NCBI GenBank assembly: GCA_036845805.1
Contig: DAIUDD010000001.1
Coordinates: 103,594 to 167,593 of the forward strand
Direction: 5' to 3'
From: Patescibacteria group bacterium
GTDB taxonomy: Bacteria; Patescibacteriota; Patescibacteriia; UBA2196
Length of the DNA: 64,000 nucleotides
Part shown: in pieces, positions 1 through 64,000 of the stretch
Position numbering within the stretch: position 1 is the first letter of the stretch
How the letters are laid out: every line of letters starts with the position of its first letter
Made by a program: the position numbers and the translations under genes
Notes under the pieces: model-generated
The model's database searches: none
What the model saw: the letters and a program-made list of their open reading frames with translations, nothing else
What the model was told of the DNA's origin: nothing

Positions 1-802
1 TGGTTCTGTTTTTGATGCGCCGGGTACTAATTACAAATTGCGCAATTCGACCGTAACTACCATTGCTCCAACTGGCACTATCTCTATTATTGCTGGTTGT
101 TCTTCAGGCATTGAACCGCTGTTTGCTGTTTGTTATACCCGTAAAAATATTTTAGACGCTGGCGATGAATTAATTGAAGTTAATCCATTGTTTTTAGAAA
201 TAGCTAAACGGGAAGGTTTTTATAGTCAAGATTTAATGCGTCGGGTGGCCGAACATGGCAGTGTTAAGGGGGTAGCTGGCGTGCCAGAAAAGTGGCAAGA
301 AGTTTTTGTCACCTCTCATGAAATCGAGCCAGAAATTCATGTGCGCACACAAGCAGCTTTTCAAAAACACACTGATAATGCCGTTTCTAAAACAGTGAAT
401 TTCCCTAATTCTGCCACCATGCAAGATGTTAAAGATGTCTACTTGTTAGCATATAAATTGGGTTGCAAGGGTATTACAATTTATCGCGATGGGTCGCGCG
501 ATTTACAGGTTTTAAATTTGGGTAGCGCCAAAACCCCAGAAGGGGACAGCGAAGTTAAAAATGAGATTGTGATTGAAAAAGAAGCGCAAACCGTGCCAGT
601 TAAAGTGGTGCAAACTTCCTTAACAGATTTAATTGGTGAGCAAGAAAAAGAAAATAAAAAAGAAATGAAAAACATGGATGAGATTAAAACTTTAGAAAAA
701 GAAAAAATAGAAAAATGTCCCGAATGCGGTCAGCAAATGGAAATAAAAGAAGGTTGTATGACCTGCCCGGTCTGCGGCTGGGGCAAATGCAGCTTGGGAT
801 AA
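1..802 (+). CDS. nrdJ: Adenosylcobalamin-dependent ribonucleoside-diphosphate/triphosphate reductase (class II, NrdJ), C-terminal part; 5' end outside window
   Basis: Frame 2 is open from nt 2. The motif DAPGTNYKLRNSTVTTIAPTGTISIIAGCSSGIEPLF is the class II RNR signature. C-terminal Cys4 zinc ribbon (CPECG...CPVCGWGKC). Confidence 0.85.
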   Translation, partial: GSVFDAPGTNYKLRNSTVTTIAPTGTISIIAGCSSGIEPLFAVCYTRKNILDAGDELIEVNPLFLEIAKREGFYSQDLMRRVAEHGSVKGVAGVPEKWQEVFVTSHEIEPEIHVRTQAAFQKHTDNAVSKTVNFPNSATMQDVKDVYLLAYKLGCKGITIYRDGSRDLQVLNLGSAKTPEGDSEVKNEIVIEKEAQTVPVKVVQTSLTDLIGEQEKENKKEMKNMDEIKTLEKEKIEKCPECGQQMEIKEGCMTCPVCGWGKCSLG

Positions 803-817
803 TAATTATATTTTTTA

Positions 818-851
818 AAGGCGGCACATCAACGTGTCGCCTTCTTTTTTT
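818..851 (+). terminator. Rho-independent terminator after nrdJ
   Basis: 10-bp stem AAGGCGGCAC/GTGTCGCCTT (one G-U), 6-nt loop, followed by CTTCTTTTTTT. Confidence 0.6.
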
Positions 852-862
852 GATTTTGTAAC

Positions 863-886
863 TCCGGACTTTAGTCCGGATTTTTG
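863..886 (+). terminator. Second, tandem hairpin terminator
   Basis: TCCGGACT-TT-AGTCCGGA 8-bp stem followed by TTTTTG. Confidence 0.5.
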
Positions 887-931
887 TTCTCATCCTTAAA
901 AAATGTTAAAATAAAAAATATAAATACTTTT

Positions 932-1480
932 ATGTCAAGTCATCAAAAGCCCAACCTTATTCTCATTTATACCGGTCATGGCAAAGGCAAAACCACTGCT
1001 GCGCTTGGCTTGATTTTGCGCGCTTTAAGAGAAAAAATGTCTGTTTTAATGATCCAATTCATTAAAAGTCAAAAAGATTCCGGTGAGGCTAATTTAAGGT
1101 CAATTTTACCCGAACTTAGAGTAAGAGCTTTTGGCAATGGTCTTGTTTTAAAAAAACCAACCGTCTCTCAAACATTTATTTTTAAAAAACAATCTAAGCA
1201 AGCATTAGCCTATATTATAAAAACCATAAAATCTAAAAAAGTCAATATTTTGGTTTTAGACGAAATTTGGGTCGCCTTGAGCTTGAAATTAATTAAAAAT
1301 AATGATATATTAGATATAATTAAAACTTTTCGTCTGTCAGGACCAAATCATTATTTGATTTTAACCGGTCGAAATTGCCCGAAAAGTTTTTATCAATATG
1401 CGGATTTGGTGACCGAAATGAAAGAAATCAAGCATCCGTTTAAAAAAGGGATTGGTGCGGTAAAAGGTATAGATTATTAA
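932..1480 (+). CDS. cobO: Cob(I)yrinic acid a,c-diamide / corrinoid adenosyltransferase (CobO/BtuR family)
   Basis: LIYTGHGKGKTTAALGLILRA P-loop is typical of CobA/CobO/BtuR. Start taken at the internal ATG at 932, because the track ORF start at 884 overlaps the upstream terminators. Confidence 0.7.
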   Translation: MSSHQKPNLILIYTGHGKGKTTAALGLILRALREKMSVLMIQFIKSQKDSGEANLRSILPELRVRAFGNGLVLKKPTVSQTFIFKKQSKQALAYIIKTIKSKKVNILVLDEIWVALSLKLIKNNDILDIIKTFRLSGPNHYLILTGRNCPKSFYQYADLVTEMKEIKHPFKKGIGAVKGIDY

Positions 1481-1496
1481 ATTTAACTATTTTTTT

Positions 1497-1518
1497 CCCT
1501 CCCCTTACGAAGGGGAGG
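1497..1518. repeat. Palindromic hairpin (CCTCCCCTT-ACG-AAGGGGAGG) at the 5' flank of the DUF559 gene
   Basis: Perfect 9-bp stem with 3-nt loop, immediately before the SD AAGGAGG of the 1536 gene. Confidence 0.55.
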
Positions 1519-1535
1519 ACTAAGGAGGGGTTAAT

Positions 1536-1922
1536 ATGACTGAGTTGTTTAATTTAAAGCAACAAACATCATTAAGAAAAATATTACGAACTAATATGCC
1601 AAAAGGTGAAAAAATGCTTTGGCAAAAATTAAGACGTAATAATATGGGTTATAAATTTCGTCGGCAATTCGGTGTTGGTAAATATGTGGTTGATTTTTAC
1701 TGTCCTAAATTATCTTTAGTTATTGAAGTTGATGGCTTAACTCATGATTTTAAAGATAGAATATATTCTGATAAAATTAAACAAAAATACATTGAATCAA
1801 AAGGAATAAAAATTTTAAGATTTAATAGTAAAGAAATTTTTGAAAATATAAATAGTGTTTTGGACCAAATATATTTTGTTTGCGAGGGGTTAAAAACCTC
1901 TCCCCAACCCTCTCCTTCGTAA
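1536..1922 (+). CDS. DUF559 endonuclease-domain protein (Vsr/very-short-patch-repair-like fold)
   Basis: VDFYCPKLSLVIEVDGLTHDF...GIKILRF matches the DUF559 core. Strong SD GGAGG sits 7 nt upstream. Confidence 0.75.
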   Translation: MTELFNLKQQTSLRKILRTNMPKGEKMLWQKLRRNNMGYKFRRQFGVGKYVVDFYCPKLSLVIEVDGLTHDFKDRIYSDKIKQKYIESKGIKILRFNSKEIFENINSVLDQIYFVCEGLKTSPQPSPS

Positions 1923-1930
1923 GGAGAGGG
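1908..1930. repeat. Palindromic hairpin (CCCTCTCCTT-CGT-AAGGAGAGGG) at the 3' end of the DUF559 gene
   Basis: 10-bp perfect stem. The loop CGT is the reverse complement of the 5'-flank loop ACG. The stop codon of the gene lies inside the hairpin. Confidence 0.55.
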
Positions 1931-1942
1931 GGGTAATCTTTT

Positions 1943-2025
1943 CCGAGGATACCAAAGCGGTCAACTGGGGCAGACTGTAAATCTGCTGGCTTACGCCTTC
2001 GTTGGTTCGAATCCAACTCCTCGGA
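1943..2025 (+). tRNA. tRNA-Tyr (anticodon GTA), type II with long variable arm
   Basis: Acceptor CCGAGGA/TCCTCGG. Anticodon stem GCAGA/TCTGC with loop CTGTAAA. Variable hairpin GGC-TTAC-GCC. T-arm GTTGG-TTCGAAT-CCAAC. Discriminator A; no encoded CCA. Confidence 0.85.
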
Positions 2026-2043
2026 CTTTACTTCTATAAAAAT

Positions 2044-3180
2044 ATGATCACACAAGACAAATTGAAATTAATTACCCAAAATACCGAAGAAATTATTGGA
2101 CAAGACGAATTGGAAAAAATGTTGGCCAATAATGAAAAACTACATCACTACATCGGTTTTGAAATTTCTGGTCGAATACATTTAGGAACCGGCGTCATGT
2201 CAATGATGAAAGTGCGCGACTTGCAGCAAGCCGGTGTAGATTGTTCTGTTTTTTTAGCTGATTGGCACGCTTGGATTAATGATAAGCTTGGTGGTGATAG
2301 GGAAGTAATTAAAAAAGTTGGCATTGGTTATTTTAAGGAAGGTTTATCTGAGTGTCTTAAAATTGTCGGCGGTGATCCAAAAAAAGTTAATTTTATTTTA
2401 GGCTCCGAGTTGTATCATAATAATGATGAATATTGGCAAGCCTTTGTGGAAATCAGTAAAAGTTTAACTTTGTCACGCGTGATGAAATCAACCACCATTA
2501 TGGGCCGCAATCAAGGGGAAAGCATGCCCTTTGCTTGGTTGTTATACCCGCCCATGCAAGTCGCTGATATTTTTATTCAAGGTGTTAATCTGGCGCACGC
2601 TGGTCTTGATCAGCGCAAAGCTCACGTTATCGCACGGGAAGTGGCTCTAAAACTTAAACATTGTCCTTTAAAAAACAAAGCTGGTGAAATAATTAAACCA
2701 GTCGCTCTTCATCACCATTTGATTTTGGGTTTAACCAAGCCAGAACCCTGGCCGATTACTGATAAAGAAAATTTACAAGAAATTTGGTCACAGATGAAAA
2801 TGAGCAAATCCAAACCCGATTCCGCTGTTTTTATTGATGATAGCGAAGAAGAGATTAACCGTAAAATTAATAAAGCTTTTTGTCCTGAAAGTGAAGTAGA
2901 ATTTAATCCCGTTTTAGATTGGATGAAATATATTATTTTCCCCAATAGTCAAAATAGTGTTCTAATTAAACGCGAGGAAAAATATGGCGGTGATGTGGTT
3001 TATGAAAAATATGAAGATTTAGAAAAAGATTTTCAAAATAAAAATCTTTACCCCACTGATTTAAAAATATTTGTGGCCGATTGGTTAGTGAAATTTTTGC
3101 GTCCAATTCGGGAGCATTTTTCTTCTGGCGAAGCTAAAGAGATGAAAGAATATTTAGAGCAAATTCAAGCAAAAAAGTAA
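2044..3180 (+). CDS. tyrS: Tyrosine--tRNA ligase, archaeal/eukaryotic type
   Basis: HYIGFEISGRIHLGTG (HIGH region) and KMSKS are present. The overall pattern matches archaeal TyrRS (…LADWHAW…, …KAFCPESEVEFNP…). Start moved to ATG 2044, because the track start 2002 overlaps tRNA-Tyr. Confidence 0.85.
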   Translation: MITQDKLKLITQNTEEIIGQDELEKMLANNEKLHHYIGFEISGRIHLGTGVMSMMKVRDLQQAGVDCSVFLADWHAWINDKLGGDREVIKKVGIGYFKEGLSECLKIVGGDPKKVNFILGSELYHNNDEYWQAFVEISKSLTLSRVMKSTTIMGRNQGESMPFAWLLYPPMQVADIFIQGVNLAHAGLDQRKAHVIAREVALKLKHCPLKNKAGEIIKPVALHHHLILGLTKPEPWPITDKENLQEIWSQMKMSKSKPDSAVFIDDSEEEINRKINKAFCPESEVEFNPVLDWMKYIIFPNSQNSVLIKREEKYGGDVVYEKYEDLEKDFQNKNLYPTDLKIFVADWLVKFLRPIREHFSSGEAKEMKEYLEQIQAKK

Positions 3181-3227
3181 ATTAATATTTTTTTAAAATT
3201 TAAAATTTTAAATTAAAAATTGTAAAC

Positions 3228-3303
3228 GGGCCCTTAGCTCATTTGGTAGAGCGCATCCATGGCATGGATGAGGCGACCGGTTCGATCCCGGTAGGGTCCA
3301 CCA
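3228..3303 (+). tRNA. tRNA-Ala (anticodon GGC), CCA encoded
   Basis: 73-nt cloverleaf with acceptor GGGCCCT/AGGGTCC carrying the G3:U70 identity pair. Anticodon loop ATGGCAT. T-loop TTCGATC. Confidence 0.85.
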
Positions 3304-3344
3304 ATCTACGATAAACTATTTGTATCTATGATAAACTATATAAT

Positions 3345-3728
3345 ATGAAATCAGTTGTATTGTGCGGTAGCCGCCGTTTCAAACTAGAAATGAGAGAGTT
3401 TGGTAAAAAGCTCAAAGAACTTGGGGTTGTTGTCTTTGAACCATATTTACATTCAGGACAAGACGAATGGCAGAAATTATCCAATGACTATAAGAAATTC
3501 GTTGCTCTTGGATTAACACACGACCATTTTTACAAGATAAAAATGGCTGATGTGGTTTTCGTTTTCAATAAAGACGGGTACGTTGGTGTTAGCACGACGC
3601 TGGAACTTGGATATGCTGTAGGAGCCGGCAAGCCAATCTATGCGCTTTCCGCCGATGAGGAGCTATGCAGGCACGTTTTATTCAGGGAGATAATCCAATC
3701 ACCTGAAGAGTTGGTGAAAATGTTGTAG
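3345..3728 (+). CDS. Nucleoside 2-deoxyribosyltransferase-like family protein
   Basis: VVLCGSRRF...ADVVFVFNKDGYVGVSTTLELGYAVGAGKPIYAL topology resembles the NDT/PF05014-like fold. GC is noticeably higher than in neighbouring genes. Confidence 0.5.
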   Translation: MKSVVLCGSRRFKLEMREFGKKLKELGVVVFEPYLHSGQDEWQKLSNDYKKFVALGLTHDHFYKIKMADVVFVFNKDGYVGVSTTLELGYAVGAGKPIYALSADEELCRHVLFREIIQSPEELVKML

Positions 3729-3779
3729 GTTGGAACGATATAATCTGTTAAAAAATATAGAAAAAATAAATAATAACTT

Positions 3780-3855
3780 GCCATTTTAGCTCAATTGGTA
3801 GAGCAACGGTTTTGTAAACCGTAGGTTCCCGGTTCGAGCCCGGGAAATGGCTCCA
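3780..3855 (+). tRNA. tRNA-Thr (anticodon TGT), CCA encoded
   Basis: Acceptor GCCATTT/AAATGGC. Anticodon stem ACGGT/ACCGT with loop TTTGTAA. T-arm CCCGG-TTCGAGC-CCGGG. Confidence 0.85.
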
Positions 3856-3972
3856 TTATAAAAAATTAAATATCAGAGATCAAAAATATACAATTAACTC
3901 ATAAAAAATTTTATAAAATTTTTTATTCCAAAATTTTGAGTTTTGAATTTTGATTTTTGAGTTATTAAATAT

Positions 3973-4143
3973 ATGGCTACTAAATACAAAGAACGACTTA
4001 TTGGTTTAGAATGTTCCGAATGTAAAAGAATTACTTATTATTCTTCTAAGAACAAAAAAACCATCAAGGAAAAATTACAATTAAAAAAACATTGTAAATT
4101 TTGCCGTAAGCATACCTTACACAAAGAAACTAAAGTGAAATAA
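3973..4143 (+). CDS. rpmG: 50S ribosomal protein L33
   Basis: 56-aa ORF MATKYKERLIGLECSECKRITYYSSKNKKTIKEKLQLKKHCKFCRKHTLHKETKVK with the L33 zinc-ribbon pattern. Absent from the supplied ORF track. Confidence 0.8.
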   Translation: MATKYKERLIGLECSECKRITYYSSKNKKTIKEKLQLKKHCKFCRKHTLHKETKVK

Positions 4144-4509
4144 ATGGGCAAAGTAAATAATCAAAAACTGGCTGATTTAATTTTTATTTTGCATATTTTT
4201 TGGATGTTGTGGGCAATCATCAGTTTGCCATTAGTTTTGTTATTTGATTGGTATTTAGTAATTTGTCTTGTTTTTTTAATCATCACCATTTCTAGTTGGG
4301 TATTGCTTGATGAGTGTTTGTTTAATCGCTGGGAGCATCATTTTCGTCAATGGGATTATGATAATAAAAAAACCAGAGGAGAGTTTTTTGTCCGTGTATT
4401 GAAGTTTTTTTCCATTAATATTTCTGGTAAAACAGCTGCTAAAATTAATCAGGGTTATATTTTTTGCCTATTAATTATCACTCTGTTAAGAATATTTAAA
4501 GTTTATTAA
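4144..4509 (+). CDS. DUF2784-like small integral membrane protein
   Basis: Three TM segments plus a DECLFNRWEHHFRQ motif resembling the DUF2784 CPLTxWE core. Start ATG abuts the rpmG stop (TAAATG). Confidence 0.45.
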   Translation: MGKVNNQKLADLIFILHIFWMLWAIISLPLVLLFDWYLVICLVFLIITISSWVLLDECLFNRWEHHFRQWDYDNKKTRGEFFVRVLKFFSINISGKTAAKINQGYIFCLLIITLLRIFKVY

Positions 4510-4542
4510 ATCATGTAAATTTAAAAGAATAAAAATTACTAC

Positions 4543-4617
4543 GGGGGTATAGTATAATGGCTATTATGCTGGTCTCCAAAACCAGAGATCTGGGTTCAAT
4601 TCCTAGTGCCCCCGCCA
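4543..4617 (+). tRNA. tRNA-Trp (anticodon CCA), CCA encoded
   Basis: Acceptor GGGGGTA/TGCCCCC. Anticodon stem CTGGT/ACCAG with loop CTCCAAA. T-arm CTGGG-TTCAATT-CCTAG. D-stem is weak. Confidence 0.8.
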
Positions 4618-4687
4618 AAAAGCAGCCATTTATAGCTGTTTTTTGATTGCCAAAATTATATTTTTATGCCAAAATTAATTATAATCT

Positions 4688-5224
4688 ATGCCCAAAATCC
4701 TTTTGCATTCTTGTTGTGCTCCGTGTGGCGCGCACGTGATAGAAGAATTAAAAAATCGTGGCTTTAAAGTTACGGTCTTTTTTTATAATCCTAATATTTT
4801 TCCATTTGAAGAATATGAGACAAGAAAAAGAGAAATAGAAAAATTTTGTCAAAATTGTAGCGTTAATTTTATTGAAAGTGATTATGATCATAAAGAATGG
4901 TTAGATTTTATCAAAGGATTAGAAAGAGAAAAAGAAGGTAGAAATCGATGTTTTAAATGTTATGAATTTCGTTTATTAAAAACCGCCGAGTATGCGAAAG
5001 AAAATAATTTTGATTATTTTGCTTCCACACTTTCTATATCGCCGCATAAAAACGCAGCCAAAATTAATGAAATTGGTAGAGAAGTGGCGCAAAAACATCA
5101 GGAAAAATTTTATGAAGCTGATTGGAAAAAACAAGACGGATTTAAAAAATCTTGCCAACTTTCAAAAGAGCACAATTTCTATCGTCAAAATTACTGCGGC
5201 TGTGAATTTAGTCGCCAGCTCTAA
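4688..5224 (+). CDS. queH: Epoxyqueuosine reductase QueH (DUF208)
   Basis: LLHSCCAPCGAHV N-terminal Cys cluster and C-terminal NYCGCEFS are QueH hallmarks. Confidence 0.85.
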   Translation: MPKILLHSCCAPCGAHVIEELKNRGFKVTVFFYNPNIFPFEEYETRKREIEKFCQNCSVNFIESDYDHKEWLDFIKGLEREKEGRNRCFKCYEFRLLKTAEYAKENNFDYFASTLSISPHKNAAKINEIGREVAQKHQEKFYEADWKKQDGFKKSCQLSKEHNFYRQNYCGCEFSRQL

Positions 5225-5336
5225 TGTTTGCTCTTTAGAGCATAAAATGGTAAAATCTAATTAGTGGATATCTTAATAATTAAAGATTAAATTTCAATAG
5301 TTTTAACTTTTGAAATTTAAGTTTTGAGTTTTTATT

Positions 5337-5489
5337 ATGATTATTGGTGCCGGTCTCTTTATCATTGGCTTATCGTTTCTTTTAAAAAATCTTGGATTTT
5401 TAACTGATGTGACTTGGTCATTTATCTGGCCAGTTTTATTAATGATTGTTGGTTTATCAATGATTTTTAATCGTCGTAAACAATGGTAA
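5337..5489 (+). CDS. Small (50 aa) two-TM membrane protein, hypothetical
   Basis: ORF MIIGAGLFIIGLSFLLKNLGFLTDVTWSFIWPVLLMIVGLSMIFNRRKQW. Not in ORF track. Coding status uncertain. Confidence 0.3.
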   Translation: MIIGAGLFIIGLSFLLKNLGFLTDVTWSFIWPVLLMIVGLSMIFNRRKQW

Positions 5490-5568
5490 TATTTCAATTT
5501 TTAATATTATTAATTTAAAAAAGATCACGCATCTTAATTTTATTGTATTTATAAAATACTATCAAAAT

Positions 5569-7341
5569 ATGAATAACGAACCATTAGTGAATCTTGGTAA
5601 TAATAATCAACCATTATTACCAAATGAACCCAAAATTTATACTATGCCAACTGTTGGCGACCAAACACCAGCCTCGCCCCCGCCAACACCTCCGATTAGT
5701 CCGATTAGTTCGACTTCTTTAGATTCAGCTATTAATTCTAACCAACCGTTTAATTTAAAAAATCTAGGCAGTTTATTTAGCCAAACCATAAAAATGATTT
5801 GGCAAAAAAAATGGCGATTTTTATATTTAAACATCGTTCCTAAAATTATTGGATTTTTGTTGTTTTGTATCCCCCTGGCACTCATAATTGTAATATTTGT
5901 AATCATGGTTTTAAGTAAAGGCAGCCCCATGTCTAGTTTGAGCGCCGTTGGTCTAGGAGAAATTATATTCATAGTTTTGGGTGTTATTGCATTATTACTT
6001 ATGTTTTTTGGTTTTATCTATGGTGTACTTTGGTCTCAGGCTGCCTATATTCATTATTTACAAACCCAAGAAATTTCTAAAAGAGTAATTAATAAAGCTA
6101 GTCGTAAAAAAATTTGGGGTTTATTAGGAACCACGATTATTGCTGGTTTTATGGCTTTTGGTTGGTTTATTTTATTTATGTTAGTGGCCGTACTCTGGTC
6201 TATTTTTGTTGATCGTTCTAATGTTAGCATGATTATTATCGGTATTTTAAGTTTAGTCTTTATTGTTTATTCTATTATTAGATCAATCAGGTTTAGTTTA
6301 GCTGGCATTGTTAAATTGATGGAAGGTCTGCCGGCTGTAGCTTCGGTTAGACGTAGTAAATCTCTTGTTTTTGGCTATAGTTGGCCAATTTTTAAACGCC
6401 AGATCATGCTTGGTTATTTGCAGTTTATTATTCAAATAGCTTCTTTTGTTAGTATGGCTTTAATATTTTGGTTTGGTTCAGTTAATAAATTATTTTTAAT
6501 TATAGCTATAATTTTGGGTTTAGTTGTTTTTCTTTTCATGCTTTTGATTTCATCTTTATTAGAACCGTTTAATTATGCCTACTATTATGACATTTATCAA
6601 AACTTATCAGCCATTAAGAATAAAGATGTTGGTGCCAAAGAAAAACACAGCTTAGGATATAAATTGGGCATTTTGGGTCTTTTGGTTTTATTACCATTGT
6701 TATGGATTGGTATGTTTTTTTTAAATTTAATTCTGAATAGTGGTGTCGCCGATCTTTCTGCTGTAACAAAATTAACGCCTCTTTTATCTGGTCCTGGTTT
6801 AAATTTTAATTCTAGTACTAATTTAAATCTGGAAAATTTAGATAATACCAATATCACTGATCAATCTGCCGCCTTTGATTTTCTTAAAACCTTAAGTGAT
6901 GAGAATGTTCAAGAATTAAATAATTATAGTAATCAGCTTTTTAAAGAATTACCCGGCAACCCCAACAAAGAGGATTTGCCTATCTTTAATACCGAAGAAT
7001 TTCGTCAGTTATTAAACACTGCTGGTTTTGACGCCGATAAAATTATGGCTGAATTTTCTTTAGAAAAACAAAAGTTTATTTGGAATAGTTTTTATATTGG
7101 CATGAGTTCATCTGATCCAGAAAATCAAGCACTGGATCAGCCGGCAAACGGAAATACTAATAATTTAATGTTGGAATCAGATAGTGATATTGATAGTGAT
7201 AATGATAGCTTGACTGATATAGAAGAAGAAATTTTTGGCACTGATTTAAACAATCCCGATTCTGATGGCGATGGTTATTTAGATGGCGAAGAGGTTTTAA
7301 ATGGTTATAATCCCATGGGTCCTGGTAAATTAATTCCCTAA
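5569..7341 (+). CDS. Polytopic membrane protein with Pro-rich N-terminus and acidic TSP3-like Ca-binding C-terminal tail
   Basis: Multiple hydrophobic helices in the central region. C-terminus DSDIDSDNDS...NNPDSDGDGYLDGEEVLNGYNP resembles thrombospondin type-3 (DxDxDG) repeats. Confidence 0.55.
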   Translation: MNNEPLVNLGNNNQPLLPNEPKIYTMPTVGDQTPASPPPTPPISPISSTSLDSAINSNQPFNLKNLGSLFSQTIKMIWQKKWRFLYLNIVPKIIGFLLFCIPLALIIVIFVIMVLSKGSPMSSLSAVGLGEIIFIVLGVIALLLMFFGFIYGVLWSQAAYIHYLQTQEISKRVINKASRKKIWGLLGTTIIAGFMAFGWFILFMLVAVLWSIFVDRSNVSMIIIGILSLVFIVYSIIRSIRFSLAGIVKLMEGLPAVASVRRSKSLVFGYSWPIFKRQIMLGYLQFIIQIASFVSMALIFWFGSVNKLFLIIAIILGLVVFLFMLLISSLLEPFNYAYYYDIYQNLSAIKNKDVGAKEKHSLGYKLGILGLLVLLPLLWIGMFFLNLILNSGVADLSAVTKLTPLLSGPGLNFNSSTNLNLENLDNTNITDQSAAFDFLKTLSDENVQELNNYSNQLFKELPGNPNKEDLPIFNTEEFRQLLNTAGFDADKIMAEFSLEKQKFIWNSFYIGMSSSDPENQALDQPANGNTNNLMLESDSDIDSDNDSLTDIEEEIFGTDLNNPDSDGDGYLDGEEVLNGYNPMGPGKLIP

Positions 7342-7519
7342 AATGGCAGAAATAGCTGAAAAAATAATCTTGTTTTGCCCGATGATTTGCCTTCTTTGCG
7401 ACAGCGGTTAGTTTGGCTGCAAAATTTAGCTGATCGCGGGGACGATACGGTTGTTTTTGAATTAAATATTATTAAAGAAAAAATAAATTTATTAACCAAA
7501 AAAATAAAAAAACAAAAAT

Positions 7520-8023
7520 ATGTCTCAACCTAACAAGCACCAACATTTTAAAATGAGTGATGAAAATGTACAACATCTTTTAAAACACCCGGGCAAATTA
7601 GCTCTTTTTATTGGCGTTATCTTAACCGTTTTAATTTGTGCTTTAATAGTTGCTTGGGGGCAAACAAAATCTCAAAAAAGTGATTCACCGGCTAGCAGTA
7701 TCCCTCAAAAAATTCTTACTACCGAGGAGTTAAAAGCTGATTATCAGAAATCAGTTGCCAGTATTATAAGAGAATATTGGTCAAAAAGACCCGATTTAAT
7801 TGCTGAAGCTGATATTTGTTTGCAAACTATAAACCAAACCGCCAGCCAGTTGTTAAATTTAACCGTCACTAAAGATTTTAAGGAATTGCAGCTTAAATTA
7901 GTAATTCTTTTGGATGGAGATAAAAATAATTGTCAGACTGGTCAGGAAAAGTGGCCTTTGCACTCAACCGCTGCTTGGCAAGATTTATTAGATCGCTATC
8001 CCTGGTTGATTGAAATTGAATAA
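7520..8023 (+). CDS. Hypothetical single-pass membrane protein
   Basis: One TM (LALFIGVILTVLICALIVAW). No recognisable domain. Confidence 0.45.
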   Translation: MSQPNKHQHFKMSDENVQHLLKHPGKLALFIGVILTVLICALIVAWGQTKSQKSDSPASSIPQKILTTEELKADYQKSVASIIREYWSKRPDLIAEADICLQTINQTASQLLNLTVTKDFKELQLKLVILLDGDKNNCQTGQEKWPLHSTAAWQDLLDRYPWLIEIE

Positions 8024-8121
8024 GTTATATCAGAATTTTAATTTTGTTTAACAAGATTAATAGTCTTTCATAATTAAATCTTAATTGTCCATTTTAAGTA
8101 ATATGTGGATTATCTAAAATT

Positions 8122-8883
8122 ATGTTGCTTATTAGGCGAGCATTAGTATATTTTTTAAATTTATTAAACTTATTTTTATTTTATTTAATTTTTAAAAAAC
8201 CCGAGTTTATATATTATGGCTCGATTATTTTATTATTTAGCACCGTTTTAATTAACGAATTAGTTATTGGTCGGCAAGAAAAAATAAAAGAAAAATTTTG
8301 GTTTTACGGCTGGTTTTATGTTTTTTGGTTTAGTGGCATTTCCTTTTTGCTAATTTTAGAAAGTTTATATTTTAAATATTTATTATTTTTTTTATTAGCG
8401 GTGATTTCTTTCTTTTACTGCCAAGCCATTTGGTATTATTATCACCTTAAAGATCAATATCAGCCCCATACCTTAGTTTATGTTTTTAATTATAGCTCTT
8501 TAATAAGCCTTTTCTTTTTAACGGTTTCTGGTTTTGCCTTTGATGTTTTTTTGAGTAAAAATTTTTGGCTGGCGCCTTTAATTATTAGTTTTTTGGCCAT
8601 ATTTATTTTTGCTCAAAATATGTGGTTTAATAAACTAGATTATAAAGAAAAAAAGAGAGACCTGTTGATTGTTTGGTTATTATTTACCGAATTAATTTTA
8701 ATTTTTTCTTGGTGGCCAATCAGTTATTATGTTAAAGCCGGTTTGGTTGCAATTAGTTATTTTTTAATCACTAATTTTTTAATTTCTCGTTCAGTTAAAG
8801 ATTCGCGTTCCATTTCTTGGTATCATTTATTAATTATTTTTATTACTATTATTATACTTTTATTAACTGCCCGTTGGTATTAA
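8122..8883 (+). CDS. Hypothetical polytopic membrane protein
   Basis: About 8 hydrophobic segments rich in F/W/Y. No recognisable motif. Confidence 0.45.
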   Translation: MLLIRRALVYFLNLLNLFLFYLIFKKPEFIYYGSIILLFSTVLINELVIGRQEKIKEKFWFYGWFYVFWFSGISFLLILESLYFKYLLFFLLAVISFFYCQAIWYYYHLKDQYQPHTLVYVFNYSSLISLFFLTVSGFAFDVFLSKNFWLAPLIISFLAIFIFAQNMWFNKLDYKEKKRDLLIVWLLFTELILIFSWWPISYYVKAGLVAISYFLITNFLISRSVKDSRSISWYHLLIIFITIIILLLTARWY

Positions 8884-8884
8884 T

Positions 8885-10111
8885 ATGAGCAAAAAAATTT
8901 TTATTTCAAAAAAAATTAAAAGTCATGATTCAGTTGAAAGTAAATCAATTCCAGAAAACATTAACAATGATTCTTGGGAGGAGTATTATCGTTCTAATAA
9001 TCTAATTAAACCAGCACCAACTTCTACCAAGACCATGGTTATTAGTTTAGTAATCGCTGTTTTTTTCGGTTTTCTATCTGGTTTCTTATCAGTGTTGCTT
9101 TTTTTATCTGGTTCTTTTTCTCAATCCAAAATATTTTCTTGGTTGGACATTAATTCACTTTTACCCACCGCCAATGTACTTATTGAAAGACAAGAACAAA
9201 CCACGGTTATTGAAGACGAGCGAATAAAAGAAGTCGCTGAAGCGATTGCCCCGACCGTTGCCAGTATTTTAAATGTCAAAAAACAAAGTGGCAAACCAGA
9301 ACAAGATTTCTATCAACCAAGTGATTTTGTGGCTAATGCTTTTGTTTTAACAAGTGACGGTTGGTTAGTAACCGGAAACGAAGGAATTTCTTCAGTCGGC
9401 AAATATCTGGTGTTGATTAATAATAAAATTTTACCAGTAGAAAATATTAAATTAGATAGTGATTTGGGGCTTGTTTTTTTAAAAGTTAAAGCCGAAAATT
9501 TAATGGTTAGTTCTTTTGGTAAATTTTCTGAAGCACGTTTTGGCGAGAGAATTCTTCTCTGGTCTGGTATGGAAGGATACAATAAAAAACTTTTAGTTTC
9601 ACGTTTGGGTGCCAATCGATTAGTATTTGATAAAAAAAATATTTTTTCTAGCGAAAAGCCATATTTATTTTTTGCGCCATCTTTTGAGCTTAATCAAGAG
9701 CTTGCTAATCTGCCCGTTTTTAATTTAAACAAAGATTTTATTGGTTTATTTAATAATAGAAATATTCCTTATATTATTCCCGCCGAATATATTAAAAAGT
9801 CATTAACTCAAATTATTGCTTTGGGCGATGTTAAACCAACCTATTTGGGGATTGAGTTTATAGATTTATCTATTTCTAACGTTGCTGGCTATCAAAGCGG
9901 TGGCGCTTTAATTACTGCGCTAAAAAAGGATTCACCTCTTTTTTCACAAGCTACTCTGGGTGATGTGGTTGTCAAAATCGGTGAGGACCTAATTAATCAA
10001 AATAATAGTTTAACTAATATTTTGCAAATTTATCGTCCCGGGGATAAAGTAAAATTTACTCTTAGGACCAAAGAAGGTATAGAAAAAATTATCGACGTCG
10101 AATTAAAATAA
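8885..10111 (+). CDS. Membrane-anchored trypsin-like (HtrA-family) domain protein with C-terminal PDZ domain; catalytic triad apparently degenerate
   Basis: N-terminal TM. Central region aligns loosely to S1C protease but lacks the His and GNSGGP motifs. C-terminus GGALITALKKDSPLFSQATLGDVVVKIGED...PGDKVKFTLR is PDZ-like. Confidence 0.45.
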   Translation: MSKKIFISKKIKSHDSVESKSIPENINNDSWEEYYRSNNLIKPAPTSTKTMVISLVIAVFFGFLSGFLSVLLFLSGSFSQSKIFSWLDINSLLPTANVLIERQEQTTVIEDERIKEVAEAIAPTVASILNVKKQSGKPEQDFYQPSDFVANAFVLTSDGWLVTGNEGISSVGKYLVLINNKILPVENIKLDSDLGLVFLKVKAENLMVSSFGKFSEARFGERILLWSGMEGYNKKLLVSRLGANRLVFDKKNIFSSEKPYLFFAPSFELNQELANLPVFNLNKDFIGLFNNRNIPYIIPAEYIKKSLTQIIALGDVKPTYLGIEFIDLSISNVAGYQSGGALITALKKDSPLFSQATLGDVVVKIGEDLINQNNSLTNILQIYRPGDKVKFTLRTKEGIEKIIDVELK

Positions 10112-10115
10112 TTTT

Positions 10116-11024
10116 ATGAAAATAAAAATCAAAGATTTTTTTTGGCCGCATCCCGCTAATAATTATCGGCCACACGCTGTGCGACATAAAAATTTGTTTT
10201 ATTATTCTGTTTTCCTTATCGCGGTCAAGGCTATTATTTTTATTTTATTATTTTTTTCTTATCCCAATCCCGCGGAATTTTCTACCATTACTGCAAATCG
10301 AATTATCGAATTAACTAATAAAGAGCGGCAAAATAATAATCTATCCCTTTTAAAACACAATTCAACCCTAGATTTGGCTGCGCAAAAAAAAATTAACGAT
10401 ATGTTAAAAAATAATTATTTTGCGCACACTTCTCCCGCCGGAATTAAGCCCTGGCAATGGTTTAAGGAGGCAGATTATAATTATACTTTTGCTGGCGAAA
10501 ATCTTGCTATGAATTTTATTGAAGCCGAAGACGTGGTTACGGCGTGGATGGATTCACCCACTCATCGTGATAATATTGTTTCTCCTAATTATGAAGATAT
10601 TGGCATTGCCGTGGCGGTCGGTCAAATTAATGGACAAGAAACAACGCTTGTCGTTCAGCTTTTTGGTAAATCCTATGCCCAAGTGGCTGGTGAGTCTTTT
10701 GCTCCCACCTCTCCACCAATTGAATCAGAAAAAGTGACTGGTCCACTTAACATAATGGAAAGGGCCGCTGAGCAGGAGGTAAGGTTAGAGAAAAAGCACC
10801 ATTCTGGTTTAGTGGCTCAAATTGTTTATTATGGTGAAAAAATATTTTTAGTATTTTTAGGATTTATTATTTTAAATTTAATTTTAACCATTATGGTCCG
10901 TATCGAAGTACAGCACCGCCCAGTAATTTTGCATTGTCTTTTTGTAATTCTTCTCACCCTCTCTATGATTATGATCAAATTTCATTTTATCGAAAATCTA
11001 ACTCAAGCCATTAGTATTATTTAA
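10116..11024 (+). CDS. CAP (SCP/PR-1-like) domain protein, membrane anchored
   Basis: NYFAHTSP...GENLA...WMDSPTHRDNIVSPNYEDIGIAV is the CAP/YkwD signature. TM helices at both ends. Confidence 0.7.
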   Translation: MKIKIKDFFWPHPANNYRPHAVRHKNLFYYSVFLIAVKAIIFILLFFSYPNPAEFSTITANRIIELTNKERQNNNLSLLKHNSTLDLAAQKKINDMLKNNYFAHTSPAGIKPWQWFKEADYNYTFAGENLAMNFIEAEDVVTAWMDSPTHRDNIVSPNYEDIGIAVAVGQINGQETTLVVQLFGKSYAQVAGESFAPTSPPIESEKVTGPLNIMERAAEQEVRLEKKHHSGLVAQIVYYGEKIFLVFLGFIILNLILTIMVRIEVQHRPVILHCLFVILLTLSMIMIKFHFIENLTQAISII

Positions 11025-11036
11025 TTTTTTATTATT

Positions 11037-12365
11037 ATGATTAACAGAGAACAGGATTATGTTTTTCCCAAGGATTTTCTTTGGGGCACTGCCACTTCCG
11101 CTCATCAAGTAGAGGGTGATAATTTTAATAGTGATTGGTGGCAATGGGAAGAAAAAATGAAAGGAAGGGTTTTGCCAGTGGCAGAAAAAAAATATCAAAA
11201 TAAAAAATTTGTGCCTTCTGGTAAGGCCTGCGATCATTATTATCGTTATGAAGAAGATTTTGATTTGCTGGAAAAAATGGGCAACAATTCTTATCGGTTA
11301 TCTATTGAGTGGGCGCGCCTAGAACCAAAACCAGGTCTCTTTGACGAGCAGCAATTAAATCATTATCAGCAGGTTTTAAAAGACTTAAAAAGAAGAAATA
11401 TTAAGGTTATGTTAACCTTAAATCACTTTACTTTGCCAAATTGGTTAGCCCTGCATGGTGGTTGGACCAGTTTTAAAGCTCCATATTATTTTACCCGCTA
11501 TGTTACATATATTGCTAAAACCCTAGGTCAATTGGTAGATTTATGGATTACCATTAATGAACCAGAAATTTATATTGATATGTGTTATTTAAAGGGTTTT
11601 TGGCCGCCACAAAAAAAAGATATCAAGAAAGCCGTCTTGGCTTATTTAAACATGGCCCGTGCTCACAAAAAAACTTATAAATTGTTACATCAAACTTTAG
11701 ACCGGCCAGAAAAAAAAGTTCAAGTTGGTTTTGCTATGAATGTTATGTCTTTTGCTTCTTATAAAAAACATAATTTTTGGGAATTATTTTATGTTCACGC
11801 CGCTGATCGCATTATCAATCATTCTTTTTATGATTTGACCAAAAAAACACACGATTTTCTTGGTGTTAATTATTATTTTAGAGTCCGTCTTAAACAGGCA
11901 GAAAATAGTCTTTTACCTACTCAAGATGAGGTTAAAGAAGAAGAGAGCGAATTAACCGACATGGGTTGGGTTGTTTATCCACACGGAATTTTTGATGTTT
12001 TAATGGATTTTAAAGACTTTAATTTGCCAATTTATATCACCGAAAATGGCATTGCTACCGAACATGACGAGCAGCGTGTTAATTTTATTATTAATCATTT
12101 AGTAGAAATTCATCACGCCATCAGTGCCGGTGTTGATGTGCGCGGTTATTATCACTGGTCTTTGCTTGATAATTATGAATGGGACAAGGGCTTTGGTCCA
12201 AAATTTGGCTTAGTGGCGGTTGATCATCGTTCTCAAATCAGAACTCCCAAAATTAGTTATTACATCTATCAAAAGATATGCAAAAAAAATTGCATCTCAA
12301 AAGATTTAATGAAAAAAATTTGCCAAAATAATACAATTACCAAAGAATTAATTAAAAAATTATGA
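11037..12365 (+). CDS. Glycoside hydrolase family 1 beta-glucosidase
   Basis: FLWGTATSAHQVEG N-terminal signature, TINEP catalytic acid and ITENG nucleophile motifs. Carries an unusual Lys-rich repeated C-terminal tail. Confidence 0.85.
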   Translation: MINREQDYVFPKDFLWGTATSAHQVEGDNFNSDWWQWEEKMKGRVLPVAEKKYQNKKFVPSGKACDHYYRYEEDFDLLEKMGNNSYRLSIEWARLEPKPGLFDEQQLNHYQQVLKDLKRRNIKVMLTLNHFTLPNWLALHGGWTSFKAPYYFTRYVTYIAKTLGQLVDLWITINEPEIYIDMCYLKGFWPPQKKDIKKAVLAYLNMARAHKKTYKLLHQTLDRPEKKVQVGFAMNVMSFASYKKHNFWELFYVHAADRIINHSFYDLTKKTHDFLGVNYYFRVRLKQAENSLLPTQDEVKEEESELTDMGWVVYPHGIFDVLMDFKDFNLPIYITENGIATEHDEQRVNFIINHLVEIHHAISAGVDVRGYYHWSLLDNYEWDKGFGPKFGLVAVDHRSQIRTPKISYYIYQKICKKNCISKDLMKKICQNNTITKELIKKL

Positions 12366-13630
12366 GATATCTAATCCAAAAGGTATTATATTTTTTTAGT
12401 AAAGCAATCTTAAAAAAATATCACCCCGATGTTATTGGTGTCACTGGTTCTGTCGGTAAAACTTCAGCTAAAGAGGCTATCCACACCGTCTTAAAAAATA
12501 AATATAACACTAGAACTAATTTAAAAAATTATAATACTGAATTTGGCGTGCCACTGACTATTATCAATTCACCCTCTGGGCAACATAACCCCTTTAAGTG
12601 GCTGATTATTTTTTTAAAAGCCCTTTTTTTAATTTTATTTAAAACCAAAAAATATCCCGATGTTTTAGTGTTGGAAATGGCCGCCGATCACCCCGGTGAT
12701 ATTGCCTATTTGGCCAAATTAACTCAACCGCATTTGGGCGTAATTACCGCCATTGGTCCAAGCCATTTAGAATTTTTTAACACCATTGAAGAGGTGATTA
12801 AAGAAAAAGAAACTTTAATCCGTTTTTTAAAAACAGATGACTGGGCCATCTTAAATAATGATGATAGTTTGGTTATCGGTATGAAAAAAAATACTACTGC
12901 GAAAATTTTTACTTTTGGTTTAACTTCCGCCGCAAATATCCGCGCAGAAAAGGTGAATTTTGAAAAAGATGGCAGCGGCGTCATGGCTGAAATAATTTGT
13001 GCCGGCGAAAGCAATTTTGCCAGTTTTAAAAACGTTCTTTCTACCAGCCAACTAGATTCTTTTTTAATTGCTCTTTCGGTTGGTAAAATTTATGGCATTC
13101 CTTTAAGCGAGGCAGTTGATAGTTTGCGTGATTTTAGTTTTCCGCCCGGTCGCCTTAATTTAATAAAAGGTATCAAAAATACCACTCTTATTGATGATAC
13201 TTACAATTCTTCTCCCAAGGCCGTTAAAGTTGCTTTGAGTGTTTTATCGCGCCTTTCTTGTTCTAATCGGCGCTGGGCTGTTTTAGGTGACATGTTAGAA
13301 CTTGGCAGTCTAACTGAATCTGCCCACGAAGAAGTGGGGGAGTGGGTTAAACAATTTAAGGTTGATATATTGGTGACTGTGGGAGAAAAATCAAAAGATA
13401 CGGCCAAAATAGCCGAGATTAATGGTTTATCACGAGAAAAAGTTTTAAGCTTTAATAATAGCATAGAGGCGGGAAAATTTTTACAAAACGAAATCATGAC
13501 TGGCGATGTTATTTTAGTGAAAGGTTCACAAGGCATGCGCATGGAGAAAATTGTCAAAGAATTAATGGGGGAACCCCTGCGTGCTAAAGAATTACTGGTT
13601 CGACAAGAAGATTATTGGTTAAAAAAATAA
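12362..13630 (+). CDS. murF: UDP-N-acetylmuramoyl-tripeptide--D-alanyl-D-alanine ligase (MurF), N-terminal domain absent
   Basis: GVTGSVGKTS P-loop, NYNTEFGVPLT (MurF-specific), C-terminal GDMLELG. Protein starts directly at the ATP-binding domain. Confidence 0.75.
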   Translation: MRYLIQKVLYFFSKAILKKYHPDVIGVTGSVGKTSAKEAIHTVLKNKYNTRTNLKNYNTEFGVPLTIINSPSGQHNPFKWLIIFLKALFLILFKTKKYPDVLVLEMAADHPGDIAYLAKLTQPHLGVITAIGPSHLEFFNTIEEVIKEKETLIRFLKTDDWAILNNDDSLVIGMKKNTTAKIFTFGLTSAANIRAEKVNFEKDGSGVMAEIICAGESNFASFKNVLSTSQLDSFLIALSVGKIYGIPLSEAVDSLRDFSFPPGRLNLIKGIKNTTLIDDTYNSSPKAVKVALSVLSRLSCSNRRWAVLGDMLELGSLTESAHEEVGEWVKQFKVDILVTVGEKSKDTAKIAEINGLSREKVLSFNNSIEAGKFLQNEIMTGDVILVKGSQGMRMEKIVKELMGEPLRAKELLVRQEDYWLKK

Positions 13631-13640
13631 TTTTATTTTT

Positions 13641-15371
13641 GTGTCAGAATTAAGTTTTACTACCATAAATATCATTGTTTTAACAAAAGTAATTTTATTT
13701 ATTTTTGTTTTTTTGTTACTTTTCTTAATTTATAAAAAAAATAATAAACCATGGTGTTATTTATTATTAATTACCATTGTTATCTTTGTTTTTTATTTAG
13801 TTTTTAGTTACCCACTTAAAAAAATGCTCTGGGGTAATAGTGGCGATGAAACTTATATTTTTACATTTTTAAAGCAAGTTATGGCCGGTAATTATTTTTC
13901 TGATTTTTATTATGGCTGGCTTCCTCCGTTTTATCCACCCTTATATTTTTGGATCACAGGAACTATTGCTCATTTTTTTACTAATAATGGCATTGTAGCT
14001 GCAAAAATTGGAGTTCTAGGAACAGTAGTTATTTTTTTTATAGGTTCATATCTGTGGCAAAAATTTTTTTATCAAAAAATAAATCAAAATAATTACGAAT
14101 CAGAAGACAACTTGGATTCTTTTCATAAATCCCCATGGTTTTGGATGTTATTGCCATGCATTTTTTTTATATTATTAGATTTTGATATTTTTATTTTTAA
14201 ACCTTATGAAGTTGTTACCGCTTTATTTTCTGTAATTTTTGTTGGATTTTTATATTTAAATTTTTTTAGTAAAAAATGGCACCCCAAATTTTTTTTATTT
14301 TCTATTATAAGTGGAGGTATTTTGTTTTTAACTTACTACTTTTGGTGGTTTATTTTAATTCCAGTTATTTTATTTTTAATTTATTTATCCTCTGATAAAA
14401 TTAAAAATTTAAAAAGAATTATAATTACTGGTATTGGCATTTTTATTCTAAGTAGTATTTTTTTAATTCCTTTACTTTTATCTCTTTTAAGGGGTGGAAT
14501 AGAAAACGGGCAGGCTGGATTTTTTATTCCTCAAGATTTATCAACTTATGTTCCTTGGATTACAACGTCTTTTTGGGGGAGCTCATTTTTTATATTTGGT
14601 ATTTTTGGTTTAATAAAATTTTCTTCCCAAAAATTGGTTAAATCGAGTTTGTATATATTTATAATGTGTTATTTATACCAGTTTATTAATCTTATTTATT
14701 TTTTAATTTATCATAAAACTTTTTTGGCCGCTAAATCATTTCCCATACTATCTGCGGCTTGTTTGTCTATTGGCGCTGCTTATTTAATTAATTATTTATA
14801 TAACATAACCATAAAAAAATATCGGCAAATGGATAGAATGATATTAATTTTAGTGATAATTATTATTTCAATTTTACCCTTAGTAAAATTTATTGATGAC
14901 CCCATAGTTCGAGCTCAAATAGATAAAGATTTAATTCCTAATAGAAATTCTTACTTAGTTGAAATTATTAAAAATATTACTGACTATAATAAAAAAATTT
15001 GGCTTTCTGGCAGTGTTGGTGATTTATCAGCATTTTTATCCTTATCATATTATGTTTCTTATAGTCAACATTTTAGTCACCCGGCTGCTTTTTATTCAAA
15101 GAGAATAATATTTATTAAGCAGCTGGCTAATACGTCAAACGGAGATGAATTTTATCAGCTGATAGTTCAGCAATCTCAGCCATTGATAACTGGTTTAATA
15201 TTGTATAAAAATAATTCAGATTTAAATAACTATTACCTTTATTTTAATGTAGATAATTTTCCTAACGGAGTCAAAGAATTAATTATAAAATTTAATAAAG
15301 ATTTAGTTAGCGAAAAATATTGGCAAAAAGAATATGAAGATAGTCGAATAACTATTTTTACTTTAAAATAA
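13641..15371 (+). CDS. GT-C fold membrane glycosyltransferase (PMT/ArnT-like, GT39/GT83-type)
   Basis: About 12 TM helices. First loop has GDETY ... FYPPLYFW (DE...hPPL motif pair of polyprenyl-P-sugar-dependent GT-C enzymes). Confidence 0.55.
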   Translation: MSELSFTTINIIVLTKVILFIFVFLLLFLIYKKNNKPWCYLLLITIVIFVFYLVFSYPLKKMLWGNSGDETYIFTFLKQVMAGNYFSDFYYGWLPPFYPPLYFWITGTIAHFFTNNGIVAAKIGVLGTVVIFFIGSYLWQKFFYQKINQNNYESEDNLDSFHKSPWFWMLLPCIFFILLDFDIFIFKPYEVVTALFSVIFVGFLYLNFFSKKWHPKFFLFSIISGGILFLTYYFWWFILIPVILFLIYLSSDKIKNLKRIIITGIGIFILSSIFLIPLLLSLLRGGIENGQAGFFIPQDLSTYVPWITTSFWGSSFFIFGIFGLIKFSSQKLVKSSLYIFIMCYLYQFINLIYFLIYHKTFLAAKSFPILSAACLSIGAAYLINYLYNITIKKYRQMDRMILILVIIIISILPLVKFIDDPIVRAQIDKDLIPNRNSYLVEIIKNITDYNKKIWLSGSVGDLSAFLSLSYYVSYSQHFSHPAAFYSKRIIFIKQLANTSNGDEFYQLIVQQSQPLITGLILYKNNSDLNNYYLYFNVDNFPNGVKELIIKFNKDLVSEKYWQKEYEDSRITIFTLK

Positions 15372-15390
15372 AATTTATATTAGTTTATTT

Positions 15391-16284
15391 ATGATTAAAA
15401 TTAATAAATATAAAGTTGAATTTTTTTTATTTTTATTAACTTTAATTAGCCGTCTTCCTTTTGTTTCTAAAATTTTATATAGTTGGGATGCGGTTCAGTT
15501 GTCTTTAGCTCTTAAGCATTTTGATCTTGCCCAACACCAACCGCATCCGCCCGGTTATATTTTGTATGTCGCTTTGGGAAAAATTTTTAATTTTATATTT
15601 TTTAACGTTAATACCGCCTATGTTATTCTCAGTATTATTATTTCTGCGTTAGCTGTAATTATTTTTTATAATTTTTTAAAATTACTTTTGGATGATCAAA
15701 AATCATCTTTTTTTATTAGTTTGATATTAATTTTTAATCCCTATTTTTGGTTTTACGGCGAAGTTGCCTCCACATATATTTTTGACGCCTTATTCTCCAT
15801 AATATTTGCTTATTTAACTCTGTTAATTATTAAAGAAAATAAGCTTAAATATTTTTATCTTTTTACCTGTTTTTTAGCAGTTTCTGGTGGTTTTCGGCAA
15901 AGTTTATTATTTTTATTTTTTCCTTTGTGGATTTATGCTTTAATAATTTTATTAAAAAACAATAAAATAAGTTTAAAACAAATTTTTATAAATATTGGAT
16001 TAGGCATCTCTTTTGTTTTAATTTGGTTTTTACCGTTAATTTATCTATCCGATGGTTGGACCACTTATTGGCAAGTAACCAATTGGCAATTATCACACGC
16101 TTCACAAGAAACTTCCATATTTTATGGAGTCGCCTGGAAAAATATCTTTATTAATTTAAGGCACATCATAAAAATCACTTTTATTTCATTAAACGTTTGT
16201 CTGTTAGTGCCGCTGTTATTGTTTTGTTCAAAAATAAAAAATAATTTTAACAAAAATTTTAATTATCAGATTATTTATTTATAA
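15391..16284 (+). CDS. GT-C fold membrane glycosyltransferase, N-terminal portion (probable frameshifted gene together with 16347..16991)
   Basis: SWDAVQLSLALKHFDLAQHQPHPPGYILYV carries the D...HPP loop motif. The ORF ends where the 16347 ORF's frame opens (nt 16263). Confidence 0.5.
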   Translation: MIKINKYKVEFFLFLLTLISRLPFVSKILYSWDAVQLSLALKHFDLAQHQPHPPGYILYVALGKIFNFIFFNVNTAYVILSIIISALAVIIFYNFLKLLLDDQKSSFFISLILIFNPYFWFYGEVASTYIFDALFSIIFAYLTLLIIKENKLKYFYLFTCFLAVSGGFRQSLLFLFFPLWIYALIILLKNNKISLKQIFINIGLGISFVLIWFLPLIYLSDGWTTYWQVTNWQLSHASQETSIFYGVAWKNIFINLRHIIKITFISLNVCLLVPLLLFCSKIKNNFNKNFNYQIIYL

Positions 16285-16346
16285 TCTGGCTAATACCATC
16301 ATATTTTGTTTATATTTTTATTCATTTTGGAAATTCCGGTTATTTA

Positions 16347-16991
16347 ATGACCGTCTCCCTTGGCTTGCTTATTATGTTTTGCGCTCCTTTACATTTTGTT
16401 TTTAATAACAAAACATTTTTTAAAAAAATAGTTTATAGTTTAATAATTATAATCAGTGTCTCAAGCTTTTTATTCTTTGATTCAAATTTTATTATACCAA
16501 ACAAATATTTAAATTTTTTATCCCACGAATATAATTATCATTTTATTTTAAATTTTGATAAAAAAATTGAACTCCTAGTTAAAAAAATACGGGAATATGA
16601 TGCCCAAAAGACGATCCTGGTGGTCGAAAATGGTTTTAAATATCGCCCTGTAAATTTGAGTGGCGAGTGGCGAGCTAGTACATATAAATATTTTAGACAC
16701 ATCGAATACTATCTACCAGACTATAAGTTATATGAAATATTTTGGAATGAGCCATTAAGGTATTTTTATCTCAGCAACTATTCTCCTCTTAAAATCAATT
16801 ATTCAAACAAAATTAAAATTAATGCTGATGTCGATAAAATGATAATTATCTCCGATAATATCGATCAAGATTTTATAAAAGAAAGTTTAATTCAAGAGTT
16901 AAGTTTAGATGATAATATAAAGTTATTTATAATTGATTTTGCTAATAAAAAAGAAATAAGATATTATAAATACGAATTTATTAAAGAATAA
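16347..16991 (+). CDS. C-terminal portion of the same GT-C glycosyltransferase (frame opens at 16263, overlapping the stop of the 15391 ORF)
   Basis: Upstream extension of this frame (LSDYLFIIWLIPSYFVYIFIHFGNSGYL) is hydrophobic and continuous with TM topology. Homopolymer-rich junction. Confidence 0.45.
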   Translation: MTVSLGLLIMFCAPLHFVFNNKTFFKKIVYSLIIIISVSSFLFFDSNFIIPNKYLNFLSHEYNYHFILNFDKKIELLVKKIREYDAQKTILVVENGFKYRPVNLSGEWRASTYKYFRHIEYYLPDYKLYEIFWNEPLRYFYLSNYSPLKINYSNKIKINADVDKMIIISDNIDQDFIKESLIQELSLDDNIKLFIIDFANKKEIRYYKYEFIKE

Positions 16992-16994
16992 AAT

Positions 16995-17708
16995 ATGTCA
17001 ATCTACATAGTTATCCCCACTTACAATGAAAAAGAAAACTTGCCTAATTTAGTTGCGGTAATTGCCGAAAATTTAAAGAATTATCAATATCAGATTTTAA
17101 TTGTTGACGATAATTCACCCGACGGCACCGGCCAAATTGCCGAAAATTTAAAAGAAAAATATCCAGTGGAAGTTTTGCATCGCAGCGGCAAATTAGGCAT
17201 TGGTTCCGCCTATATTGCCGGCTTTAAACAAGCGCTCAAATCTGGTGCTGATTTAATTTTCGAAATGGATGCCGATTTTTCCCATCGCCCCGAAGATTTG
17301 CCTCGCATGATAGAAGCCGCCAAAGAATCAGATATGGTCATTGGTTCTAGAAAAATAAAAGGCGGGCGGGTTGTTGGTTGGAATTGGCGTCGCCATTTTT
17401 ATTCCAATGGCGCGATGTTTGTAGCGCGATTATTTTTAGGCCTTAAGACCCATGATGTTACTGCTGGTTTTCGGTGTTATAAAAAAGAAGTTTTACAAAA
17501 AATAAATTTAGATTCTATTCAATCCAACGGTTATGCTTTTCAGGAAGAAATGTTATATCGAGTGGAAAAAGCTGGTTTTATTGTAAAAGAAGTTCCAGTC
17601 GTTTTTCCTGATCGTCGTCTCGGTCAATCAAAATTAAATAAAAAAGATATTATTGAATTTTTTAAAACAATTTTTAGATTGAGATTTAATCTGCATGTCA
17701 AATATTAA
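16995..17708 (+). CDS. Polyprenol/dolichol-phosphate mannosyltransferase-like GT2 (Dpm1/Ppm1 family)
   Basis: IVIPTYNEKENL...ILIVDDNSPDGTGQIAENL...GSAYIAGFK...EMDADFSHRPEDL is the classic DPM-synthase GT2 pattern. Confidence 0.8.
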   Translation: MSIYIVIPTYNEKENLPNLVAVIAENLKNYQYQILIVDDNSPDGTGQIAENLKEKYPVEVLHRSGKLGIGSAYIAGFKQALKSGADLIFEMDADFSHRPEDLPRMIEAAKESDMVIGSRKIKGGRVVGWNWRRHFYSNGAMFVARLFLGLKTHDVTAGFRCYKKEVLQKINLDSIQSNGYAFQEEMLYRVEKAGFIVKEVPVVFPDRRLGQSKLNKKDIIEFFKTIFRLRFNLHVKY

Positions 17709-18663
17709 TTGTCTTATTTGTGGTAATCAAAAAAACAATAAATCATTTCTTGTGTCAGAAATGATGTTTGGTTTAGGAGAAAAATTCGAATATTTTGAAT
17801 GTGAAAAATGTGGTTGTTTGCAAATTAAAGAACCATTATCTGATCTTACCAAATATTACCCTATTAACTATTATTCATTTCACAACATAATTTCTAAGTA
17901 TGATTTTTTTATTTCTTTTTTAAGGCGTCAGATGGCCAATTATTATATTTTTAAAAAAAACAATATTTTCGGCATGTTTTTAGTTTATTTTTTTAGTTTG
18001 CCAGATTTTTTTCACTGGCTTAAAAAAATAAATTTAAATTCAAAAGCAAAAATATTAGATGTTGGCTGTGGTCAAGGACATTTATTAATTGGTTTAAGAA
18101 GAGCCGGCTATCAAAATCTTATTGGTATTGATGCCTATCTTGATCATGATTTATTTTATAAAAATAATGTAAAAATATACAAAAAAGAATTATCACAAAT
18201 ATCAGAAAAATTTGATTTTATTATTTTAAATCATAGTTTTGAACATATGTTAAATCCGCAAGCTGTGATTAAAAAAACATACAGCCTGTTAAATAATGGC
18301 GGGCATCTTTTAATCAGAGTTCCGGTGGCGTCTTCTTATGCTTGGCAACATTATGGAGTTAGTTGGGTGCAATTGGATGCTCCCAGACACATTTTCATTC
18401 CTTCAGTTAAAAGCATGGAAATTTTGTCAAAGACAGCTGGTTTTAATCGCGTTGAAGTCGAATTTGATTCTAACGATTTTCAGTTTTGGGGCAGCGAACA
18501 ATATCAAAAAAGTATTCCTCTACGCAGCCCATTATCTTATGCTGAAAATCCTAAAAAATCTATTTTTACTAAAAAGCAGATTCAAGATTTTAAAAACCAA
18601 GCCCAGAAATTAAATAAAAATAAAAAAGGCGATACAGCCAGTTTTTATTTTTTTAAAAAATAA
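17695..18663 (+). CDS. Class I SAM-dependent methyltransferase with N-terminal Cys4 zinc ribbon
   Basis: CLICGN...CEKCGC zinc ribbon. LDVGCGQGHL motif I. ILNHSFEHM. Confidence 0.7.
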   Translation: MSNINCLICGNQKNNKSFLVSEMMFGLGEKFEYFECEKCGCLQIKEPLSDLTKYYPINYYSFHNIISKYDFFISFLRRQMANYYIFKKNNIFGMFLVYFFSLPDFFHWLKKINLNSKAKILDVGCGQGHLLIGLRRAGYQNLIGIDAYLDHDLFYKNNVKIYKKELSQISEKFDFIILNHSFEHMLNPQAVIKKTYSLLNNGGHLLIRVPVASSYAWQHYGVSWVQLDAPRHIFIPSVKSMEILSKTAGFNRVEVEFDSNDFQFWGSEQYQKSIPLRSPLSYAENPKKSIFTKKQIQDFKNQAQKLNKNKKGDTASFYFFKK

Positions 18664-18665
18664 TT

Positions 18666-20246
18666 TTATTTTTCAATCGCGTATAAATTTATATCTTTAA
18701 ACAAAAAATAATTGTAATATTTTTTTGAATATATAATTTTATAATCTGGTAAGACCGAGAAAGAGATAATCTGCGCGTTAGTATTTTTAGGAAATAGCCA
18801 GCACAAATACCATGGCCTTGTGTTCTCCACAAATTTAGGAAAATTTTTCATTATTTTATATGTGTACCAGCCATTAAGTTCATAACCACCCTCAACGTGA
18901 TGCAAAAATTCCTTTTGAATAAGATTATGATACAGATCGTTTCTTGCCCTGTTCCAATCTAAATAATTGCGTTCCAGGGCAAGAGAAAAAAAAGCAAAGA
19001 TCATTAATAAAATAATAGATAAAGTATATTTGTTATCAATTGTCTCTGGCATTGCCATAATTAAGCACAAAGGCAACAGTAATAAAAAATAACGGTCAAA
19101 ACCAATAAAAATTAAAATAAAAATAAGTTGTAAAACAAAATTTAAAAAAACAAGGTTCAATAAATTATTATCTTTTAATAATTTTTTAATTTTTATTATC
19201 AATATTGTTATTAAAAGTGCGCCGCCCCAAGAAGCTACTAAACTTACGATTAATTTTAATTGCCAGTTAAAAATTAGAGGGGGAGTGCCTTGTAAAACTT
19301 CAATCATCGGGCCCAAACCATAATCATTAATTATGTTTTGGTTATAAGGAAAGCGTTGATTAAAAATAAAAGTTATGGCAACTAAAATTAAAAAAGAGGT
19401 AATAAAAATAATAACATTTTTTTTCTTATAATTTTCCCCTTTAAAAAGCCACAAACAAGTAATTGGTAATGTAAACAGACCCAAATATTGCACACCATAA
19501 AAAAACCACTCCGCCATATGTTTAATTAACCCCCCCTCCAATAAATGTGTTTGTGCCCCACTAATTTTAATATTATTTTGAAAAATTAAATAGCCGCCCC
19601 CACAAATCAGTAGGCTCAGAAATAATTTTAATAAAAAATTTTTAAAACATTCTTTGTCAATTTTTTTATTAAACCACAGCTGTAAATAAAAAATTACCAA
19701 CGCGCCAAAGAATAAAATTCCGTTTTGTCTAATAAAAAAAGAAGCTATTGCCGAAACCAGCCCTAAAATCAACCAGTTCCCATTTTTTTGTTCGATACTT
19801 TTATAAACACCGTAAATTGCCAACAAATAAAAAAATAAAAATGGCACATCAGTCATAAAAGTAAAAGATGTGTTTATAAAAATAGGATTTAATAAAACTG
19901 TTAAAAAAACCAACCAAGGCAAATTTTTATCAGTAGAATTTTTTTGGGTTAAAAAATAAATAATCCATAGTGATAAAAAAGAAAAAATTAAGGTTGTTAA
20001 ACGCAATATAGTAAAAGAAAAACCAGCTATTTTAGCAACTAAAAAGCCATAAAAAACCTGAAAGATTAAGATTGGTCCAGTCCAATAATAAAAATCAATT
20101 TTATGCTGAAAAAGCCATTCGTTTATTGGATGCGCATAAACCCAGTCGTCGTTTAGTGGAAAGTTTCCGATTGGGTTTAACAAAAAAACAATAGCAATAA
20201 AAAATATTGCCAAATAAAATATTATTTTTTTATCTTTTTTTTCCAT
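18666..20246 (-). CDS. Polytopic membrane protein, probable GT-C family glycosyltransferase
   Basis: About 13 TM helices. N-terminal loop NDDWVYAHP. Size and topology resemble ArnT/PMT-like enzymes. Confidence 0.45.
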   Translation of the reverse strand: MEKKDKKIIFYLAIFFIAIVFLLNPIGNFPLNDDWVYAHPINEWLFQHKIDFYYWTGPILIFQVFYGFLVAKIAGFSFTILRLTTLIFSFLSLWIIYFLTQKNSTDKNLPWLVFLTVLLNPIFINTSFTFMTDVPFLFFYLLAIYGVYKSIEQKNGNWLILGLVSAIASFFIRQNGILFFGALVIFYLQLWFNKKIDKECFKNFLLKLFLSLLICGGGYLIFQNNIKISGAQTHLLEGGLIKHMAEWFFYGVQYLGLFTLPITCLWLFKGENYKKKNVIIFITSFLILVAITFIFNQRFPYNQNIINDYGLGPMIEVLQGTPPLIFNWQLKLIVSLVASWGGALLITILIIKIKKLLKDNNLLNLVFLNFVLQLIFILIFIGFDRYFLLLLPLCLIMAMPETIDNKYTLSIILLMIFAFFSLALERNYLDWNRARNDLYHNLIQKEFLHHVEGGYELNGWYTYKIMKNFPKFVENTRPWYLCWLFPKNTNAQIISFSVLPDYKIIYSKKYYNYFLFKDINLYAIEK

Positions 20247-20296
20247 ATTTATATCATATCATTTTGTTGATAATTATACCATTTTTGAGTTTAGTT

Positions 20297-20325
20297 TTGA
20301 CAAAACTTTTATTTTTTGGTAGAAT
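20297..20325 (+). promoter_or_regulatory. Sigma70-type promoter for rnpB
   Basis: TTGACA, 17-bp spacer, TAGAAT. Ends about 6 nt before the predicted P1 stem of RNase P RNA. Confidence 0.5.
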
Positions 20326-20330
20326 ATTAT

Positions 20331-20720
20331 GGTCCAGGTAGATGAGTGATCGCTTCGGCTTAATGTCGGGGAGGAAAGTCCGGACATCTCAATGTTAAGA
20401 CATTGAATAAAGATAATCGCGAAACGCGACCGAGTATAAGAATTACAATAAGAAAAATAGATCACGATCGTTTTATTTTTCTTTTGGTCAAATTCAAAAC
20501 TCCGAGCCAGTGCCACAGAAAATAAACCGCCCTGCATCCTACGTGGTGCAAGGTAAGGGTGAAAACGTGGTGTAAGAGACCACGCACTTCTATGGCGACA
20601 TAGATTTGGGTAAACCTTATCTGGTGCAAGTAGTAAAATCTACGCTTAGATAGATGATCACACTCATTCGCAATAATTAGCGTTTGGGACAGAATCCGGC
20701 TTATGATTCTGCCTGGACAT
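20331..20720 (+). ncRNA. rnpB: RNase P RNA (bacterial type A)
   Basis: GGAGGAAAGTCCGGAC (P4 5' strand), AGGGTGAAA, GGTAAACC, ACAGAATCCGGCTTA (P4 3' strand). P1 pairing GTCCAGGTAGA/TCTGCCTGGAC. Confidence 0.8.
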
Positions 20721-20800
20721 AAAAAATCAAAATTTAAAATTATTAATTCTAAATTTTGCACTGTCATTTTACGTTTTGATTTTTACATTTTAATTTATTT

Positions 20801-22192
20801 ATGAAAAAATCAGATTTAACCTTTTCTGCGATTTTAGTGCCGCTCGACTATCTGATGATTGTTTTAGCAGCTACCTCTGCTTATTTTCTCCGTTACGTTG
20901 ATTGGATACAAAATATCCGCCCCGTAATTTTTAATTTATCTTTTCGTCAATATGTGAATTATGTCTGGCCCATTGCTTTGGGCTGGATTTTTATTTTTAT
21001 GTTAGCCGGTTTATATCAGATGTCACTTCGTCGGAAAATATTTTCTGAAATTAGTAAGGTTTTTTTGGCTTGTTCCACCGGCATGTTAGCGGTAATTGTT
21101 GGCGCTTTCTTTTCCCGTGAATTATTTAATTCGCGGTTTATTTTATTAATTGCTTGGCTTTTATCATTTCTTTATGTCATTATTGCTCGATTAATCATTA
21201 TTTTAATTCAAAGAATTTTATATACTAAAAATATTGGTGTGCACCGCGTGGTTTTGGTCGGGGCGGATAATTCCACCGAAGATATTGCTAAAGAAATTTA
21301 TAGCCGCAAAACATTGGGTTACCAAATTGTTGCTCGCCTTGATAATTATCAGAATGGCAACAGAGATAAATTATTAGAAATTTATCAAACCAAGGGCCTT
21401 GATGAAATTATCCAAGGTGATTCTAATTTAAATCGCCGTGAAAATTTAGCGCTGCTGGATTTTGCTGATGAGCATCATCTTGTTTTTAAATATGCGGCCG
21501 ATTTTTTTGCTGCCCAGAGTCCGCGTTTAGAAATAGACACCATCGCCGGCGTACCGATTATGGAAGTTAAGCGCACCGCCTTAGATGGTTGGGGCCGTGT
21601 TTGGAAACGAATTTTTGATGTTATTTTTTCTTTTTTGCTGCTCATTGTTTTTTCACCAATTTTTATTATTTTAGCCTTGCTTATTAAATTGGATTCTGCC
21701 GGGCCGATTTTTTATGGTTCAGCCCGCATTGGCGCCAAAGGCCAGCCGCTTAAAATTTGGAAATTTCGCTCCATGGTTAAAAATGCCGATAAAATGAAAA
21801 AAAAATTGTTAGCTCAAAACGAAAGGGAAGATGGCCCGCTTTTTAAAATGGAAAATGATCCGCGTGTTACTAGGGTAGGAAAATTTATCCGCGCTTGGAG
21901 TTTGGACGAATTGCCGCAATTTTATAATGTTTTAAAGGGTGATATTAGTTTAGTCGGACCGCGGCCTCATGAACCACACGAAGTTGATCAATACGAAAAG
22001 CATCATAAAAAATTATTAAATATTAAACCCGGCATTACTGGTTTAGCCCAAGTTTCTGGCCGTTCCGATTTGGAATGGGAAGAAGAAGTGCGTCTTGATA
22101 CTTTTTATGTAGAAAATTGGTCGCCCTGGCTAGATTTAACCATTTTACTTAAAACCCCTTTTGTGGTCATAACCCGTAAGGGCGCTAAATAA
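20801..22192 (+). CDS. Polyprenyl-phosphate hexose-1-phosphate transferase (bacterial sugar transferase, WbaP/CpsE family)
   Basis: Five N-terminal TMs. C-terminal KRIFDVIFSFLLLIVFSPIFII...GPIFY...KIWKFRSM...PQFYNVLKGDISLVGPRP is the PF02397 signature. Confidence 0.85.
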   Translation: MKKSDLTFSAILVPLDYLMIVLAATSAYFLRYVDWIQNIRPVIFNLSFRQYVNYVWPIALGWIFIFMLAGLYQMSLRRKIFSEISKVFLACSTGMLAVIVGAFFSRELFNSRFILLIAWLLSFLYVIIARLIIILIQRILYTKNIGVHRVVLVGADNSTEDIAKEIYSRKTLGYQIVARLDNYQNGNRDKLLEIYQTKGLDEIIQGDSNLNRRENLALLDFADEHHLVFKYAADFFAAQSPRLEIDTIAGVPIMEVKRTALDGWGRVWKRIFDVIFSFLLLIVFSPIFIILALLIKLDSAGPIFYGSARIGAKGQPLKIWKFRSMVKNADKMKKKLLAQNEREDGPLFKMENDPRVTRVGKFIRAWSLDELPQFYNVLKGDISLVGPRPHEPHEVDQYEKHHKKLLNIKPGITGLAQVSGRSDLEWEEEVRLDTFYVENWSPWLDLTILLKTPFVVITRKGAK

Positions 22193-22230
22193 TTTTTTAG
22201 TCACTTCATACCTAGGTGGAAAGAGGGATT

Positions 22231-22256
22231 GATCGCCATCATCGGGCGATTTTTTA
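22231..22256 (+). terminator. Rho-independent terminator
   Basis: ATCGCC-ATCATCG-GGCGAT hairpin followed by TTTTTTAT. Confidence 0.5.
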
Positions 22257-22400
22257 TTACCCTTAATTTCTAATTTCTATATTTCATTATTTCTTAATTT
22301 ACTTTTTGCCTTTCCCTTTGTCTCTTGCTAAGATAAACATAGATATCCCCAGGCTTATCTATTATCCTGGTTAATTGGTCAAGAAATTTTAGATATTTTT

Positions 22401-23486
22401 ATGAAAATTGCTTTGATTAATGACATGTTGGTTCAAGAGGGCGGCCAAGAGCGTGTGCTTCGCGCCTTGCAAGAGCTTTATCCCGAAGCCCCGACTTTTG
22501 TTTTGGTTTATGATAAGAAACAAAAAGAAAAATATTACGCCGATAAAAAAATAATACCAACTTTTTTACAAAAATTACCTTATGTTGAAAATAAATATCA
22601 ATGGTATTTACCACTAATGTCAACAGCTATTGAATCACTAGACTTGCGTTCTTTTGATTTGATTATTTCCTCCAGTTCTTCGTTGGCTAAAGGTGTTTTA
22701 GTTAAGCCCGGGGCCATACATCTGTGTTATTGTCATACTCCTACCAGGTATTTATGGTCTGAATGGCATGGCTATGTTGAAGATTTGCCATATAATAATT
22801 TTATTAAAAAAATATTGCCTTTTTATTTATCGCATTTGCGCAATTGGGATTATGCCGCTGCTCAGCGAGTTGATCATTTTATTGCTAATTCTAAAACCGT
22901 ACAAGCTAGAATTAAAAAATATTATCAGAAAGATTCACACATTATTTATCCGCCAGTCGATACAGAAAAATTTTTCATTTCTTCTCGCTTGAGTGATTAT
23001 TATTTAATTGGGGGTCGTTTAGTGGCTTACAAGCGTTATGATCTGGCCATCCAGGCTTTTAATAGACTTGGCTTGCCCTTAAAAATTTTTGGTAATGGCC
23101 CCGAATTTACTCGTCTCAAATCAATAGCCAAAAAAAATATTGAATTTTTGGGTGACATCTCTGAAACAGAAAAAACCCGCTTATTTAGCGAGTGTTTGGC
23201 TTTTATTAACCCCCAGGAAGAAGATTTTGGCATTACCACAATTGAAGCCATGGCTGCTGGCCGGCCAGTCATTGCCTATCATGCCGGCGGCGCTACTGAG
23301 ACTGTTTTAGAACATCAAACTGGACAATTTTTTAATGATCAAACTTGGGAAGATTTGGCTGATACTATTATTCATTTTCAACCAGAAAAATATGATCCAT
23401 ATTTAATTAAAGAACATGCGGAAAAATTTAATAAAAAGAGATTTATGACCGAAGTAAAAAATTTTATTGATAGTCGTCTTAAATAA
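22401..23486 (+). CDS. Glycosyltransferase family 4
   Basis: EDFGITTIEAMAAGRPVIAYHAGGATETV is the EX7E-type GT4 C-terminal motif. Confidence 0.8.
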   Translation: MKIALINDMLVQEGGQERVLRALQELYPEAPTFVLVYDKKQKEKYYADKKIIPTFLQKLPYVENKYQWYLPLMSTAIESLDLRSFDLIISSSSSLAKGVLVKPGAIHLCYCHTPTRYLWSEWHGYVEDLPYNNFIKKILPFYLSHLRNWDYAAAQRVDHFIANSKTVQARIKKYYQKDSHIIYPPVDTEKFFISSRLSDYYLIGGRLVAYKRYDLAIQAFNRLGLPLKIFGNGPEFTRLKSIAKKNIEFLGDISETEKTRLFSECLAFINPQEEDFGITTIEAMAAGRPVIAYHAGGATETVLEHQTGQFFNDQTWEDLADTIIHFQPEKYDPYLIKEHAEKFNKKRFMTEVKNFIDSRLK

Positions 23487-23493
23487 TATAAAA

Positions 23494-23520
23494 CCCCGAG
23501 CTAATAGCCCGGGGTAATTT
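23494..23520. terminator. Hairpin between convergent genes (bidirectional terminator candidate)
   Basis: CCCCG-AGCTAATAGCC-CGGGG stem-loop flanked by A/T runs. Confidence 0.35.
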
Positions 23521-23535
23521 TCACTCCAGATGTTT

Positions 23536-25008
23536 TTATTTTGTCAAAACAAGACGCTTGGTTTGGCTGAAGTTTCCGGCCTCCAAGCGATAGAAATAAA
23601 TACCGCTGGGCAAACCCATCGCATTCCAGATCACCCGGTGCACACCAGGACACTGCTGCTCGTTGACCAACAAGGTCACCAGCTGGCCCATGAGGTCATA
23701 GATTGCCAGCCGTACAAGTCCTTCCCGAGGCAGCGAATATTCGATGGCGGTTTCGGGATTGAATGGGTTAGGGTAGTTCTGCAATAAAGAAAATTCGACT
23801 GGCACAGTCATGGCGTTTTCCACGCCTGTCATGCGCCAATCCCCAGGTGGTGGCGGTGGTTGAAGATTTGAATCAATGGACAGCATCTCAGGATTTTCGC
23901 TAAGCAGCACGCCCTGGCTTATACCTTTTGCCAGATATTGTTGCTGCGGCATAAAAAACAAGACGCAACTTGACGTTGCATATGCCCAGAAGCCCTTACC
24001 AGCTTGTGTACTGCTCATTGGCATTAGCGGGTAGTATGATCTGCTCCCGCCGTCGTATCCAAACAAGTGTAATTTAAAGTTTGGATCGCTTGGCGGTGCC
24101 AACACTGACAAACAATTTGCCAGCGGCTCGTAATAATTCGGAAACGCCACCAATTGCCATTTCTCTTTCTCCAATGAAACCGAGTCGGTTTCATTATCGA
24201 AAAGAACAACGGAATAATCTCTCGGTTCTCCTTTCCAATAAGTTCCCCCGCCATAGCTCGGCAGCCAAAAAACATTATCCACCCGGCTGGCATTTTTATC
24301 CGAATTGGTCGGAATAAAACCCGACGGTCGATAGAGACCGGGTGCGTTGTAATCCAGAAAAAAAATCTTTTCACCCGGCACCTCGATGTCCAGCTGTGAA
24401 ACCGGGAAATCATATTCCAGATATACCGGCGTGCTGGCAATTTCCCAGCCCATATTGTAAAACACGCGAACGCCCTCTTTGATTCTAACTAAGCCAAGAT
24501 CCAAGACGCTTGGTTCGCACCAAGTTGGATCACTGTTTGGTTGGGTTAATGCCAAAATCCGTTGATTTTTTATTTGGAACTTGATCCAGTCGCCATCATG
24601 GAAGTGCTCATTCACATCCATAATGGCATAAAAATGCGATTCGCCCCAAGTTTGCACAATGGGCGGATCAAACGAAATTACGAATTCGTTGACCCATTCT
24701 GCCTTGGACAGTTCAATACCCGATTGATCCAATATCCTCATAGACATCAGATCCGTGGGTGTGGCGTCACTCTCTCCGTTGATCGAAAAATCTATGATCA
24801 GATTATATGAGACACACATATATTGAGTGGTGTCACCGGGAAACTCTGGGATAAACCGGGAAGAAAAAGAAAACATGTACTGGTTTGAAAAGCCAGGTTT
24901 CACAGTTACTTGATTGTTGTAACCGTTAAAAACCAGGACGGGGTTGCCAGCCACGGCCACAAAAGCCATAGTCAGAATTAAACTTACTACCAACAATTGC
25001 TTCTTCAT
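23536..25008 (-). CDS. Secreted protein with C-terminal T9SS (Por secretion) type-A sorting domain; GC-rich, probably foreign
   Basis: Signal peptide MKKQLLVVSLILTMAFVAVAG. C-terminus LLQNYPNPFNPETAIEYSLPREGLVRLAIYDLMGQLV...SGIYFYRLEAGNFSQTKRLVLTK matches the T9SS CTD consensus. ORF GC is about 50% versus about 30% in flanks. Confidence 0.7.
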   Translation of the reverse strand: MKKQLLVVSLILTMAFVAVAGNPVLVFNGYNNQVTVKPGFSNQYMFSFSSRFIPEFPGDTTQYMCVSYNLIIDFSINGESDATPTDLMSMRILDQSGIELSKAEWVNEFVISFDPPIVQTWGESHFYAIMDVNEHFHDGDWIKFQIKNQRILALTQPNSDPTWCEPSVLDLGLVRIKEGVRVFYNMGWEIASTPVYLEYDFPVSQLDIEVPGEKIFFLDYNAPGLYRPSGFIPTNSDKNASRVDNVFWLPSYGGGTYWKGEPRDYSVVLFDNETDSVSLEKEKWQLVAFPNYYEPLANCLSVLAPPSDPNFKLHLFGYDGGSRSYYPLMPMSSTQAGKGFWAYATSSCVLFFMPQQQYLAKGISQGVLLSENPEMLSIDSNLQPPPPPGDWRMTGVENAMTVPVEFSLLQNYPNPFNPETAIEYSLPREGLVRLAIYDLMGQLVTLLVNEQQCPGVHRVIWNAMGLPSGIYFYRLEAGNFSQTKRLVLTK

Positions 25009-25103
25009 TTCTACCTCCTGTGCTTATTCTTTTGTAACGTTAATTAAAAAACCCCATTTTTTGGGATTTTTAATTATAACAATTAATTTATTTTTTGTCA
25101 AGA

Positions 25104-25556
25104 TTATTTATTTTTTATCTTATCAATAAACAAAATTCCGTCTAAATGATCAATTTCGTGTTGTAAAACGCGCGCTAAAATATCCTTCGCGTTTAAAGTA
25201 TGTTTTTGTCCGGCCATATCCCAAAAACTAATTTTAACGCTAGTTGGCCTTTTTACATTAGCAAAAACGCCGGGTACTGATAGACAACCTTCTTCCATTA
25301 TTATTTTGCGCCAAGATTTTTTCTTTATTTCCGGATTAATAAAAGCCACTGGTCCGTCTTCAGTGTTAACCACAATTAATCTTTTTAAAATTCCAACTTG
25401 CGGCGCTGCCAAACCCACGCCGTCTTTTTTTATCATTGTTTCAGCCATGTCTGTGACTGTTTTTTTAAAATTTTTATCATCCAATTCGTTTTTGGTAATT
25501 GGTTGTGATTTTTTTCTTAATTCTGGGTTGGGATTAATTAAAATATTTAACAGCAT
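25104..25556 (-). CDS. def: Peptide deformylase
   Basis: GVGLAAPQVG, EGCLSVPG and QHEIDHLDG, the three PDF motifs. Confidence 0.9.
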   Translation of the reverse strand: MLLNILINPNPELRKKSQPITKNELDDKNFKKTVTDMAETMIKKDGVGLAAPQVGILKRLIVVNTEDGPVAFINPEIKKKSWRKIIMEEGCLSVPGVFANVKRPTSVKISFWDMAGQKHTLNAKDILARVLQHEIDHLDGILFIDKIKNK

Positions 25557-25611
25557 AAATTTTAATAAAAATTATTACCAATTATAATTTAATTATAAAA
25601 AATAGTCAAAC

Positions 25612-27426
25612 TTAATTAATTTTTTCCACATCGACGTCAATTATAACATCTGCGGGCATGAGTTTAAAAATTTGTGGCAGTTCAAAGTTTAGAGGCACCT
25701 TAATAATCACATTAACTATTGATTTTTTTATTTTTTCTTCCTCGGTTATCAATGGTCCGATAATTTCTATTTTTTTATTTTTTATTTTTTCATTCAAAAT
25801 ATTAATTATTTTTTCTGCTTTTAAAACCGCGGTTTTTTTATTTTTATCTTGGCAAATCAACTTAATTAAGCGGCCATACGGGGGATAAAAAAACAGTTGG
25901 CGGTTAGCTAGTTCTTCTTGATAAAATATTTCCGGTTTATTTTGTTGGTTACTTTTTATAATATAATTATCTGGCTCATGAGTTTGGATAATTATTTCAG
26001 CCAAGCTCGTCGCTCTTATCTGAGCCAGTAATTGATAGGCTTTTTCCCCAGCCCGAAAATCAGCTTGGTTTAAAAATTGTCCAAAATCAGTAAAGATTAT
26101 TAAAGCAAAATTTGTTAAATCTATTTTATTAATGATAAACTCTGTCGCTACTAATATTTCTGTTTCTGGCAAAATGTCAGCGCCCAAAATTTTATCACTC
26201 GCCATTATTTTTTTATTGATATATTTTTTTTGTAATTCTTTTTTTATTTTTTCCACCCCCGGTGTCTTAAATTTAATGTTTGGTCCGGCGCATTTTGGAC
26301 ACAGGGGCGGCATTTCTTCTTGATAGCCGCAGTGTCGGCATAAAATGTTTTTATTTTTTTCTAAATAAGCCATTGATTTAAAGCACTTGGGGCATTTAAA
26401 AACATAACCACAATCATTGCAAAACAAGTAATTAGCCAGAGCTTTGCGGTTGTGTAAAATCAAAATTTTTTGCTTTTGATTTATGGTTTGAGTTATTTTT
26501 CTTTCAGTTAATTCACCTAAAAAATTAAAATTTCCAGCCATTTTTTCTTTTTTTAAATCAACTGTTAAAAAATTTTTATAGTTTTTATCTCTCACGTCTT
26601 TTATGTTTTTTATATGTTGGTAATCTTCTGGGGTCGGAGCGGCGGTGATTAGGGTCAAATTGGCCGTTAAAAGATCTGCCAGCCAATTAGCGACTAATCT
26701 GGCATCAAATCGGGGGTTAATGTCAGATTGTTTATAATACCAAGATTCGGCTTGAATGATAAAAATTTCTGGCAGGTTAATAAAAGGCAAAAGGACCGCT
26801 TTTTGTGTCCCCACCACAATGATCGGTTTTCCGGCTAGCAATTTTAAATAATTTTCTGTAAAATATTTTTCTTTTGTTTTGCTGGAGCAAAAAAATACCT
26901 CATCAGTGTTTAGTTTTAATTTTCTTATTATTTCTTTTTGTTTCTCAATTTCGGGCACCAATATTAATATTTGTTTTTTGTTTTTTATATTCTTTATTTT
27001 ATCGGCCATCATTTCTAGTGCTTTTTTTTCATTATTATGCCACCATAGTTCTTTTCTATTTTTTTTATTTATTTTCCTATCACTGGGTATAAAAAATGAA
27101 TCAATTTTTATTTTTGTTTTTGGTATGATTGATTTAATTAGAGTTGTTTTGGCTACAGCCAAATTTTCAGCCATCCGGGTTATTAAAGATAATTGTTCAT
27201 TAGTAATAATTTTTTTATTAATTAATGAATCTATTTTTTTTAATGGAAATTGATGTTTATTTTTTTCTGTGATATCAATCACCAGACCAGAGATATTTTT
27301 TCCTCGAAAATTAATTTTAACCAGGCTGCCTATTTGTAGTTCTTTTTTTAATGGCAAAGGCACCACATAGCTAAAATATGGCAATTTTAAAGGTAAACGC
27401 AAAAGTGGTAAGATGTGTGCAATCAT
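25612..27426 (-). CDS. priA: Primosomal protein N' (PriA)-like protein with degenerate helicase motifs
   Basis: N-terminal 3'-DNA-binding-like region. LVPEI, SYKQ...PRFDAR and TAAPTPEDY blocks. Cys-rich CNDCGYVFKCPKCF...CRHCG...CPKCAG zinc-binding region. No GxGKT Walker A. DEEH box replaced by QAES. Confidence 0.65.
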   Translation of the reverse strand: MIAHILPLLRLPLKLPYFSYVVPLPLKKELQIGSLVKINFRGKNISGLVIDITEKNKHQFPLKKIDSLINKKIITNEQLSLITRMAENLAVAKTTLIKSIIPKTKIKIDSFFIPSDRKINKKNRKELWWHNNEKKALEMMADKIKNIKNKKQILILVPEIEKQKEIIRKLKLNTDEVFFCSSKTKEKYFTENYLKLLAGKPIIVVGTQKAVLLPFINLPEIFIIQAESWYYKQSDINPRFDARLVANWLADLLTANLTLITAAPTPEDYQHIKNIKDVRDKNYKNFLTVDLKKEKMAGNFNFLGELTERKITQTINQKQKILILHNRKALANYLFCNDCGYVFKCPKCFKSMAYLEKNKNILCRHCGYQEEMPPLCPKCAGPNIKFKTPGVEKIKKELQKKYINKKIMASDKILGADILPETEILVATEFIINKIDLTNFALIIFTDFGQFLNQADFRAGEKAYQLLAQIRATSLAEIIIQTHEPDNYIIKSNQQNKPEIFYQEELANRQLFFYPPYGRLIKLICQDKNKKTAVLKAEKIINILNEKIKNKKIEIIGPLITEEEKIKKSIVNVIIKVPLNFELPQIFKLMPADVIIDVDVEKIN

Positions 27427-27442
27427 GGCTTAATTTTAACAT

Positions 27443-27471
27443 TTTACACAGATCTTGCCCAATGGTATAAT
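27443..27471 (+). promoter_or_regulatory. Sigma70-type promoter upstream of gap
   Basis: TTTACA, 17 bp, TATAAT, about 40 nt upstream of the gap start codon. Confidence 0.4.
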
Positions 27472-27513
27472 AAAAACAATAATTAATGTTTTTAAGTCTA
27501 AAATTATAATCCT

Positions 27514-28527
27514 ATGTCTAAAAAACCCATCAAAATCGCTATCAATGGTTTTGGTCGTATTGGTCGCGCTGTTTTTAAAATTGCTCTAGAAGACCCAAAA
27601 ATTAAAATCGTTGCCATTAATGATCTTTCCGATAGCGCCACTTTAGCCCATCTTTTAAAATATGATTCTGTCTATGGCATCTATCACAAAGAAATAAAAA
27701 GTGATGATAAAAATGTTTATATTGATAATGTGGCTTATCCTTCGTATTCAATCAAAGAATTAGAAAATTTACCATGGAAAAAAATAGGTGTTGATGTTGT
27801 TTTGGAATGCACTGGTAAATTTGTTAAAGATGGTGCCGCTGACGGTCACCTAAAAGCTGGTGCCAAAAAAGTAATTATCTCTGCTCCAGCCAAAGGGGAA
27901 GACAATATTAATACTTATTTGATTGGTGTTAATGAAGATAAATATAAGGGTGAAAAAATTATTTCCAATGCTTCTTGTACCACCAACTGCATTGCCGCGG
28001 TTACCAAAGTTGTTAATGAAAATTTTGGTATCAAAAAGGCTTTTTTAAATACTATTCATTCATATACTGCAGAACAAAATTTAGTTGATGGGCCAAATAA
28101 AGATTTGCGTCGCGCCAGATCTGCCGCTCAAAACATTGTTCCCACCACCACCGGCGCCGCTATTGCCGTTACTGAAGTTTTGCCAGAATTAAAAAACAAA
28201 TTTGATGGCGTGGCCATTAGGGTACCGAGTGTTTGTGGTTCGCTTTCTGATATCACTTATGTTTTAAAAAAGAAAACTACTGTGGAAGAAGTTAATAAGA
28301 TTTTGAAAAAAGCCGCCAGTAGCGCCAAATTAAAAGATATTTTAACCGTTACTAACGACCCCATCGTTTCTAGTGATGTTATTGGTAATAGTGCATCTTC
28401 GATTGTAGATTTAAAATCAACCATGATGATTGGTGACGATTATTTAAAAATTTTGGCCTGGTATGATAACGAATGGGGCTATGCTTGTCGTTTGGTGGAG
28501 ATGGTAGCTGTGGTGATGAAGAAATAA
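27514..28527 (+). CDS. gap: Glyceraldehyde-3-phosphate dehydrogenase
   Basis: INGFGRIGR NAD-binding motif. ASCTTNC active-site Cys. WYDNEWGY. Confidence 0.9.
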   Translation: MSKKPIKIAINGFGRIGRAVFKIALEDPKIKIVAINDLSDSATLAHLLKYDSVYGIYHKEIKSDDKNVYIDNVAYPSYSIKELENLPWKKIGVDVVLECTGKFVKDGAADGHLKAGAKKVIISAPAKGEDNINTYLIGVNEDKYKGEKIISNASCTTNCIAAVTKVVNENFGIKKAFLNTIHSYTAEQNLVDGPNKDLRRARSAAQNIVPTTTGAAIAVTEVLPELKNKFDGVAIRVPSVCGSLSDITYVLKKKTTVEEVNKILKKAASSAKLKDILTVTNDPIVSSDVIGNSASSIVDLKSTMMIGDDYLKILAWYDNEWGYACRLVEMVAVVMKK

Positions 28528-28588
28528 TTTTTTATCTAGTTTATCTCAAAAGATAACTATAAATTTACGTATCTTTTTGTTTTATTTT

Positions 28589-28620
28589 AAAAGCCACACT
28601 GGTAAGTGGCTTTTGTTTTT
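28589..28620 (+). terminator. Rho-independent terminator after gap
   Basis: AAAAGCCAC-ACTGGTAA-GTGGCTTTTGTTTTT. Confidence 0.55.
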
Positions 28621-28664
28621 ATCTTGCTCTTTTTAAAATTTATTAATCCATTAATCAATGGTTT

Positions 28665-29825
28665 TTATTCCTCATAAACTTCCTCAGTCTTTTTAATCAT
28701 CTCTTCTAAACTGAATTTTTTAATTTCTTCTTGATTATTATGAGTAAAAATATTTTTTAGTGTTGGCTCTAAGATAAGTCTTTCTATCGCCATGGCTAAT
28801 TCTTTTGGTTTAGCTGGCGGAACCACTAAACCGTTTTTTTCATTTTCTATAATTTCGACAATTCCGCCCACATTAGTGGTAACGATCGGCACTTGTGCTG
28901 CCAATGCTTCTAAAATGACATATGGTAGGCCCTCCTTGACAGAAGGTAAACAAAAAACATCAAAAGCCTTTATATATTGAGACGCCTTTTCTCTGGCGCC
29001 CAATAGAATTATTTTGTTTTGTAAATTTAATTTTATAATTTCTTTTTTTAATTCTTCTCGCAAACCACCTTCGCCGATAATTATAAAATACATCTCGGAA
29101 TATTTTTCGATCAAAATTTTAGCCGCTCTAATTAAATAGATTAATCCTTTGGTGGCATAAAAATTGGCGATTGTTCCCACCCAAAAAGTGTTTGGTTTTA
29201 ATAGGTTGTTAATTTCTGCTAATTGCTCCTGCGCTTCTTTTTTTTCAAAAAAGGTTAATTCTTTTAGTTCAATTCCGTTATGGATGGTAATAAATTTTTG
29301 ATGATGGGCCACTTTGTTGTTTAATCCAACAATTTTATCCTTTTCCGAAACGCAAATAATTTTATCTTTAAGTCGGCCGCTCATTCGTTCCAATTGTAAA
29401 TAAAAAAATTTTCTCGGTATAGTTAATGGTTCGTTAAAGACGAAACCGTGCGCCGTATAAATAACTTTTAATTGTCTGCCTGTATTTTTTTTATAAAACC
29501 AAGCGGCAATTGTTCCGCCAAAACCGACTTTGCTGGAATTAAGGTGAACAATATCGGGTTTAAATTTTTTAATTAAAAAATAAATTTCAAAAATAGATAA
29601 AAAATCGCGCCAGAAATTTATTTCTCTGACCGTATATTTTAAGTGCCGAATCAGTATATTGTTTTGTGTTAATTTTTTTAACCATTTTTCTTCGGTCGGT
29701 CCACCAGCGGCAACCATAATTTGGTATTTATCTTTTGGCAAATGGGTGGCTAAATCAGCAATATATTTTTGGGCCCCGCCGAGTTCGCTTTGGGTTACCA
29801 AGTAGAGTATCTTTTTTATGTTCAT
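28665..29825 (-). CDS. Glycosyltransferase family 4
   Basis: EGLPYVILEALAAQVPIVTTNVGGIVEII motif. Two Rossmann halves. Confidence 0.8.
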   Translation of the reverse strand: MNIKKILYLVTQSELGGAQKYIADLATHLPKDKYQIMVAAGGPTEEKWLKKLTQNNILIRHLKYTVREINFWRDFLSIFEIYFLIKKFKPDIVHLNSSKVGFGGTIAAWFYKKNTGRQLKVIYTAHGFVFNEPLTIPRKFFYLQLERMSGRLKDKIICVSEKDKIVGLNNKVAHHQKFITIHNGIELKELTFFEKKEAQEQLAEINNLLKPNTFWVGTIANFYATKGLIYLIRAAKILIEKYSEMYFIIIGEGGLREELKKEIIKLNLQNKIILLGAREKASQYIKAFDVFCLPSVKEGLPYVILEALAAQVPIVTTNVGGIVEIIENEKNGLVVPPAKPKELAMAIERLILEPTLKNIFTHNNQEEIKKFSLEEMIKKTEEVYEE

Positions 29826-29844
29826 GTTTTAAGAATACAACGAA

Positions 29845-29873
29845 TTGCTAAAAAAGACAATTTAAGGTAAAAT
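29845..29873 (+). promoter_or_regulatory. Candidate promoter in divergent intergenic region
   Basis: TTGCTA, 17 bp, TAAAAT, 14 nt upstream of the 29888 start. Confidence 0.3.
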
Positions 29874-29887
29874 AAATATTAATAAAT

Positions 29888-31066
29888 ATGGCTGAAATAA
29901 GCAAAAATAAACCCAAAATACTAATTTTTTCCCTAGCATATGCCCCTTTTATTGGTGGCGCCGAGATTGCTGTTCAAAAAATCACCAAACGTCTCAGTGA
30001 TTATTTTGAATTTGATGTCATAACTTGTAATTTAAATGGAAAACAAAAAGAGGAAGAATGGAACGAGGGGGTAAAAATTTATCGTGTCGGTAATAGTTGG
30101 ATTGGTAAACAATTTTTTCATTATCTATCTTATAAAAAAGCGATCGAATTACACCAGGAAAATAATTATCTGGCTATTTGGTCAATTATGGCTAATAGAG
30201 CTGGGTTGGCGGCATTGAAATTTAAAGAAAAATTTTCAGAAGTAAAATATTTGTTAACTTTGCAAGAAGGCGATCCGCTGTCGCATATTTATTGGCGCAC
30301 TTGGTTTTGGTGGTGGCGTTATAAAAAAATTTATCAACAAGCTGATCATATTCAGGTGCTTAGTGCCTGGTTGGAAAAACGCGCCAGGAAATTTGGTTAT
30401 CAAAAGGAAATTAGCATCGTGCCCAATGGAGTAGATATTAACAAATTCAAAACTCAAAATTCAGATGTTAAAATTATGGAAGAATTAGATATACCGAAAG
30501 ATACTAAAATTATTTTTACCACCTCGCGTTTAGTTAAAAAGAATAATGTGATGAGTTTGATTAAAGCCACGAAGATGTTATTAACCGATTATAAAATTCC
30601 AGTAAATTTACTTATTGCTGGCGAAGGTGAATTAAAAAAACGATTAAAATTTCTTACTCACCAATTAGCCATAAAAAAAGAAGTTAATTTTTTAGGTTAC
30701 ATTTACTCAGAAGATTTACCTAAATATTATAATCTGGCAGATGTTTTTGTCCGCCCCTCCTTATCTGAAGGCTTTGGAATTTCCTTTGTCGAAGCTATGT
30801 CTGCCGGCGTACCTGTTGTTGCTACACCCGTTGGTGGTATTCTTGATTTTTTAATTGACGGCGAAACTGGTTGGTTTTGTGAGCCAAAAAACCCTGAAAG
30901 TATTGCCGAAAAAATTAATTATATTTTAGATAAAAAAAATCAAGCTGAAGTTGAGCGGGTGGTAGCGAATGCCAAAAAAATGGTAATGGAAAAATATACT
31001 TGGGATGTGGTGGCCACTCAAATGAAAGAAGTTTTTGATAATCTTATAAAAAATAAGTATGTTTAA
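29888..31066 (+). CDS. Glycosyltransferase family 4
   Basis: SEGFGISFVEAMSAGVPVVATPVGGILDFL. Confidence 0.8.
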   Translation: MAEISKNKPKILIFSLAYAPFIGGAEIAVQKITKRLSDYFEFDVITCNLNGKQKEEEWNEGVKIYRVGNSWIGKQFFHYLSYKKAIELHQENNYLAIWSIMANRAGLAALKFKEKFSEVKYLLTLQEGDPLSHIYWRTWFWWWRYKKIYQQADHIQVLSAWLEKRARKFGYQKEISIVPNGVDINKFKTQNSDVKIMEELDIPKDTKIIFTTSRLVKKNNVMSLIKATKMLLTDYKIPVNLLIAGEGELKKRLKFLTHQLAIKKEVNFLGYIYSEDLPKYYNLADVFVRPSLSEGFGISFVEAMSAGVPVVATPVGGILDFLIDGETGWFCEPKNPESIAEKINYILDKKNQAEVERVVANAKKMVMEKYTWDVVATQMKEVFDNLIKNKYV

Positions 31067-32819
31067 AAATTTATCAAAAATCGAAAGGAATATTTTAATT
31101 GGAATTTTAATCCTTTCTTTTGTTTTAATTTTTTTTCGTCTCACCAGGGCCGATCTTCAAGGCGATGATGCTCATTATTCATTTCGTGCCATTGGATATT
31201 TTGATTTTATGTCTTCCGATTATGGACAGACCACCCCGATTCAGTGGTTTAAAGGTTATGCGCCCTGGTGGACCAAGCTTTCATTTCATGATCATCCGCC
31301 ATTAGTTTTTATAATTCAACATCTGTTTTTTAAAATTTTTGGCGTGAATGATTTCAGTGCCAAATTGCCATTTGCCATAGCTGGGTGGTGCTTGATTTAC
31401 ATCGTTTTTTTAATTGGCAAAGAGCTTTTTAATAATAAAGCCGGACTCTTAGCGGCCCTTTTTTTGGCCCTTAATAGTAATCATATTTGGATTTCACGCG
31501 TTGGTTATTTAGAAAGTATCGTTATTTTTTTTATAGCTCTTTGTTTGTTATTTTTAATTAAGGGAAATAAACAAAGTAAATATTTAATTTGGATGGGTGT
31601 TTGTTTGGGTTTAGCCATGATTAGTAAATATACTGCATTTTTGTTAATTCCGATTATTTTTATTTATGCTTTAATTAATTATAAAAACATATTTAAAAAT
31701 AAAAATTTTTGGCTCGGTCTTATTCTAGCATTAATTATTTTTTCTCCAGTAATTTTTTATAATATCAAAGTTTATCAAACCCGCGGCCACGCCGATGTGC
31801 AATTTACCGCCCTTTTAAATTTACCTAAAACCGATTGGCCAATTTTAGCTCAAAGATCAGTTTTACAAAGAGAAGCATATCCAACCATCTTTTTTTATCT
31901 TTTTAAAAATTTAGGTTCTTATACATCTTGGCCTCTATTAGCATTATTTTTTATTTCTTTTTTTTATCTTTTGGTTAAATTAATTTTTGTTCCAGAATTT
32001 AATAAACAAAAAAGTTATTCTTTTCTTTTTCTTGTTTTTATTTTTCTTTCATTTTTTTTTATAATTACTGGTTTAAACAACTCCTTTTATATTACACCCC
32101 TTAATTTTGTCACGGCTCTTTTTATGGGGGCCGCTTTGATTGATGTTTATAATCAAATTAGACATAAAAAAATTTTAACTTATGTTGCTTTTTGTTGTTT
32201 AATTATTTTTTCTATCTATTTTTTATTATTTATTTATAACACTAATCATCGCTTTGATCTGCATGAATCGAAATTTTTATTCGGCGCCAATCGTTTAGAA
32301 AATCTTGGCTTTCAGTCTCTAACAAAATTTATTTCTGATAATTTAAAAGGCAAATATGCTGGTACCATATCGATGAATTTTACTCCTCTACAACGTTATA
32401 ATCCTAACCAAGAAACCACTGGACCGTGGCATGGTAAAGAAGAAAATAGGATGATTTATATTTATGATGATAGTACACAGTGGTTTGCTCGCCTTTGGTA
32501 TTTAGAACGTTGGCGTTTATATTATTTTTTTCCTTTTATTGGTACCAAAGAATTAAGCAAATTAACTCTTAATAAAGATGAGATAAAAAACCAAGACTTA
32601 GTTTTTAAAGACGGTTTTTATTATTTGAAAAGCACTCAAGATATTCAATTAGATAAAAGCAACTCTTCTAATAATTGTGCCGCCGCTCTGCAGGACACTT
32701 TAGATAATTACCCTAACACAGAAGTAATTGAATTAAATAACGAAACTGGGCAGGCCATGTTTAAAGTTTATAAATTTTATGATCTTAAACCCTTTTTAGC
32801 TTGCGAAATGTTTTTATAA
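31059..32819 (+). CDS. GT-C fold membrane glycosyltransferase (ArnT/PMT-like)
   Basis: About 12 TMs. First loop DLQGDDAHY ... HDHPPLVF (DD/hPPL motifs). Confidence 0.65.
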   Translation: MFKNLSKIERNILIGILILSFVLIFFRLTRADLQGDDAHYSFRAIGYFDFMSSDYGQTTPIQWFKGYAPWWTKLSFHDHPPLVFIIQHLFFKIFGVNDFSAKLPFAIAGWCLIYIVFLIGKELFNNKAGLLAALFLALNSNHIWISRVGYLESIVIFFIALCLLFLIKGNKQSKYLIWMGVCLGLAMISKYTAFLLIPIIFIYALINYKNIFKNKNFWLGLILALIIFSPVIFYNIKVYQTRGHADVQFTALLNLPKTDWPILAQRSVLQREAYPTIFFYLFKNLGSYTSWPLLALFFISFFYLLVKLIFVPEFNKQKSYSFLFLVFIFLSFFFIITGLNNSFYITPLNFVTALFMGAALIDVYNQIRHKKILTYVAFCCLIIFSIYFLLFIYNTNHRFDLHESKFLFGANRLENLGFQSLTKFISDNLKGKYAGTISMNFTPLQRYNPNQETTGPWHGKEENRMIYIYDDSTQWFARLWYLERWRLYYFFPFIGTKELSKLTLNKDEIKNQDLVFKDGFYYLKSTQDIQLDKSNSSNNCAAALQDTLDNYPNTEVIELNNETGQAMFKVYKFYDLKPFLACEMFL

Positions 32820-32828
32820 ATTTAATTT

Positions 32829-33263
32829 ATGTTAACACAAATAATTAATTTAATTTGGCATCATTTTTTTTTAAAATTTAAACAATTTTTTAAATTTTGT
32901 GTTGTTGGAACTACTGGCGCGATCATTGATATTGGTGGCCTGTGGCTATTGGTTGAATTCGTTGGCTTATATTATTTGGTTGGCGCCACCATTTCTTTTG
33001 TGGCCGCTGTTATTAATAATTATTTTTTAAATAAATATTGGACTTTTAAAGATCAAAGCAAAATTAGTCTCGCACAATTTTTTTCATTTTCTATAATTAG
33101 TGTCATCGGTTTGGGTATTAATTTATTAACTATGTATATTTTTGTCGAATGTGTTAATTTAAATTATTTAATTAGCAAAGCCATTGCCTCCCTGATTGTG
33201 TTATCGTGGAATTTTTTAATGAATAAATACATCACCTTTAAAAAATCTTATGGCCCAGTCTAA
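32829..33263 (+). CDS. GtrA-family membrane protein
   Basis: FFKFCVVGTTGAIIDIGGLWLLVEFVGLYYLVGATISF...NYFLNKYWTFK is the PF04138 pattern. Four TM. Confidence 0.75.
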   Translation: MLTQIINLIWHHFFLKFKQFFKFCVVGTTGAIIDIGGLWLLVEFVGLYYLVGATISFVAAVINNYFLNKYWTFKDQSKISLAQFFSFSIISVIGLGINLLTMYIFVECVNLNYLISKAIASLIVLSWNFLMNKYITFKKSYGPV

Positions 33264-34413
33264 AAAAATTTTTATTGCTGCGGAAATTTTTCCGCCCGCT
33301 ATTGGTGGTCCGGCCACCTATGCCTTAGAGTTATCCAATGCCTTGCAACAACACAATTTTAAAGTTCGAATTTTGTGTTATGGTCGTCCCGACAAAACAG
33401 TTCTCAACCCAGGCATAAAAATAAACTGGGTTTCCAACAATTGGCCTTTATTTATTAAATATTTTTTATATTTTAAAAAATTGTTTTGCTTTTCCTTAAG
33501 ATATCGAACTATTTACGCCATGGGTCCAGTCGCTTCAGGTTTGCCAGCTTTTTTAGTTAAAAAAATTACTGGCAAAAAATTAATTGTTAAAGTTGTGGGC
33601 GACTATGCTTGGGAGCGAGCTTTTAATTCTGGTCAAACAAAATTTTTGCTTGACGATTTTTTAAACCAGGACAAACAAAGTAGTAAAATTAGTTATTTGC
33701 AAAAAATTGAACGCCTTGTTTGTTACTCCGCTGATTTAGTGATCACCCCGAGCGAATATTTAAAAGAGGTCGTCAAAAAATGGGGGATTACGGCAGAAAA
33801 AATAAAAGTTATCTATAACGCTTTTTTTATTCGTCCTGCCAACCCCAATCTAACACCCGGTCAAAAAACTGAAAAGAAAAAAGGATTAATTGTCTCTATT
33901 GGTCGGTTGGTTCCTTGGAAAGGTTTTAATGTTTTAATTAAAATTATGCCAGATTTATTAAAAAGAGAACCAAATTTTAATTTAAAAATTTTTGGCGATG
34001 GGCCAGAAAAAGAAAAACTGTATCAACTTATCAAAGAATTAAATTTAAATGAAAAAGTTACCATAGAAAAACTTGATCATGACGAATTAATGCGGCAGCT
34101 AATAGTTGCTGACATGTTTGTTTTAAATACTGGTTATGAGGGTTTATCACACAGCATTTTAGAAGCCTTTGCTGCCAATCTGCCAGTTATTACTACTTCC
34201 GTTGGTGGCAATTTGGAATTAATTAAAAATAATGAAAATGGTCTAATAATTGAATATAATAATAAAGAAGAGCTAAAAGAGTCAATTTTTACTCTTTACC
34301 AAAAACCAGATTTGTGTCAAAAATTTATAAACAACAGTAAAAATATATTAATAAAATTTGATCCTGAAAAAATAATCAAAGAAACAATAGAAGTTTTATC
34401 ATTATATGCATAA
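33250..34413 (+). CDS. Glycosyltransferase family 4
   Basis: YEGLSHSILEAFAANLPVITTSVGGNLELI. Confidence 0.8.
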   Translation: MAQSKKIFIAAEIFPPAIGGPATYALELSNALQQHNFKVRILCYGRPDKTVLNPGIKINWVSNNWPLFIKYFLYFKKLFCFSLRYRTIYAMGPVASGLPAFLVKKITGKKLIVKVVGDYAWERAFNSGQTKFLLDDFLNQDKQSSKISYLQKIERLVCYSADLVITPSEYLKEVVKKWGITAEKIKVIYNAFFIRPANPNLTPGQKTEKKKGLIVSIGRLVPWKGFNVLIKIMPDLLKREPNFNLKIFGDGPEKEKLYQLIKELNLNEKVTIEKLDHDELMRQLIVADMFVLNTGYEGLSHSILEAFAANLPVITTSVGGNLELIKNNENGLIIEYNNKEELKESIFTLYQKPDLCQKFINNSKNILIKFDPEKIIKETIEVLSLYA

Positions 34414-35875
34414 AGTAATTTTAGTGCAGCCGAAAAATAATGCTCTGGAAACAACCTATGCTCCTTTGGGTCTTTTAAGTTTGGCTGCCTATATTCGTTC
34501 TGAATTTGAGGTTAAAATTATTGATTTGCGTTTTACCACGACCAACGAACTTTATCAATTAATTAAAGACTGGCAACCACTCGCCGTTGGCTTTAGCATG
34601 TTAACTGGCAGCGCCATTACACAAATTATTGAAGTTTCACAATTTATTAAAGAAAATTATCCAGAAATTAAAACTATTGTTGGCGGCATTCACCCCACTT
34701 TTTTCCCCCAACAAACATTAGCTAATCAATACCTTGATTTTGTGGTAATCAATGAGGGTGAAAAAGTTATGCTTGATCTGCTCAAATCTTTGGTTGGCGA
34801 TCAAAATTTTTCCAATATTAATAATTTGTGTTGGAAAGATAAAAACCACGAAATACACTGTAACCAACTCAATGATAATTTTTTAAATCTTAATGATTTA
34901 CCCATGCCGGCCTGGGATTTAATTGATGTTACTCGTTATGTTAAAAATTTATCTACCAACCCGGGCGAGTATGTTATTGATTTTTATACCAGCAAGGGTT
35001 GCCCATTCCCGTGTAGTTTTTGTTATAATTTAAATTTTAATAAACGACAATGGCGCGCCAGAAGCGCTGAACGGGCAGTGGCAGAATTAGAATATTTATT
35101 TAATCAATATCATATTAATTATTTTATTATTCACGATGATAATTTTGTGGTTGATCGAGAACGCGCCCTAAAATTTGCCGAACTTATTCTTGCTAAAGGA
35201 TTAAAAGTCAAATATTCCGTTGATGCCAGAGTTGATTTTTTTGATTACAATTTTTTGCAAACTCTTAAAGAAAGTGGCTTGTGTGAACTTCGGGTTGGTT
35301 GTGAAAGTGGATCTAACCGATTGTTAAAAGAGATAATTGATAAACAAATTACCGTGGAACAAATTATTCGGGCGGTCGAGATAGCTAAAAGTTTGGATTT
35401 AAAAGTTCTCTTATCATTTGTTATCGCTTGGCCCACCGAAACAATTAAGGAAAGACAGGCGACAATTAATTTGATTCTTAAATTATTATCTCTTCATCCG
35501 GGCGCTTGGATTTATCCGCTCTGGATTTATATCCCTTATCCTGGTACCACCTTATTTAATAAAGCAACAGAATTGGGATTTCAAGCGCCTGAAAATTTAG
35601 AATCTTGGGGTAATTATTTCTGGAGCAAGGCCCATCTCCCTTGGCTTAACAAACCAAAAGAATATGAACTAATTCACGATTTAAGTCCGTTTGCTTGGTA
35701 TCAGCGTCCCTGGTCAGGTCTAAAAAATAAGTCTATAAAAAGTACTTTAAAGTTTGTTTTTATTAAATTTTTTCGTCAGTTTGTCTTGTTTCGTTTTAAA
35801 CACAATTTTTGGCTTTTTCCATATGAAGTTAAATTGGCAATCAATTTAAAAAAATTTTTTGCAAAAATCTATTAA
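34406..35875 (+). CDS. B12-binding domain radical SAM protein (class B radical SAM)
   Basis: N-terminal B12-binding Rossmann-like region (VILVQPKN...LGLLSLAAYI..., DxxG-type). CxxxCxxC cluster SKGCPFPCSFCYN. Confidence 0.8.
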   Translation: MHKVILVQPKNNALETTYAPLGLLSLAAYIRSEFEVKIIDLRFTTTNELYQLIKDWQPLAVGFSMLTGSAITQIIEVSQFIKENYPEIKTIVGGIHPTFFPQQTLANQYLDFVVINEGEKVMLDLLKSLVGDQNFSNINNLCWKDKNHEIHCNQLNDNFLNLNDLPMPAWDLIDVTRYVKNLSTNPGEYVIDFYTSKGCPFPCSFCYNLNFNKRQWRARSAERAVAELEYLFNQYHINYFIIHDDNFVVDRERALKFAELILAKGLKVKYSVDARVDFFDYNFLQTLKESGLCELRVGCESGSNRLLKEIIDKQITVEQIIRAVEIAKSLDLKVLLSFVIAWPTETIKERQATINLILKLLSLHPGAWIYPLWIYIPYPGTTLFNKATELGFQAPENLESWGNYFWSKAHLPWLNKPKEYELIHDLSPFAWYQRPWSGLKNKSIKSTLKFVFIKFFRQFVLFRFKHNFWLFPYEVKLAINLKKFFAKIY

Positions 35876-35892
35876 ATAAACTACTAAATTTT

Positions 35893-37050
35893 ATGAATAT
35901 TTTAATGCTTAGCTCGGACAAAACAGTTCTTAATGGCACAAGAATTGGCGACACAATTAACCGTCTGGAACTATATGGAAAAAATTTAACTTGGCTTGAT
36001 GTTGTTGTTTATGCTAATAAAAAAGAAAATTTTGATACTGTCAAAATTTCATCCAATGTCACCGGGATACCTTCAAATTCTTGGTCCAAATTATTTTTTT
36101 GTTTTGATGTTATAAAAATTTTTCACCGTCTTAATCTTAAACACAAAATAGATCTGATTATTGCTCAGGATCCTTTTATTTTTGCTTTGGCTGGTTGGTG
36201 GCTTAAGAAAAAATACAAAATCAAATTATTAATTCATTTTCATGGTGATTTTTGGCAAAATCCACAATGGCTCCAAGAAAAATGGTATAACATATTTCTA
36301 TTATTTTTAAGTTATTATACCGTTAAAAAAGCTGACGCCATTCGAGTTGTTTCGGCGGGTATTAAACAAAAATTAATTAGACGGGGGATTGGTGCCCAAA
36401 AAATAACAGTTATTTCGACTCCCGTAAATCTTAGATTATTTTTAATGGCAGACACCAAACAAAATCAATTAATAAAACAAAAATTTGGCCTCGTGTCAGA
36501 AGATAAGATAATTTTATTTGTTGGTCGTCTTGAACCGGAAAAAAATTTGTTGTGGTTTTTAGATGTTTTTAACGAGGTTATTAAACATGAACAATATGCC
36601 AAATTTTTAATTATTGGTACCGGCGGTGAAAGAAACAAAATAATTAAAAAAATAAAATTTTTAAATTTAACTAATAAAATAATTTTAATTGGAGGCATTA
36701 GTCATGCCGAACTACCTATTTATTATCATCTAGCTAATGTATTAGTTTTGCCTTCCACCTCTGAAAGTTTTGGCAAGGTTTTGGTCGAAGCCGGCGCTGC
36801 CGCCATACCGTGTGTGGCTTCGGCCACTACTGGTGCCAAAGAAATAATTAAAGATAATAAAACCGGATTTCTGGTACCCATTAATAATTTAGAAGAAATG
36901 AAAAATAAAATCCTGACCGTTTTAGCTGATAAAGAGTTGCAAAAAAAAATGGGCCAAACAGCCCAAAATTTTGTGAAAGAAAATTTTTCTCGCGAAATAT
37001 TAATTAAAAAAATAATTTATTTGTGGTCAAAAACAATCAACCAACTGTAA
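35893..37050 (+). CDS. Glycosyltransferase family 4
   Basis: SESFGKVLVEAGAAAIPCVASATTGAKEII. Confidence 0.8.
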   Translation: MNILMLSSDKTVLNGTRIGDTINRLELYGKNLTWLDVVVYANKKENFDTVKISSNVTGIPSNSWSKLFFCFDVIKIFHRLNLKHKIDLIIAQDPFIFALAGWWLKKKYKIKLLIHFHGDFWQNPQWLQEKWYNIFLLFLSYYTVKKADAIRVVSAGIKQKLIRRGIGAQKITVISTPVNLRLFLMADTKQNQLIKQKFGLVSEDKIILFVGRLEPEKNLLWFLDVFNEVIKHEQYAKFLIIGTGGERNKIIKKIKFLNLTNKIILIGGISHAELPIYYHLANVLVLPSTSESFGKVLVEAGAAAIPCVASATTGAKEIIKDNKTGFLVPINNLEEMKNKILTVLADKELQKKMGQTAQNFVKENFSREILIKKIIYLWSKTINQL

Positions 37051-37101
37051 TTTCAACATAATCTAAACACCCATTTTTTATGTTTTTGTCAAATAAAAAT
37101 T

Positions 37102-37130
37102 TTGACACATTAGAATAATTTTGCTATAAT
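37102..37130 (+). promoter_or_regulatory. Sigma70-type promoter
   Basis: TTGACA, 17 bp, TATAAT. About 100-nt leader to the 37232 ORF. Confidence 0.45.
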
Positions 37131-37231
37131 ATAGTCACATAAAACTCACGGTTCAAAAACGGGGGTTTTTGTGTCTTAAAGGTCGTTTTTAACAAATTAA
37201 CCAATAGTGGCCAATCGCTACTTATAAAAAT

Positions 37232-37495
37232 ATGACTTTATTTTTTATTGGTATTTTAGAAATGTTTATTGCCACTGCTTGGACCAAGGTAGTTACCAAA
37301 TCGCAAATTTTTTCTAGCGGACTAATCACTTTTATTAATATTATTATTTGGTATTATGTTTTGGAAAAAATCGTCAGTGATATTAATAATTGGAAGATAG
37401 TTATCTTATATTCTCTTGGCTGTGCCCTGGGCACAATTTTAACCACTTATTATTTTAAACACAAAGAGAATAAACAGAACGCCATAGAGACATAA
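37232..37495 (+). CDS. Small 3-TM membrane protein, hypothetical
   Basis: 87 aa, hydrophobic. Confidence 0.4.
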   Translation: MTLFFIGILEMFIATAWTKVVTKSQIFSSGLITFINIIIWYYVLEKIVSDINNWKIVILYSLGCALGTILTTYYFKHKENKQNAIET

Positions 37496-37538
37496 AATTA
37501 TGAACACCACAGACGTTCCAAGTATGTAAAACACCCTG

Positions 37539-38309
37539 TTAAATCTTTAAAGCGGGGTGTTTTAAATTATTTTTTAATTCTAATTTTATCTTATTTTCCA
37601 ATTCTTGTGGATGATGGCGACAATAAGATTCTAAATATCTGGCGGAAACATGGGCGGCTTGGGCGCCCTTTTTTATTTTATCTTTGTGGCGAATGTTAAA
37701 AAGCGTATTAATGTCATAACCCCAACCATTAGCCATTAAATTTCTTTCCCTTAATTCATGAATCAGCGTTAACTTTTTTTCTTTTTCATTTAAAACATTA
37801 TCAATCCAAATTTCATTTTTAGGAATAAAATTATAAACAAAACCATGGCCACCGGCGGTGAAATAAGTTAATAAAAAATCACGCACTAATCGACCGTCAA
37901 CTATCCAAATTTTAATCTGGTCATCGCTATATTTTGTCCATAATTTTTGATGAATCAGTTTCATTAATTCTCGCTTTTTATGTTTATTTTTTAATTTTTT
38001 TTTAATCCCTAACGACTGCAGACGTTCCAAATGTTCCATTTTATCAGCTTGGTTAAAAGCCCAATCATATTTTTTACCTTCAGCCATAAGCTTATGTTCC
38101 AAAAGTAAATGATTAATAAAAAATTTTTCTTCGCCCAAAACTTCAGTTTTATCTAACCAAAATTCATTGGTTGGAATAAAGCGGTAATGATAATGCTGTC
38201 CAAAATTAGAAAATTCAATATTAAAATGCTGGCGAATATAACTACCATCAACTATCCAAACTGTGATTTTGCCGATAGTTTTTATTTTTTTAAGACGCGG
38301 TTTTTTCAT
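37539..38309 (-). CDS. Hypothetical protein built from two tandem copies of an about 100-aa domain
   Basis: Residues about 16-110 and about 135-230 align: WIVDGxxxRxxFxxxFxxxGHxxxYxFIPxNExWxDxx...HELxExxLMAxGxxYDxAxN. Confidence 0.5.
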   Translation of the reverse strand: MKKPRLKKIKTIGKITVWIVDGSYIRQHFNIEFSNFGQHYHYRFIPTNEFWLDKTEVLGEEKFFINHLLLEHKLMAEGKKYDWAFNQADKMEHLERLQSLGIKKKLKNKHKKRELMKLIHQKLWTKYSDDQIKIWIVDGRLVRDFLLTYFTAGGHGFVYNFIPKNEIWIDNVLNEKEKKLTLIHELRERNLMANGWGYDINTLFNIRHKDKIKKGAQAAHVSARYLESYCRHHPQELENKIKLELKNNLKHPALKI

Positions 38310-38958
38310 GGTTTATTTTTTGTAATATTTTTATTTTTAAATATTTAATTATTTCTATAATAAATGGTAATAAGGAAACAAAGATAATTACTAAAACCAA
38401 AATTCCAAAATTGTCTTGCACCCAAGCAATATTGCCAAAAAAATAACCGCCAAAAACAAATAATGTGCACCACAAAAAAGCGCCTAATACATTATAAAAT
38501 AAAAAAATTGTATAAGACATTTTGCCAACGCCAGCTACAAACGGCGCAAAAGTCCTAATAATCGGAACGAAGCGGGCTAGAACAATAGTTTTTTTACCGT
38601 GTTTTTCATAAAATCTTTGGGCTTGCCACAGATGTTTTTTATTAAAAAAAAATGATCCTTCGCGTTTAAAAACTTTTGGCCCAATAAATTTTCCCAAGTG
38701 ATAATTAACAGTATCACCAATTATGGATGCTGTGAGGAAAATTAAAAAAGTTAATTCAATATTTAGCATATCTAAAGCTGCTAAAGCTCCAGCCGCAAAC
38801 AACAGACTGTCACCCGGTAAAAAGGGTGTTACAACCAGGCCGGTTTCAAAAAATACAACAAAAAATAAAAAAATATATGTTGTGGTTGAATAAACACTGA
38901 TTAGTTCTTGCAAATATCTATCAAGATGTAAGATTATATCAGCCAGTTTAAAAATCAT
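38290..38958 (-). CDS. DedA/VTT-family membrane protein
   Basis: GLVVTPFLPGDSLLFAAGALAA is the DedA core motif. Confidence 0.75.
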   Translation of the reverse strand: MIFKLADIILHLDRYLQELISVYSTTTYIFLFFVVFFETGLVVTPFLPGDSLLFAAGALAALDMLNIELTFLIFLTASIIGDTVNYHLGKFIGPKVFKREGSFFFNKKHLWQAQRFYEKHGKKTIVLARFVPIIRTFAPFVAGVGKMSYTIFLFYNVLGAFLWCTLFVFGGYFFGNIAWVQDNFGILVLVIIFVSLLPFIIEIIKYLKIKILQKINHEKTAS

Positions 38959-39985
38959 ATTTTTTTGTTAATTTATCTGAGATGAATTCATTAATTCCTT
39001 GGGAAAAATTACAGCCGACAATTCGGCAATATTTTTTACATTTTTTAAGTACTTTTCTTTCTCGGCTAGCATTTTTAAGAATTTTTTTTAATTCCTGCTG
39101 CACAACATTGCCAATCGGTCTCATCTTAAAACAAAAAGATGTGTCACCGTTGGGATAAATAACTAAATTACGTTGTCCGGCAAAACAACGAAATTTTAAA
39201 ACGCTTGATGGTTTTAAATAATATTCTTGCAGGGCTTTTATATTAACTAACGAATTTTTAATATTTTTTCTATTAGTCATTAGCCATGAAAAAAAATTAT
39301 TTACTTCTTTTTCATTTGGCCAGAGATCCGTCGGCAATTTATTATCAGCCATAAATTTTGACTCTTCCGATTCAATTTTTTCATCCAGTGGTTGCAATAT
39401 GATTTTTGTTTTTGGCAATGTTTGTAAAAATTTAATCAACGCTGGCGCTTCATTGATATTTTGAGCAGTAATAAGTAAGCCGATCTCCAATTCCACCTGT
39501 TTTTGATTAATAATTTCAATCGCTTTCTTAGCTTGTTCGTATGCCAATGAATATCCGCGCAAATAGTTATGTGTTTCTGGACTTAAGCTATAAAAAGATA
39601 ATTTAATATTATCTATGCCAGCATTTTTAAGTTTTTCTACCATTTCCTCATTAATTAATAAACCGTTGGTGTTAAGTGTTACTGTTTCAAAATGTTTTTT
39701 TAACTCTCTAATTATTTTTAACACCAAATTTTTTCTTATTAATGGTTCTCCCCCATTAATTTCTACAAAAGTTTTTGCTGGTAGTTCGTGATTTAATTTA
39801 TTTATTATATTTAACCAATCTTTTTCTTCTAATTCCGCGTTTGCTTCTTTTTGCCAAATAGTGCACGATTGACAACGAAAATTACATTTCATAGTAATAA
39901 TTAAACTTAAAAATGTGGGCTGGATAAAATGTTGACCAGTTTGATAACTTAATTCTTGAAAAAATTTACTAATTATTTTATTCAT
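38948..39985 (-). CDS. Radical SAM protein with C-terminal SPASM/twitch-like Cys-rich domain
   Basis: CNFRCQSC (CxxxCxxC). C-terminal FRCFAGQRN...CF...CKKYCRIVGCN cysteine cluster. Confidence 0.75.
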   Translation of the reverse strand: MNKIISKFFQELSYQTGQHFIQPTFLSLIITMKCNFRCQSCTIWQKEANAELEEKDWLNIINKLNHELPAKTFVEINGGEPLIRKNLVLKIIRELKKHFETVTLNTNGLLINEEMVEKLKNAGIDNIKLSFYSLSPETHNYLRGYSLAYEQAKKAIEIINQKQVELEIGLLITAQNINEAPALIKFLQTLPKTKIILQPLDEKIESEESKFMADNKLPTDLWPNEKEVNNFFSWLMTNRKNIKNSLVNIKALQEYYLKPSSVLKFRCFAGQRNLVIYPNGDTSFCFKMRPIGNVVQQELKKILKNASRERKVLKKCKKYCRIVGCNFSQGINEFISDKLTKKYDF

Positions 39986-40102
39986 TGTTAAACATTATTT
40001 TTTGACTTTTTCTATAAAATTAGGTAAAATTATAACGCTTTATCTTGACATTATTATATCATTGTTATCTTAAAAAGGGCAAACAAAAAATTCATAAAAT
40101 TT

Positions 40103-41164
40103 ATGAATCTCCTTGTTTTTACTAGAAAAGTTGATCAACACGATGAGCGCGCCGGCTTTATGTCTGAATGGCTTACTTTTTTGGCTGCTCACTTAAATAA
40201 ATTAATTGTCATTTGCCAAGAAGTTGGTGATATTTCCGGTTTACCAAACAATGTCACGGTTTATTCATTGGGTAAGGAAAGTGGTAAAAGTAAGCTTTAT
40301 CAATTAGTCAAATGTCAAATGTTAATTGTCAAATGTTTGCCAAAAGTTGATGGTGTGTTTGTACATATGATTCCACACTATAGCCTTTTAGTTGGCCCTT
40401 GGTGTAAAATTTTTCATAAAAAATTAATTCAATGGTATGCGCATGGCACGGTTGACCGTTGGTTAAAATTGGCGCACTTTTGGATTGATGAATTTGTTAC
40501 TTCTTCTAAAGACGGTTTTCGTTTGATAACTAAGAAACCAGTTCATATTATCGGGCAGGGGATTAATATAGATAAATTTAAAAATCAAAAACCAAAAATT
40601 AAAATTAATGACAAATTTATTATCTTAACCGTTGGTCGGATTAGTCCGGTTAAAAATTTAGATATTTTAATTAAAGTAATTGAAAATATTCAACACACTG
40701 ATTCTGTTTTGCGCGATAAAATATTGTTACAAGTTATTGGTGGTCCTGGTTTACCGACTCAGGCGACATATCTTAAAGAATTAGAACAAGCAGTAACTGC
40801 TAAAAATTTAAATAATGTAATCGATTTTTTAGGTCCTCTGCCACCAAAAGAAATTTTACCATATTATCAAAACGCTGATTTGTTTATTAATTTATCAGAT
40901 ACCGGCTCACTAGATAAGGCGGTATTAGAAGCCATGGCTGCCGGCCTTTTAATCTTAACTGCAAATCCCGCCTATCAACACATTATTCCACAAGAATTAT
41001 TTTTACCTACTAAAGAAGTTAATTATATTACCCAAAAAATTACTGAGCTTTATCTCCTTCCGAGCGATAAAAAAAATATTTTACAAAACCAATTAACCAC
41101 TGAAGTTGAGCAAAATCATAATCTAAATAATTTTATTAAAAAAATCATTGCTTTATATGAATAA
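40103..41164 (+). CDS. Glycosyltransferase family 4
   Basis: SLDKAVLEAMAAGLLILTANPA. Confidence 0.7.
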   Translation: MNLLVFTRKVDQHDERAGFMSEWLTFLAAHLNKLIVICQEVGDISGLPNNVTVYSLGKESGKSKLYQLVKCQMLIVKCLPKVDGVFVHMIPHYSLLVGPWCKIFHKKLIQWYAHGTVDRWLKLAHFWIDEFVTSSKDGFRLITKKPVHIIGQGINIDKFKNQKPKIKINDKFIILTVGRISPVKNLDILIKVIENIQHTDSVLRDKILLQVIGGPGLPTQATYLKELEQAVTAKNLNNVIDFLGPLPPKEILPYYQNADLFINLSDTGSLDKAVLEAMAAGLLILTANPAYQHIIPQELFLPTKEVNYITQKITELYLLPSDKKNILQNQLTTEVEQNHNLNNFIKKIIALYE

Positions 41165-41813
41165 CGGATTATTAAATTTTGAAAATAATCGCTGGCAAAC
41201 AAAAGATCAAACCATGGAATTTCGCCATCGAGCAGCCTTGGGTTTGGTTACTGAAGGGCCAGTTTTAGATCTTGGTTGTGGCGATGGTTTGTTTTTAAAA
41301 TTATTACAAAATAAGGGGTTTATAGCCGAGGGAATAGATATTTCCTCAAAAGCCATTGAAAAATGTCAAAAACAAGGCTTAAAAGCCCAAATTTTAGACT
41401 TTACTAGCCAGGCCTTACTATATTCTGATCAAAACTTTAAAACTGTGGTTTTGCTTGATGTTTTAGAACACACCTATCAGCCAGAATTAATTTTACAAGA
41501 AGCCGCCCGAGTGTCATCAAAAAATATTGTTTTTAGCATACCAAATTTTAATTCTTTACCTGCTCGGCTGCAAGTTTTGATAGGCCGCGTGCCAGAAAAT
41601 AACCGCCCCAAAAAAGCTCATGTTTATTGGTTTAATTATGCGGTTATTAAAAAAATTTTAAAACAAAATAATCTAAAAATAATAACCATAAAAACTCACA
41701 CCTTTTGGCAGAATAAATTTTTAATAAAATATTTAATGAAGTTTTTGTTAAAAATCTGGCCAAGTTTATTCGCCTTAAGTTTTGTCATTAAAGCTCAAAA
41801 ATATGAACCGTAA
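41148..41813 (+). CDS. Class I SAM-dependent methyltransferase
   Basis: VLDLGCGDGLFLKLL motif I. IAEGIDIS motif II. Confidence 0.7.
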   Translation: MLYMNNGLLNFENNRWQTKDQTMEFRHRAALGLVTEGPVLDLGCGDGLFLKLLQNKGFIAEGIDISSKAIEKCQKQGLKAQILDFTSQALLYSDQNFKTVVLLDVLEHTYQPELILQEAARVSSKNIVFSIPNFNSLPARLQVLIGRVPENNRPKKAHVYWFNYAVIKKILKQNNLKIITIKTHTFWQNKFLIKYLMKFLLKIWPSLFALSFVIKAQKYEP

Positions 41814-42699
41814 GGGGCTAAAATGGGAATTATCACACCTTAAAAAAGCGTTTCTTGCTTATCATCAGGGTTGGCGTTATATTTTTAATAAATTTTTTAT
41901 TGCTAAAAAAATTATCCGAGAAAAATTTTCTTATGCCAGTAATGCAGAGTCAAACCTATCAATCCACGTTTTAGTGTGCCAGCGCGATTTTATTATGTTG
42001 CTCTGGTCATTAAAAAGTTTTTTTTCTTTTTTTAATTATCCATTTCAACTTTATCTTCATAATGATGGCACTCTCTCTTTAAAGCAAATTAATATTTTAA
42101 AAAAATATTTTCCCAAAGCAATTTGTGTTGAGCCAACTGAAATATTAAACAATAAAAATTTAACCGCTTATCCCGTTATCAAAAATTTTTTACTAACACA
42201 CCCCAATTATTATTTAATGAAAAAGATAGTTGATTCATATTTTATTTCTGAGAAAAATAATATCTTGGTCATTGATAGTGACTTGTTGTGGTTTAAAGCG
42301 CCCGAGGAGTTGTTAAACAATCTAAATAATAATTGCGACAAATCTTTGATGATGTGGAGTCCACTACCCGGACCAGTTTATTTTAAAGATGGCACCGTAT
42401 TAGATGAAAATTTAAGTCACTATAATTCTGGCATTGTGCTCTATCAGCGCGCTAATTTTAATCTGGTAAAACTTTCCGAATACTTAGAAAAAATTGATAC
42501 TGATAATCCAACTAACTTTCAATTCATTGAAGAAGCCGGCTTTACCCAATGTTTAAAAAATCTACAACTTTTACCCAAAGAAAAATATATTATTAAAGGC
42601 AAGGTTGATGAACAAATAGTAGCCCGTCATTATACCTCTCCTCGTCGCCCGGGCTTTTATCTGGAAGGTCTTAGTATATTAATTAAAAATAAACCATAA
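41782..42699 (+). CDS. Hypothetical protein, possible GT-A-like nucleotide-sugar transferase
   Basis: Candidate DxD (VIDSDLL) in an alpha/beta context. No secure family assignment. True start may be an internal Met. Confidence 0.4.
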   Translation: MSLKLKNMNRKGLKWELSHLKKAFLAYHQGWRYIFNKFFIAKKIIREKFSYASNAESNLSIHVLVCQRDFIMLLWSLKSFFSFFNYPFQLYLHNDGTLSLKQINILKKYFPKAICVEPTEILNNKNLTAYPVIKNFLLTHPNYYLMKKIVDSYFISEKNNILVIDSDLLWFKAPEELLNNLNNNCDKSLMMWSPLPGPVYFKDGTVLDENLSHYNSGIVLYQRANFNLVKLSEYLEKIDTDNPTNFQFIEEAGFTQCLKNLQLLPKEKYIIKGKVDEQIVARHYTSPRRPGFYLEGLSILIKNKP

Positions 42700-42736
42700 T
42701 TTTAAATTTTGATTTTTAAATTTTAAATTAAATAAA

Positions 42737-44563
42737 ATGTGTGGTATCAACGGCTTTAATTGGCCAGATTCAGAATTAATCAAAAAAATGAACCAAGCTA
42801 TCAGCCACCGTGGTCCAGATGATAGCGGGATTTTAGTTGATGAAAAATTTTCACTTGGGCATCAACGTCTTTCGATTATCGATTTGTCCGTCCAAGGACA
42901 CCAACCAATGGTTCATCAAAATTTAGCCATTGTCTTTAATGGTGAAATTTATAATTTTCAAGAATTAAAAAAAGAATTAGAAAAACTTAACTACCGTTTT
43001 GATTCGCTGAGCGACACCGAAGTATTGCTCAAAGGTTATCATGCCTGGGGTAAAAATTTATTAAATAAATTAAACGGCATTTTTGCTTTTGCTATTTGGG
43101 ATAATCAAAAACAGGAATTGTTTTTAGCGCGTGATCATCTCGGCATTAAACCTCTTTTTTATTATCATAAAAATGATAAATTTATTTTTTCTTCTGAGTT
43201 GGGCGGCATGCTGGAACACAAAAACATTGATAAAACCATTGTGCCAGAAAGAATTTCTTTTGTGATTGATATGAATTGTTTGCCCGGCAATCTGACTATG
43301 TGCCAATATATTTATCAGCTGCCAGCCGCACATTATGCCATCCTACAAAAAAATAAATTAACCATTAACCGTTATTGGCACGTTAATGATTTTGAAGACA
43401 TAGAAGACAGAGAAATCATCAAACACCAAATAAAAGAATTATTAATTGATGCAGTCAAAAAACAAATGATTAGTGATGTACCTCTTGGCGTGTTTCTATC
43501 GGGTGGCATTGATTCGAGCATTATCACTATGTTGGCCCAAAAAAACAGCTCCGTGCCCATTAAAACTTTTTCTGTCGGCTTTGACGTGGCTTATGGTCAT
43601 GAAAAATACAATGCTGATTTTGATTTGGCTCGCCAAACTGCTAAATATTTTAAAACCAATCACCATGAATTATTTCTCAAAAAAAGCCAAGCCTTAGAAT
43701 ATATGGAAGATTTAGTTAAAAATATTGACCAACCCAATGGCATGACTACCGCCATTCCGAGTTATTGGCTTGCCAAGTATGCTAAAAACGAAGTCAGTGT
43801 GGTTTTGGGTGGCGATGGCGGAGACGAACTTTTTGGCGGTTATCCTAGGTATCAATTAAGTCTTTGGGTTAGTTATTGGCAGAAATTACCTTCCGTAATT
43901 AAAAAAATACTCGGACCGTTTATTAATCAAGAAAAGTTAAGGCGTCTTAATCTTGACTCATATTTAAATCGATATCTGGATTTAAAATGTCATCACGAGG
44001 TTGGTGTTGATAAAATTTTTTATAATCATTATCAACCGCGATTAATTAATGATTATCTACAAAAAAATTATTTTAATCAGCCATTACCCACTAATGATTT
44101 TGAAAAATATTTTATGTGGGTGGATACGCAAACTTGGCTTGTCGATCATTCATTAATTCGGACTGATAAAACCACCATGAGTTTTGCCTTGGAGGAGCGT
44201 GTTCCAATTTTAGATCATCGCCTAGTTGAATTATCTTTAAAAATACCTACTCGCTACAAAGTTGATTTAAAAAATACTAAAAAAATCTTTAAAGAAACAT
44301 TTAAATCAGATTTACCCGCATATCTCTTTAAACAACCCAAGCGCGGTTGGCTTTCGCCCGCTGCCCAGTGGCTCCGCGGCGAATTAAAAAATTTTGCCTA
44401 TGATGTTTTGGCAGATAATTTTGCTCCGACTTCCAATAATATCATTGATTTAAAAGCCGCTCGCCAAATGCTTGATGATCACATTAGTGGTAAAAAATAT
44501 AATTTGCATTTATTATGGATTATCATAACCTATCAACTTTGGTCTCGCCGCCTCAATTCTTAA
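42737..44563 (+). CDS. asnB: Asparagine synthase (glutamine-hydrolysing) family amidotransferase
   Basis: N-terminal MCGI nucleophile. SGGIDSS PP-loop. Confidence 0.85.
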   Translation: MCGINGFNWPDSELIKKMNQAISHRGPDDSGILVDEKFSLGHQRLSIIDLSVQGHQPMVHQNLAIVFNGEIYNFQELKKELEKLNYRFDSLSDTEVLLKGYHAWGKNLLNKLNGIFAFAIWDNQKQELFLARDHLGIKPLFYYHKNDKFIFSSELGGMLEHKNIDKTIVPERISFVIDMNCLPGNLTMCQYIYQLPAAHYAILQKNKLTINRYWHVNDFEDIEDREIIKHQIKELLIDAVKKQMISDVPLGVFLSGGIDSSIITMLAQKNSSVPIKTFSVGFDVAYGHEKYNADFDLARQTAKYFKTNHHELFLKKSQALEYMEDLVKNIDQPNGMTTAIPSYWLAKYAKNEVSVVLGGDGGDELFGGYPRYQLSLWVSYWQKLPSVIKKILGPFINQEKLRRLNLDSYLNRYLDLKCHHEVGVDKIFYNHYQPRLINDYLQKNYFNQPLPTNDFEKYFMWVDTQTWLVDHSLIRTDKTTMSFALEERVPILDHRLVELSLKIPTRYKVDLKNTKKIFKETFKSDLPAYLFKQPKRGWLSPAAQWLRGELKNFAYDVLADNFAPTSNNIIDLKAARQMLDDHISGKKYNLHLLWIIITYQLWSRRLNS

Positions 44564-44567
44564 ATAT

Positions 44568-45698
44568 ATGAAATTAGTCTATTTAACTAACGCCCGTATT
44601 CCCACCGAAAAAGCCCACGGTTATCAAATTATTAAAACTTGTGAAGCCTTGGCTGATTTGGGTATGGATGTGGAATTAGTGGCGCCTACCAGAAAAAATT
44701 TTATTACGGAAAGTATTTTCTCTTTTTATCAAGTTAAAGATAATTTTAGAATCACCTATCTTAAAAGTTTTGATTTTTTTGCCTGGCATAAAATCCTTGG
44801 ACATTTAAGTTTTTTTTTAAACAGCCTTACCTTTCTTTTAAAACTGCGCCAAATTAAAATTGCTAAAGACTCGCTTATCTATACTCGTCAGGCAGAAATC
44901 GCTTGGCTCATGGCTAAACGCGGTTATCAAACTTTTTTTGAAGCTCATCGCTGGCCGTTAAGTAAAAATTTCTTTTTTAAATCTTTTCTCAAAAATATCA
45001 CTGGTGTTATTGGAAATTCACAAGGCACCATTAATGAGTTTACCAAACGTGGCTGGACTAATGTTTTAGTCGCTCCCAATGGAGTTGATTTAGATGAATT
45101 TAATTTAAAAGAAAATAAAATTGAATTACGCCAATCATTAAAATTACCGCTTGATAAAAAAATAATTCTCTATGTTGGACATCTATATTATTGGAAAGGA
45201 ATTGAAGTCATCTTGGCGCTGGCAGAAAAATTTAAATCAAACTCTGAGATTGTTTTTGTTATTGCCGGAGGTACTAAAACCGATCTAGAAACATATCAAA
45301 AAATTATTACGGACAAAAAAATAACGAACCTTTTACTTTTAGGTTTACAGCCACATGATAGAATTCCGGCTCTTTTAAAATGCGCCGATCTGTTATTATT
45401 ACCAAACACTTCTGTGACCGAAGAATCAAAATCTCAAACCTCGCCTATCAAAATGTTTGAATATATGGCTTCGGGCGTGCCAATTTTGGCTTCCGATTTG
45501 CCCAGTATTAAAGAAGTGCTTAATTTCCATAACGCTTTTTTAGCTCCGGCTGGTAATGTCCAGGCTTGGCAGGAACAAATTATAGCTATTTTACAAAATC
45601 CAGCTTTGTCTGTTAAAATTGCTACCGAAGCCTTAAACGACGTCCAGCAGTATAGTTGGCATAAACGAGCAGAAAAAATTATAAATTTTATTAAATAA
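44568..45698 (+). CDS. Glycosyltransferase family 4
   Basis: EYMASGVPILASDLPSIKEVL. Confidence 0.75.
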   Translation: MKLVYLTNARIPTEKAHGYQIIKTCEALADLGMDVELVAPTRKNFITESIFSFYQVKDNFRITYLKSFDFFAWHKILGHLSFFLNSLTFLLKLRQIKIAKDSLIYTRQAEIAWLMAKRGYQTFFEAHRWPLSKNFFFKSFLKNITGVIGNSQGTINEFTKRGWTNVLVAPNGVDLDEFNLKENKIELRQSLKLPLDKKIILYVGHLYYWKGIEVILALAEKFKSNSEIVFVIAGGTKTDLETYQKIITDKKITNLLLLGLQPHDRIPALLKCADLLLLPNTSVTEESKSQTSPIKMFEYMASGVPILASDLPSIKEVLNFHNAFLAPAGNVQAWQEQIIAILQNPALSVKIATEALNDVQQYSWHKRAEKIINFIK

Positions 45699-45700
45699 AT

Positions 45701-46774
45701 ATGACTATTTGTTATTTTGGCGATTATCATCCTAATTATCCCAGGCACAAAATTTTAATTAATGGCTTAAGATTAAACGGCGTTGAAGTAATCGAAAAAA
45801 GAACAGAAAAAAGGGGCTTAGCTAAATACGTAGACTTAATTAAGATGATTCTTGCTATTAATTATGATAAAAATATAGCTCTTGTCTTGGTCGCCTATTC
45901 TGACAGCCGGTTTGTTTGGTTATTAAAAATTTTTGCCAAAAAGCCTTTGATTTGGAATGCTTTTTATTCTATTTATGACAATTGGATTTACGACCGAAAA
46001 TTAGCTTCCCCCCTAAGTCTAAAGGCTCTTTATTTTTGGCTTTCTGATTGGATTTGCTGTCAAGCGGCTGATTTAATTATTTTAGAAACAAACAACGATA
46101 TAGAATATTTTGTTAAAACTTTTCATATTAAAAAAAAGAAATTTATCAGAGTTTTTGTTGGATACGATGAAGAAGTAATGTATCCTCGCCCCAGCGAAAA
46201 AAAGGGAGACGAATTTATCGTTGAATTTCATGGCAAGTATATTCCGGTCCAAGGTATTGAATATATTGTCAAAGCCGCTAAATTATTAGAAAATGAAAAT
46301 ATTAAATTTATCATTATTGGTGAGGGTCAGGAATATAACCGTATTATGCAACTAAAGGAAGAGTTAAAACCTAATAATATTAATTTTATGCGCACTTTAC
46401 CCTTTATAGATTTACCACCATATATGGCCGCTGCTGATGTTTGTTTAGGACTTTTGGGTGATCGTTCGCGCATCGATCAGGCGATTCCCAATAAAATTTA
46501 TGAAGCTGCGGGTATGAAAAAAGCTTGTATCAATGCCGATACCAAAGCTATCCACGAACTTTTCACTAATCGGGAAAACATTTTACTTTGTCATCGTGCT
46601 GATCCAAAAGATTTAGCAGCCAAAATTTTAGAATTAAAAAATAATCCGGCGCTTAAAGAAAGAATTGCTCAACAGGCCCATGCTTTAGTGCGTGAAAAGG
46701 TTTCTTTTGCCGCTCTAGGCAAAACTTTAAAAGACGAATTAGAAAAACACTTTGGTTCATATGTACACCCATAA
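45701..46774 (+). CDS. Glycosyltransferase family 1/4-like
   Basis: Two-Rossmann GT-B layout. EAAGMKKACINADTKAIHEL. Confidence 0.55.
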   Translation: MTICYFGDYHPNYPRHKILINGLRLNGVEVIEKRTEKRGLAKYVDLIKMILAINYDKNIALVLVAYSDSRFVWLLKIFAKKPLIWNAFYSIYDNWIYDRKLASPLSLKALYFWLSDWICCQAADLIILETNNDIEYFVKTFHIKKKKFIRVFVGYDEEVMYPRPSEKKGDEFIVEFHGKYIPVQGIEYIVKAAKLLENENIKFIIIGEGQEYNRIMQLKEELKPNNINFMRTLPFIDLPPYMAAADVCLGLLGDRSRIDQAIPNKIYEAAGMKKACINADTKAIHELFTNRENILLCHRADPKDLAAKILELKNNPALKERIAQQAHALVREKVSFAALGKTLKDELEKHFGSYVHP

Positions 46775-47990
46775 ATTAAATTGTCGTATTTGCCAATCAA
46801 AAAATTTAACCGAATTTTTAGATTTAGGTGAACAACCACTGGCTAATAATTTTTTAAAAAGTAGCGCTGATTTTGTTTCAGAAAAATTTTATCCTCTAAA
46901 AGTTTATTTTTGTCATGATTGCAATCTGATGCAATTACTTGATGTGGTAGATAAAGAAATTTTATTTAAAAATTATATTTATTTTTCTTCGGGCATGCCC
47001 AAACTTTCTGATCATTTTAAAAATTATGCCGAAAATCTTATGGTTCGTTTTTTAAAGAAGGATGATTTAGTGGTAGAGTTGGCCAGTAATGATGGTATTT
47101 TATTAAATTTTTTTAAAGACTCCGGTTATCGTATTTTGGGTGTTGATCCGGCCGAAAACATCGCTGCCCTAGCTAATACTCGTGGAGTTCCAACTTTACC
47201 AAAATTTTTTAGTCAAAATTTGGCCAAAGAAATCGTTAAAAATTATAGTTTTGCCCAAGTTATTATTGCTAATAATGTCGTTGCCCATATTGATGATCAT
47301 CATGATTTAGCTTTGGGCGTTAAAACCTTATTAGCTCCAGATGGTGTTTTTGTTTTTGAAGCGCCATATTTGATTGATATGTTTGAAAATCTTACTTTTG
47401 ATACTATTTATCATGAGCATTTGTCATATTTAGCTATTAGGCCCCTAAAAAAACTTTTTGAAAAATATAATTTAGAGATTTTTAAAGTAGAAATACATCC
47501 GGTTCAAGGAAAATCCATAAGGGTTTTTGTTGGCCATGCCAATAAACACCCCATTGATCAAAGTGTGGCCTATTTAATTATGAAAGAATTGGCCATGGAA
47601 TTGCCTCAAGTTAAAAGTTATCAAAAATTAGCCGTCAGAATAAGCAATTTTAAAAAAGATCTTATTGATTTATTAAAAAAAATAAAAATATCTGGAAAAT
47701 CCATCGCTGCTTATGGCGCTCCAGCCAAAGGTAATACTTTATTAAATTATTGTGGAATTAGCACTAATTTTTTAGATTTTGCCCTGGAAGATCTGCCGGC
47801 CAAACAGGGATTGTATACCCCTGGTCAACACATCCCAGTGGTTACCAGAACATATGTGGAAACACATCAGCCCGATTTTTATTTATTATTAGCTTGGAAT
47901 TATGCTCCAGTTATTTTGGCCAAAGAGAAACAATTTCAAGCCAATGGCGGTAAATTTATTATGCCAGTTGAAGGCATAAAAATTATTTAA
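46752..47990 (+). CDS. Sugar C-methyltransferase-like SAM-dependent methyltransferase (Zn-ribbon + MT + C-methyltransferase C-terminal domain)
   Basis: N-terminal CRICQS...CHDC zinc-binding domain. LASNDGILL motif I. Architecture of TylC3/NovU-like NDP-hexose C-methyltransferases. Confidence 0.65.
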   Translation: MVHMYTHKLNCRICQSKNLTEFLDLGEQPLANNFLKSSADFVSEKFYPLKVYFCHDCNLMQLLDVVDKEILFKNYIYFSSGMPKLSDHFKNYAENLMVRFLKKDDLVVELASNDGILLNFFKDSGYRILGVDPAENIAALANTRGVPTLPKFFSQNLAKEIVKNYSFAQVIIANNVVAHIDDHHDLALGVKTLLAPDGVFVFEAPYLIDMFENLTFDTIYHEHLSYLAIRPLKKLFEKYNLEIFKVEIHPVQGKSIRVFVGHANKHPIDQSVAYLIMKELAMELPQVKSYQKLAVRISNFKKDLIDLLKKIKISGKSIAAYGAPAKGNTLLNYCGISTNFLDFALEDLPAKQGLYTPGQHIPVVTRTYVETHQPDFYLLLAWNYAPVILAKEKQFQANGGKFIMPVEGIKII

Positions 47991-47997
47991 AAAATTT

Positions 47998-50280
47998 ATG
48001 AATAAAAAAATTCTAGTTACTGGTGGCGCTGGTTATGTTGGTAGCAGCTTAGTGCCCGCATTATTATCGCATGGTTATGAGGTCCGGGTTTTGGACAAGC
48101 TTGTCTATGGCGACTTTGCCCTTGAATCCGTTAAAAATCGCATTGAATTAGTTGTTGGCGATATTCTCAATCCCCCCGAAAATATTATGGACGGGATTTT
48201 TGGCGTGATTCACCTGGCTGGTCTTTCTACTGAGCCAACCGCTAATATTAATCCTCGGCTTACTGATCAAATTAATCATATTGGGGTTGAAAAAATCGCT
48301 CGTCTGGCCAAGGAACACGGTGTGGAAAGATTTATTTTTGCCTCATCGTGTTCCGTCTACTTTACCTATGATACGCCTTTAATACCACCGCCGTATAAAG
48401 AAGACGAATCCGTTAATAGTATTTCCGCATATTCTATTAGTAAAAAGGCAGCAGAAGAAGCACTTAAAGAATTAACCGATGATAATTTTAAACCCATAAT
48501 TTTTAGAAAAGGCACTCTTTTTGGTTTCTCACCCAAAATGCGTTACGATTTAGTTTTAAATTCTTTTACTAAAGATGCATTTAAACAAAATAAAATCATT
48601 GTTCATGCGGGCGGGGAAATTTATCGACCCATGCTTGATATTAAACACGCTGTAGCCGCATATATCTCAGCCTTAGAATTACCCCTTTCACGAATTGGTG
48701 ACAAAATATTTAATATTGTTGATGATAATATTAAAGTTACTAATCTAGCTCAAGACTTCATTAAAATAATCAAAGACTATAATGATATTAATATTGTTCT
48801 TGATATTCAAGAGGTTGGTATCGCGCGCAACTATCTAGCCGATAACACTCGGTATAAAGAATTTTTTATTCCTAAAAAAGAAAGGCAAGTTTCTGATGCC
48901 ATTATTGAAATGTGGCAAAAACTTACTCAAGGTCATGATTATAACGATGACCGATTTTATACTGACAAATGGCATAAAAAAATTAATGAAGAAAAAATTA
49001 AAAAAACAAAAATATTAATTGTTGGTGCAGCTGGACAATTGGGGCAAGCGCTTAATAAAATTTTCAATCATAATTATGAATTATATAATCTTTCGCACCA
49101 AGATGTTGATATTACTGATTTTAATAAACTTCAAGAAAAAATTACTGAAATCAAACCAAACATTATTATTAATCCAGTTGCCTTTCATCAAGTGGAAGAA
49201 TGTGAACAAAATGTTGCTAAAAGTTATTTAGTAAATTCTTTAGGTGCATTTAATATCTCTAAATTGGCCCACACTGTCAATGCCACCATAATTTATTTAA
49301 GCACCGATTATGTATTTGATGGAATTAAAACCACTGGTTATGAGGAACACGACAGTCCCAATCCAATCAATGTTTACGGCGCTTCCAAGTTAGCCGGTGA
49401 ACAATTAACTGCCCTTGCTAATTACAATCACTATATCATCAGAACCAGTGCTCTTTTTTCCGAATTTAAAAGTGGTAAGGGGCATAACTTTATTGATTTA
49501 ATGTTAAATTTAGCGCAAAAAGAAGAAAAAATTGAGGTGGTTAATGATCAATACACTTGCCCCACCTATGTGTCTGACCTGGTTTTTAAAATCAAGGAAA
49601 TGATTGAGAAAAAAATACCTTACGGTGTTTATCATGTTACCAATCAAGGTTTTTGCAGCTGGTATGAATTAGCCAAAACGATTTTTGAAATTAAAGGTTT
49701 AAATATTAATCTCACCGCTATCAATACTGATTCTGATTCTGCTAAGGCCCAAAGGCCCAAATTTAGTGTTTTGCTTAACAATAAGCTTACCTCAATGGGT
49801 TTAGAGTTACTCCCGCCTTGGTCAGAAAGTTTAAAAAAATTTTTATCATTAAATCAAAATCACATGGAAAATTCAATGCCTCAAGAAAAAATTGCTAGAT
49901 TTCACGAACAACGTTTTCATGAAGATGCTCGTCGCCGCGGGTTTTATGATCTTGTGCCCGGGTTACCCGGTGACATGAATTTTACTCATATGCAAGCCAA
50001 TATTATTTCTGGCATGCACATGCATAAAAATCAAACTGATTATTTTACTGTGGCTAAGGGCAGTGTGCTTTTTCGCTTAGTTGCTGAAGACGGACGCGAA
50101 GAAAGAGTAGTTTTGAGCGAGCATAGTCGCAAAACCTTGATTATTTCGCCTGGTGTTTGGCATGGTTATCGTTCTCTTGAACCATCAATTTTAGTTTTTT
50201 ACATTGATCAAAAATTTAATTTAAATGATGAAAACCGTCGGCCAACTTCAGCCGCTGATTGGCAAATTGAAATTAAATAA
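47998..50280 (+). CDS. Tri-domain fusion: NAD-dependent sugar epimerase/dehydratase + dTDP-4-dehydrorhamnose reductase (RmlD-like) + dTDP-4-dehydrorhamnose 3,5-epimerase-like cupin (RmlC-like)
   Basis: Domain 1: VTGGAGYVGSSL, YSISK. Domain 2: IVGAAGQLGQAL, LSTDYVFDG, YGASKLAGE. Domain 3: GMHMHKNQTDYFTVAKGSV...WHGYRSL. Confidence 0.75.
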   Translation: MNKKILVTGGAGYVGSSLVPALLSHGYEVRVLDKLVYGDFALESVKNRIELVVGDILNPPENIMDGIFGVIHLAGLSTEPTANINPRLTDQINHIGVEKIARLAKEHGVERFIFASSCSVYFTYDTPLIPPPYKEDESVNSISAYSISKKAAEEALKELTDDNFKPIIFRKGTLFGFSPKMRYDLVLNSFTKDAFKQNKIIVHAGGEIYRPMLDIKHAVAAYISALELPLSRIGDKIFNIVDDNIKVTNLAQDFIKIIKDYNDINIVLDIQEVGIARNYLADNTRYKEFFIPKKERQVSDAIIEMWQKLTQGHDYNDDRFYTDKWHKKINEEKIKKTKILIVGAAGQLGQALNKIFNHNYELYNLSHQDVDITDFNKLQEKITEIKPNIIINPVAFHQVEECEQNVAKSYLVNSLGAFNISKLAHTVNATIIYLSTDYVFDGIKTTGYEEHDSPNPINVYGASKLAGEQLTALANYNHYIIRTSALFSEFKSGKGHNFIDLMLNLAQKEEKIEVVNDQYTCPTYVSDLVFKIKEMIEKKIPYGVYHVTNQGFCSWYELAKTIFEIKGLNINLTAINTDSDSAKAQRPKFSVLLNNKLTSMGLELLPPWSESLKKFLSLNQNHMENSMPQEKIARFHEQRFHEDARRRGFYDLVPGLPGDMNFTHMQANIISGMHMHKNQTDYFTVAKGSVLFRLVAEDGREERVVLSEHSRKTLIISPGVWHGYRSLEPSILVFYIDQKFNLNDENRRPTSAADWQIEIK

Positions 50281-50284
50281 AATT

Positions 50285-51319
50285 ATGAAAATAACATTTT
50301 TATTACCTCATCTTAAAATTTCTGGCGGGGTTAGATTATCATTAACCTATGCCCATTTATTAGCCGAGAAAGGTCATCAGGTTACAGTGGTAATAAAAAA
50401 TAAAATTTTTTGGCGTCGTTTTTTGGCCAATTTAATTAATCGTAAACCACTTTGGTTCAAAAATAATCAAGCCAAATTTTTACGTATTGAAGACTTCCAA
50501 ATTCAAAATATTCCAGACGCGGACATTATCATTGCTTGTTATTGGCAAATTGTCGCTTTCATGTCCACCTTGCCATCCCAAAAAGGTATTCAATACAATT
50601 TTATTCAACACGATGAACGACTTTATCATGGCCAAAGAGACGAAGTAACCAGGGCCTATCAAAAAATTAATAAAAAAATAGTTTTATCTAACTGGCTTAA
50701 AGAAATTATTAAAAATGATTTTAATCAAGATTCAGAAGTTTTAATTACGCCGGTTGATTTTAATCTCTTTCATCCCGTACCAGATGCTAGAATTGATTCT
50801 AAAGTAATAAAAATTTTGTTACTTCACCACAGCTATAAATGGAAGGGCACTGCAAGCGGTTTAGAAATTGTTAAAAAAATAAAAAAAACTTATCCCGAAG
50901 TCAAATTAGTTTTTTATGGAGTTAGAAGCGAAAAAATTGATCTTAAAGACGTTGATGAATATTATTTTAATTTACCACAAGAAAAATTAGCCTGGCTTTA
51001 TTCTTCATGTGACATTTTCTTGTGTCCGTCAGAATGGGAAGGTTTGGGTATGCCCGGCATGGAAGCGATGGCCTCGGGCTCATGTTTAGTTACTAATGAT
51101 ACCGGCGGTTCTCGCGATTATGCTTTTGATGGTCAAACAGCCTTTGTGGCCAAACACAATGATTGGGAAGATTTATATCAAAAATTATTATTAGCTGTCG
51201 AAAATAAAGAATTGCGAGAAAAAATTGCCAAACAAGGTTATGAGTTTATTACTCAAAAAATAGATAATTGGGAACAAAGTGCGGCTAAGATGGAAAAAAT
51301 GTTTGAAAGCGCCTTATAA
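50285..51319 (+). CDS. Glycosyltransferase family 4
   Basis: SEWEGLGMPGMEAMASGSCLVTNDTGG. Start placed at ATG 50285, after the stop of the upstream gene. Confidence 0.75.
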   Translation: MKITFLLPHLKISGGVRLSLTYAHLLAEKGHQVTVVIKNKIFWRRFLANLINRKPLWFKNNQAKFLRIEDFQIQNIPDADIIIACYWQIVAFMSTLPSQKGIQYNFIQHDERLYHGQRDEVTRAYQKINKKIVLSNWLKEIIKNDFNQDSEVLITPVDFNLFHPVPDARIDSKVIKILLLHHSYKWKGTASGLEIVKKIKKTYPEVKLVFYGVRSEKIDLKDVDEYYFNLPQEKLAWLYSSCDIFLCPSEWEGLGMPGMEAMASGSCLVTNDTGGSRDYAFDGQTAFVAKHNDWEDLYQKLLLAVENKELREKIAKQGYEFITQKIDNWEQSAAKMEKMFESAL

Positions 51320-51363
51320 TAATAATTTAAATTAAAGTTATAAAAATAAAAAATTTTTAAATT

Positions 51364-52047
51364 ATGCTCAAACTTTCCATTATTATTCCAACATATAACG
51401 AAGAAAAAACCGTTTTAAAAATTATTAATCGGGTTGAGCGCGTTAAATTAGAAAATATTAATAAAGAAATAATTATCGTTGATGATGGTTCAACCGATCA
51501 AACAAAAGAAATTTTAAAACCATTGGAAGAAAAATATAAAATTATCTATCAGCCTAAAAATTTAGGTAAAGGCGCCGCAGTCAGAACCGCTCTTAACCAG
51601 ATAACCGGTGACATAGTTTTAATTCAAGACGCTGATTTAGAATATAATCCAGAAGAATATTCCAAACTATTAGATCCCATTATTAATCATGACCTTAACG
51701 TGGTATATGGTTCGAGAATGCTTGGTGCACACACCGCCACAAATTTTTATTATTATTTAGGTAATAAATTAATTACTTTTATTGCCAATCTCCTCTACAA
51801 CGCATCTTTAACTGACATAGAAACCGGGTATAAGGTTTTTCGTAAAGATGTTATAATTAATTTAAATTTAACCGCTAATGGTTTCGATATCGAGCCAGAA
51901 ATTACTGCTCAAATTTTAAAGAAATATAATATTCACGAAGTGCCTATCTCTTATTTTGGCCGGGATTTTTCGGAAGGTAAAAAAATTTCTTGGCGTGATG
52001 GTTTGCAAGCCATTCTTGTTCTTTTAAAATATAAATTTATTAACTAA
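51364..52047 (+). CDS. Glycosyltransferase family 2 (polyprenyl-phosphate sugar synthase-like)
   Basis: LSIIIPTYNEEKTV...IIVDDGSTDQT...IQDADLEY. Confidence 0.8.
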   Translation: MLKLSIIIPTYNEEKTVLKIINRVERVKLENINKEIIIVDDGSTDQTKEILKPLEEKYKIIYQPKNLGKGAAVRTALNQITGDIVLIQDADLEYNPEEYSKLLDPIINHDLNVVYGSRMLGAHTATNFYYYLGNKLITFIANLLYNASLTDIETGYKVFRKDVIINLNLTANGFDIEPEITAQILKKYNIHEVPISYFGRDFSEGKKISWRDGLQAILVLLKYKFIN

Positions 52048-52064
52048 ATTAAAATTAATTTGAT

Positions 52065-52262
52065 ATGATCATTAATCAAGATTTATCAATTTATCATAAA
52101 GTTGCTCGCTTAGCTGGTTTTGTATCAGCCTACTTTTTATTTGCCACCATTTTATATTTTATTTTATTATTGACTCATCACCAGCTTAGTTATTCGATAA
52201 TTATGATTTTAGTAGCTTGTTTAAATTTATTTGGTTGGTTATTAAAAAAAATTTTAAAATAA
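52065..52262 (+). CDS. Small 2-TM membrane protein
   Basis: 65 aa hydrophobic ORF, tightly spaced after the GT2. Confidence 0.35.
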   Translation: MIINQDLSIYHKVARLAGFVSAYFLFATILYFILLLTHHQLSYSIIMILVACLNLFGWLLKKILK

Positions 52263-52263
52263 T

Positions 52264-52518
52264 ATGACACTTAATTTTAAATTTTTATGGCCAGAGTTTT
52301 TATCGGGTTTTAAGCAATTTAGTGGTCACATCACCATATTAATTAATACTGTTTTATTGTTTTTTGCCTATATAATTGGCGTCGGTTTTTCTTCAATATT
52401 TGCCAAAATCGCTGGCAAAAATTTTTTAACTTTAAATATTGACTCTAATAAAAAAACACATTGGTCAAAATTAAATCTAACCAAAAAAGAATTTAATGAA
52501 TATTTAAAACAATTTTAA
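52264..52518 (+). CDS. Small membrane protein
   Basis: 84 aa, one or two TM. Start 2 nt after the previous stop. Confidence 0.35.
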   Translation: MTLNFKFLWPEFLSGFKQFSGHITILINTVLLFFAYIIGVGFSSIFAKIAGKNFLTLNIDSNKKTHWSKLNLTKKEFNEYLKQF

Positions 52519-52521
52519 TTT

Positions 52522-54282
52522 ATGTATATTTTAGGTATTAGTTGTTATTATCATGATGCTTCCGCTGCATTGCTTAAAGATGGAGTAGTGGTAGCGGCGG
52601 CCGAAGAAGAAAGATTTACTCGTAAAAAACACGATTCTTCTTTTCCACTTAATGCTATTAATTTTTGTTTATCACAAGAAGGTATTAAAATAGACGAAAT
52701 TTCATATGTTGGTTTTTATGAAAAACCATTTTTAAAATTTGAACGAGCCCTTTCACAACACCTAACTATGTTTCCTTGGTCATTAAAAACCTTTCTTAGT
52801 TCTCTACCAGGTTGGTTAAATGAAAAATTAAGATTGCCTCGCATTATAAAAAAGAAAATTGGTTGGCACCGGGGTGTACTTTTTATTGATCATCACTTGG
52901 CCCACGCGGCTAGTAGTTTTTTAGCTAGTCCCTATCAACAAGCAGCCATTGTCACGGTTGATGGCGTTGGTGAGTGGACTACTACCACTTATGGTTTTGG
53001 TATTAATAACGACATCACTCTGGCCAAGGAAATAAAATTTCCCAGTTCTGTTGGTTTATTATATTCAACCATTACAGCTTATTTGGGTTTTAGTGTTAAT
53101 AATTCCGAGTATAAGGTTATGGGCTTAAGTGCTTATGGCACCATGGATCGTGCTAAAAATATTTATTATCAAAAAATGCAAAAAATTATCGATATTAAAG
53201 CAGATGGTAGTTTTTGTTTTGATATGAGTTATTTTAAATTTCATTACGCCGACCGTATGCCCAATAAAAAATTATGTGATCTGTTAGACGGTCCGGTTCG
53301 CCAACCAGCAGAACCAGTTACTACTCGTCATCAAGACATTGCCGCTGCCGTTCAACTTTTAACAGAAGATATTTTAACTAAAATTTTAAACCATGTTTTT
53401 TATCAATATTCATGTGAAAATTTGGTGCTTGCTGGCGGTGTTGCTTTAAATAGCGTTTATAACGGTAAAATATTAAAAAATACCCCTTTTAAATCACTTT
53501 GGATTCAACCCAACGCCTCGGATGGTGGCACTGGCGTTGGCGTGGCCTTATATATTTATTACACTCTTTTAAATCACGAGAGAATAAAAAGAATGGATAA
53601 TGTTTATCTTGGCCCAGAATTTTCCGAACAAGAAATAAAATTGTTTTTAGATGATAATAAAATTAAATACTCTATTTTTATTAATAAAGAAGAATTAATT
53701 AATCGGGCCGCCAATCTAATTAAAGATAATTTTGTTGTTGGTTGGTTCCAAAAAGGTATGGAGTGGGGACCGCGAGCTTTGGGTGCACGTAGTATTTTGG
53801 CTAATCCACTTAATCCTAAAGCCAAAGAATTGCTTAATACTAAAGTTAAACATCGGGAAAAATTCCGCCCATTTGCACCAGTCGTTTGTGCAGATGACGC
53901 GCCGACATATTTCGATTGCGATCTGCCACTGCCAGAACCAACTGATTATATGCTTATGGTTTACCCAATTAAAAAAGAATGGCAAGAAAAAATACCATCT
54001 GTTACCCACGTTGATGGTTCTGGTCGCCTGCAAACCGTCAACCGCAAACAAAACGAACTTTATTATGATTTAATTAAAAAATTTGGTAGTTTAACTGGCA
54101 TACCAATTTTAATTAATACTTCTTTTAATATTCGTGGCGAGCCAATTGTTTGTACGCCAAAAGACGCCTATCGTTGCATGATGGGCACTGGCATTGATTA
54201 TTTAGTGATTGGTAATTTTTTAATTAAACGGGAAGATAATCCAGCCGATATTTGGGATAGTGAAAAATATGCTGTTGATTAA
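52522..54282 (+). CDS. Carbamoyltransferase (NodU/CmcH/TobZ family)
   Basis: MYILGISCYYHDASAALLKDGVVVAAAEEERFTRKKHD N-terminal signature and C-terminal domain. Confidence 0.85.
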   Translation: MYILGISCYYHDASAALLKDGVVVAAAEEERFTRKKHDSSFPLNAINFCLSQEGIKIDEISYVGFYEKPFLKFERALSQHLTMFPWSLKTFLSSLPGWLNEKLRLPRIIKKKIGWHRGVLFIDHHLAHAASSFLASPYQQAAIVTVDGVGEWTTTTYGFGINNDITLAKEIKFPSSVGLLYSTITAYLGFSVNNSEYKVMGLSAYGTMDRAKNIYYQKMQKIIDIKADGSFCFDMSYFKFHYADRMPNKKLCDLLDGPVRQPAEPVTTRHQDIAAAVQLLTEDILTKILNHVFYQYSCENLVLAGGVALNSVYNGKILKNTPFKSLWIQPNASDGGTGVGVALYIYYTLLNHERIKRMDNVYLGPEFSEQEIKLFLDDNKIKYSIFINKEELINRAANLIKDNFVVGWFQKGMEWGPRALGARSILANPLNPKAKELLNTKVKHREKFRPFAPVVCADDAPTYFDCDLPLPEPTDYMLMVYPIKKEWQEKIPSVTHVDGSGRLQTVNRKQNELYYDLIKKFGSLTGIPILINTSFNIRGEPIVCTPKDAYRCMMGTGIDYLVIGNFLIKREDNPADIWDSEKYAVD

Positions 54283-54303
54283 TTAAATTAATTTAATAAA
54301 AAT

Positions 54304-54501
54304 ATGTCTGATGAAAATAAAAAAATCGACACTGACGAAAAAATAAAAAATAATTCACTTCTAGGCGAAGTCTGGAATTTTTTAAAAATTAGGAAGGCTT
54401 GGTGGTTAACGCCAATCATTATTGTTTTATTATTAGTTGGCATTCTTATTGTTATGAGTCAAAGTAGCGTCATTTCACCTTTTATTTACGCCTTTTTTTA
54501 A
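54304..54501 (+). CDS. Small membrane protein (DUF5989-like, commonly adjacent to carbamoyltransferases)
   Basis: LLGEVWNFLKIRKAWWLTPIIIVLLLVGILIV pattern. Confidence 0.45.
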   Translation: MSDENKKIDTDEKIKNNSLLGEVWNFLKIRKAWWLTPIIIVLLLVGILIVMSQSSVISPFIYAFF

Positions 54502-54511
54502 TTTTAATTAT

Positions 54512-55738
54512 ATGTCCGAATTTAAAAAACAAAACATTTTGATTAATTTATTACTTTTTTTTGTTATTCTTATTATTGGTCTTTTTGGCGCTGAATTTTT
54601 AATGCACAAGCTCCAACCCAAACACGAAGAATATCTTTTAGATCCGAAATTAAAAGTTATTGGTAACCCCGCGGCTGGTCGTGATAAAAATGGTTATCGT
54701 AATGAAACCGTACCTTTGAGCGCCGACATAGTAGCAATTGGTGATTCCCAAACCGACGGCCTGCTCAATGCAAAAAATATTGCTGATAGTTGGCCACATG
54801 CCCTTGGTAAAATGTTGGAAAAGAATGTTTATCAAGTAGCTCTTGCCGGTTATGGTCCGGTACAATATAATTATCTTCTTGACCAGGCGTTAACTTTTAA
54901 TCCGAATACAATTATTATTGGCTTTTATTTGGGTAATGATCTTTTTGATGTTTTTGATATGGTTTATCAAAATGATAATTGGCCAGAGTTAAAAGATAAA
55001 AATTTTACTTTTAATGAACCTATAAATATTGATATTACCAAAGAAAATTTTATCAGTTTAAAATATGCTTATAAAAAAGGCAGCTGGCAATACAAATTAA
55101 TGACCTTAAGACAATGGCTTAGACAAAATAGCTATCTGTATGGTTTTTTAAGTGATACCACCGCTGGTTTAAGAAATAAGCTTGGTTTGCTTGATGATCA
55201 AGAAAACAGAGAACAAAGATTAAATAATTTTGCTGATAATAATCAAGATCTGCTATTTTTTTATAATGAAAATCCCAAAACCACTCTCAGTCCTTTTTAC
55301 CGTGCAACGGTGATTAATTTAAATGATCAACGAATTCAAGAAGCCTTTCGCATAACGCAACAGTTGTTTTTAGAAATGCACAAAAAATTGACTACGCAAA
55401 ATAAACAGTTTATTATTTTAATTATTCCCACCAAAGAGATGGTTTATGGACAATTCATGGCAGAAAAAAAAATTATATTTCCTGAACAACTGCAAACATA
55501 CTTAGACAAAGAAAAAGAAGTGATTATTAATATTGAAAAATTTTGCCAAACAAATCATCTTAAATGTGTTAACGCCACCAACAAGCTGGTCTTTGGCGTT
55601 GCCGAAAAAAAAGAAATTTACCCCGCTGATATTGATGGTCACCCCACAGCCATCGGTTATCAATTAATTGCAGAGAGTGTTTTTGAGTATTTACAAAATA
55701 ATCTATCCACCAATTCTTTAGATATGATTAAACAATAA
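54512..55738 (+). CDS. SGNH/GDSL-type hydrolase family protein, membrane anchored
   Basis: N-terminal TM. IVAIGDSQTDG block I. Confidence 0.55.
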   Translation: MSEFKKQNILINLLLFFVILIIGLFGAEFLMHKLQPKHEEYLLDPKLKVIGNPAAGRDKNGYRNETVPLSADIVAIGDSQTDGLLNAKNIADSWPHALGKMLEKNVYQVALAGYGPVQYNYLLDQALTFNPNTIIIGFYLGNDLFDVFDMVYQNDNWPELKDKNFTFNEPINIDITKENFISLKYAYKKGSWQYKLMTLRQWLRQNSYLYGFLSDTTAGLRNKLGLLDDQENREQRLNNFADNNQDLLFFYNENPKTTLSPFYRATVINLNDQRIQEAFRITQQLFLEMHKKLTTQNKQFIILIIPTKEMVYGQFMAEKKIIFPEQLQTYLDKEKEVIINIEKFCQTNHLKCVNATNKLVFGVAEKKEIYPADIDGHPTAIGYQLIAESVFEYLQNNLSTNSLDMIKQ

Positions 55739-55739
55739 T

Positions 55740-56597
55740 ATGCCCCAAATTTCTATTATTATTCCAACCCACAATCGTCCTGATACACTAAAAAAAGCAG
55801 CGCTTTCAGTTTTAAGCCAATCTTATCAAGATTGGGAACTGATTATTGTTGATGATGGATTAAAGATTAGGGCCGAAAGTGTTGCTAAAGAATTAAATGA
55901 TTCGCGTATTAAATATGTTCCTCATGAACAAGAACAAGGTGGCGGCGCCGCTCGCAATACTGGTATTAAAGCCGCCCAAAGTAATTTTATTGCTTTTTTA
56001 GATGACGATGATGAGTGGCTGCCAGAAAAATTATCTATTCAGATGGCGCAATTTGAAAATACTGCCCCAAATATTGGTTTTTGTTTTTGTGCTGTCAAAA
56101 ACATAACCGATCACGGTCAAGAAAAAACTTCCGTTCCCGAAGGCACGGCTAATTATTTTGAATTATCTTTAAGCACTTTTAAAAAATTTCTGACTGTCAC
56201 ATTGATTATTAAAAAACATGTCTTTAATGAAGTTGGTTTGTTTGATGAAACTTTACCTAGCCACCAAGAAGCAGAATTAATGATCAGGATCACCAAAAAA
56301 TTTAAAGGATTGGGCATTAATCAGCCATTAGTTAATGTAGATATGGTGGCTGGTCATGAACACGTTGGTAACAATTTAATCAAAAGGATTCGGGGCAGGG
56401 AATTAGTTTTAAAAAAACACGAAGCAGAATTTAAAAAACGACCAACTGTTTTTGCTGGTCATTTATTTACTTTAGGAATTTTATATCGTCAAAACAAAAA
56501 TTATCAACAAGCACAAAAAAATTTTAAAAAAGCCTGGCGAACAAATTTTAAGTGGCGATATTTTTGTCATTATTTATTAATGTTAATTAAACATTAA
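55740..56597 (+). CDS. Glycosyltransferase family 2
   Basis: ISIIIPTHNRPDTLKKAALSVLSQSYQDWELIIVDDG...FLDDDDEW. Confidence 0.75.
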   Translation: MPQISIIIPTHNRPDTLKKAALSVLSQSYQDWELIIVDDGLKIRAESVAKELNDSRIKYVPHEQEQGGGAARNTGIKAAQSNFIAFLDDDDEWLPEKLSIQMAQFENTAPNIGFCFCAVKNITDHGQEKTSVPEGTANYFELSLSTFKKFLTVTLIIKKHVFNEVGLFDETLPSHQEAELMIRITKKFKGLGINQPLVNVDMVAGHEHVGNNLIKRIRGRELVLKKHEAEFKKRPTVFAGHLFTLGILYRQNKNYQQAQKNFKKAWRTNFKWRYFCHYLLMLIKH

Positions 56598-57627
56598 TAT
56601 TTTCTTTGTTGGTCGCCAAGTAACGTCCTTCCGAACAAATATTGCACATAGCAATATTTTTTCTTTCTTTAAAAATTTCTTTTCTAAAATTTTTATATTT
56701 TTTCCCGTGCCAAATATTTTTAATTTTTTCTTGGCAAACATTGCCCATAATGTAATTCGAATATAAATCATAACAACACGGTACAACATTGCCATCGCAA
56801 TTTATTACCATTGAACTAAGAACTTGGGAACAAAAATTTGGTATTTCTCCTTTTAGTTTAAAAGTGCCATCGGCCATTTTTTCGTAACGCGTCAATGAGG
56901 CGTCAGACGGTAATAACTCTGCGGCCATTTTTTGAAAATCAGAATCATTAATATCAATCCCAGCTGTTTTTTCCGCATAAACATCAACCATAAGTTCGGC
57001 GGCTATTTGTTTCATTTTTTCCCTTTGATGTTCATTATGCTTCATTAAAATAAATTGTAATTCAATAATTGGAGTAGGGGAGCGTAATTGTTTTTTTAAA
57101 TTAATAATAGTTTGAAAACTTTTAATAATATGCTCAAAATTAGTATTAACTCTAAATTTTTTTAATGTCTCGTCATCGGCACCGTCTAAACAAATAATTA
57201 AATAATCTAAACCACTCATTATTAAATCTTGACAAAATTTTTCATCTTTAAAAAATTCCCCGTTCGTGCTGGTTTTAATATACAGCCCAGCCTCCTTAGC
57301 ATATTTTATCATCTCAATTATTTCCGGATGCATAAAAGGCTCGCCGTAGTTAAATAATACCAGTTTTTTAGTGTAACCGCGCAATTGATCAATTGTGTTT
57401 TTGTAATTTTCCAAACTCATCATGCCTTTAGGTCGGTTTAATTTTCCCGACCCAGTTGGGCATGTCGGACACTTCATGGTGCAGACATTAGTTGGTTCTA
57501 AAATTAAAGTTTCCGGTAACGGTGCCAGGTTTTTTTTAATCTTTAATTTATTTTTTATTTTATACCACAGCAAATCAATCTGACCCAATTGGATTAAATT
57601 AATTATTGGTTTTATTTTTTTAAACAT
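56587..57627 (-). CDS. Radical SAM/SPASM domain protein
   Basis: CTMKCPTC (CxxxCxxC). C-terminal CSQV...INCDGNVVPCCYDLY...CNICSEG SPASM-like cluster. Confidence 0.75.
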   Translation of the reverse strand: MFKKIKPIINLIQLGQIDLLWYKIKNKLKIKKNLAPLPETLILEPTNVCTMKCPTCPTGSGKLNRPKGMMSLENYKNTIDQLRGYTKKLVLFNYGEPFMHPEIIEMIKYAKEAGLYIKTSTNGEFFKDEKFCQDLIMSGLDYLIICLDGADDETLKKFRVNTNFEHIIKSFQTIINLKKQLRSPTPIIELQFILMKHNEHQREKMKQIAAELMVDVYAEKTAGIDINDSDFQKMAAELLPSDASLTRYEKMADGTFKLKGEIPNFCSQVLSSMVINCDGNVVPCCYDLYSNYIMGNVCQEKIKNIWHGKKYKNFRKEIFKERKNIAMCNICSEGRYLATNKENINV

Positions 57628-57631
57628 AATT

Positions 57632-58465
57632 TTACCATTGGTTTTCCTTACTTATTAATTTTTCTTGAGCTAAAATTTGTAGTTTTTTATCAGTCAACTT
57701 TAATCTATCCATTACTGGTTTATAACCTTCTTGCCATAAAGATTTCCAAACGGTATACACAAAACCAAAATAAGTTTTTTCTTGAGAAATGGCGTGTTTG
57801 ATTTTTTCTTGATCATGAAATTTAATCTGTCCAAAAGAGGGGTAATAATACACTTGCGTTCCATGAATTAAATTAGCCACCAAAGAAAAACCCATGTCAT
57901 CAGATTTTTTAAATTCTGGTGTCATATCTAGTATTCTTGGATGCATAACGATTGATTTACTAAACATGGAGATGCCCGGTCCAGCAGTGTCACAGATCAT
58001 TAAATCATTAATAATTTGCTGTCTAAAATTTACGTCTATTTTTAAAAAAGAATTTTCTTGGTATTTAGCCCACAAAGTGCACCAACACGACAAGATACTC
58101 TTGGTGGGTAAAGTTTGAAAAGTTTTCCACATTTTAAAAACAAAATTTTTATCTAACAATACAATGTCATCATCTAAAAAAAGCACGGTCTTATATTTTG
58201 CCATGGTCGCTAATTGATAACGGATTTGACAACGATAATTATAACTAGAATTAATAATCTTTATGTCAGAAAATTTTCTTATTCGTCGACCGATTTTAGT
58301 AAACAATGACGCACCAATAATTTTTTTGTTAAAATTATTACACAAGATGTATTCCACTTTTAAGTCATTTAAATTCTGGGCCAACAAACCATCTATTAAT
58401 GCGGTTAGGCCCTTTTTTCGATCATAAGTTAAAGTAATAATTGTTAAACCATTTTCTTGATTCAT
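57632..58465 (-). CDS. Glycosyltransferase family 2-like
   Basis: TIITLTYDRKKGLTALIDGL ... VLFLDDDIVL (DxD). Confidence 0.55.
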   Translation of the reverse strand: MNQENGLTIITLTYDRKKGLTALIDGLLAQNLNDLKVEYILCNNFNKKIIGASLFTKIGRRIRKFSDIKIINSSYNYRCQIRYQLATMAKYKTVLFLDDDIVLLDKNFVFKMWKTFQTLPTKSILSCWCTLWAKYQENSFLKIDVNFRQQIINDLMICDTAGPGISMFSKSIVMHPRILDMTPEFKKSDDMGFSLVANLIHGTQVYYYPSFGQIKFHDQEKIKHAISQEKTYFGFVYTVWKSLWQEGYKPVMDRLKLTDKKLQILAQEKLISKENQW

Positions 58466-59712
58466 ATTTTTTTAAAGTAATAATAATCAATAAAAATAAA
58501 AACAATCTGATGAGCAACGGTAGCTAAAATTGCTCCGGTGATTCCATAAATTGGTAATAAAATAAATAACCAAATTGCTTTTAAAAGTGGGTTAAGAATA
58601 TTGGTTAAATAAACCAATTTTTTCTCAGCATGAAGTAAGGTACCGATGCTTAAAAACCTTTCTGGAAAAAGAATTAAAACTAGGGTTAGATATTGAGCAT
58701 ATCGGACAGACTCTAAATATTGAGGAAAAAATATTTTATAAATATATGGCATTAATATAACAAAAATTACAATGGGAATAATTAAGATTAAGATAGCTTT
58801 AATAATCTTTAAAGGTAGTGTCTTTTTAATTATTTCTTTATTTTGTTCGGAAATCTTTGGCATCGAAATTGTTACTACCGATTTAAATAAAGACCTTAAT
58901 TGATTAACTGGGGCCAAAGCCATGGCATAAATAGCCAAAGCGGTTGCATCAAGATAGTGCCACATTAATAAACCGTCTAATTGAGTTACCAAATTTGCTA
59001 AAACACTAATTATCGTTAAGTGTTTGCCATAGTTAATAGCGGTCACATCAATTACGTTATTACCAACATATTTTTTAAAAGTAACTAATAAAAAAAATAC
59101 TCTGCCAAAAGTATAAAAGAATAAATAATTTAATAAAATTAAAAAAATATTATGCGTAAAAAATAAAGATATTAACATTGCCAAAGTTGCTAAAATTTTT
59201 ATCACCGCATTATATTTTGTTGTTTTGTCAAATCTTTTTTTGCCTTGCAAATAAGCATCAAAAACAGTTACGGAATCCATAAATGGTAAAAATAATCCCG
59301 CAATTAAAAAAACGAACATCAAAACATTGTTGTTTTGCCAGTAATAATAACCGGCTACTATTAAACATCCCAAAGCGCTTAAAATTCCCCAGGAAATCCT
59401 AGTTTTTAATGCTAATTTTAAAGTGCCATCTTCGTTTCTTGCCGCCGCTCTTAAAACAGCCGTATTAATACCGGCTAATGTCGGAATGGTCAGAATTGAT
59501 AAAACCGACAGAATATATTTATAAGTTCCGTATGTTTCTTTGGGTAATAAATTAGCAAAAGCAATTGCTAAAATAAACCCAGATGCCGCTGATATTATTT
59601 GCGCCACTGTCAGCCAAAAGCCACCCTGGGCCAAATAAACCATATCAGTCTTGGTACATTTTTCTGTACCACGCAATATTTTAATTACAATTAATTTAAT
59701 TTTTTTCCACAT
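58462..59712 (-). CDS. Oligosaccharide flippase (Wzx/MOP superfamily)
   Basis: About 12 TM helices. Size and hydropathy typical of polysaccharide biosynthesis flippases. Sits inside the glycan locus. Confidence 0.6.
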   Translation of the reverse strand: MWKKIKLIVIKILRGTEKCTKTDMVYLAQGGFWLTVAQIISAASGFILAIAFANLLPKETYGTYKYILSVLSILTIPTLAGINTAVLRAAARNEDGTLKLALKTRISWGILSALGCLIVAGYYYWQNNNVLMFVFLIAGLFLPFMDSVTVFDAYLQGKKRFDKTTKYNAVIKILATLAMLISLFFTHNIFLILLNYLFFYTFGRVFFLLVTFKKYVGNNVIDVTAINYGKHLTIISVLANLVTQLDGLLMWHYLDATALAIYAMALAPVNQLRSLFKSVVTISMPKISEQNKEIIKKTLPLKIIKAILILIIPIVIFVILMPYIYKIFFPQYLESVRYAQYLTLVLILFPERFLSIGTLLHAEKKLVYLTNILNPLLKAIWLFILLPIYGITGAILATVAHQIVFIFIDYYYFKKI

Positions 59713-60658
59713 ATTTTAATTCTACATTTAAAATAAAATCTAATGAATCTGTTAAAGAAAGTTTTGGTTGCCAATTTAACATTTTTTTTGCTTTTTTACA
59801 AGAACCATAAATTTTTGTTATTTTGCTTGAGTCGAACTCGTTTTTAAATTCAATTTGCCAACCATTTTTTTTTGCTCGTTTTTTTAATTTCTGACAGAAT
59901 TCACATATACTAACGGCGTGTCCGGAACACAAATTAAACACTTCGCCCGTGATCACTGACTTTTTATTCAATAAATAATAAAATTTAACTGCCTCGCGAA
60001 TATCTAAAAAATCACGAACATTATCTGGATTAAAAATTTTTACTATTGGATTTTTGCTTTTTTGTGTTTTAATCTGTTCCAAAATATTACCAATTAATAA
60101 TTTTTTCGGTGTACTCGGCCCAATTAAATTAAATGGCCTCACCAAATTAACCGCCGATCGATCTTTTACCGTTAAAAAAAAGTCACTTTGTTTTTTTTTG
60201 CTTAATCCATAATCATTATTTGGCTCAAGCAAACTTTTTTCTGTTATTGGATTTTTATTATTTACTCCATATTCAGCTGCGCTACCAATTAATAAAATCC
60301 TTGGTTGCTGGGGATAATTTTTGGCCGCTTTAAATAAATTTATTGTTGATTTATAATTTACATCAAGATATTTTTTAAATGAACTAGCTATAATCAAACC
60401 AGCTAAGTGATAAACGTAGTCTGGCTGATGTTTTTTAAAAACATTTTTCCAAACTTCAAATTTTGTCAAATCACCTTGATAATAAAAAATCCTCTCTCGT
60501 TCCAACCAATTTTTTTTTGTTTCTAAACCATAATCAAGATCTACCCCAACAACATACGCATCTTTTTCTTTATTCAAAATGTAATTAGCTAAAAAATTAC
60601 CAGATAATCCATTAATTCCGGTAATTAAATGACATTCTGTTTTTAATTTTTTAACCAT
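59696..60658 (-). CDS. NAD-dependent epimerase/dehydratase (GDP-mannose 4,6-dehydratase/Rmd-like)
   Basis: LITGINGLSGNFLANYIL resembles the GMD ITGITGQDGSYL motif. YGLSKK catalytic YxxxK. Confidence 0.65.
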   Translation of the reverse strand: MVKKLKTECHLITGINGLSGNFLANYILNKEKDAYVVGVDLDYGLETKKNWLERERIFYYQGDLTKFEVWKNVFKKHQPDYVYHLAGLIIASSFKKYLDVNYKSTINLFKAAKNYPQQPRILLIGSAAEYGVNNKNPITEKSLLEPNNDYGLSKKKQSDFFLTVKDRSAVNLVRPFNLIGPSTPKKLLIGNILEQIKTQKSKNPIVKIFNPDNVRDFLDIREAVKFYYLLNKKSVITGEVFNLCSGHAVSICEFCQKLKKRAKKNGWQIEFKNEFDSSKITKIYGSCKKAKKMLNWQPKLSLTDSLDFILNVELKYVEKN

Positions 60659-61555
60659 TTATTTATTTTTAAACCAATTAACGTAGCTAGTTAAATCACG
60701 TTCAAAATCAGTTTGTGGTTTAAAACCATTTTTTTGTGCCTTTTCTATGCCAGCACACAATCTTTTTATCTCACCCGGTCTGGCTGCCGTATGAATAATA
60801 TTTGATTTCGAGCCAGTAATTTTAATAACCATTTCCGCCAATTGGTTAATACTTATTGTTGCACCCGTGCCAAAATTTAATTCTTCGCCCCAAAGTTCAT
60901 TCTTTAATGAAAATTCATATGCCGCTAATGCGTCCTGAATATACATAAAATCTCTTTCTTGATTTCCATCACCAAAAATTTCTAAAGGCTCATTTTTTAA
61001 GGCTCGATTAATAAATTTGGGGATTACTGCCCCATAAATATCGCTATTTTGATACTCACCAAAAACATTAAAATTACGCTGAATAATTACTTTAGTGCCA
61101 TAAGTTGTAAAATACGATTTACATAATCTATCTGCGCCAGCTTTAGAAGCACCATAAGGTGAATGTGGATTTAATGCATGATCTTCATTCATTACTTCGC
61201 TTAATGATGAACCATAAATCTCCGAGGAAGAAGCATAAATCATTTTTTTATTTAATTTTGTGACTGCATCTAAAATATTAACCGTACCTTCAACATTAAC
61301 TGCCACTGTTTCTTGGGCTTGATCAATGGATTTATCAACATTAATTTGAGCAGCTAAATGAAAAACAACATCAGCCCATTCTACAAATTTATAAACGCTT
61401 GGATAATAACGCACATCAGCATATGCCGATTCAACAATTTGACCACACGGGTGACTAACATTATCAATTCCTTTAACCTCATAACCATTATTTAACATTT
61501 TTTTATGCAAATGCGAACCAATAAAACCCAAATTTCCGGTAATAAGAATTTTCAT
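60659..61555 (-). CDS. NAD-dependent sugar epimerase/dehydratase (extended SDR)
   Basis: ILITGNLGFIGSHL. YGASKAGAD. Confidence 0.75.
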   Translation of the reverse strand: MKILITGNLGFIGSHLHKKMLNNGYEVKGIDNVSHPCGQIVESAYADVRYYPSVYKFVEWADVVFHLAAQINVDKSIDQAQETVAVNVEGTVNILDAVTKLNKKMIYASSSEIYGSSLSEVMNEDHALNPHSPYGASKAGADRLCKSYFTTYGTKVIIQRNFNVFGEYQNSDIYGAVIPKFINRALKNEPLEIFGDGNQERDFMYIQDALAAYEFSLKNELWGEELNFGTGATISINQLAEMVIKITGSKSNIIHTAARPGEIKRLCAGIEKAQKNGFKPQTDFERDLTSYVNWFKNK

Positions 61556-61576
61556 AAAAAATAAATTAATTTATAA

Positions 61577-61643
61577 TTTTATAGTATCATAAACACCGCT
61601 TTTTGTCTATCTTTACTAATTTCTATTTTATGATACTATAAAT
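61577..61643. promoter_or_regulatory. Perfect 16-bp inverted repeat pair (TTTATAGTATCATAAA ... TTTATGATACTATAAA) in divergent promoter region
   Basis: Arms about 34 bp apart, centred between the divergently transcribed SDR genes 60659..61555 (-) and 61667..62635 (+). Confidence 0.35.
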
Positions 61644-61666
61644 TATAATAAAATAACAACTAATTT

Positions 61667-62635
61667 ATGATTAATTTTCCTTATCACCGCGCTCTGGTTA
61701 CTGGTGGCGCTGGTTTTATTGGCAGTCATATCGCGGAAGAACTTTTAAGCCTAGGGCTGGAAGTTATTAGTATTGATAATTATCTTTCTGGTAAAAGAGA
61801 AAATCTTAAAGATTTTTTAAGTAATTCGAAATTCAAAGAAGTTAATTGCGATGTGGTTAATTATGATGAATTAAAAAGATATTTTGATGGAGTAGATATT
61901 GTTTTTCACGAAGCTGCCTCTAAAAAAACCGTCTGTTTAAACGATCCTCGTCGTGATCTTGAAATTAATGCTAAGGGTACTTTTAACATTTTGGAATTAG
62001 CCCGTGATTTTGGCGTGAAAAAAGTTGTGCACGCTTCCACCGGGTCTGTTTATGGCGAAGCCATTTCCTATCCCCAAAATGAACATCACCCAGTTCATCC
62101 GACTTCTTATTATGGCGTTAGTAAATTGGCCGGTGAAAAATATGCCATGGCCTTTGCAAAATTATACAATCTAGATGTTACTGTTTTACGATATTTCCAT
62201 GTTTATGGACCACGCCAAGAGTATGCTGATGCTGGCGGAGTAGTTCCAATTTTTATTCGTCGAATTTTACAAAATCAGCCAATTTTAATTTTTGGCGATG
62301 GCACTCAACAACGTTCTTTCACTTATGTTAAAGACGTGGTTGCTGCTAACATCTTAGTCGCCACCTTACCGGAAACCAAAAACCAAGTTTATAATTGTGC
62401 TTCTGGTATTAAGGTTACTATTCAAGAACTGGCTGACAAAATTAAACAATCACTTGGTCGACGCGAACTGCCAATCGAATATAAAGATTGGGTTTTGGGT
62501 GATATTAAACTTTTTGATATTGATAATTCAAAATTAAAACAGCTTGGTTTTGAATTCAAAACTAACTTTGACAGTGGTTTATCTGAAACCATCTATTGGT
62601 TAAAAAAGAAATTTGAAAATGATTCATATGTATAA
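61667..62635 (+). CDS. NAD-dependent epimerase/dehydratase (UDP-sugar 4-epimerase / UDP-glucuronate decarboxylase-like)
   Basis: ALVTGGAGFIGSHIAEELL. YGVSKLAGE. Confidence 0.8.
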   Translation: MINFPYHRALVTGGAGFIGSHIAEELLSLGLEVISIDNYLSGKRENLKDFLSNSKFKEVNCDVVNYDELKRYFDGVDIVFHEAASKKTVCLNDPRRDLEINAKGTFNILELARDFGVKKVVHASTGSVYGEAISYPQNEHHPVHPTSYYGVSKLAGEKYAMAFAKLYNLDVTVLRYFHVYGPRQEYADAGGVVPIFIRRILQNQPILIFGDGTQQRSFTYVKDVVAANILVATLPETKNQVYNCASGIKVTIQELADKIKQSLGRRELPIEYKDWVLGDIKLFDIDNSKLKQLGFEFKTNFDSGLSETIYWLKKKFENDSYV

Positions 62636-63578
62636 AAATAAAACTATTGGTGTTAATGTGCCCGCATATAATGAGGAAAAATTAATTGGTAAAGTAATTA
62701 CTACTATGCCAGATTTTGTTGATAAAATAATAATTGTCAATGATTGTAGTACTGACAACACAAAAAATATTATAGAAAATTTTGCTGCTAGCGATCAACG
62801 AGTAGTTTTAATTAATCATCAAACCAACCAAGGTCTTGGCAAATCGTTAATTGATGGCTATTTAAAAAGTTTATCCTTAAACATGGATATCACCGTTGTT
62901 ATGGCGGGTGATGCACAAATGGATCCATTAGATTTGCCGGCCATTATTGAACCAATAGTAAACCAGGAGGCTGATTATACTAAGGGCAATCGTTTATTAG
63001 CACCCAACATTTCGCGCATCATGCCTACTTATCGTTTTATTGGTAATTCCTTTTTAACTTTATTAACTAAATTTGCCACCGGTTATTGGCACATTATTGA
63101 TCCGCAATCTGGTTATACTGCTATCAGTAAAACAGCATTAAATAAAATTAATATCTCTGCCATGACTCCTGGCTATGGTTACAATGCCGACCTTTTAACT
63201 ATGTTAAATATTGCCAATTTTAAAGTTAAAGATGTTGAGATTAAACCAATCTATGGCTCTGAAAAAAGCAAAATTAAAGTTGGTAAATATATTGTAAAAA
63301 TTTCCAAACTTTTAACCAAATTATTTTTTAAAAGAATGTGGCAAAAATATTTTGTGCGTGAATTTCATCCGCTTGTCTTTTTTTATTTTTTAAGTTTCAT
63401 TAATTTAATTCTCATTGCTTTGCCATTTTTTATTCGTTTTCTTTATCTCTACTTTAAACTGGGTATTGCTCCACAAACCACTTTAATTATCTTTGTCTTT
63501 ACCGCTACCATGGGTGTTTTCTCATTATTTTTTGGTATGTGGTTAGATATGGAAGACAATCGCCGTCTTAAATCATAA
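62613..63578 (+). CDS. Glycosyltransferase family 2 with C-terminal TM helices
   Basis: IGVNVPAYNEEKLI...IIIVNDCSTDNT...MAGDAQMD. Confidence 0.75.
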   Translation: MKMIHMYKNKTIGVNVPAYNEEKLIGKVITTMPDFVDKIIIVNDCSTDNTKNIIENFAASDQRVVLINHQTNQGLGKSLIDGYLKSLSLNMDITVVMAGDAQMDPLDLPAIIEPIVNQEADYTKGNRLLAPNISRIMPTYRFIGNSFLTLLTKFATGYWHIIDPQSGYTAISKTALNKINISAMTPGYGYNADLLTMLNIANFKVKDVEIKPIYGSEKSKIKVGKYIVKISKLLTKLFFKRMWQKYFVREFHPLVFFYFLSFINLILIALPFFIRFLYLYFKLGIAPQTTLIIFVFTATMGVFSLFFGMWLDMEDNRRLKS

Positions 63579-63589
63579 AATAAAAATTT

Positions 63590-64000
63590 ATGAATGCTAA
63601 TCCTAAAGATTATTTTCGTCACGGCATTTTTTTTAATCTCTATGGTTTATTTAAATATTTACCATCACCTTTGGGTGATGTTTTGCGTTATTTAATTATT
63701 AAAATTTTTATCAAAGAAATTGGTCGCGTGCGTATTTATGAAGGGGTTACCTTTTGGTACCCAGAGAGAATAAAAATAGGGGATAAGGTTACATTAAATG
63801 AATGGGTTTATTTAAATGGTTATGGTGGTTTAACAATTGAAGACGGAGTTAGAATTGGAGAACGCACTTCCATTATTACTTCTGATCACACTTTCGAAAA
63901 AAAAGATATTCCTATCTATCAACAAGCAATTATTGGCAGTCAAGTTATTATTGAAAAAAATGTCTGGATCGGTTGTCACGTTGTTATTCTAAAAGGTATT
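63590..64000 (+). CDS. Hexapeptide-repeat (left-handed beta-helix) acetyltransferase, 3' end outside window
   Basis: IKIGDKVTLNEWVYLNGYGGLTIEDGVRIGERTSI...IIGSQVIIEKNVWIGCHVVILKGI hexapeptide repeats. Open to the window end. Confidence 0.6.
   Translation, partial: MNANPKDYFRHGIFFNLYGLFKYLPSPLGDVLRYLIIKIFIKEIGRVRIYEGVTFWYPERIKIGDKVTLNEWVYLNGYGGLTIEDGVRIGERTSIITSDHTFEKKDIPIYQQAIIGSQVIIEKNVWIGCHVVILKGI

Follow-up and report, generated by a model that had tools for sequence, protein, structure and literature searches.

The 64,000-nucleotide stretch of DNA analysed here (the window) carries a very large CPR gene cluster for making and decorating a cell-surface sugar chain. The locus is ~55 kb long with its upstream and downstream parts included, and we consider it probable that it is a vertically inherited modular machine, building a heavily tailored surface heteroglycan on polyprenyl-phosphate in a Kuenenbacteria-like CPR host. 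Attachment to other cells is the presumed lifestyle of CPR bacteria, whose surface chemistry is, to our knowledge, almost wholly uncharacterised. The host belongs to the Patescibacteria/CPR, with Candidatus Kuenenbacteria as its nearest named relative; its genome is small, as had been supposed, and CPR-like, and the exact proteins of the window occur on a 722-kb contig. Since the locus takes up several percent of a genome of less than 1 Mb, this host invests heavily in its surface glycan. Glycosyltransferase (GT) richness is known for CPR genomes (PMC5220378), and as a genomic feature the locus is an ordinary polysaccharide/glycoconjugate cluster that alone opens no new question.

Extent and gene content

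The preliminary description placed the locus at positions 28,665–64,000. Its dense glycan-gene content in that range is borne out by Pfam and NCBIfam (35 genes at 98% coding density, ~23 of them carbohydrate enzymes above Pfam thresholds), as are the alternating strand blocks, of which there are six, but the boundaries were wrong: glycan genes also lie upstream, at 13641–23486, and the locus runs at least 4.5 kb past base 64000, as seen in L087 (Table 1). The housekeeping genes def, priA and gap and the RNase P RNA are embedded in it. GC content is 0.313 inside the locus versus 0.328 outside (GC3 0.255 versus 0.281), so that composition and codon usage along the locus match the rest of the window and are native, and no repeats, mobile elements or IS elements were found within the locus.

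Table 1. Genes of the glycan locus, in window coordinates
Feature	Coordinates	Strand	Basis or remark
GT-C-like (AftA_N)	13641-15371		Pfam
GT-C-like (PMT_2)	15391-16284		Pfam
Uncharacterised protein	16347-16991
Small GT2, polyprenyl-P-sugar-synthase-like	16995-17708		AglJ/DPM/PpgS-like, below NCBIfam cut-offs
Methyltransferase	17695-18663
PMT_2 GT-C	18666-20246	-	Pfam
Priming polyprenyl glycosylphosphotransferase (PGT)	20801-22192	+	Bac_transf + CoA_binding_3
GT4	22401-23486	+	Pfam
GT4	28665-29825	-	Pfam
GT4	29888-31066		Pfam
PMT_2 GT-C	31059-32819		Pfam, 107 bits
GtrA	32829-33263		Pfam, 103 bits; adjoins GT-C 31059
GT4	33250-34413		Pfam
B12-binding radical SAM	34406-35875		Pfam
GT4	35893-37050		Pfam
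DUF5698 small membrane protein	37232-37495	+	Pfam
256-aa protein with internal duplication	37539-38309	-	Repeat score 135 vs shuffle 31±5
DedA/VTT	38290-38958	-	NF008102, 243 bits vs 236 cut-off
Radical SAM/SPASM	38948-39985	-	Pfam
GT4	40103-41164	+	Pfam
MetW-like methyltransferase	41148-41813	+	Pfam
Unannotated GT-A-like protein	41782-42699	+
AsnB-type amidotransferase	42737-44563	+	asn_synth_AEB TIGR01536, 454 bits vs 267 cut-off
GT4	44568-45698	+	Pfam
GT4	45701-46774	+	Pfam
NDP-hexose C-methyltransferase	46752-47990	+	Methyltransf_13/14
SDR + RmlD 4-ketoreductase + RmlC/FdtA-type cupin fusion, 760 aa	47998-50280	+	Pfam
GT4	50225-51319	+	Pfam
Small GT2, polyprenyl-P-sugar-synthase-like	51364-52047	+	AglJ/DPM/PpgS-like, below NCBIfam cut-offs
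Small membrane ORF	52065-52262	+
Small membrane ORF	52264-52518	+
NodU/CmcH-type carbamoyltransferase	52522-54282	+	Pfam
DUF5989	54304-54501	+
SGNH-like membrane-anchored protein	54512-55738	+
GT2	55740-56597	+	Pfam
Radical SAM/SPASM	56587-57627	-	Pfam
GT2-like	57632-58465	-	Marginal, 24.6 vs 23.3 bits
Wzx flippase (Polysacc_synt)	58462-59712	-	PF01943, 70.6 bits vs 28.2 cut-off
SDR	59696-60658	-	Pfam
SDR	60659-61555	-	Pfam
SDR, 4-epimerase-like	61667-62635	+	Pfam
GT2	~62613-63578	+	Pfam
Hexapeptide acetyltransferase	from 63590	+	Cut by window end
PMT_2 GT-C	beyond window end
LPG_synthase_TM protein	beyond window end
GATase+WbuX-like amidotransferase	beyond window end

GT calls were judged by Pfam gathering scores, which they pass, and equivalogs by NCBIfam curated cut-offs. 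Eight Glycos_transf_1 matches (65–161 bits; Pfam cut-off 26.4) lie in 28,665–64,000, fewer than the at least 10 GT4 genes first counted there, with the ninth GT4 upstream at 22401; all GT4 paralogues are less than 38% identical to one another. Four GT2 genes (130, 114, 74 and 24.6 bits; Pfam cut-off 23.3) agree with the earlier count, the one at 57632 marginally, and a GT-C with GtrA and a Wzx-like flippase are likewise present, the latter having no NCBIfam match. The PGT scores 232 bits to Bac_transf and 413 bits to TIGR03025 (cut-off 295.55). The GT-A-like protein at 41782 belongs to a family of 827 clusters with a conserved LDSDxLWF motif, members of which occur fused to GT4, GT8, GT6 or GtrA, and has orthologues in the related loci L089 and L096. 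Window ORFs of at least 100 aa give no Pfam match to Wzy_C, Wzz or a tyrosine kinase, and neither an ABC exporter nor an LCP ligase nor an oligosaccharyltransferase turned up in the Pfam search of the window.

Sugar precursors and tailoring

The C-methyltransferase at 46752, reported earlier and confirmed by Pfam, matches PF08421 (82 bits), PF13489 (61 bits) and PF08484 (171 bits) and fits the TylC3-type layout of a Zn-binding N-terminal domain, a SAM methyltransferase and a C-terminal Methyltransf_14, with no NCBIfam equivalog match. The gene after it, described previously as an RmlD/RmlC fusion, does contain both domains but has three in all, an SDR being added at its N-terminus; this SDR is the fourth of the four SDRs originally listed, and only three stand alone. 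The RmlD domain scores 321 bits to TIGR01214 (cut-off 224), and the cupin domain gives weak matches (dTDP_sugar_isom 30.7 bits, FdtA 25.7 bits). No other full-length homologue of the fusion appeared among the 8000 best word-sharing candidates scored of 5.8 billion proteins; in L093 the C-methyltransferase, SDR, RmlD and cupin occur in the same order with another fusion boundary. This set resembles the TylC3/EryBIII pathways (mycarose; virenose), in which a Methyltransf_13/14 C-methyltransferase accompanies an RmlD 4-ketoreductase and an RmlC/FdtA-type cupin, but differs in the fusion of three enzymes as one protein. A virenose pathway with an NDP-hexose C-methyltransferase has been proposed for Coxiella LPS (PMC3539893). 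The RmlA-RmlB-RmlC-RmlD set is incomplete: only RmlD passes its equivalog, the SDRs all fall short of the RmlB cut-off (182 versus 365 bits) and there is no NTP_transferase in the window. All SDRs fall below equivalog cut-offs, and no clear 4,6-dehydratase or nucleotidyltransferase can be assigned.

Genes for methyl, carbamoyl, acetyl, amide and deoxy-sugar tailoring support the original view of a decorated surface glycan. AsnB and the carbamoyltransferase pass Pfam gathering scores, the three radical SAM enzymes are present, and the acetyltransferase is of the hexapeptide type. Two claims need correction: only one of the "two further methyltransferases" (41148) lies in 28,665–64,000, the other (17695) being upstream, and the SGNH hydrolase scores below the Pfam threshold (24.9 versus 32.9 bits, Lipase_GDSL/GDSL_2) despite its GDS motif, with orthologues that also match only faintly.

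The carbamoyltransferase (Carbam_trans_N 251 bits, Carbam_trans_C 236 bits) is flanked by very small membrane proteins, as are NodU/CmcH/SxtI enzymes, but its context is a glycan locus and it fails the NodU equivalog (164 versus 1000 bits). DUF5989 and the two small ORFs may be counterparts of SxtK and SxtJ. For the SxtI of saxitoxin clusters, joint action with SxtJ and SxtK has been proposed (PMC2679770). L096/L100 and L097 also have the carbamoylation cassette (52065–55738), as does a Woesearchaeota MAG, at 35/56/73/76% identity.

Conservation among relatives

Five relatives, with GAPDH 70–83% identical to that of the window, keep the 5' order PGT-GT4-def-priA-gap-GT4(-)-GT4-[GT-C or GT2]-GtrA-GT4-B12 radical SAM-GT4. 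The PGT and the GT4 at 22401 adjoin def-priA-gap in all relatives at 70–75% identity, and the core at 28665–37050 has the same order in L088, L089/L090, L091 and L126, with identities from 29–33% (GT4 33250, B12 radical SAM) up to 51–63%. In L089/L090 a GT4-methyltransferase-unknown-GT4 run follows, and L089 carries a Wzy_C gene beside its PGT. L126 has an orthologue of the GT2 at 51364 (53% identity) beside GtrA, where the window has the GT-C, which suggests that GT2, GtrA and GT-C form one linked unit. One relative organism (L096/L100) retains the 3' block that runs from carbamoyltransferase to SDR, 55740–61555 being syntenic at 40–81% identity. What varies is the C-methyl-sugar cassette, the GT-C/GT2 position and the segment 37232–39985, a lineage-specific inserted block.

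The alternative of an accessory island of the O-antigen/capsule serotype type, gained horizontally and variable between strains, is very unlikely. It could account for the absence of the C-methyltransferase/fusion cassette from L096 and of the inserted block from L088, L089 and L091, for the alternation of GT-C and GT2 beside GtrA, for the low identity of the central GT4 33250 and B12 radical SAM relative to flanking genes (55–83%) and for a carbamoyltransferase cassette common to archaea at 73–76% identity. However, the backbone order persists to 70% GAPDH identity with housekeeping genes embedded, composition is native, mobile-element signatures are absent from the locus and sequence identity between contigs from five samples is 99.98–100%. 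For the backbone, synteny in five relatives largely refutes an accessory island; gene order proved largely conserved across relatives, the outcome named beforehand as speaking against accessory status. As the backbone is conserved and the cassettes vary, the "probable hypervariable accessory region" of the preliminary description is unsupported, and a modular locus is supported; "mosaic assembly" holds in part, in that relatives differ by whole cassettes. This combination of a conserved backbone and swappable tailoring cassettes offers concrete enzymes to test, namely the SDR-RmlD-cupin fusion, the B12 and SPASM radical SAM enzymes and the GT-A-like family.

Proposed pathway and acceptor

Our best reading of the product is a polyprenol-linked, Wzx-flipped heteroglycan with Gtr-like decoration outside the membrane and heavy tailoring. 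The PGT, placed in its family by the matches above, would prime polyprenyl-phosphate, its presumed substrate, and nine GT4s, the GT2s at 55740 and 57632 and the GT-A-like protein would extend the chain in the cytoplasm. Precursors may come from the three SDRs, the C-methyltransferase and the fusion, the last two together possibly forming an NDP-6-deoxy-C-methyl-hexose, judging from family chemistry. Tailoring could include amidation by AsnB and by the WbuX-like enzyme beyond the window, O-carbamoylation by the carbamoyltransferase cassette, acetylation or deacetylation by the hexapeptide and SGNH-like proteins, methylation by the MetW-like enzyme and radical chemistry of unspecified kind by the B12 and SPASM enzymes. 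Wzx would then flip the lipid-linked glycan, and a Gtr-like arm of small GT2 polyprenyl-P-sugar synthases, GtrA and PMT_2 GT-Cs might add more sugars outside the membrane or transfer the glycan to its final acceptor, with the carrier recycled by DedA. In this scheme the lineage keeps its backbone order and gains and loses cassettes for sugar modification.

The clustering of a PGT, many GT4s and GT2s, Wzx, SDRs and acetyl/methyl tailoring resembles Wzx-dependent O-antigen, capsule and EPS clusters (colanic acid wca, Streptococcus cps, TIGR03025-primed EPS). In contrast to these, Wzy, Wzz, Wza and a tyrosine kinase were not found in the window, def, priA, gap and RNase P RNA are embedded, the CPR host presumably lacks an outer membrane, and the length is unusual for a genome of ~0.7–1 Mb. 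Small GT2s (227, 237 and 319 aa), GtrA and PMT_2 GT-Cs, with GT2 and GT-C alternating next to GtrA among relatives, recall Gtr/Arn/CsbB-GtcA-YfhO systems, in which extracytoplasmic glycosylation has three components, a GT2 polyprenyl-P-sugar synthase, a GtrA-family flippase and a GT-C. Here, however, there are several GT-Cs and GT2s instead of one set, and matches to characterised members, of which AglJ, dolichyl-P hexose transferase and PpgS come nearest to the small GT2s, are below cut-offs. The locus also resembles archaeal Agl clusters, in that AglJ and Agl23 are the top NCBIfam matches of the small GT2s and one GT-C, and DPANN loci, in that the Woesearchaeota MAG has the carbamoylation cassette with a C-methyltransferase, cupin, PMT_2, GT2 and GT4; unlike Agl clusters it lacks the AglB oligosaccharyltransferase, and the shared genes are 24–40% identical, the carbamoylation cassette excepted.

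It is possible, though rather unlikely, that the locus serves mainly protein glycosylation, a single long Wzx-flipped oligosaccharide and/or polyprenyl-P-monosaccharides being transferred by PMT_2 GT-Cs to Ser/Thr of a surface protein, such as an S-layer protein or a pilin, instead of ending up as a free polysaccharide or wall polymer. This would fit the five PMT_2/AftA-like GT-C genes in or beside the locus, the lack of Wzy and Wzz in the window, the similarity of the small GT2s above all to AglJ (archaeal S-layer N-glycosylation), the Agl23 match of the GT-C at 31059 and the glycosylated S-layers suggested for CPR (PMC5220378). However, every AglJ and Agl23 score is far under the curated cut-offs, lipids and polysaccharides too are substrates of PMT_2 enzymes, neither an acceptor protein nor an oligosaccharyltransferase was identified, and L089 has Wzy_C adjoining its PGT. 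Protein glycosylation overlaps with the heteroglycan reading and differs from it in the acceptor only.

Radical SAM enzymes

The two SPASM radical SAM genes, the B12 radical SAM, DedA and the 256-aa repeat protein could be passengers of another pathway, such as RiPP peptide or cofactor maturation, which we consider unlikely. The best-scoring NCBIfam families are RiPP/cofactor maturases (ApyD, tungsten-cofactor maturase, PqqE-like), with every score far short of its cut-off, and the 37.2–40 kb block is an opposite-strand insertion. Against this, the B12 enzyme has a GT4 on either side in each of the five relatives, and SPASM 56587 is the best-conserved gene of its block (79% identity), its distant homologues again lying near AsnB-like, GT and SDR genes in unrelated loci from metagenomes. 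There is also no evident precursor peptide, and proteins of the DedA family transport polyprenyl-P (NCBIfam UptA matches). More speculatively, the product of the backbone may be an envelope glycopolymer that defines the Kuenenbacteria-type CPR lineage, its sugars modified by radical SAM chemistry undescribed for surface polysaccharides (B12-dependent C-methylation; SPASM enzymes found repeatedly with AsnB-type amidotransferases) and its carbamoylation cassette exchanged with DPANN archaea. The chances of this are slim; if it is correct, such a radical SAM-modified glycopolymer and cross-domain cassette would point to a shared "episymbiont surface-decoration toolkit".

Gene content and extent of the glycan locus

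The locus belongs to a known type of polyprenol-dependent surface-glycan cluster, with Wzx-type assembly and putative Gtr-like decoration; several of its components are individually unusual, and nothing in it is categorically new. Between 28,665 and 64,000 it contains 35 genes at a coding density of 98%, according to an ORF listing and Pfam scans. Domains were assigned at Pfam gathering scores and equivalogs at NCBIfam curated cut-offs (Table). The preliminary description of this range was essentially right and needs four corrections. It listed at least ten GT4 glycosyltransferases, of which we count eight at gathering scores; one of its two further methyltransferases lies in the range and the second does not; its SGNH hydrolase at 54512 is sub-threshold in Pfam (24.9 versus 32.9 bits); and its RmlD/RmlC fusion is indeed a fusion, but of three domains (SDR, RmlD, and an RmlC/FdtA-type cupin). 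The last GT2 has an exact protein match with an ATG start at 62619 and none with a TTG start at 62613. All NCBIfam matches of the SDRs and radical SAM proteins fall below threshold, so no substrate can be assigned to them.

The boundaries first proposed were too narrow, and the extent of the locus is one of the two main revisions of the first reading. Glycan genes occur both upstream and downstream, giving a region of about 55 kb in which def, priA, and gap (25.1–28.5 kb) are simply embedded. A contig identical to the window (L087) carries three more such genes past the window end. A bacterial class A RNase P RNA lies between the upstream PMT_2 GT-C and the priming transferase, so that the 101-aa ORF at 20462–20767(-), on the opposite strand, is spurious.

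Table. Features of the glycan region and its surroundings (window positions; strand where reported)
Feature	Position	Basis or remark
GT-C-like genes (2)	13641, 15391	upstream
Small GT2	16995	upstream
Methyltransferase	17695	upstream
PMT_2 GT-C	18666(-)	upstream
RNase P class A RNA	20334-20720(+)	158.8 bits
Priming polyprenyl glycosylphosphotransferase (PGT)	20801	upstream; TIGR03025, 413 bits vs 295.55
Ninth GT4	22401	upstream
Por_Secre_tail protein, 490 aa	23536-25008(-)
GT4 (8)	28665(-), 29888, 33250, 35893, 40103, 44568, 45701, 50225	Pfam
PMT_2 GT-C, then GtrA	31059, 32829	Pfam
B12-binding radical SAM	34406	Pfam
DUF5698	37232-37495	below 100-aa cut-off
256-aa protein	37539-38309(-)
DedA protein	38290(-)	Pfam
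SPASM radical SAM (2)	38948(-), 56587(-)	Pfam
MetW-like methyltransferase	41148	Pfam
Unannotated protein	41782-42699(+)
AsnB amidotransferase	42737	Pfam
TylC3-type C-methyltransferase	46752	Pfam
SDR + RmlD + cupin fusion, 760 aa	47998-50280
GT2 (4)	51364, 55740, 62613/62619, 57632(-)	Pfam; 57632 marginal
Small membrane ORFs (2)	52065-52262, 52264-52518	below 100-aa cut-off
NodU/CmcH-type carbamoyltransferase	52522	Pfam
DUF5989	54304-54501	below 100-aa cut-off
Wzx-type flippase	58462(-)	Pfam
Stand-alone SDR (3)	59696(-), 60659(-), 61667	Pfam
Hexapeptide acetyltransferase	63590 (start)	truncated by window end
GATase+WbuX-like N-acetyl-sugar amidotransferase		beyond window, L087
LPG_synthase_TM protein		beyond window, L087
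PMT_2 GT-C		beyond window, L087

A conserved backbone with cassette-sized differences

The other main revision concerns the status of the locus, which had been considered a probable hypervariable accessory region. Its backbone is instead conserved and native. Five relatives (L088, L089/L090, L091, and L126; GAPDH 83, 79, 77, and 70% identical) share the arrangement PGT–GT4–def–priA–gap–GT4(-)–GT4–(GT-C or GT2)–GtrA–GT4–B12 radical SAM–GT4, followed by a further GT4 in L088, L089/L090, and L091, and continued by methyltransferase–unknown–GT4 in L089/L090. The 3' part has a counterpart in another relative (L096/L100), where AsnB–GT4–…–GT4–small–small–carbamoyltransferase–DUF5989–SGNH-like–GT2–SPASM(-)–GT2-like(-)–Wzx(-)–SDR–SDR are ordered as in the window, most genes of the block being 65–81% identical. 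Conservation of order among relatives, named beforehand as grounds for rejecting an accessory region, was thus largely found for the backbone. Composition is likewise native (GC 0.313 and GC3 0.255, versus 0.328 and 0.281 in the rest of the window), with no outliers among the locus genes, and the locus showed neither repeats nor IS elements nor tRNA boundaries. Contigs from five different samples match the window at 99.98–100% identity.

Possible mobile-element boundaries were rejected, since the search turned up short AT-rich chance repeats only. Recent GT4 duplication was also rejected: every pair is less than 38% identical, so the paralogues are old.

The mosaic character suggested earlier is supported at the level of cassettes. 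The block at 37232–39985 (DUF5698, the 256-aa protein, DedA, and a SPASM radical SAM) is missing in L088, L089, and L091, and the C-methyltransferase and fusion cassette is missing in L096, which has a different methyltransferase in its place. The neighbor of GtrA is a GT-C in the window and L088, a GT2 orthologous (53%) to the window GT2 at 51364 in L126, and neither in L089 and L091. Between relatives, the GT4 at 33250 and the B12 radical SAM are only 29–33% identical, and their flanking genes 51–83%. In the Kuenenbacteria genome GCA_002771275.1 (L089 2247–3551), a Wzy_C polymerase/ligase-type gene separates the small GT2 from the priming transferase, a position occupied in the window by a methyltransferase and a GT-C.

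Between the ninth GT4 and def lies a gene for a protein with a T9SS-type C-terminal sorting domain (Por_Secre_tail). Its GC of 0.466 and GC3 of 0.517 compare with a genome GC of about 0.32. L088, L089, L091, and L126 lack it at this site, and three independent assemblies contain it. This gene looks like a foreign insertion, perhaps from Bacteroidota.

Probable C-methyl-sugar and carbamoylation cassettes

A search against 5.8 billion proteins, in which the 8000 candidates sharing most words were scored, returned no other full-length homolog of the 760-aa fusion among the matches listed. Next come C-methyltransferase+SDR fusions that match 43% of its length, one of which lies in a locus ordered (C-methyltransferase+SDR)–RmlD–cupin. 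That the same four domains recur in one order, fused at different points, is good evidence that these proteins form a four-enzyme cassette predicted to make a C-methyl deoxy-sugar. TylC3-type pathways and the proposed virenose pathway (PMC3539893) offer the closest characterized analogies. Misassembly as the source of the triple fusion was rejected, since the identical protein was recovered from NCBI, JGI, Logan, and ENA on four contigs of up to 722 kb.

The carbamoyltransferase is more conserved than GAPDH, being 70–74% identical to proteins of Woesearchaeota, Nanoarchaeota (DPANN), and many others. The whole cassette of window 52065–54501 is present in a Woesearchaeota MAG (GCA_002730625.1; L125 7511–11053), with identities of 35% for the 65-aa ORF, 56% for the 84-aa ORF, 73% for the carbamoyltransferase, and 76% for DUF5989; that locus also encodes a C-methyltransferase, a cupin, PMT_2, GT2, and GT4. 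This distribution across domains reflects either cross-domain transfer or extreme constraint. A partnership of SxtI with two small proteins, SxtJ and SxtK, has been proposed for saxitoxin clusters (PMC2679770).

Unannotated proteins and radical SAM enzymes

The protein at 41782–42699 has no Pfam or PDB match by sequence search or by a family profile search of PDB. Its family comprises 827 clusters at 50% identity, with H62, H93, D167, and H283 invariant and the motif LDSDxLWF conserved; GT4, GT8, GT6, or GtrA domains are fused to some members, and some give weak matches to GT8/Nucleotid_trans. It is probably a GT-A-type transferase of a family outside Pfam. The 256-aa protein, whose gene overlaps DedA downstream of a SPASM radical SAM, has a clear internal duplication (local score 135 versus 31±5 for shuffles) and no Pfam or significant PDB sequence match. 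Single-sequence AlphaFold2 models of both proteins were unusable (pLDDT ~35).

The SPASM radical SAM at 56587 has distant homologs (28–37% identity) in unrelated metagenome loci (L106, L109, L110, L115, L116, and L120), where they repeatedly neighbor AsnB-like amidotransferases, B12 radical SAM genes, GT4s, and SDRs. This suggests a recurrent role for radical SAM enzymes of this kind in glycan loci.

Predicted assembly pathway

In the following model, families are assigned at curated cut-offs, and the remaining details are predicted. The priming transferase, assigned to its family, would load polyprenyl phosphate with a putative sugar substrate, and the GT4s, GT2s, and GT-A-like protein may elongate the chain. 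Unusual NDP-sugars would be supplied by the SDRs, the C-methyltransferase, and the fusion, in which the RmlD domain is assigned and the product predicted. AsnB/WbuX-like enzymes may amidate the glycan, the carbamoyltransferase may add carbamoyl groups, the hexapeptide and SGNH-like proteins could acetylate or deacetylate it, and methyltransferases could add methyl groups. The lipid-linked glycan would be flipped by Wzx, likewise assigned to its family. Small GT2s, GtrA, and GT-Cs may then perform Gtr-like extracytoplasmic glycosylation, a step supported by the GT2/GT-C alternation beside GtrA, and DedA, assigned to its family, may recycle the carrier, as its UptA-type similarity suggests. The window yielded no Wzy, Wzz, ABC exporter, LCP, or oligosaccharyltransferase gene; the product may accordingly be a polymer, one long oligosaccharide, or a glycan linked to protein. 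An abundance of glycosyltransferases has been described before for this organism group (PMC5220378); our literature searches turned up no account of the locus itself or of glycan genes in Kuenenbacteria.

The host and other genes of the window

A GAPDH-anchored scan of species-representative genomes recovered only distant relatives (at most 61% identity, the best a Moraniibacteriota MAG) without a shared neighborhood, and was uninformative for synteny. The identical GAPDH appears in a large protein collection as an NCBI entry, carried on a contig of up to 722 kb, and its nearest relatives (83–68% identity) include Candidatus Kuenenbacteria and "Patescibacteria group" MAGs; the earlier premise of a small genome is therefore reasonable. 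One related contig derives from an activated-sludge metagenome.

A corrinoid adenosyltransferase gene (CobA/BtuR, 884–1480) follows the C-terminal part of a ribonucleotide reductase (window 38–1480). It suggests that an organism with a reduced genome salvages corrinoids, and it fits the B12-dependent radical SAM of the glycan locus. At 1943–4617, a class I Tyr/Trp-type tRNA synthetase gene (tRNA-synt_1b) lies among four tRNA genes (Tyr, Ala, Thr, and Trp). Its TTG start at 2002 overlaps tRNA-Tyr, so translation probably begins further downstream. A nucleoside deoxyribosyltransferase-like gene at 3345–3728 has a raised GC of 0.417.

Follow-up and report, generated by a model that had tools for sequence, protein, structure and literature searches.

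A gene embedded among glycosyltransferase genes of a Patescibacteria group bacterium (assembly GCA_036845805.1) encodes a protein (here rSAM) whose domain architecture, motifs, and predicted fold identify it as a class B (B12-domain) radical SAM enzyme. A role of rSAM in glycan tailoring is well supported, and C-methylation is its most likely chemistry, with ring contraction or dehydration as the rivals. In the reading that we favor, with a probability of about 0.5, rSAM would be a membrane-associated, cobalamin-dependent enzyme that tailors a sugar during surface-glycan assembly by C-methylation of the lipid-linked sugar. The pairing of a B12 radical enzyme with glycosyltransferases recurs in many bacteria, suggesting an uncharacterized radical modification of a membrane-bound surface sugar. 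The window, i.e., the whole stretch of DNA that was analyzed, comprised 64,000 nt (contig DAIUDD010000001.1, positions 103,594 to 167,593 of the forward strand).

The open reading frame named in the original prediction was present exactly as described (Table 1). Its claimed placement, overlapping an upstream GT4 gene by 8 nt, followed by a second GT4 gene, and lying inside a glycan locus, was borne out by the open reading frames and the Pfam matches. The gene belongs to a six-gene operon of the order GT4, PMT_2, GtrA, GT4, rSAM, and GT4, in which neighboring genes either overlap by 8 to 14 nt or are separated by gaps of 9 to 17 nt. The promoter scan of the window gave no excess over the shuffled expectation, so that the limits of the operon were set from the spacing and strand of its genes. 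The operon sits within a glycan region of more than 35 kb, which extends from about 28.6 kb to the window end, and further glycan genes are located at 13.6 to 23.5 kb, with a phosphoglycosyl transferase gene at 20801-22192. The public data contain one identical protein and about 55 homologues (58 to 81% identity, E down to 0), indicating that rSAM is not a chance open reading frame.

Table 1. Positions of the genes, domains, and motifs in the 64,000-nt window
Feature	Residues	Position (nt)	Strand	Basis or remarks
Vitamin-B12-dependent ribonucleotide reductase, C-terminal part		38..802		Best NCBIfam matches all vitamin-B12-dependent RNR models
CobA/CobO/BtuR corrinoid adenosyltransferase		884..1480	+	Pfam PF02572, 164.5 bits
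GT4 glycosyltransferase, operon gene 1		29888..31066	+	Pfam; counterparts 42-43% identical in loci L001, L002, L004
PMT_2 (ArnT/PMT-like GT-C) glycosyltransferase		31059..32819	+	Pfam
GtrA-family small membrane protein, candidate polyprenyl-phosphate sugar flippase		32829..33263	+	Pfam
GT4 glycosyltransferase directly 5' of rSAM		33250..34413	+	Stop overlaps rSAM start by 8 nt
Class B (B12-domain) radical SAM gene (rSAM)	1-489	34406..35875	+	ORF, ATG start, 489 aa; Pfam PF02310 + PF04055
Cobalamin-binding Rossmann domain	15-125	34448..34780	+	Pfam
Motif G62-x-S64-x-L66 (G62-F-S64-M-L66)	62-66	34589-34603	+	GxSxL type
Motif G93-G94	93-94	34682-34687	+	
Motif G118-E119	118-119	34757-34762	+	
Radical SAM core	195-357	34988..35476	+	Pfam
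Cluster motif C199-PFP-C203-SF-C206	199-206	35000-35023	+	CxxxCxxC
Basic, aromatic C-terminal tail	430-489	35693..35872	+	Net charge +12; 17 aromatics; no transmembrane segment
GT4 glycosyltransferase, last gene of operon		35893..37050	+	17-nt gap from rSAM end
GT (353 aa, Glycos_transf_1 only), then overlapping MetW-like class I methyltransferase		40103..41813	+	
Small GT2, candidate polyprenyl-phosphate sugar synthase		51364..52047	+	227 aa

The predicted combination of a B12-binding N-domain with a CxxxCxxC motif was confirmed by the profile check, in which the B12-binding profile PF02310 scored 75.7 bits (cut-off, 32.1) and the Radical_SAM profile PF04055 scored 71.4 bits (cut-off, 29.5). 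The three cysteines of the cluster motif are invariant in the alignment of 46 relatives. The features associated with cobalamin in OxsB, TsrM, and TokK are a GxSxL-type motif, GG on beta4, GE at alpha5, and a long loop without His (PMC9204698). Among the 46 sequences, S/T64, GG, and G118 were conserved in all and E119 was conserved in 39, and the beta1-alpha1 loop of rSAM (12 residues, aa 9 to 20) contains no His. The N-domain alone matched the cobalamin domain of OxsB (E 2e-7) with the motifs in register. DxHxxG was sought in the protein and was absent. The original prediction had regarded such an absence as refuting, but this does not hold, since the cobalamin of solved class B enzymes is base-off/His-off and DxHxxG has been termed "a bit of a red herring" (PMC9204698); the GxSxL, GG, and GE motifs are all present. 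rSAM is predicted to bind cobalamin.

The AlphaFold model of rSAM (pLDDT, 92.7; pTM, 0.90) has the overall fold of the solved members, and its top structural matches were class B enzymes without exception. The three-part fold, the GxSxL-type, GG, and GE motifs, the long His-less loop, and CxxxCxxC are shared with OxsB, TsrM, TokK, CysS, and MgmA. The identity to these enzymes is only 14 to 22%, however, none of them comes from a glycan locus, and their substrates differ (nucleoside, Trp, carbapenem, cystobactamid, and protein Gln).

As judged from its profile scores, rSAM is placed outside every characterized family that has an NCBIfam equivalog, all scores being far below the cut-offs. The best match was ApyD (NF050148; 181.2 bits versus a cut-off of 750). 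HpnJ (TIGR03471; 141.8 versus 577.6) and BchE (TIGR02026; 152.7 versus 481.35) were the second- and third-best models, and both matched 46/46 relatives. Among the models of C- and P-methyltransferases, HpnR (119 versus 650), KedN5 (74 versus 700), and MJ_0865 (84 versus 360) fell below their cut-offs, as did rSAM_ocin_1 (94 versus 282), PhpK (104 versus 600), and Sden_1168 (126 versus 575). None of the 46 relatives matched HpnR, KedN5, the MCR Gln methylase, the RiPP C-methyltransferase, PhpK, or the Sden_1168 P-methyltransferase better than E ~1e-57. Clustering with a housekeeping family (BchE or HemN-like), which had been named as evidence against the prediction, was not the case on scores and context: no chlorophyll biosynthesis genes occur among the window ORFs, and the B12 domain is at odds with a HemN-like (class C) identity. 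HpnJ identity was rejected on its score and on the lack of hopanoid (hpn/shc) genes in the window, and a phosphonate-tailoring role (Fom3/PhpK-like) was rejected because the window ORFs of 120 aa or longer included neither a PEP mutase nor any other gene of phosphonate metabolism. Methylases and non-methylases receive similar scores, so neither the fold nor the NCBIfam ranking is informative on the chemistry. The chemistry had also been called rare, which applies to characterized chemistry only; in genomes, proteins of this kind are very common, and 6,441 representatives of clusters were matched at E <= 1e-30.

The orthogroup (58 to 81% identity) seems confined to Portnoybacteria-like CPR. A scan of genome contigs with the single rSAM protein returned one locus only, in a Portnoybacteria MAG, so this assignment is based on that locus together with the source names. 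A glycosyltransferase gene lies directly 5' of rSAM in 7/7 orthogroup loci, and the upstream GT4 of the window shows no clear orthology to the glycosyltransferases in the other loci (25 to 36% identity). A GT4 or GT2 gene adjoins rSAM in 11 of 12 independent loci from several phyla, including Betaproteobacteria and Omnitrophota, and PMT_2 genes were found nearby in 8 of the 12. The relatives from other phyla that share 30 to 40% identity are likewise located among GT4, GT2, and PMT_2 genes. The best-conserved gene of the cluster is rSAM itself, with 62 to 66% identity versus 25 to 43% for the glycosyltransferases. GtrA was also present in L001, L002, and L004, and a GtrA-GT fusion was present in L004 and L012. 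The pair of a glycosyltransferase and a MetW-like methyltransferase recurs in L004, L013, and L014 (29 to 32% identity).

The small GT2 of the window is 46% identical to a GT2 beside PMT_2 in L004, and GT2 proteins of 230 to 251 aa are encoded close to rSAM in L008 and L012 to L017. The set of a small GT2, rSAM, and PMT_2 (with or without GtrA) recurs across loci. The small GT2 is read as GtrB/DPM1-like on the basis of its size and its placement beside PMT_2 in related loci. Gene fusions strengthen the association between rSAM and glycosyltransferases that had been noted from the single locus and that is conserved over the 12 loci. In one relative, found in two assemblies, rSAM is fused to a Bac_transf phosphoglycosyl transferase (P0149); others are fused to two GT2 and two class I methyltransferase domains (P0126), to a methyltransferase and Glycos_transf_1 (P0263), or to a class I methyltransferase (P0092, P0096, and P0186).

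The C-terminal tail is kept across the 46 relatives, with means of +10.5 in charge and 11 aromatic residues over about 65 aa, compared with a charge of about +2 for the body of the protein. In the P0149 fusion, it runs straight into the hydrophobic helix of the phosphoglycosyl transferase. The conservation of this basic, aromatic tail suggests membrane association, and the tail is proposed to be a peripheral membrane anchor.

The following course of the reaction is proposed. Held by its tail, rSAM would be positioned at the cytoplasmic membrane face alongside the glycosyltransferases of the operon. Reductive cleavage of SAM at the [4Fe-4S] cluster (C199/C203/C206) would yield a 5'-deoxyadenosyl radical, and this radical would remove hydrogen from a sugar carried on polyprenyl phosphate or polyprenyl diphosphate, at one of its unactivated carbons. 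The cobalamin, bound base-off and His-off and carrying a methyl group from a second SAM, would then donate that group to the substrate radical, forming a C-methylated sugar. The modified unit may be lengthened by the adjoining GT4 enzymes and/or moved across the membrane (GtrA, Wzx), and the PMT_2 GT-C enzyme would pass it to its acceptor.

This course has parallels in known pathways. PMT_2 enzymes use polyprenyl-phosphate sugar donors on the outer side of the membrane. Lipid-linked sugars are tailored before flipping by ArnC/ArnD/ArnT (Und-P-Ara4N) and by DprE1/E2 (decaprenyl-P-ribose to -arabinose); in such pathways, a GT2 makes the polyprenyl-phosphate sugar, tailoring takes place in the cytoplasm, a small membrane protein flips the product, and a PMT_2/ArnT-type GT-C enzyme transfers it. 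By analogy, the rSAM locus may resemble these pathways in its set of a small GT2 and PMT_2 (with or without GtrA), whereas tailoring in the Arn and DprE pathways is done by a deformylase and an oxidoreductase pair rather than by radical SAM enzymes. MoeK5 acts on a lipid-linked sugar that glycosyltransferases of the same cluster produce, and the same logic is proposed for the rSAM locus. MoeK5 (moenomycin) and GenK/GenD1 (gentamicin) are Csp3 methylases and provide the sugar precedents (PMC9204698, PMC12931638). They have the class B architecture of rSAM, and their target is a sugar carbon that is modified once glycosyl transfer has taken place, but they belong to actinomycete antibiotic (secondary-metabolite) clusters and not to surface-glycan loci. 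The rSAM family, likened to them here by architecture and pathway logic, differs further in its own conserved C-terminal tail, its ferredoxin partner, and its GT4/GT2/PMT_2 partners. C-methyltransferases far outnumber any other group of B12 radical SAM enzymes (PMC12931638), and we infer that the reaction of rSAM is a methylation as well. No characterized B12 radical SAM enzyme from an O-antigen, capsule, EPS, S-layer, or CPR glycan locus was found in the literature, the coverage of which was incomplete.

None of the results on sequence, fold, or context tells methylation apart from a ring contraction, a dehydration, or another radical reaction. Of the original prediction, the class B enzyme in a glycan operon is supported, while the reaction, a radical C-methylation or ring modification, is given in terms of probability. 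A non-methylating class B enzyme that rearranges the lipid-linked sugar, for example by ring contraction to a carbocyclic cyclitol with cobalamin as a radical relay, is unlikely. Reviews credit cobalamin-dependent radical SAM enzymes with ring contractions and oxidations too, and the high ranks of HpnJ and BchE are in line with such a rearrangement. HpnJ, a B12-domain radical SAM enzyme of hopanoid cyclitol ether formation, has been proposed to follow the glycosyltransferase HpnI and to modify a sugar that is lipid-linked, which resembles the pathway logic proposed here (PMC13459092). The scores of both models are nevertheless far under the cut-offs, neither hopanoid nor chlorophyll genes are present in the window, and non-methylases are a minority among the characterized class B enzymes. 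The ring contraction proposed for HpnJ, in place of methylation, is itself unproven.

It is similarly improbable that rSAM is a class B methylase of a soluble nucleotide-activated sugar or of an O-methyl group (methoxy to ethoxy, CndI-type) introduced by a class I methyltransferase. The substrate of Fom3 is cytidylylated, which fits the former, and NDP-sugar pathway genes were found in the window and in related loci. The relatives are repeatedly fused to or located beside class I methyltransferases, which would fit consecutive action on one site, and CndI is counted among the single-methylation class B enzymes. The immediate neighbors of rSAM, however, are glycosyltransferases and not nucleotidyltransferases or dehydratases, and the fusions to phosphoglycosyl transferase and glycosyltransferase domains, together with the conserved tail, point to the membrane. 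The class I methyltransferase of the window is 5 kb away and is paired with another glycosyltransferase. The preferred substrate of rSAM is accordingly put as probably lipid-linked rather than an NDP-sugar.

An AprD4-like, cobalamin-independent sugar dehydratase (or dehydrogenase/epimerase) that deoxygenates or isomerizes the glycan sugar, with a purely structural N-terminal Rossmann domain, is quite improbable. AprD4, the apramycin 1,2-diol dehydratase (PDB 6fd2), does not bind cobalamin (PMC12931638), whereas the N-domain of rSAM carries the full cobalamin motif set and, searched alone, gave no sequence match to AprD4; rSAM also scored far below the cut-off of the AprD4 equivalog NF033070, and AprD4 family membership was rejected. 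That rSAM is not a glycan enzyme but a RiPP/protein- or lipid-modifying class B enzyme merely near glycosyltransferases is highly improbable: although its top match is the RiPP enzyme ApyD and it also matched RiPP C-methyltransferases and ladderane-type lipid enzymes, the ApyD score is below the cut-off and no precursor-like context was seen, the sole small plus-strand ORF found beside the operon encodes a DUF5698 membrane protein of 87 aa, neither a peptidase nor a RiPP transporter was found among the operon genes, and the adjacency to glycosyltransferases across phyla and the fusions argue against it.

Corrinoid-use genes were present at the window start, as had been claimed. The fragment of a B12-dependent ribonucleotide reductase and the corrinoid adenosyltransferase indicate that the organism uses corrinoids, which lends indirect support to the predicted binding of cobalamin by rSAM. 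Their suggested link to rSAM holds at the level of the organism only and not at that of the locus; they are 33 kb from the rSAM gene. The adenosyltransferase presumably makes AdoCbl for the adjacent reductase; to our knowledge, AdoCbl is not needed by a class B radical SAM methylase. The gene of a 75-aa ferredoxin, a candidate electron donor, is located beside the rSAM orthologue in four loci. In three of them (L012 to L014), the two genes share 8 nt, and in the fourth (L002), the ferredoxin gene is convergent, just 3' of rSAM, and beside a Pyr_redox_2 reductase, NifU, and NifS. Neither a ferredoxin nor a second B12 radical SAM gene was detected in the window by tblastn.

Class B radical SAM enzymes are among the largest enzyme groups of unknown function, and the characterized sugar-acting members known to us are all from antibiotic pathways. 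More broadly, we tentatively suggest, as a reading that falls short of even odds, that the rSAM family may be membrane-associated glycosyltransferase partners that carry out radical C-alkylation (or a carbocycle-forming rearrangement) on polyprenyl-linked sugars in surface-glycan assembly. If so, surface glycans with C-methylated, C-ethylated, or carbocyclic sugars would be common in CPR, Omnitrophota, and other uncultured lineages; we found no report of such sugars in bacterial cell envelopes. Genome-reduced CPR bacteria would then spend scavenged B12 on surface decoration, and their dependence on scavenged cobalamin would go beyond ribonucleotide reduction. The locus also bears on CPR surface structures, which are presumed to mediate host attachment and are chemically uncharted. 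The conserved, translationally coupled GT/rSAM(/ferredoxin) cassette of surface-glycan loci provides a testable entry point, since the operon is defined, candidate substrates can be named, and relatives encode a cognate reductant; it could yield a new substrate class for class B enzymes. If rSAM is a plain MoeK5-like sugar C-methylase, it would be a familiar enzyme type in an unusual organism. In this broader sense, the family occurs widely across CPR, Omnitrophota, and other uncultured lineages, and its loci often carry several paralogues.

The gene at 34406-35875 starts with ATG and encodes a 489-aa protein with a B12-binding domain (PF02310, residues 15 to 125, 75.7 bits against a Pfam gathering score of 32.1), a Radical_SAM domain (PF04055, residues 195 to 357, 71.4 bits against 29.5) and the cluster motif C199-PFP-C203-SF-C206. 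It is the fifth of six same-strand genes (GT4, PMT_2, GtrA, GT4, radical SAM, GT4) with overlaps of 8 to 14 nt or gaps of 9 to 17 nt between them, and these were therefore read as a single operon. The open reading frame, its domains, the flanking GT4 genes, the 8-nt overlap with the upstream one, the surrounding glycan locus and the corrinoid genes at the window start were all confirmed as originally predicted. The G+C content of the window is about 32%, and the composition at the radical SAM gene shows no anomaly. The nearest named homologues are from Candidatus Portnoybacteria or Patescibacteria, an identical protein is also on record, and the source genome is taken to be CPR. In the 490-nt gap 3' of the operon is a sigma-70 promoter that fits the consensus perfectly (TTGACA, 17 nt, TATAAT and a TG extension; 12/12 matches), and about 100 nt past it is an 87-aa small membrane ORF (DUF5698, 32.5 bits against 27.5).

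Features of the window and of related loci (L numbers, public contigs carrying relatives of the radical SAM protein)
Feature	Positions	Strand	Remark
B12-dependent ribonucleotide reductase, C-terminal part	window start
CobA/CobO/BtuR corrinoid adenosyltransferase	window start
tRNA	1943-2025	+	Rfam, 53 bits
Trp/Tyr tRNA synthetase ORF	2002-3180	+	class I; called TTG start
tRNAs	3228-3300, 3780-3852, 4543-4614
GT-C enzymes	13641-15371, 15391-16284		with next two GT-C rows: one AftA-like, three PMT_2-type
GT-C enzyme	18666-20246	-
RNase P RNA	20334-20720
Bac_transf priming transferase	20801-22192
Por_Secre_tail protein	23536-25008	-	490 aa
GT4	29888-31066	+	operon gene 1
PMT_2-type GT-C	31059-32819	+	operon
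GtrA	32829-33263	+	operon
GT4	33250-34413	+	stop overlapped by radical SAM gene
B12-domain radical SAM protein	34406-35875	+	operon
GT4	35893-37050	+	17-nt gap after radical SAM gene
Sigma-70 promoter	37102-37130	+
Small membrane ORF	37232-37495	+	87 aa
256-aa protein	37539-38309	-	no Pfam/NCBIfam match
DedA-family protein	38290-38958	-	passes NF008102
Radical SAM/SPASM	38948-39985	-
AsnB-type glutamine amidotransferase	42737-44563	+
TylC3-type NDP-hexose C-methyltransferase	46752-47990	+	Methyltransf_13/14
Epimerase/dehydratase-RmlD-cupin fusion	47998-50280	+	760 aa; cupin RmlC/FdtA-like
NodU-like carbamoyltransferase	52522-54282	+
Radical SAM/SPASM	56587-57627	-
75-aa ferredoxin	L012 10523-10750
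75-aa ferredoxin	L013 10463-10690
75-aa ferredoxin	L014 10493-10720
75-aa ferredoxin	L002 9508-9735	-	convergent, just downstream of radical SAM gene
SPASM radical SAM	L015 14278-15435

The absence of a DxHxxG motif had been proposed as grounds for rejecting the assignment. This test is invalid, because the cobalamin of OxsB, TsrM and TokK is in the base-off, His-off state, and the motif has been called "a bit of a red herring" (PMC9204698). The cobalamin contacts are instead made by a downstream GxSxL-type motif, a Gly-Gly, a Gly-Glu at helix 5 and a long His-less beta1-alpha1 loop (PMC9204698). All of the relevant motifs were found in the target (G62-F-S64-M-L66, G93-G94 and G118-E119), along with a 12-residue loop (residues 9 to 20) without His. 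In an alignment of 46 relatives with identities down to 28%, S/T64, G93, G94 and G118 were invariant, and position 119 was Glu in 39 sequences and Asp in 6. The N-terminal 160 residues alone matched the cobalamin domain of OxsB (E, 2e-7) with the motifs in register, and weakly matched TokK and a corrinoid protein. L66 aligned with OxsB Asn186, which sits beneath the cobalt; Leu or Met occupied this position in 43/46 sequences, indicating that a non-coordinating side chain is to be expected there. Assignment of the target to the class B radical SAM enzymes is well supported, with cobalamin binding very probable. The predicted fold confirms the class but cannot select the chemistry.

The target did not reach any curated NCBIfam equivalog cut-off, scoring 181 bits for ApyD (cut-off, 750), 153 for BchE (481), 142 for HpnJ (578), 126 for Sden_1168 (575), 119 for HpnR (650) and 106 for AprD4 (500). 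The best E value of the 46 relatives against any NCBIfam model was about 1e-57. Among 1.84 billion cluster representatives, 49,146 matched at E ≤ 1e-3 and 6,441 at E ≤ 1e-30. The orthogroup of close homologues collapses into one 50% cluster, beyond which there are a few relatives at 40 to 47% identity and a very large set of full-length relatives (about 480 to 500 aa) at 30 to 38%. The shortfall against NCBIfam together with these matches places the target in a big subfamily outside every curated model tested, and no characterised member of it was found. In one homologue, P0128 (818 aa), the B12 domain is separated from the radical SAM core by an intein that contains a LAGLIDADG endonuclease domain.

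The gene neighbourhood was compared across 12 nonredundant loci, seven of which (the window, L001, L002, L004, L012, L013 and L014) belong to the orthogroup, at 62 to 71% identity. A glycosyltransferase was directly adjacent to the radical SAM gene in 11/12 loci; in all seven orthogroup loci it immediately preceded the radical SAM gene, with an overlap or a distance of at most about 80 nt, and GtrA and PMT_2 were usually close. The radical SAM gene was the best conserved of the cluster, at 62 to 66% identity versus 25 to 43% for the glycosyltransferases, and the upstream GT4 of the window is not clearly orthologous to the partner GT4 in L004 and L012 to L014. A pair of an approximately 350-aa glycosyltransferase and a MetW-like methyltransferase was common to the window, L004, L013 and L014, and a TylC3-like C-methyltransferase co-occurred in L013 and L014, as in the window. 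Several loci had one or two additional B12 radical SAM paralogues (29 to 35% identical to the target); in the window the target is the only one. More distantly, the radical SAM gene of a betaproteobacterial locus (39% identity) was flanked by GT4 genes, and the locus also had a Wzi/PAP2 gene. In an Omnitrophota locus there were four intact B12 radical SAM genes and a fifth split in two; one of the intact genes carries a class I methyltransferase fusion, and a small GT2 and PMT_2 come next. L015, L016 and L017 (31 to 33%) had radical SAM pairs next to a GT2 of about 230 to 250 aa and PMT_2, with carbamoyltransferase and SPASM radical SAM genes, the same inventory as the window; in L015 the carbamoyltransferase accompanies the pair.

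A 75-aa ferredoxin gene (Fer4_13/Fer4_15) overlapped the 3' end of the radical SAM gene by 8 nt in L012, L013 and L014. In L002 it adjoins a Pyr_redox_2 reductase, NifU and NifS. A dedicated electron supply is plausible for these orthologues; no ferredoxin of this type was found in the window.

Fusions were read among the top cluster representatives. P0149, present in two assemblies, joins B12 radical SAM to Bac_transf, a phosphoglycosyl transferase; P0263 is methyltransferase, Glycos_transf_1 and radical SAM; and P0186, P0092 and P0096 are radical SAM with a class I methyltransferase. P0126 (1,879 aa; radical SAM, methyltransferase, GT2, methyltransferase, GT2 and radical SAM) is single in two JGI contigs but split into two proteins in an ENA contig, making this fusion less certain. 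Residues 430 to 489 of the target carry a net charge of +12, include 17 aromatic residues and contain no transmembrane segment. The tail of the 46 relatives (about 65 residues) averages +10.5 with 11 aromatics, versus about +2 for their 430-residue body, and that of P0149 runs straight into the hydrophobic helix opening the phosphoglycosyl transferase domain. The basic, aromatic tail may be a peripheral membrane anchor on the cytoplasmic face.

A role of the target in glycan assembly together with glycosyltransferases is well supported. The context suggests that its substrate is a polyprenyl-phosphate- or diphosphate-linked sugar and that the reaction takes place at the membrane: the set of small GT2, tailoring enzyme, GtrA and PMT_2 resembles the lipid-linked sugar pathways of ArnC/ArnD/ArnT and of decaprenyl-P-ribose to -arabinose. 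Going by precedent, the reaction would be a C-methylation, as C-methyltransferases are the predominant group among characterised class B enzymes (PMC12931638) and GenK, GenD1 and MoeK5 act on sugars (PMC12931638, PMC9204698). Ring contraction of a lipid-linked sugar, of the HpnJ or Cds type (PMC13459092), is a real rival. So is a methylase acting on an NDP-sugar or on an O-methyl group (CndI type); the frequency of class I methyltransferase fusions could point to this reading. AprD4-type dehydration is also a real rival; AprD4, a sugar diol-dehydratase, does not bind cobalamin (PMC12931638), whereas the target has the cobalamin motifs, and the sequence likeness is restricted to the radical SAM core (residues 152 to 392), the N-terminal 160 residues giving no match. 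A non-glycan substrate is unlikely in this glycosyltransferase setting. Of the predicted C-methylation or ring modification, the enzyme class and glycan context hold, and the chemistry is unproven.

The 2022 and 2026 reviews of B12 radical SAM enzymes list no surface-glycan substrate (PMC9204698, PMC12931638), and the words "glycan" and "polysaccharide" are absent from the latter. A full-text search combining these enzymes with O-antigen, capsule, EPS, S-layer or CPR returned nothing relevant, with incomplete coverage that leaves absence unproven. The target represents a distinct subfamily, as yet uncharacterised, within a well-known class of enzymes. Its partnership with glycosyltransferases is conserved, and it is a good, testable lead for enzymology. 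Specialists in radical SAM chemistry would probably find it unsurprising, given that class B already includes thousands of enzymes without an assigned function.

The ribonucleotide reductase and adenosyltransferase genes show that corrinoids are both acquired and used by the cell; no corrinoid transporter was found in the window. The adenosyltransferase product, AdoCbl, is the cofactor of the reductase; a class B radical SAM methylase can do without it. The proposed link to these genes stands as far as corrinoid use by the cell, but they are 33 kb away and not cotranscribed with the radical SAM gene.

Outside the operon, the window is largely a glycan region, with many GT4 and GT2 genes, a MetW-like methyltransferase and a Wzx-type flippase. 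With four GT-C enzymes within 20 kb, glycosyltransferases of the periplasmic face are unusually dense for a genome of about 0.7 Mb. The NodU-like and AsnB-type genes suggest carbamoylated and amidated sugars. The TylC3-type gene and the following fusion (RmlD part, TIGR01214, 321 bits against 224) indicate that the locus already has a conventional pathway for making a C-methyl-branched deoxysugar. Neither SPASM protein of the window reached an NCBIfam equivalog. The first forms a minus-strand trio with the DedA-family protein and the 256-aa protein, which by eye apparently consists of two tandem units of about 120 aa (W-I-V-D-G ... F-I-P-x-N-E-x-W-[LI]-D ... H-x-L-x-E). The Por_Secre_tail match (type IX secretion C-terminal sorting, 33.6 bits against 27) is unexpected in a Patescibacteria genome, because this signal is typical of Bacteroidota. 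The first tRNA overlaps the called TTG start of the tRNA synthetase gene, indicating that its true start is probably further downstream.
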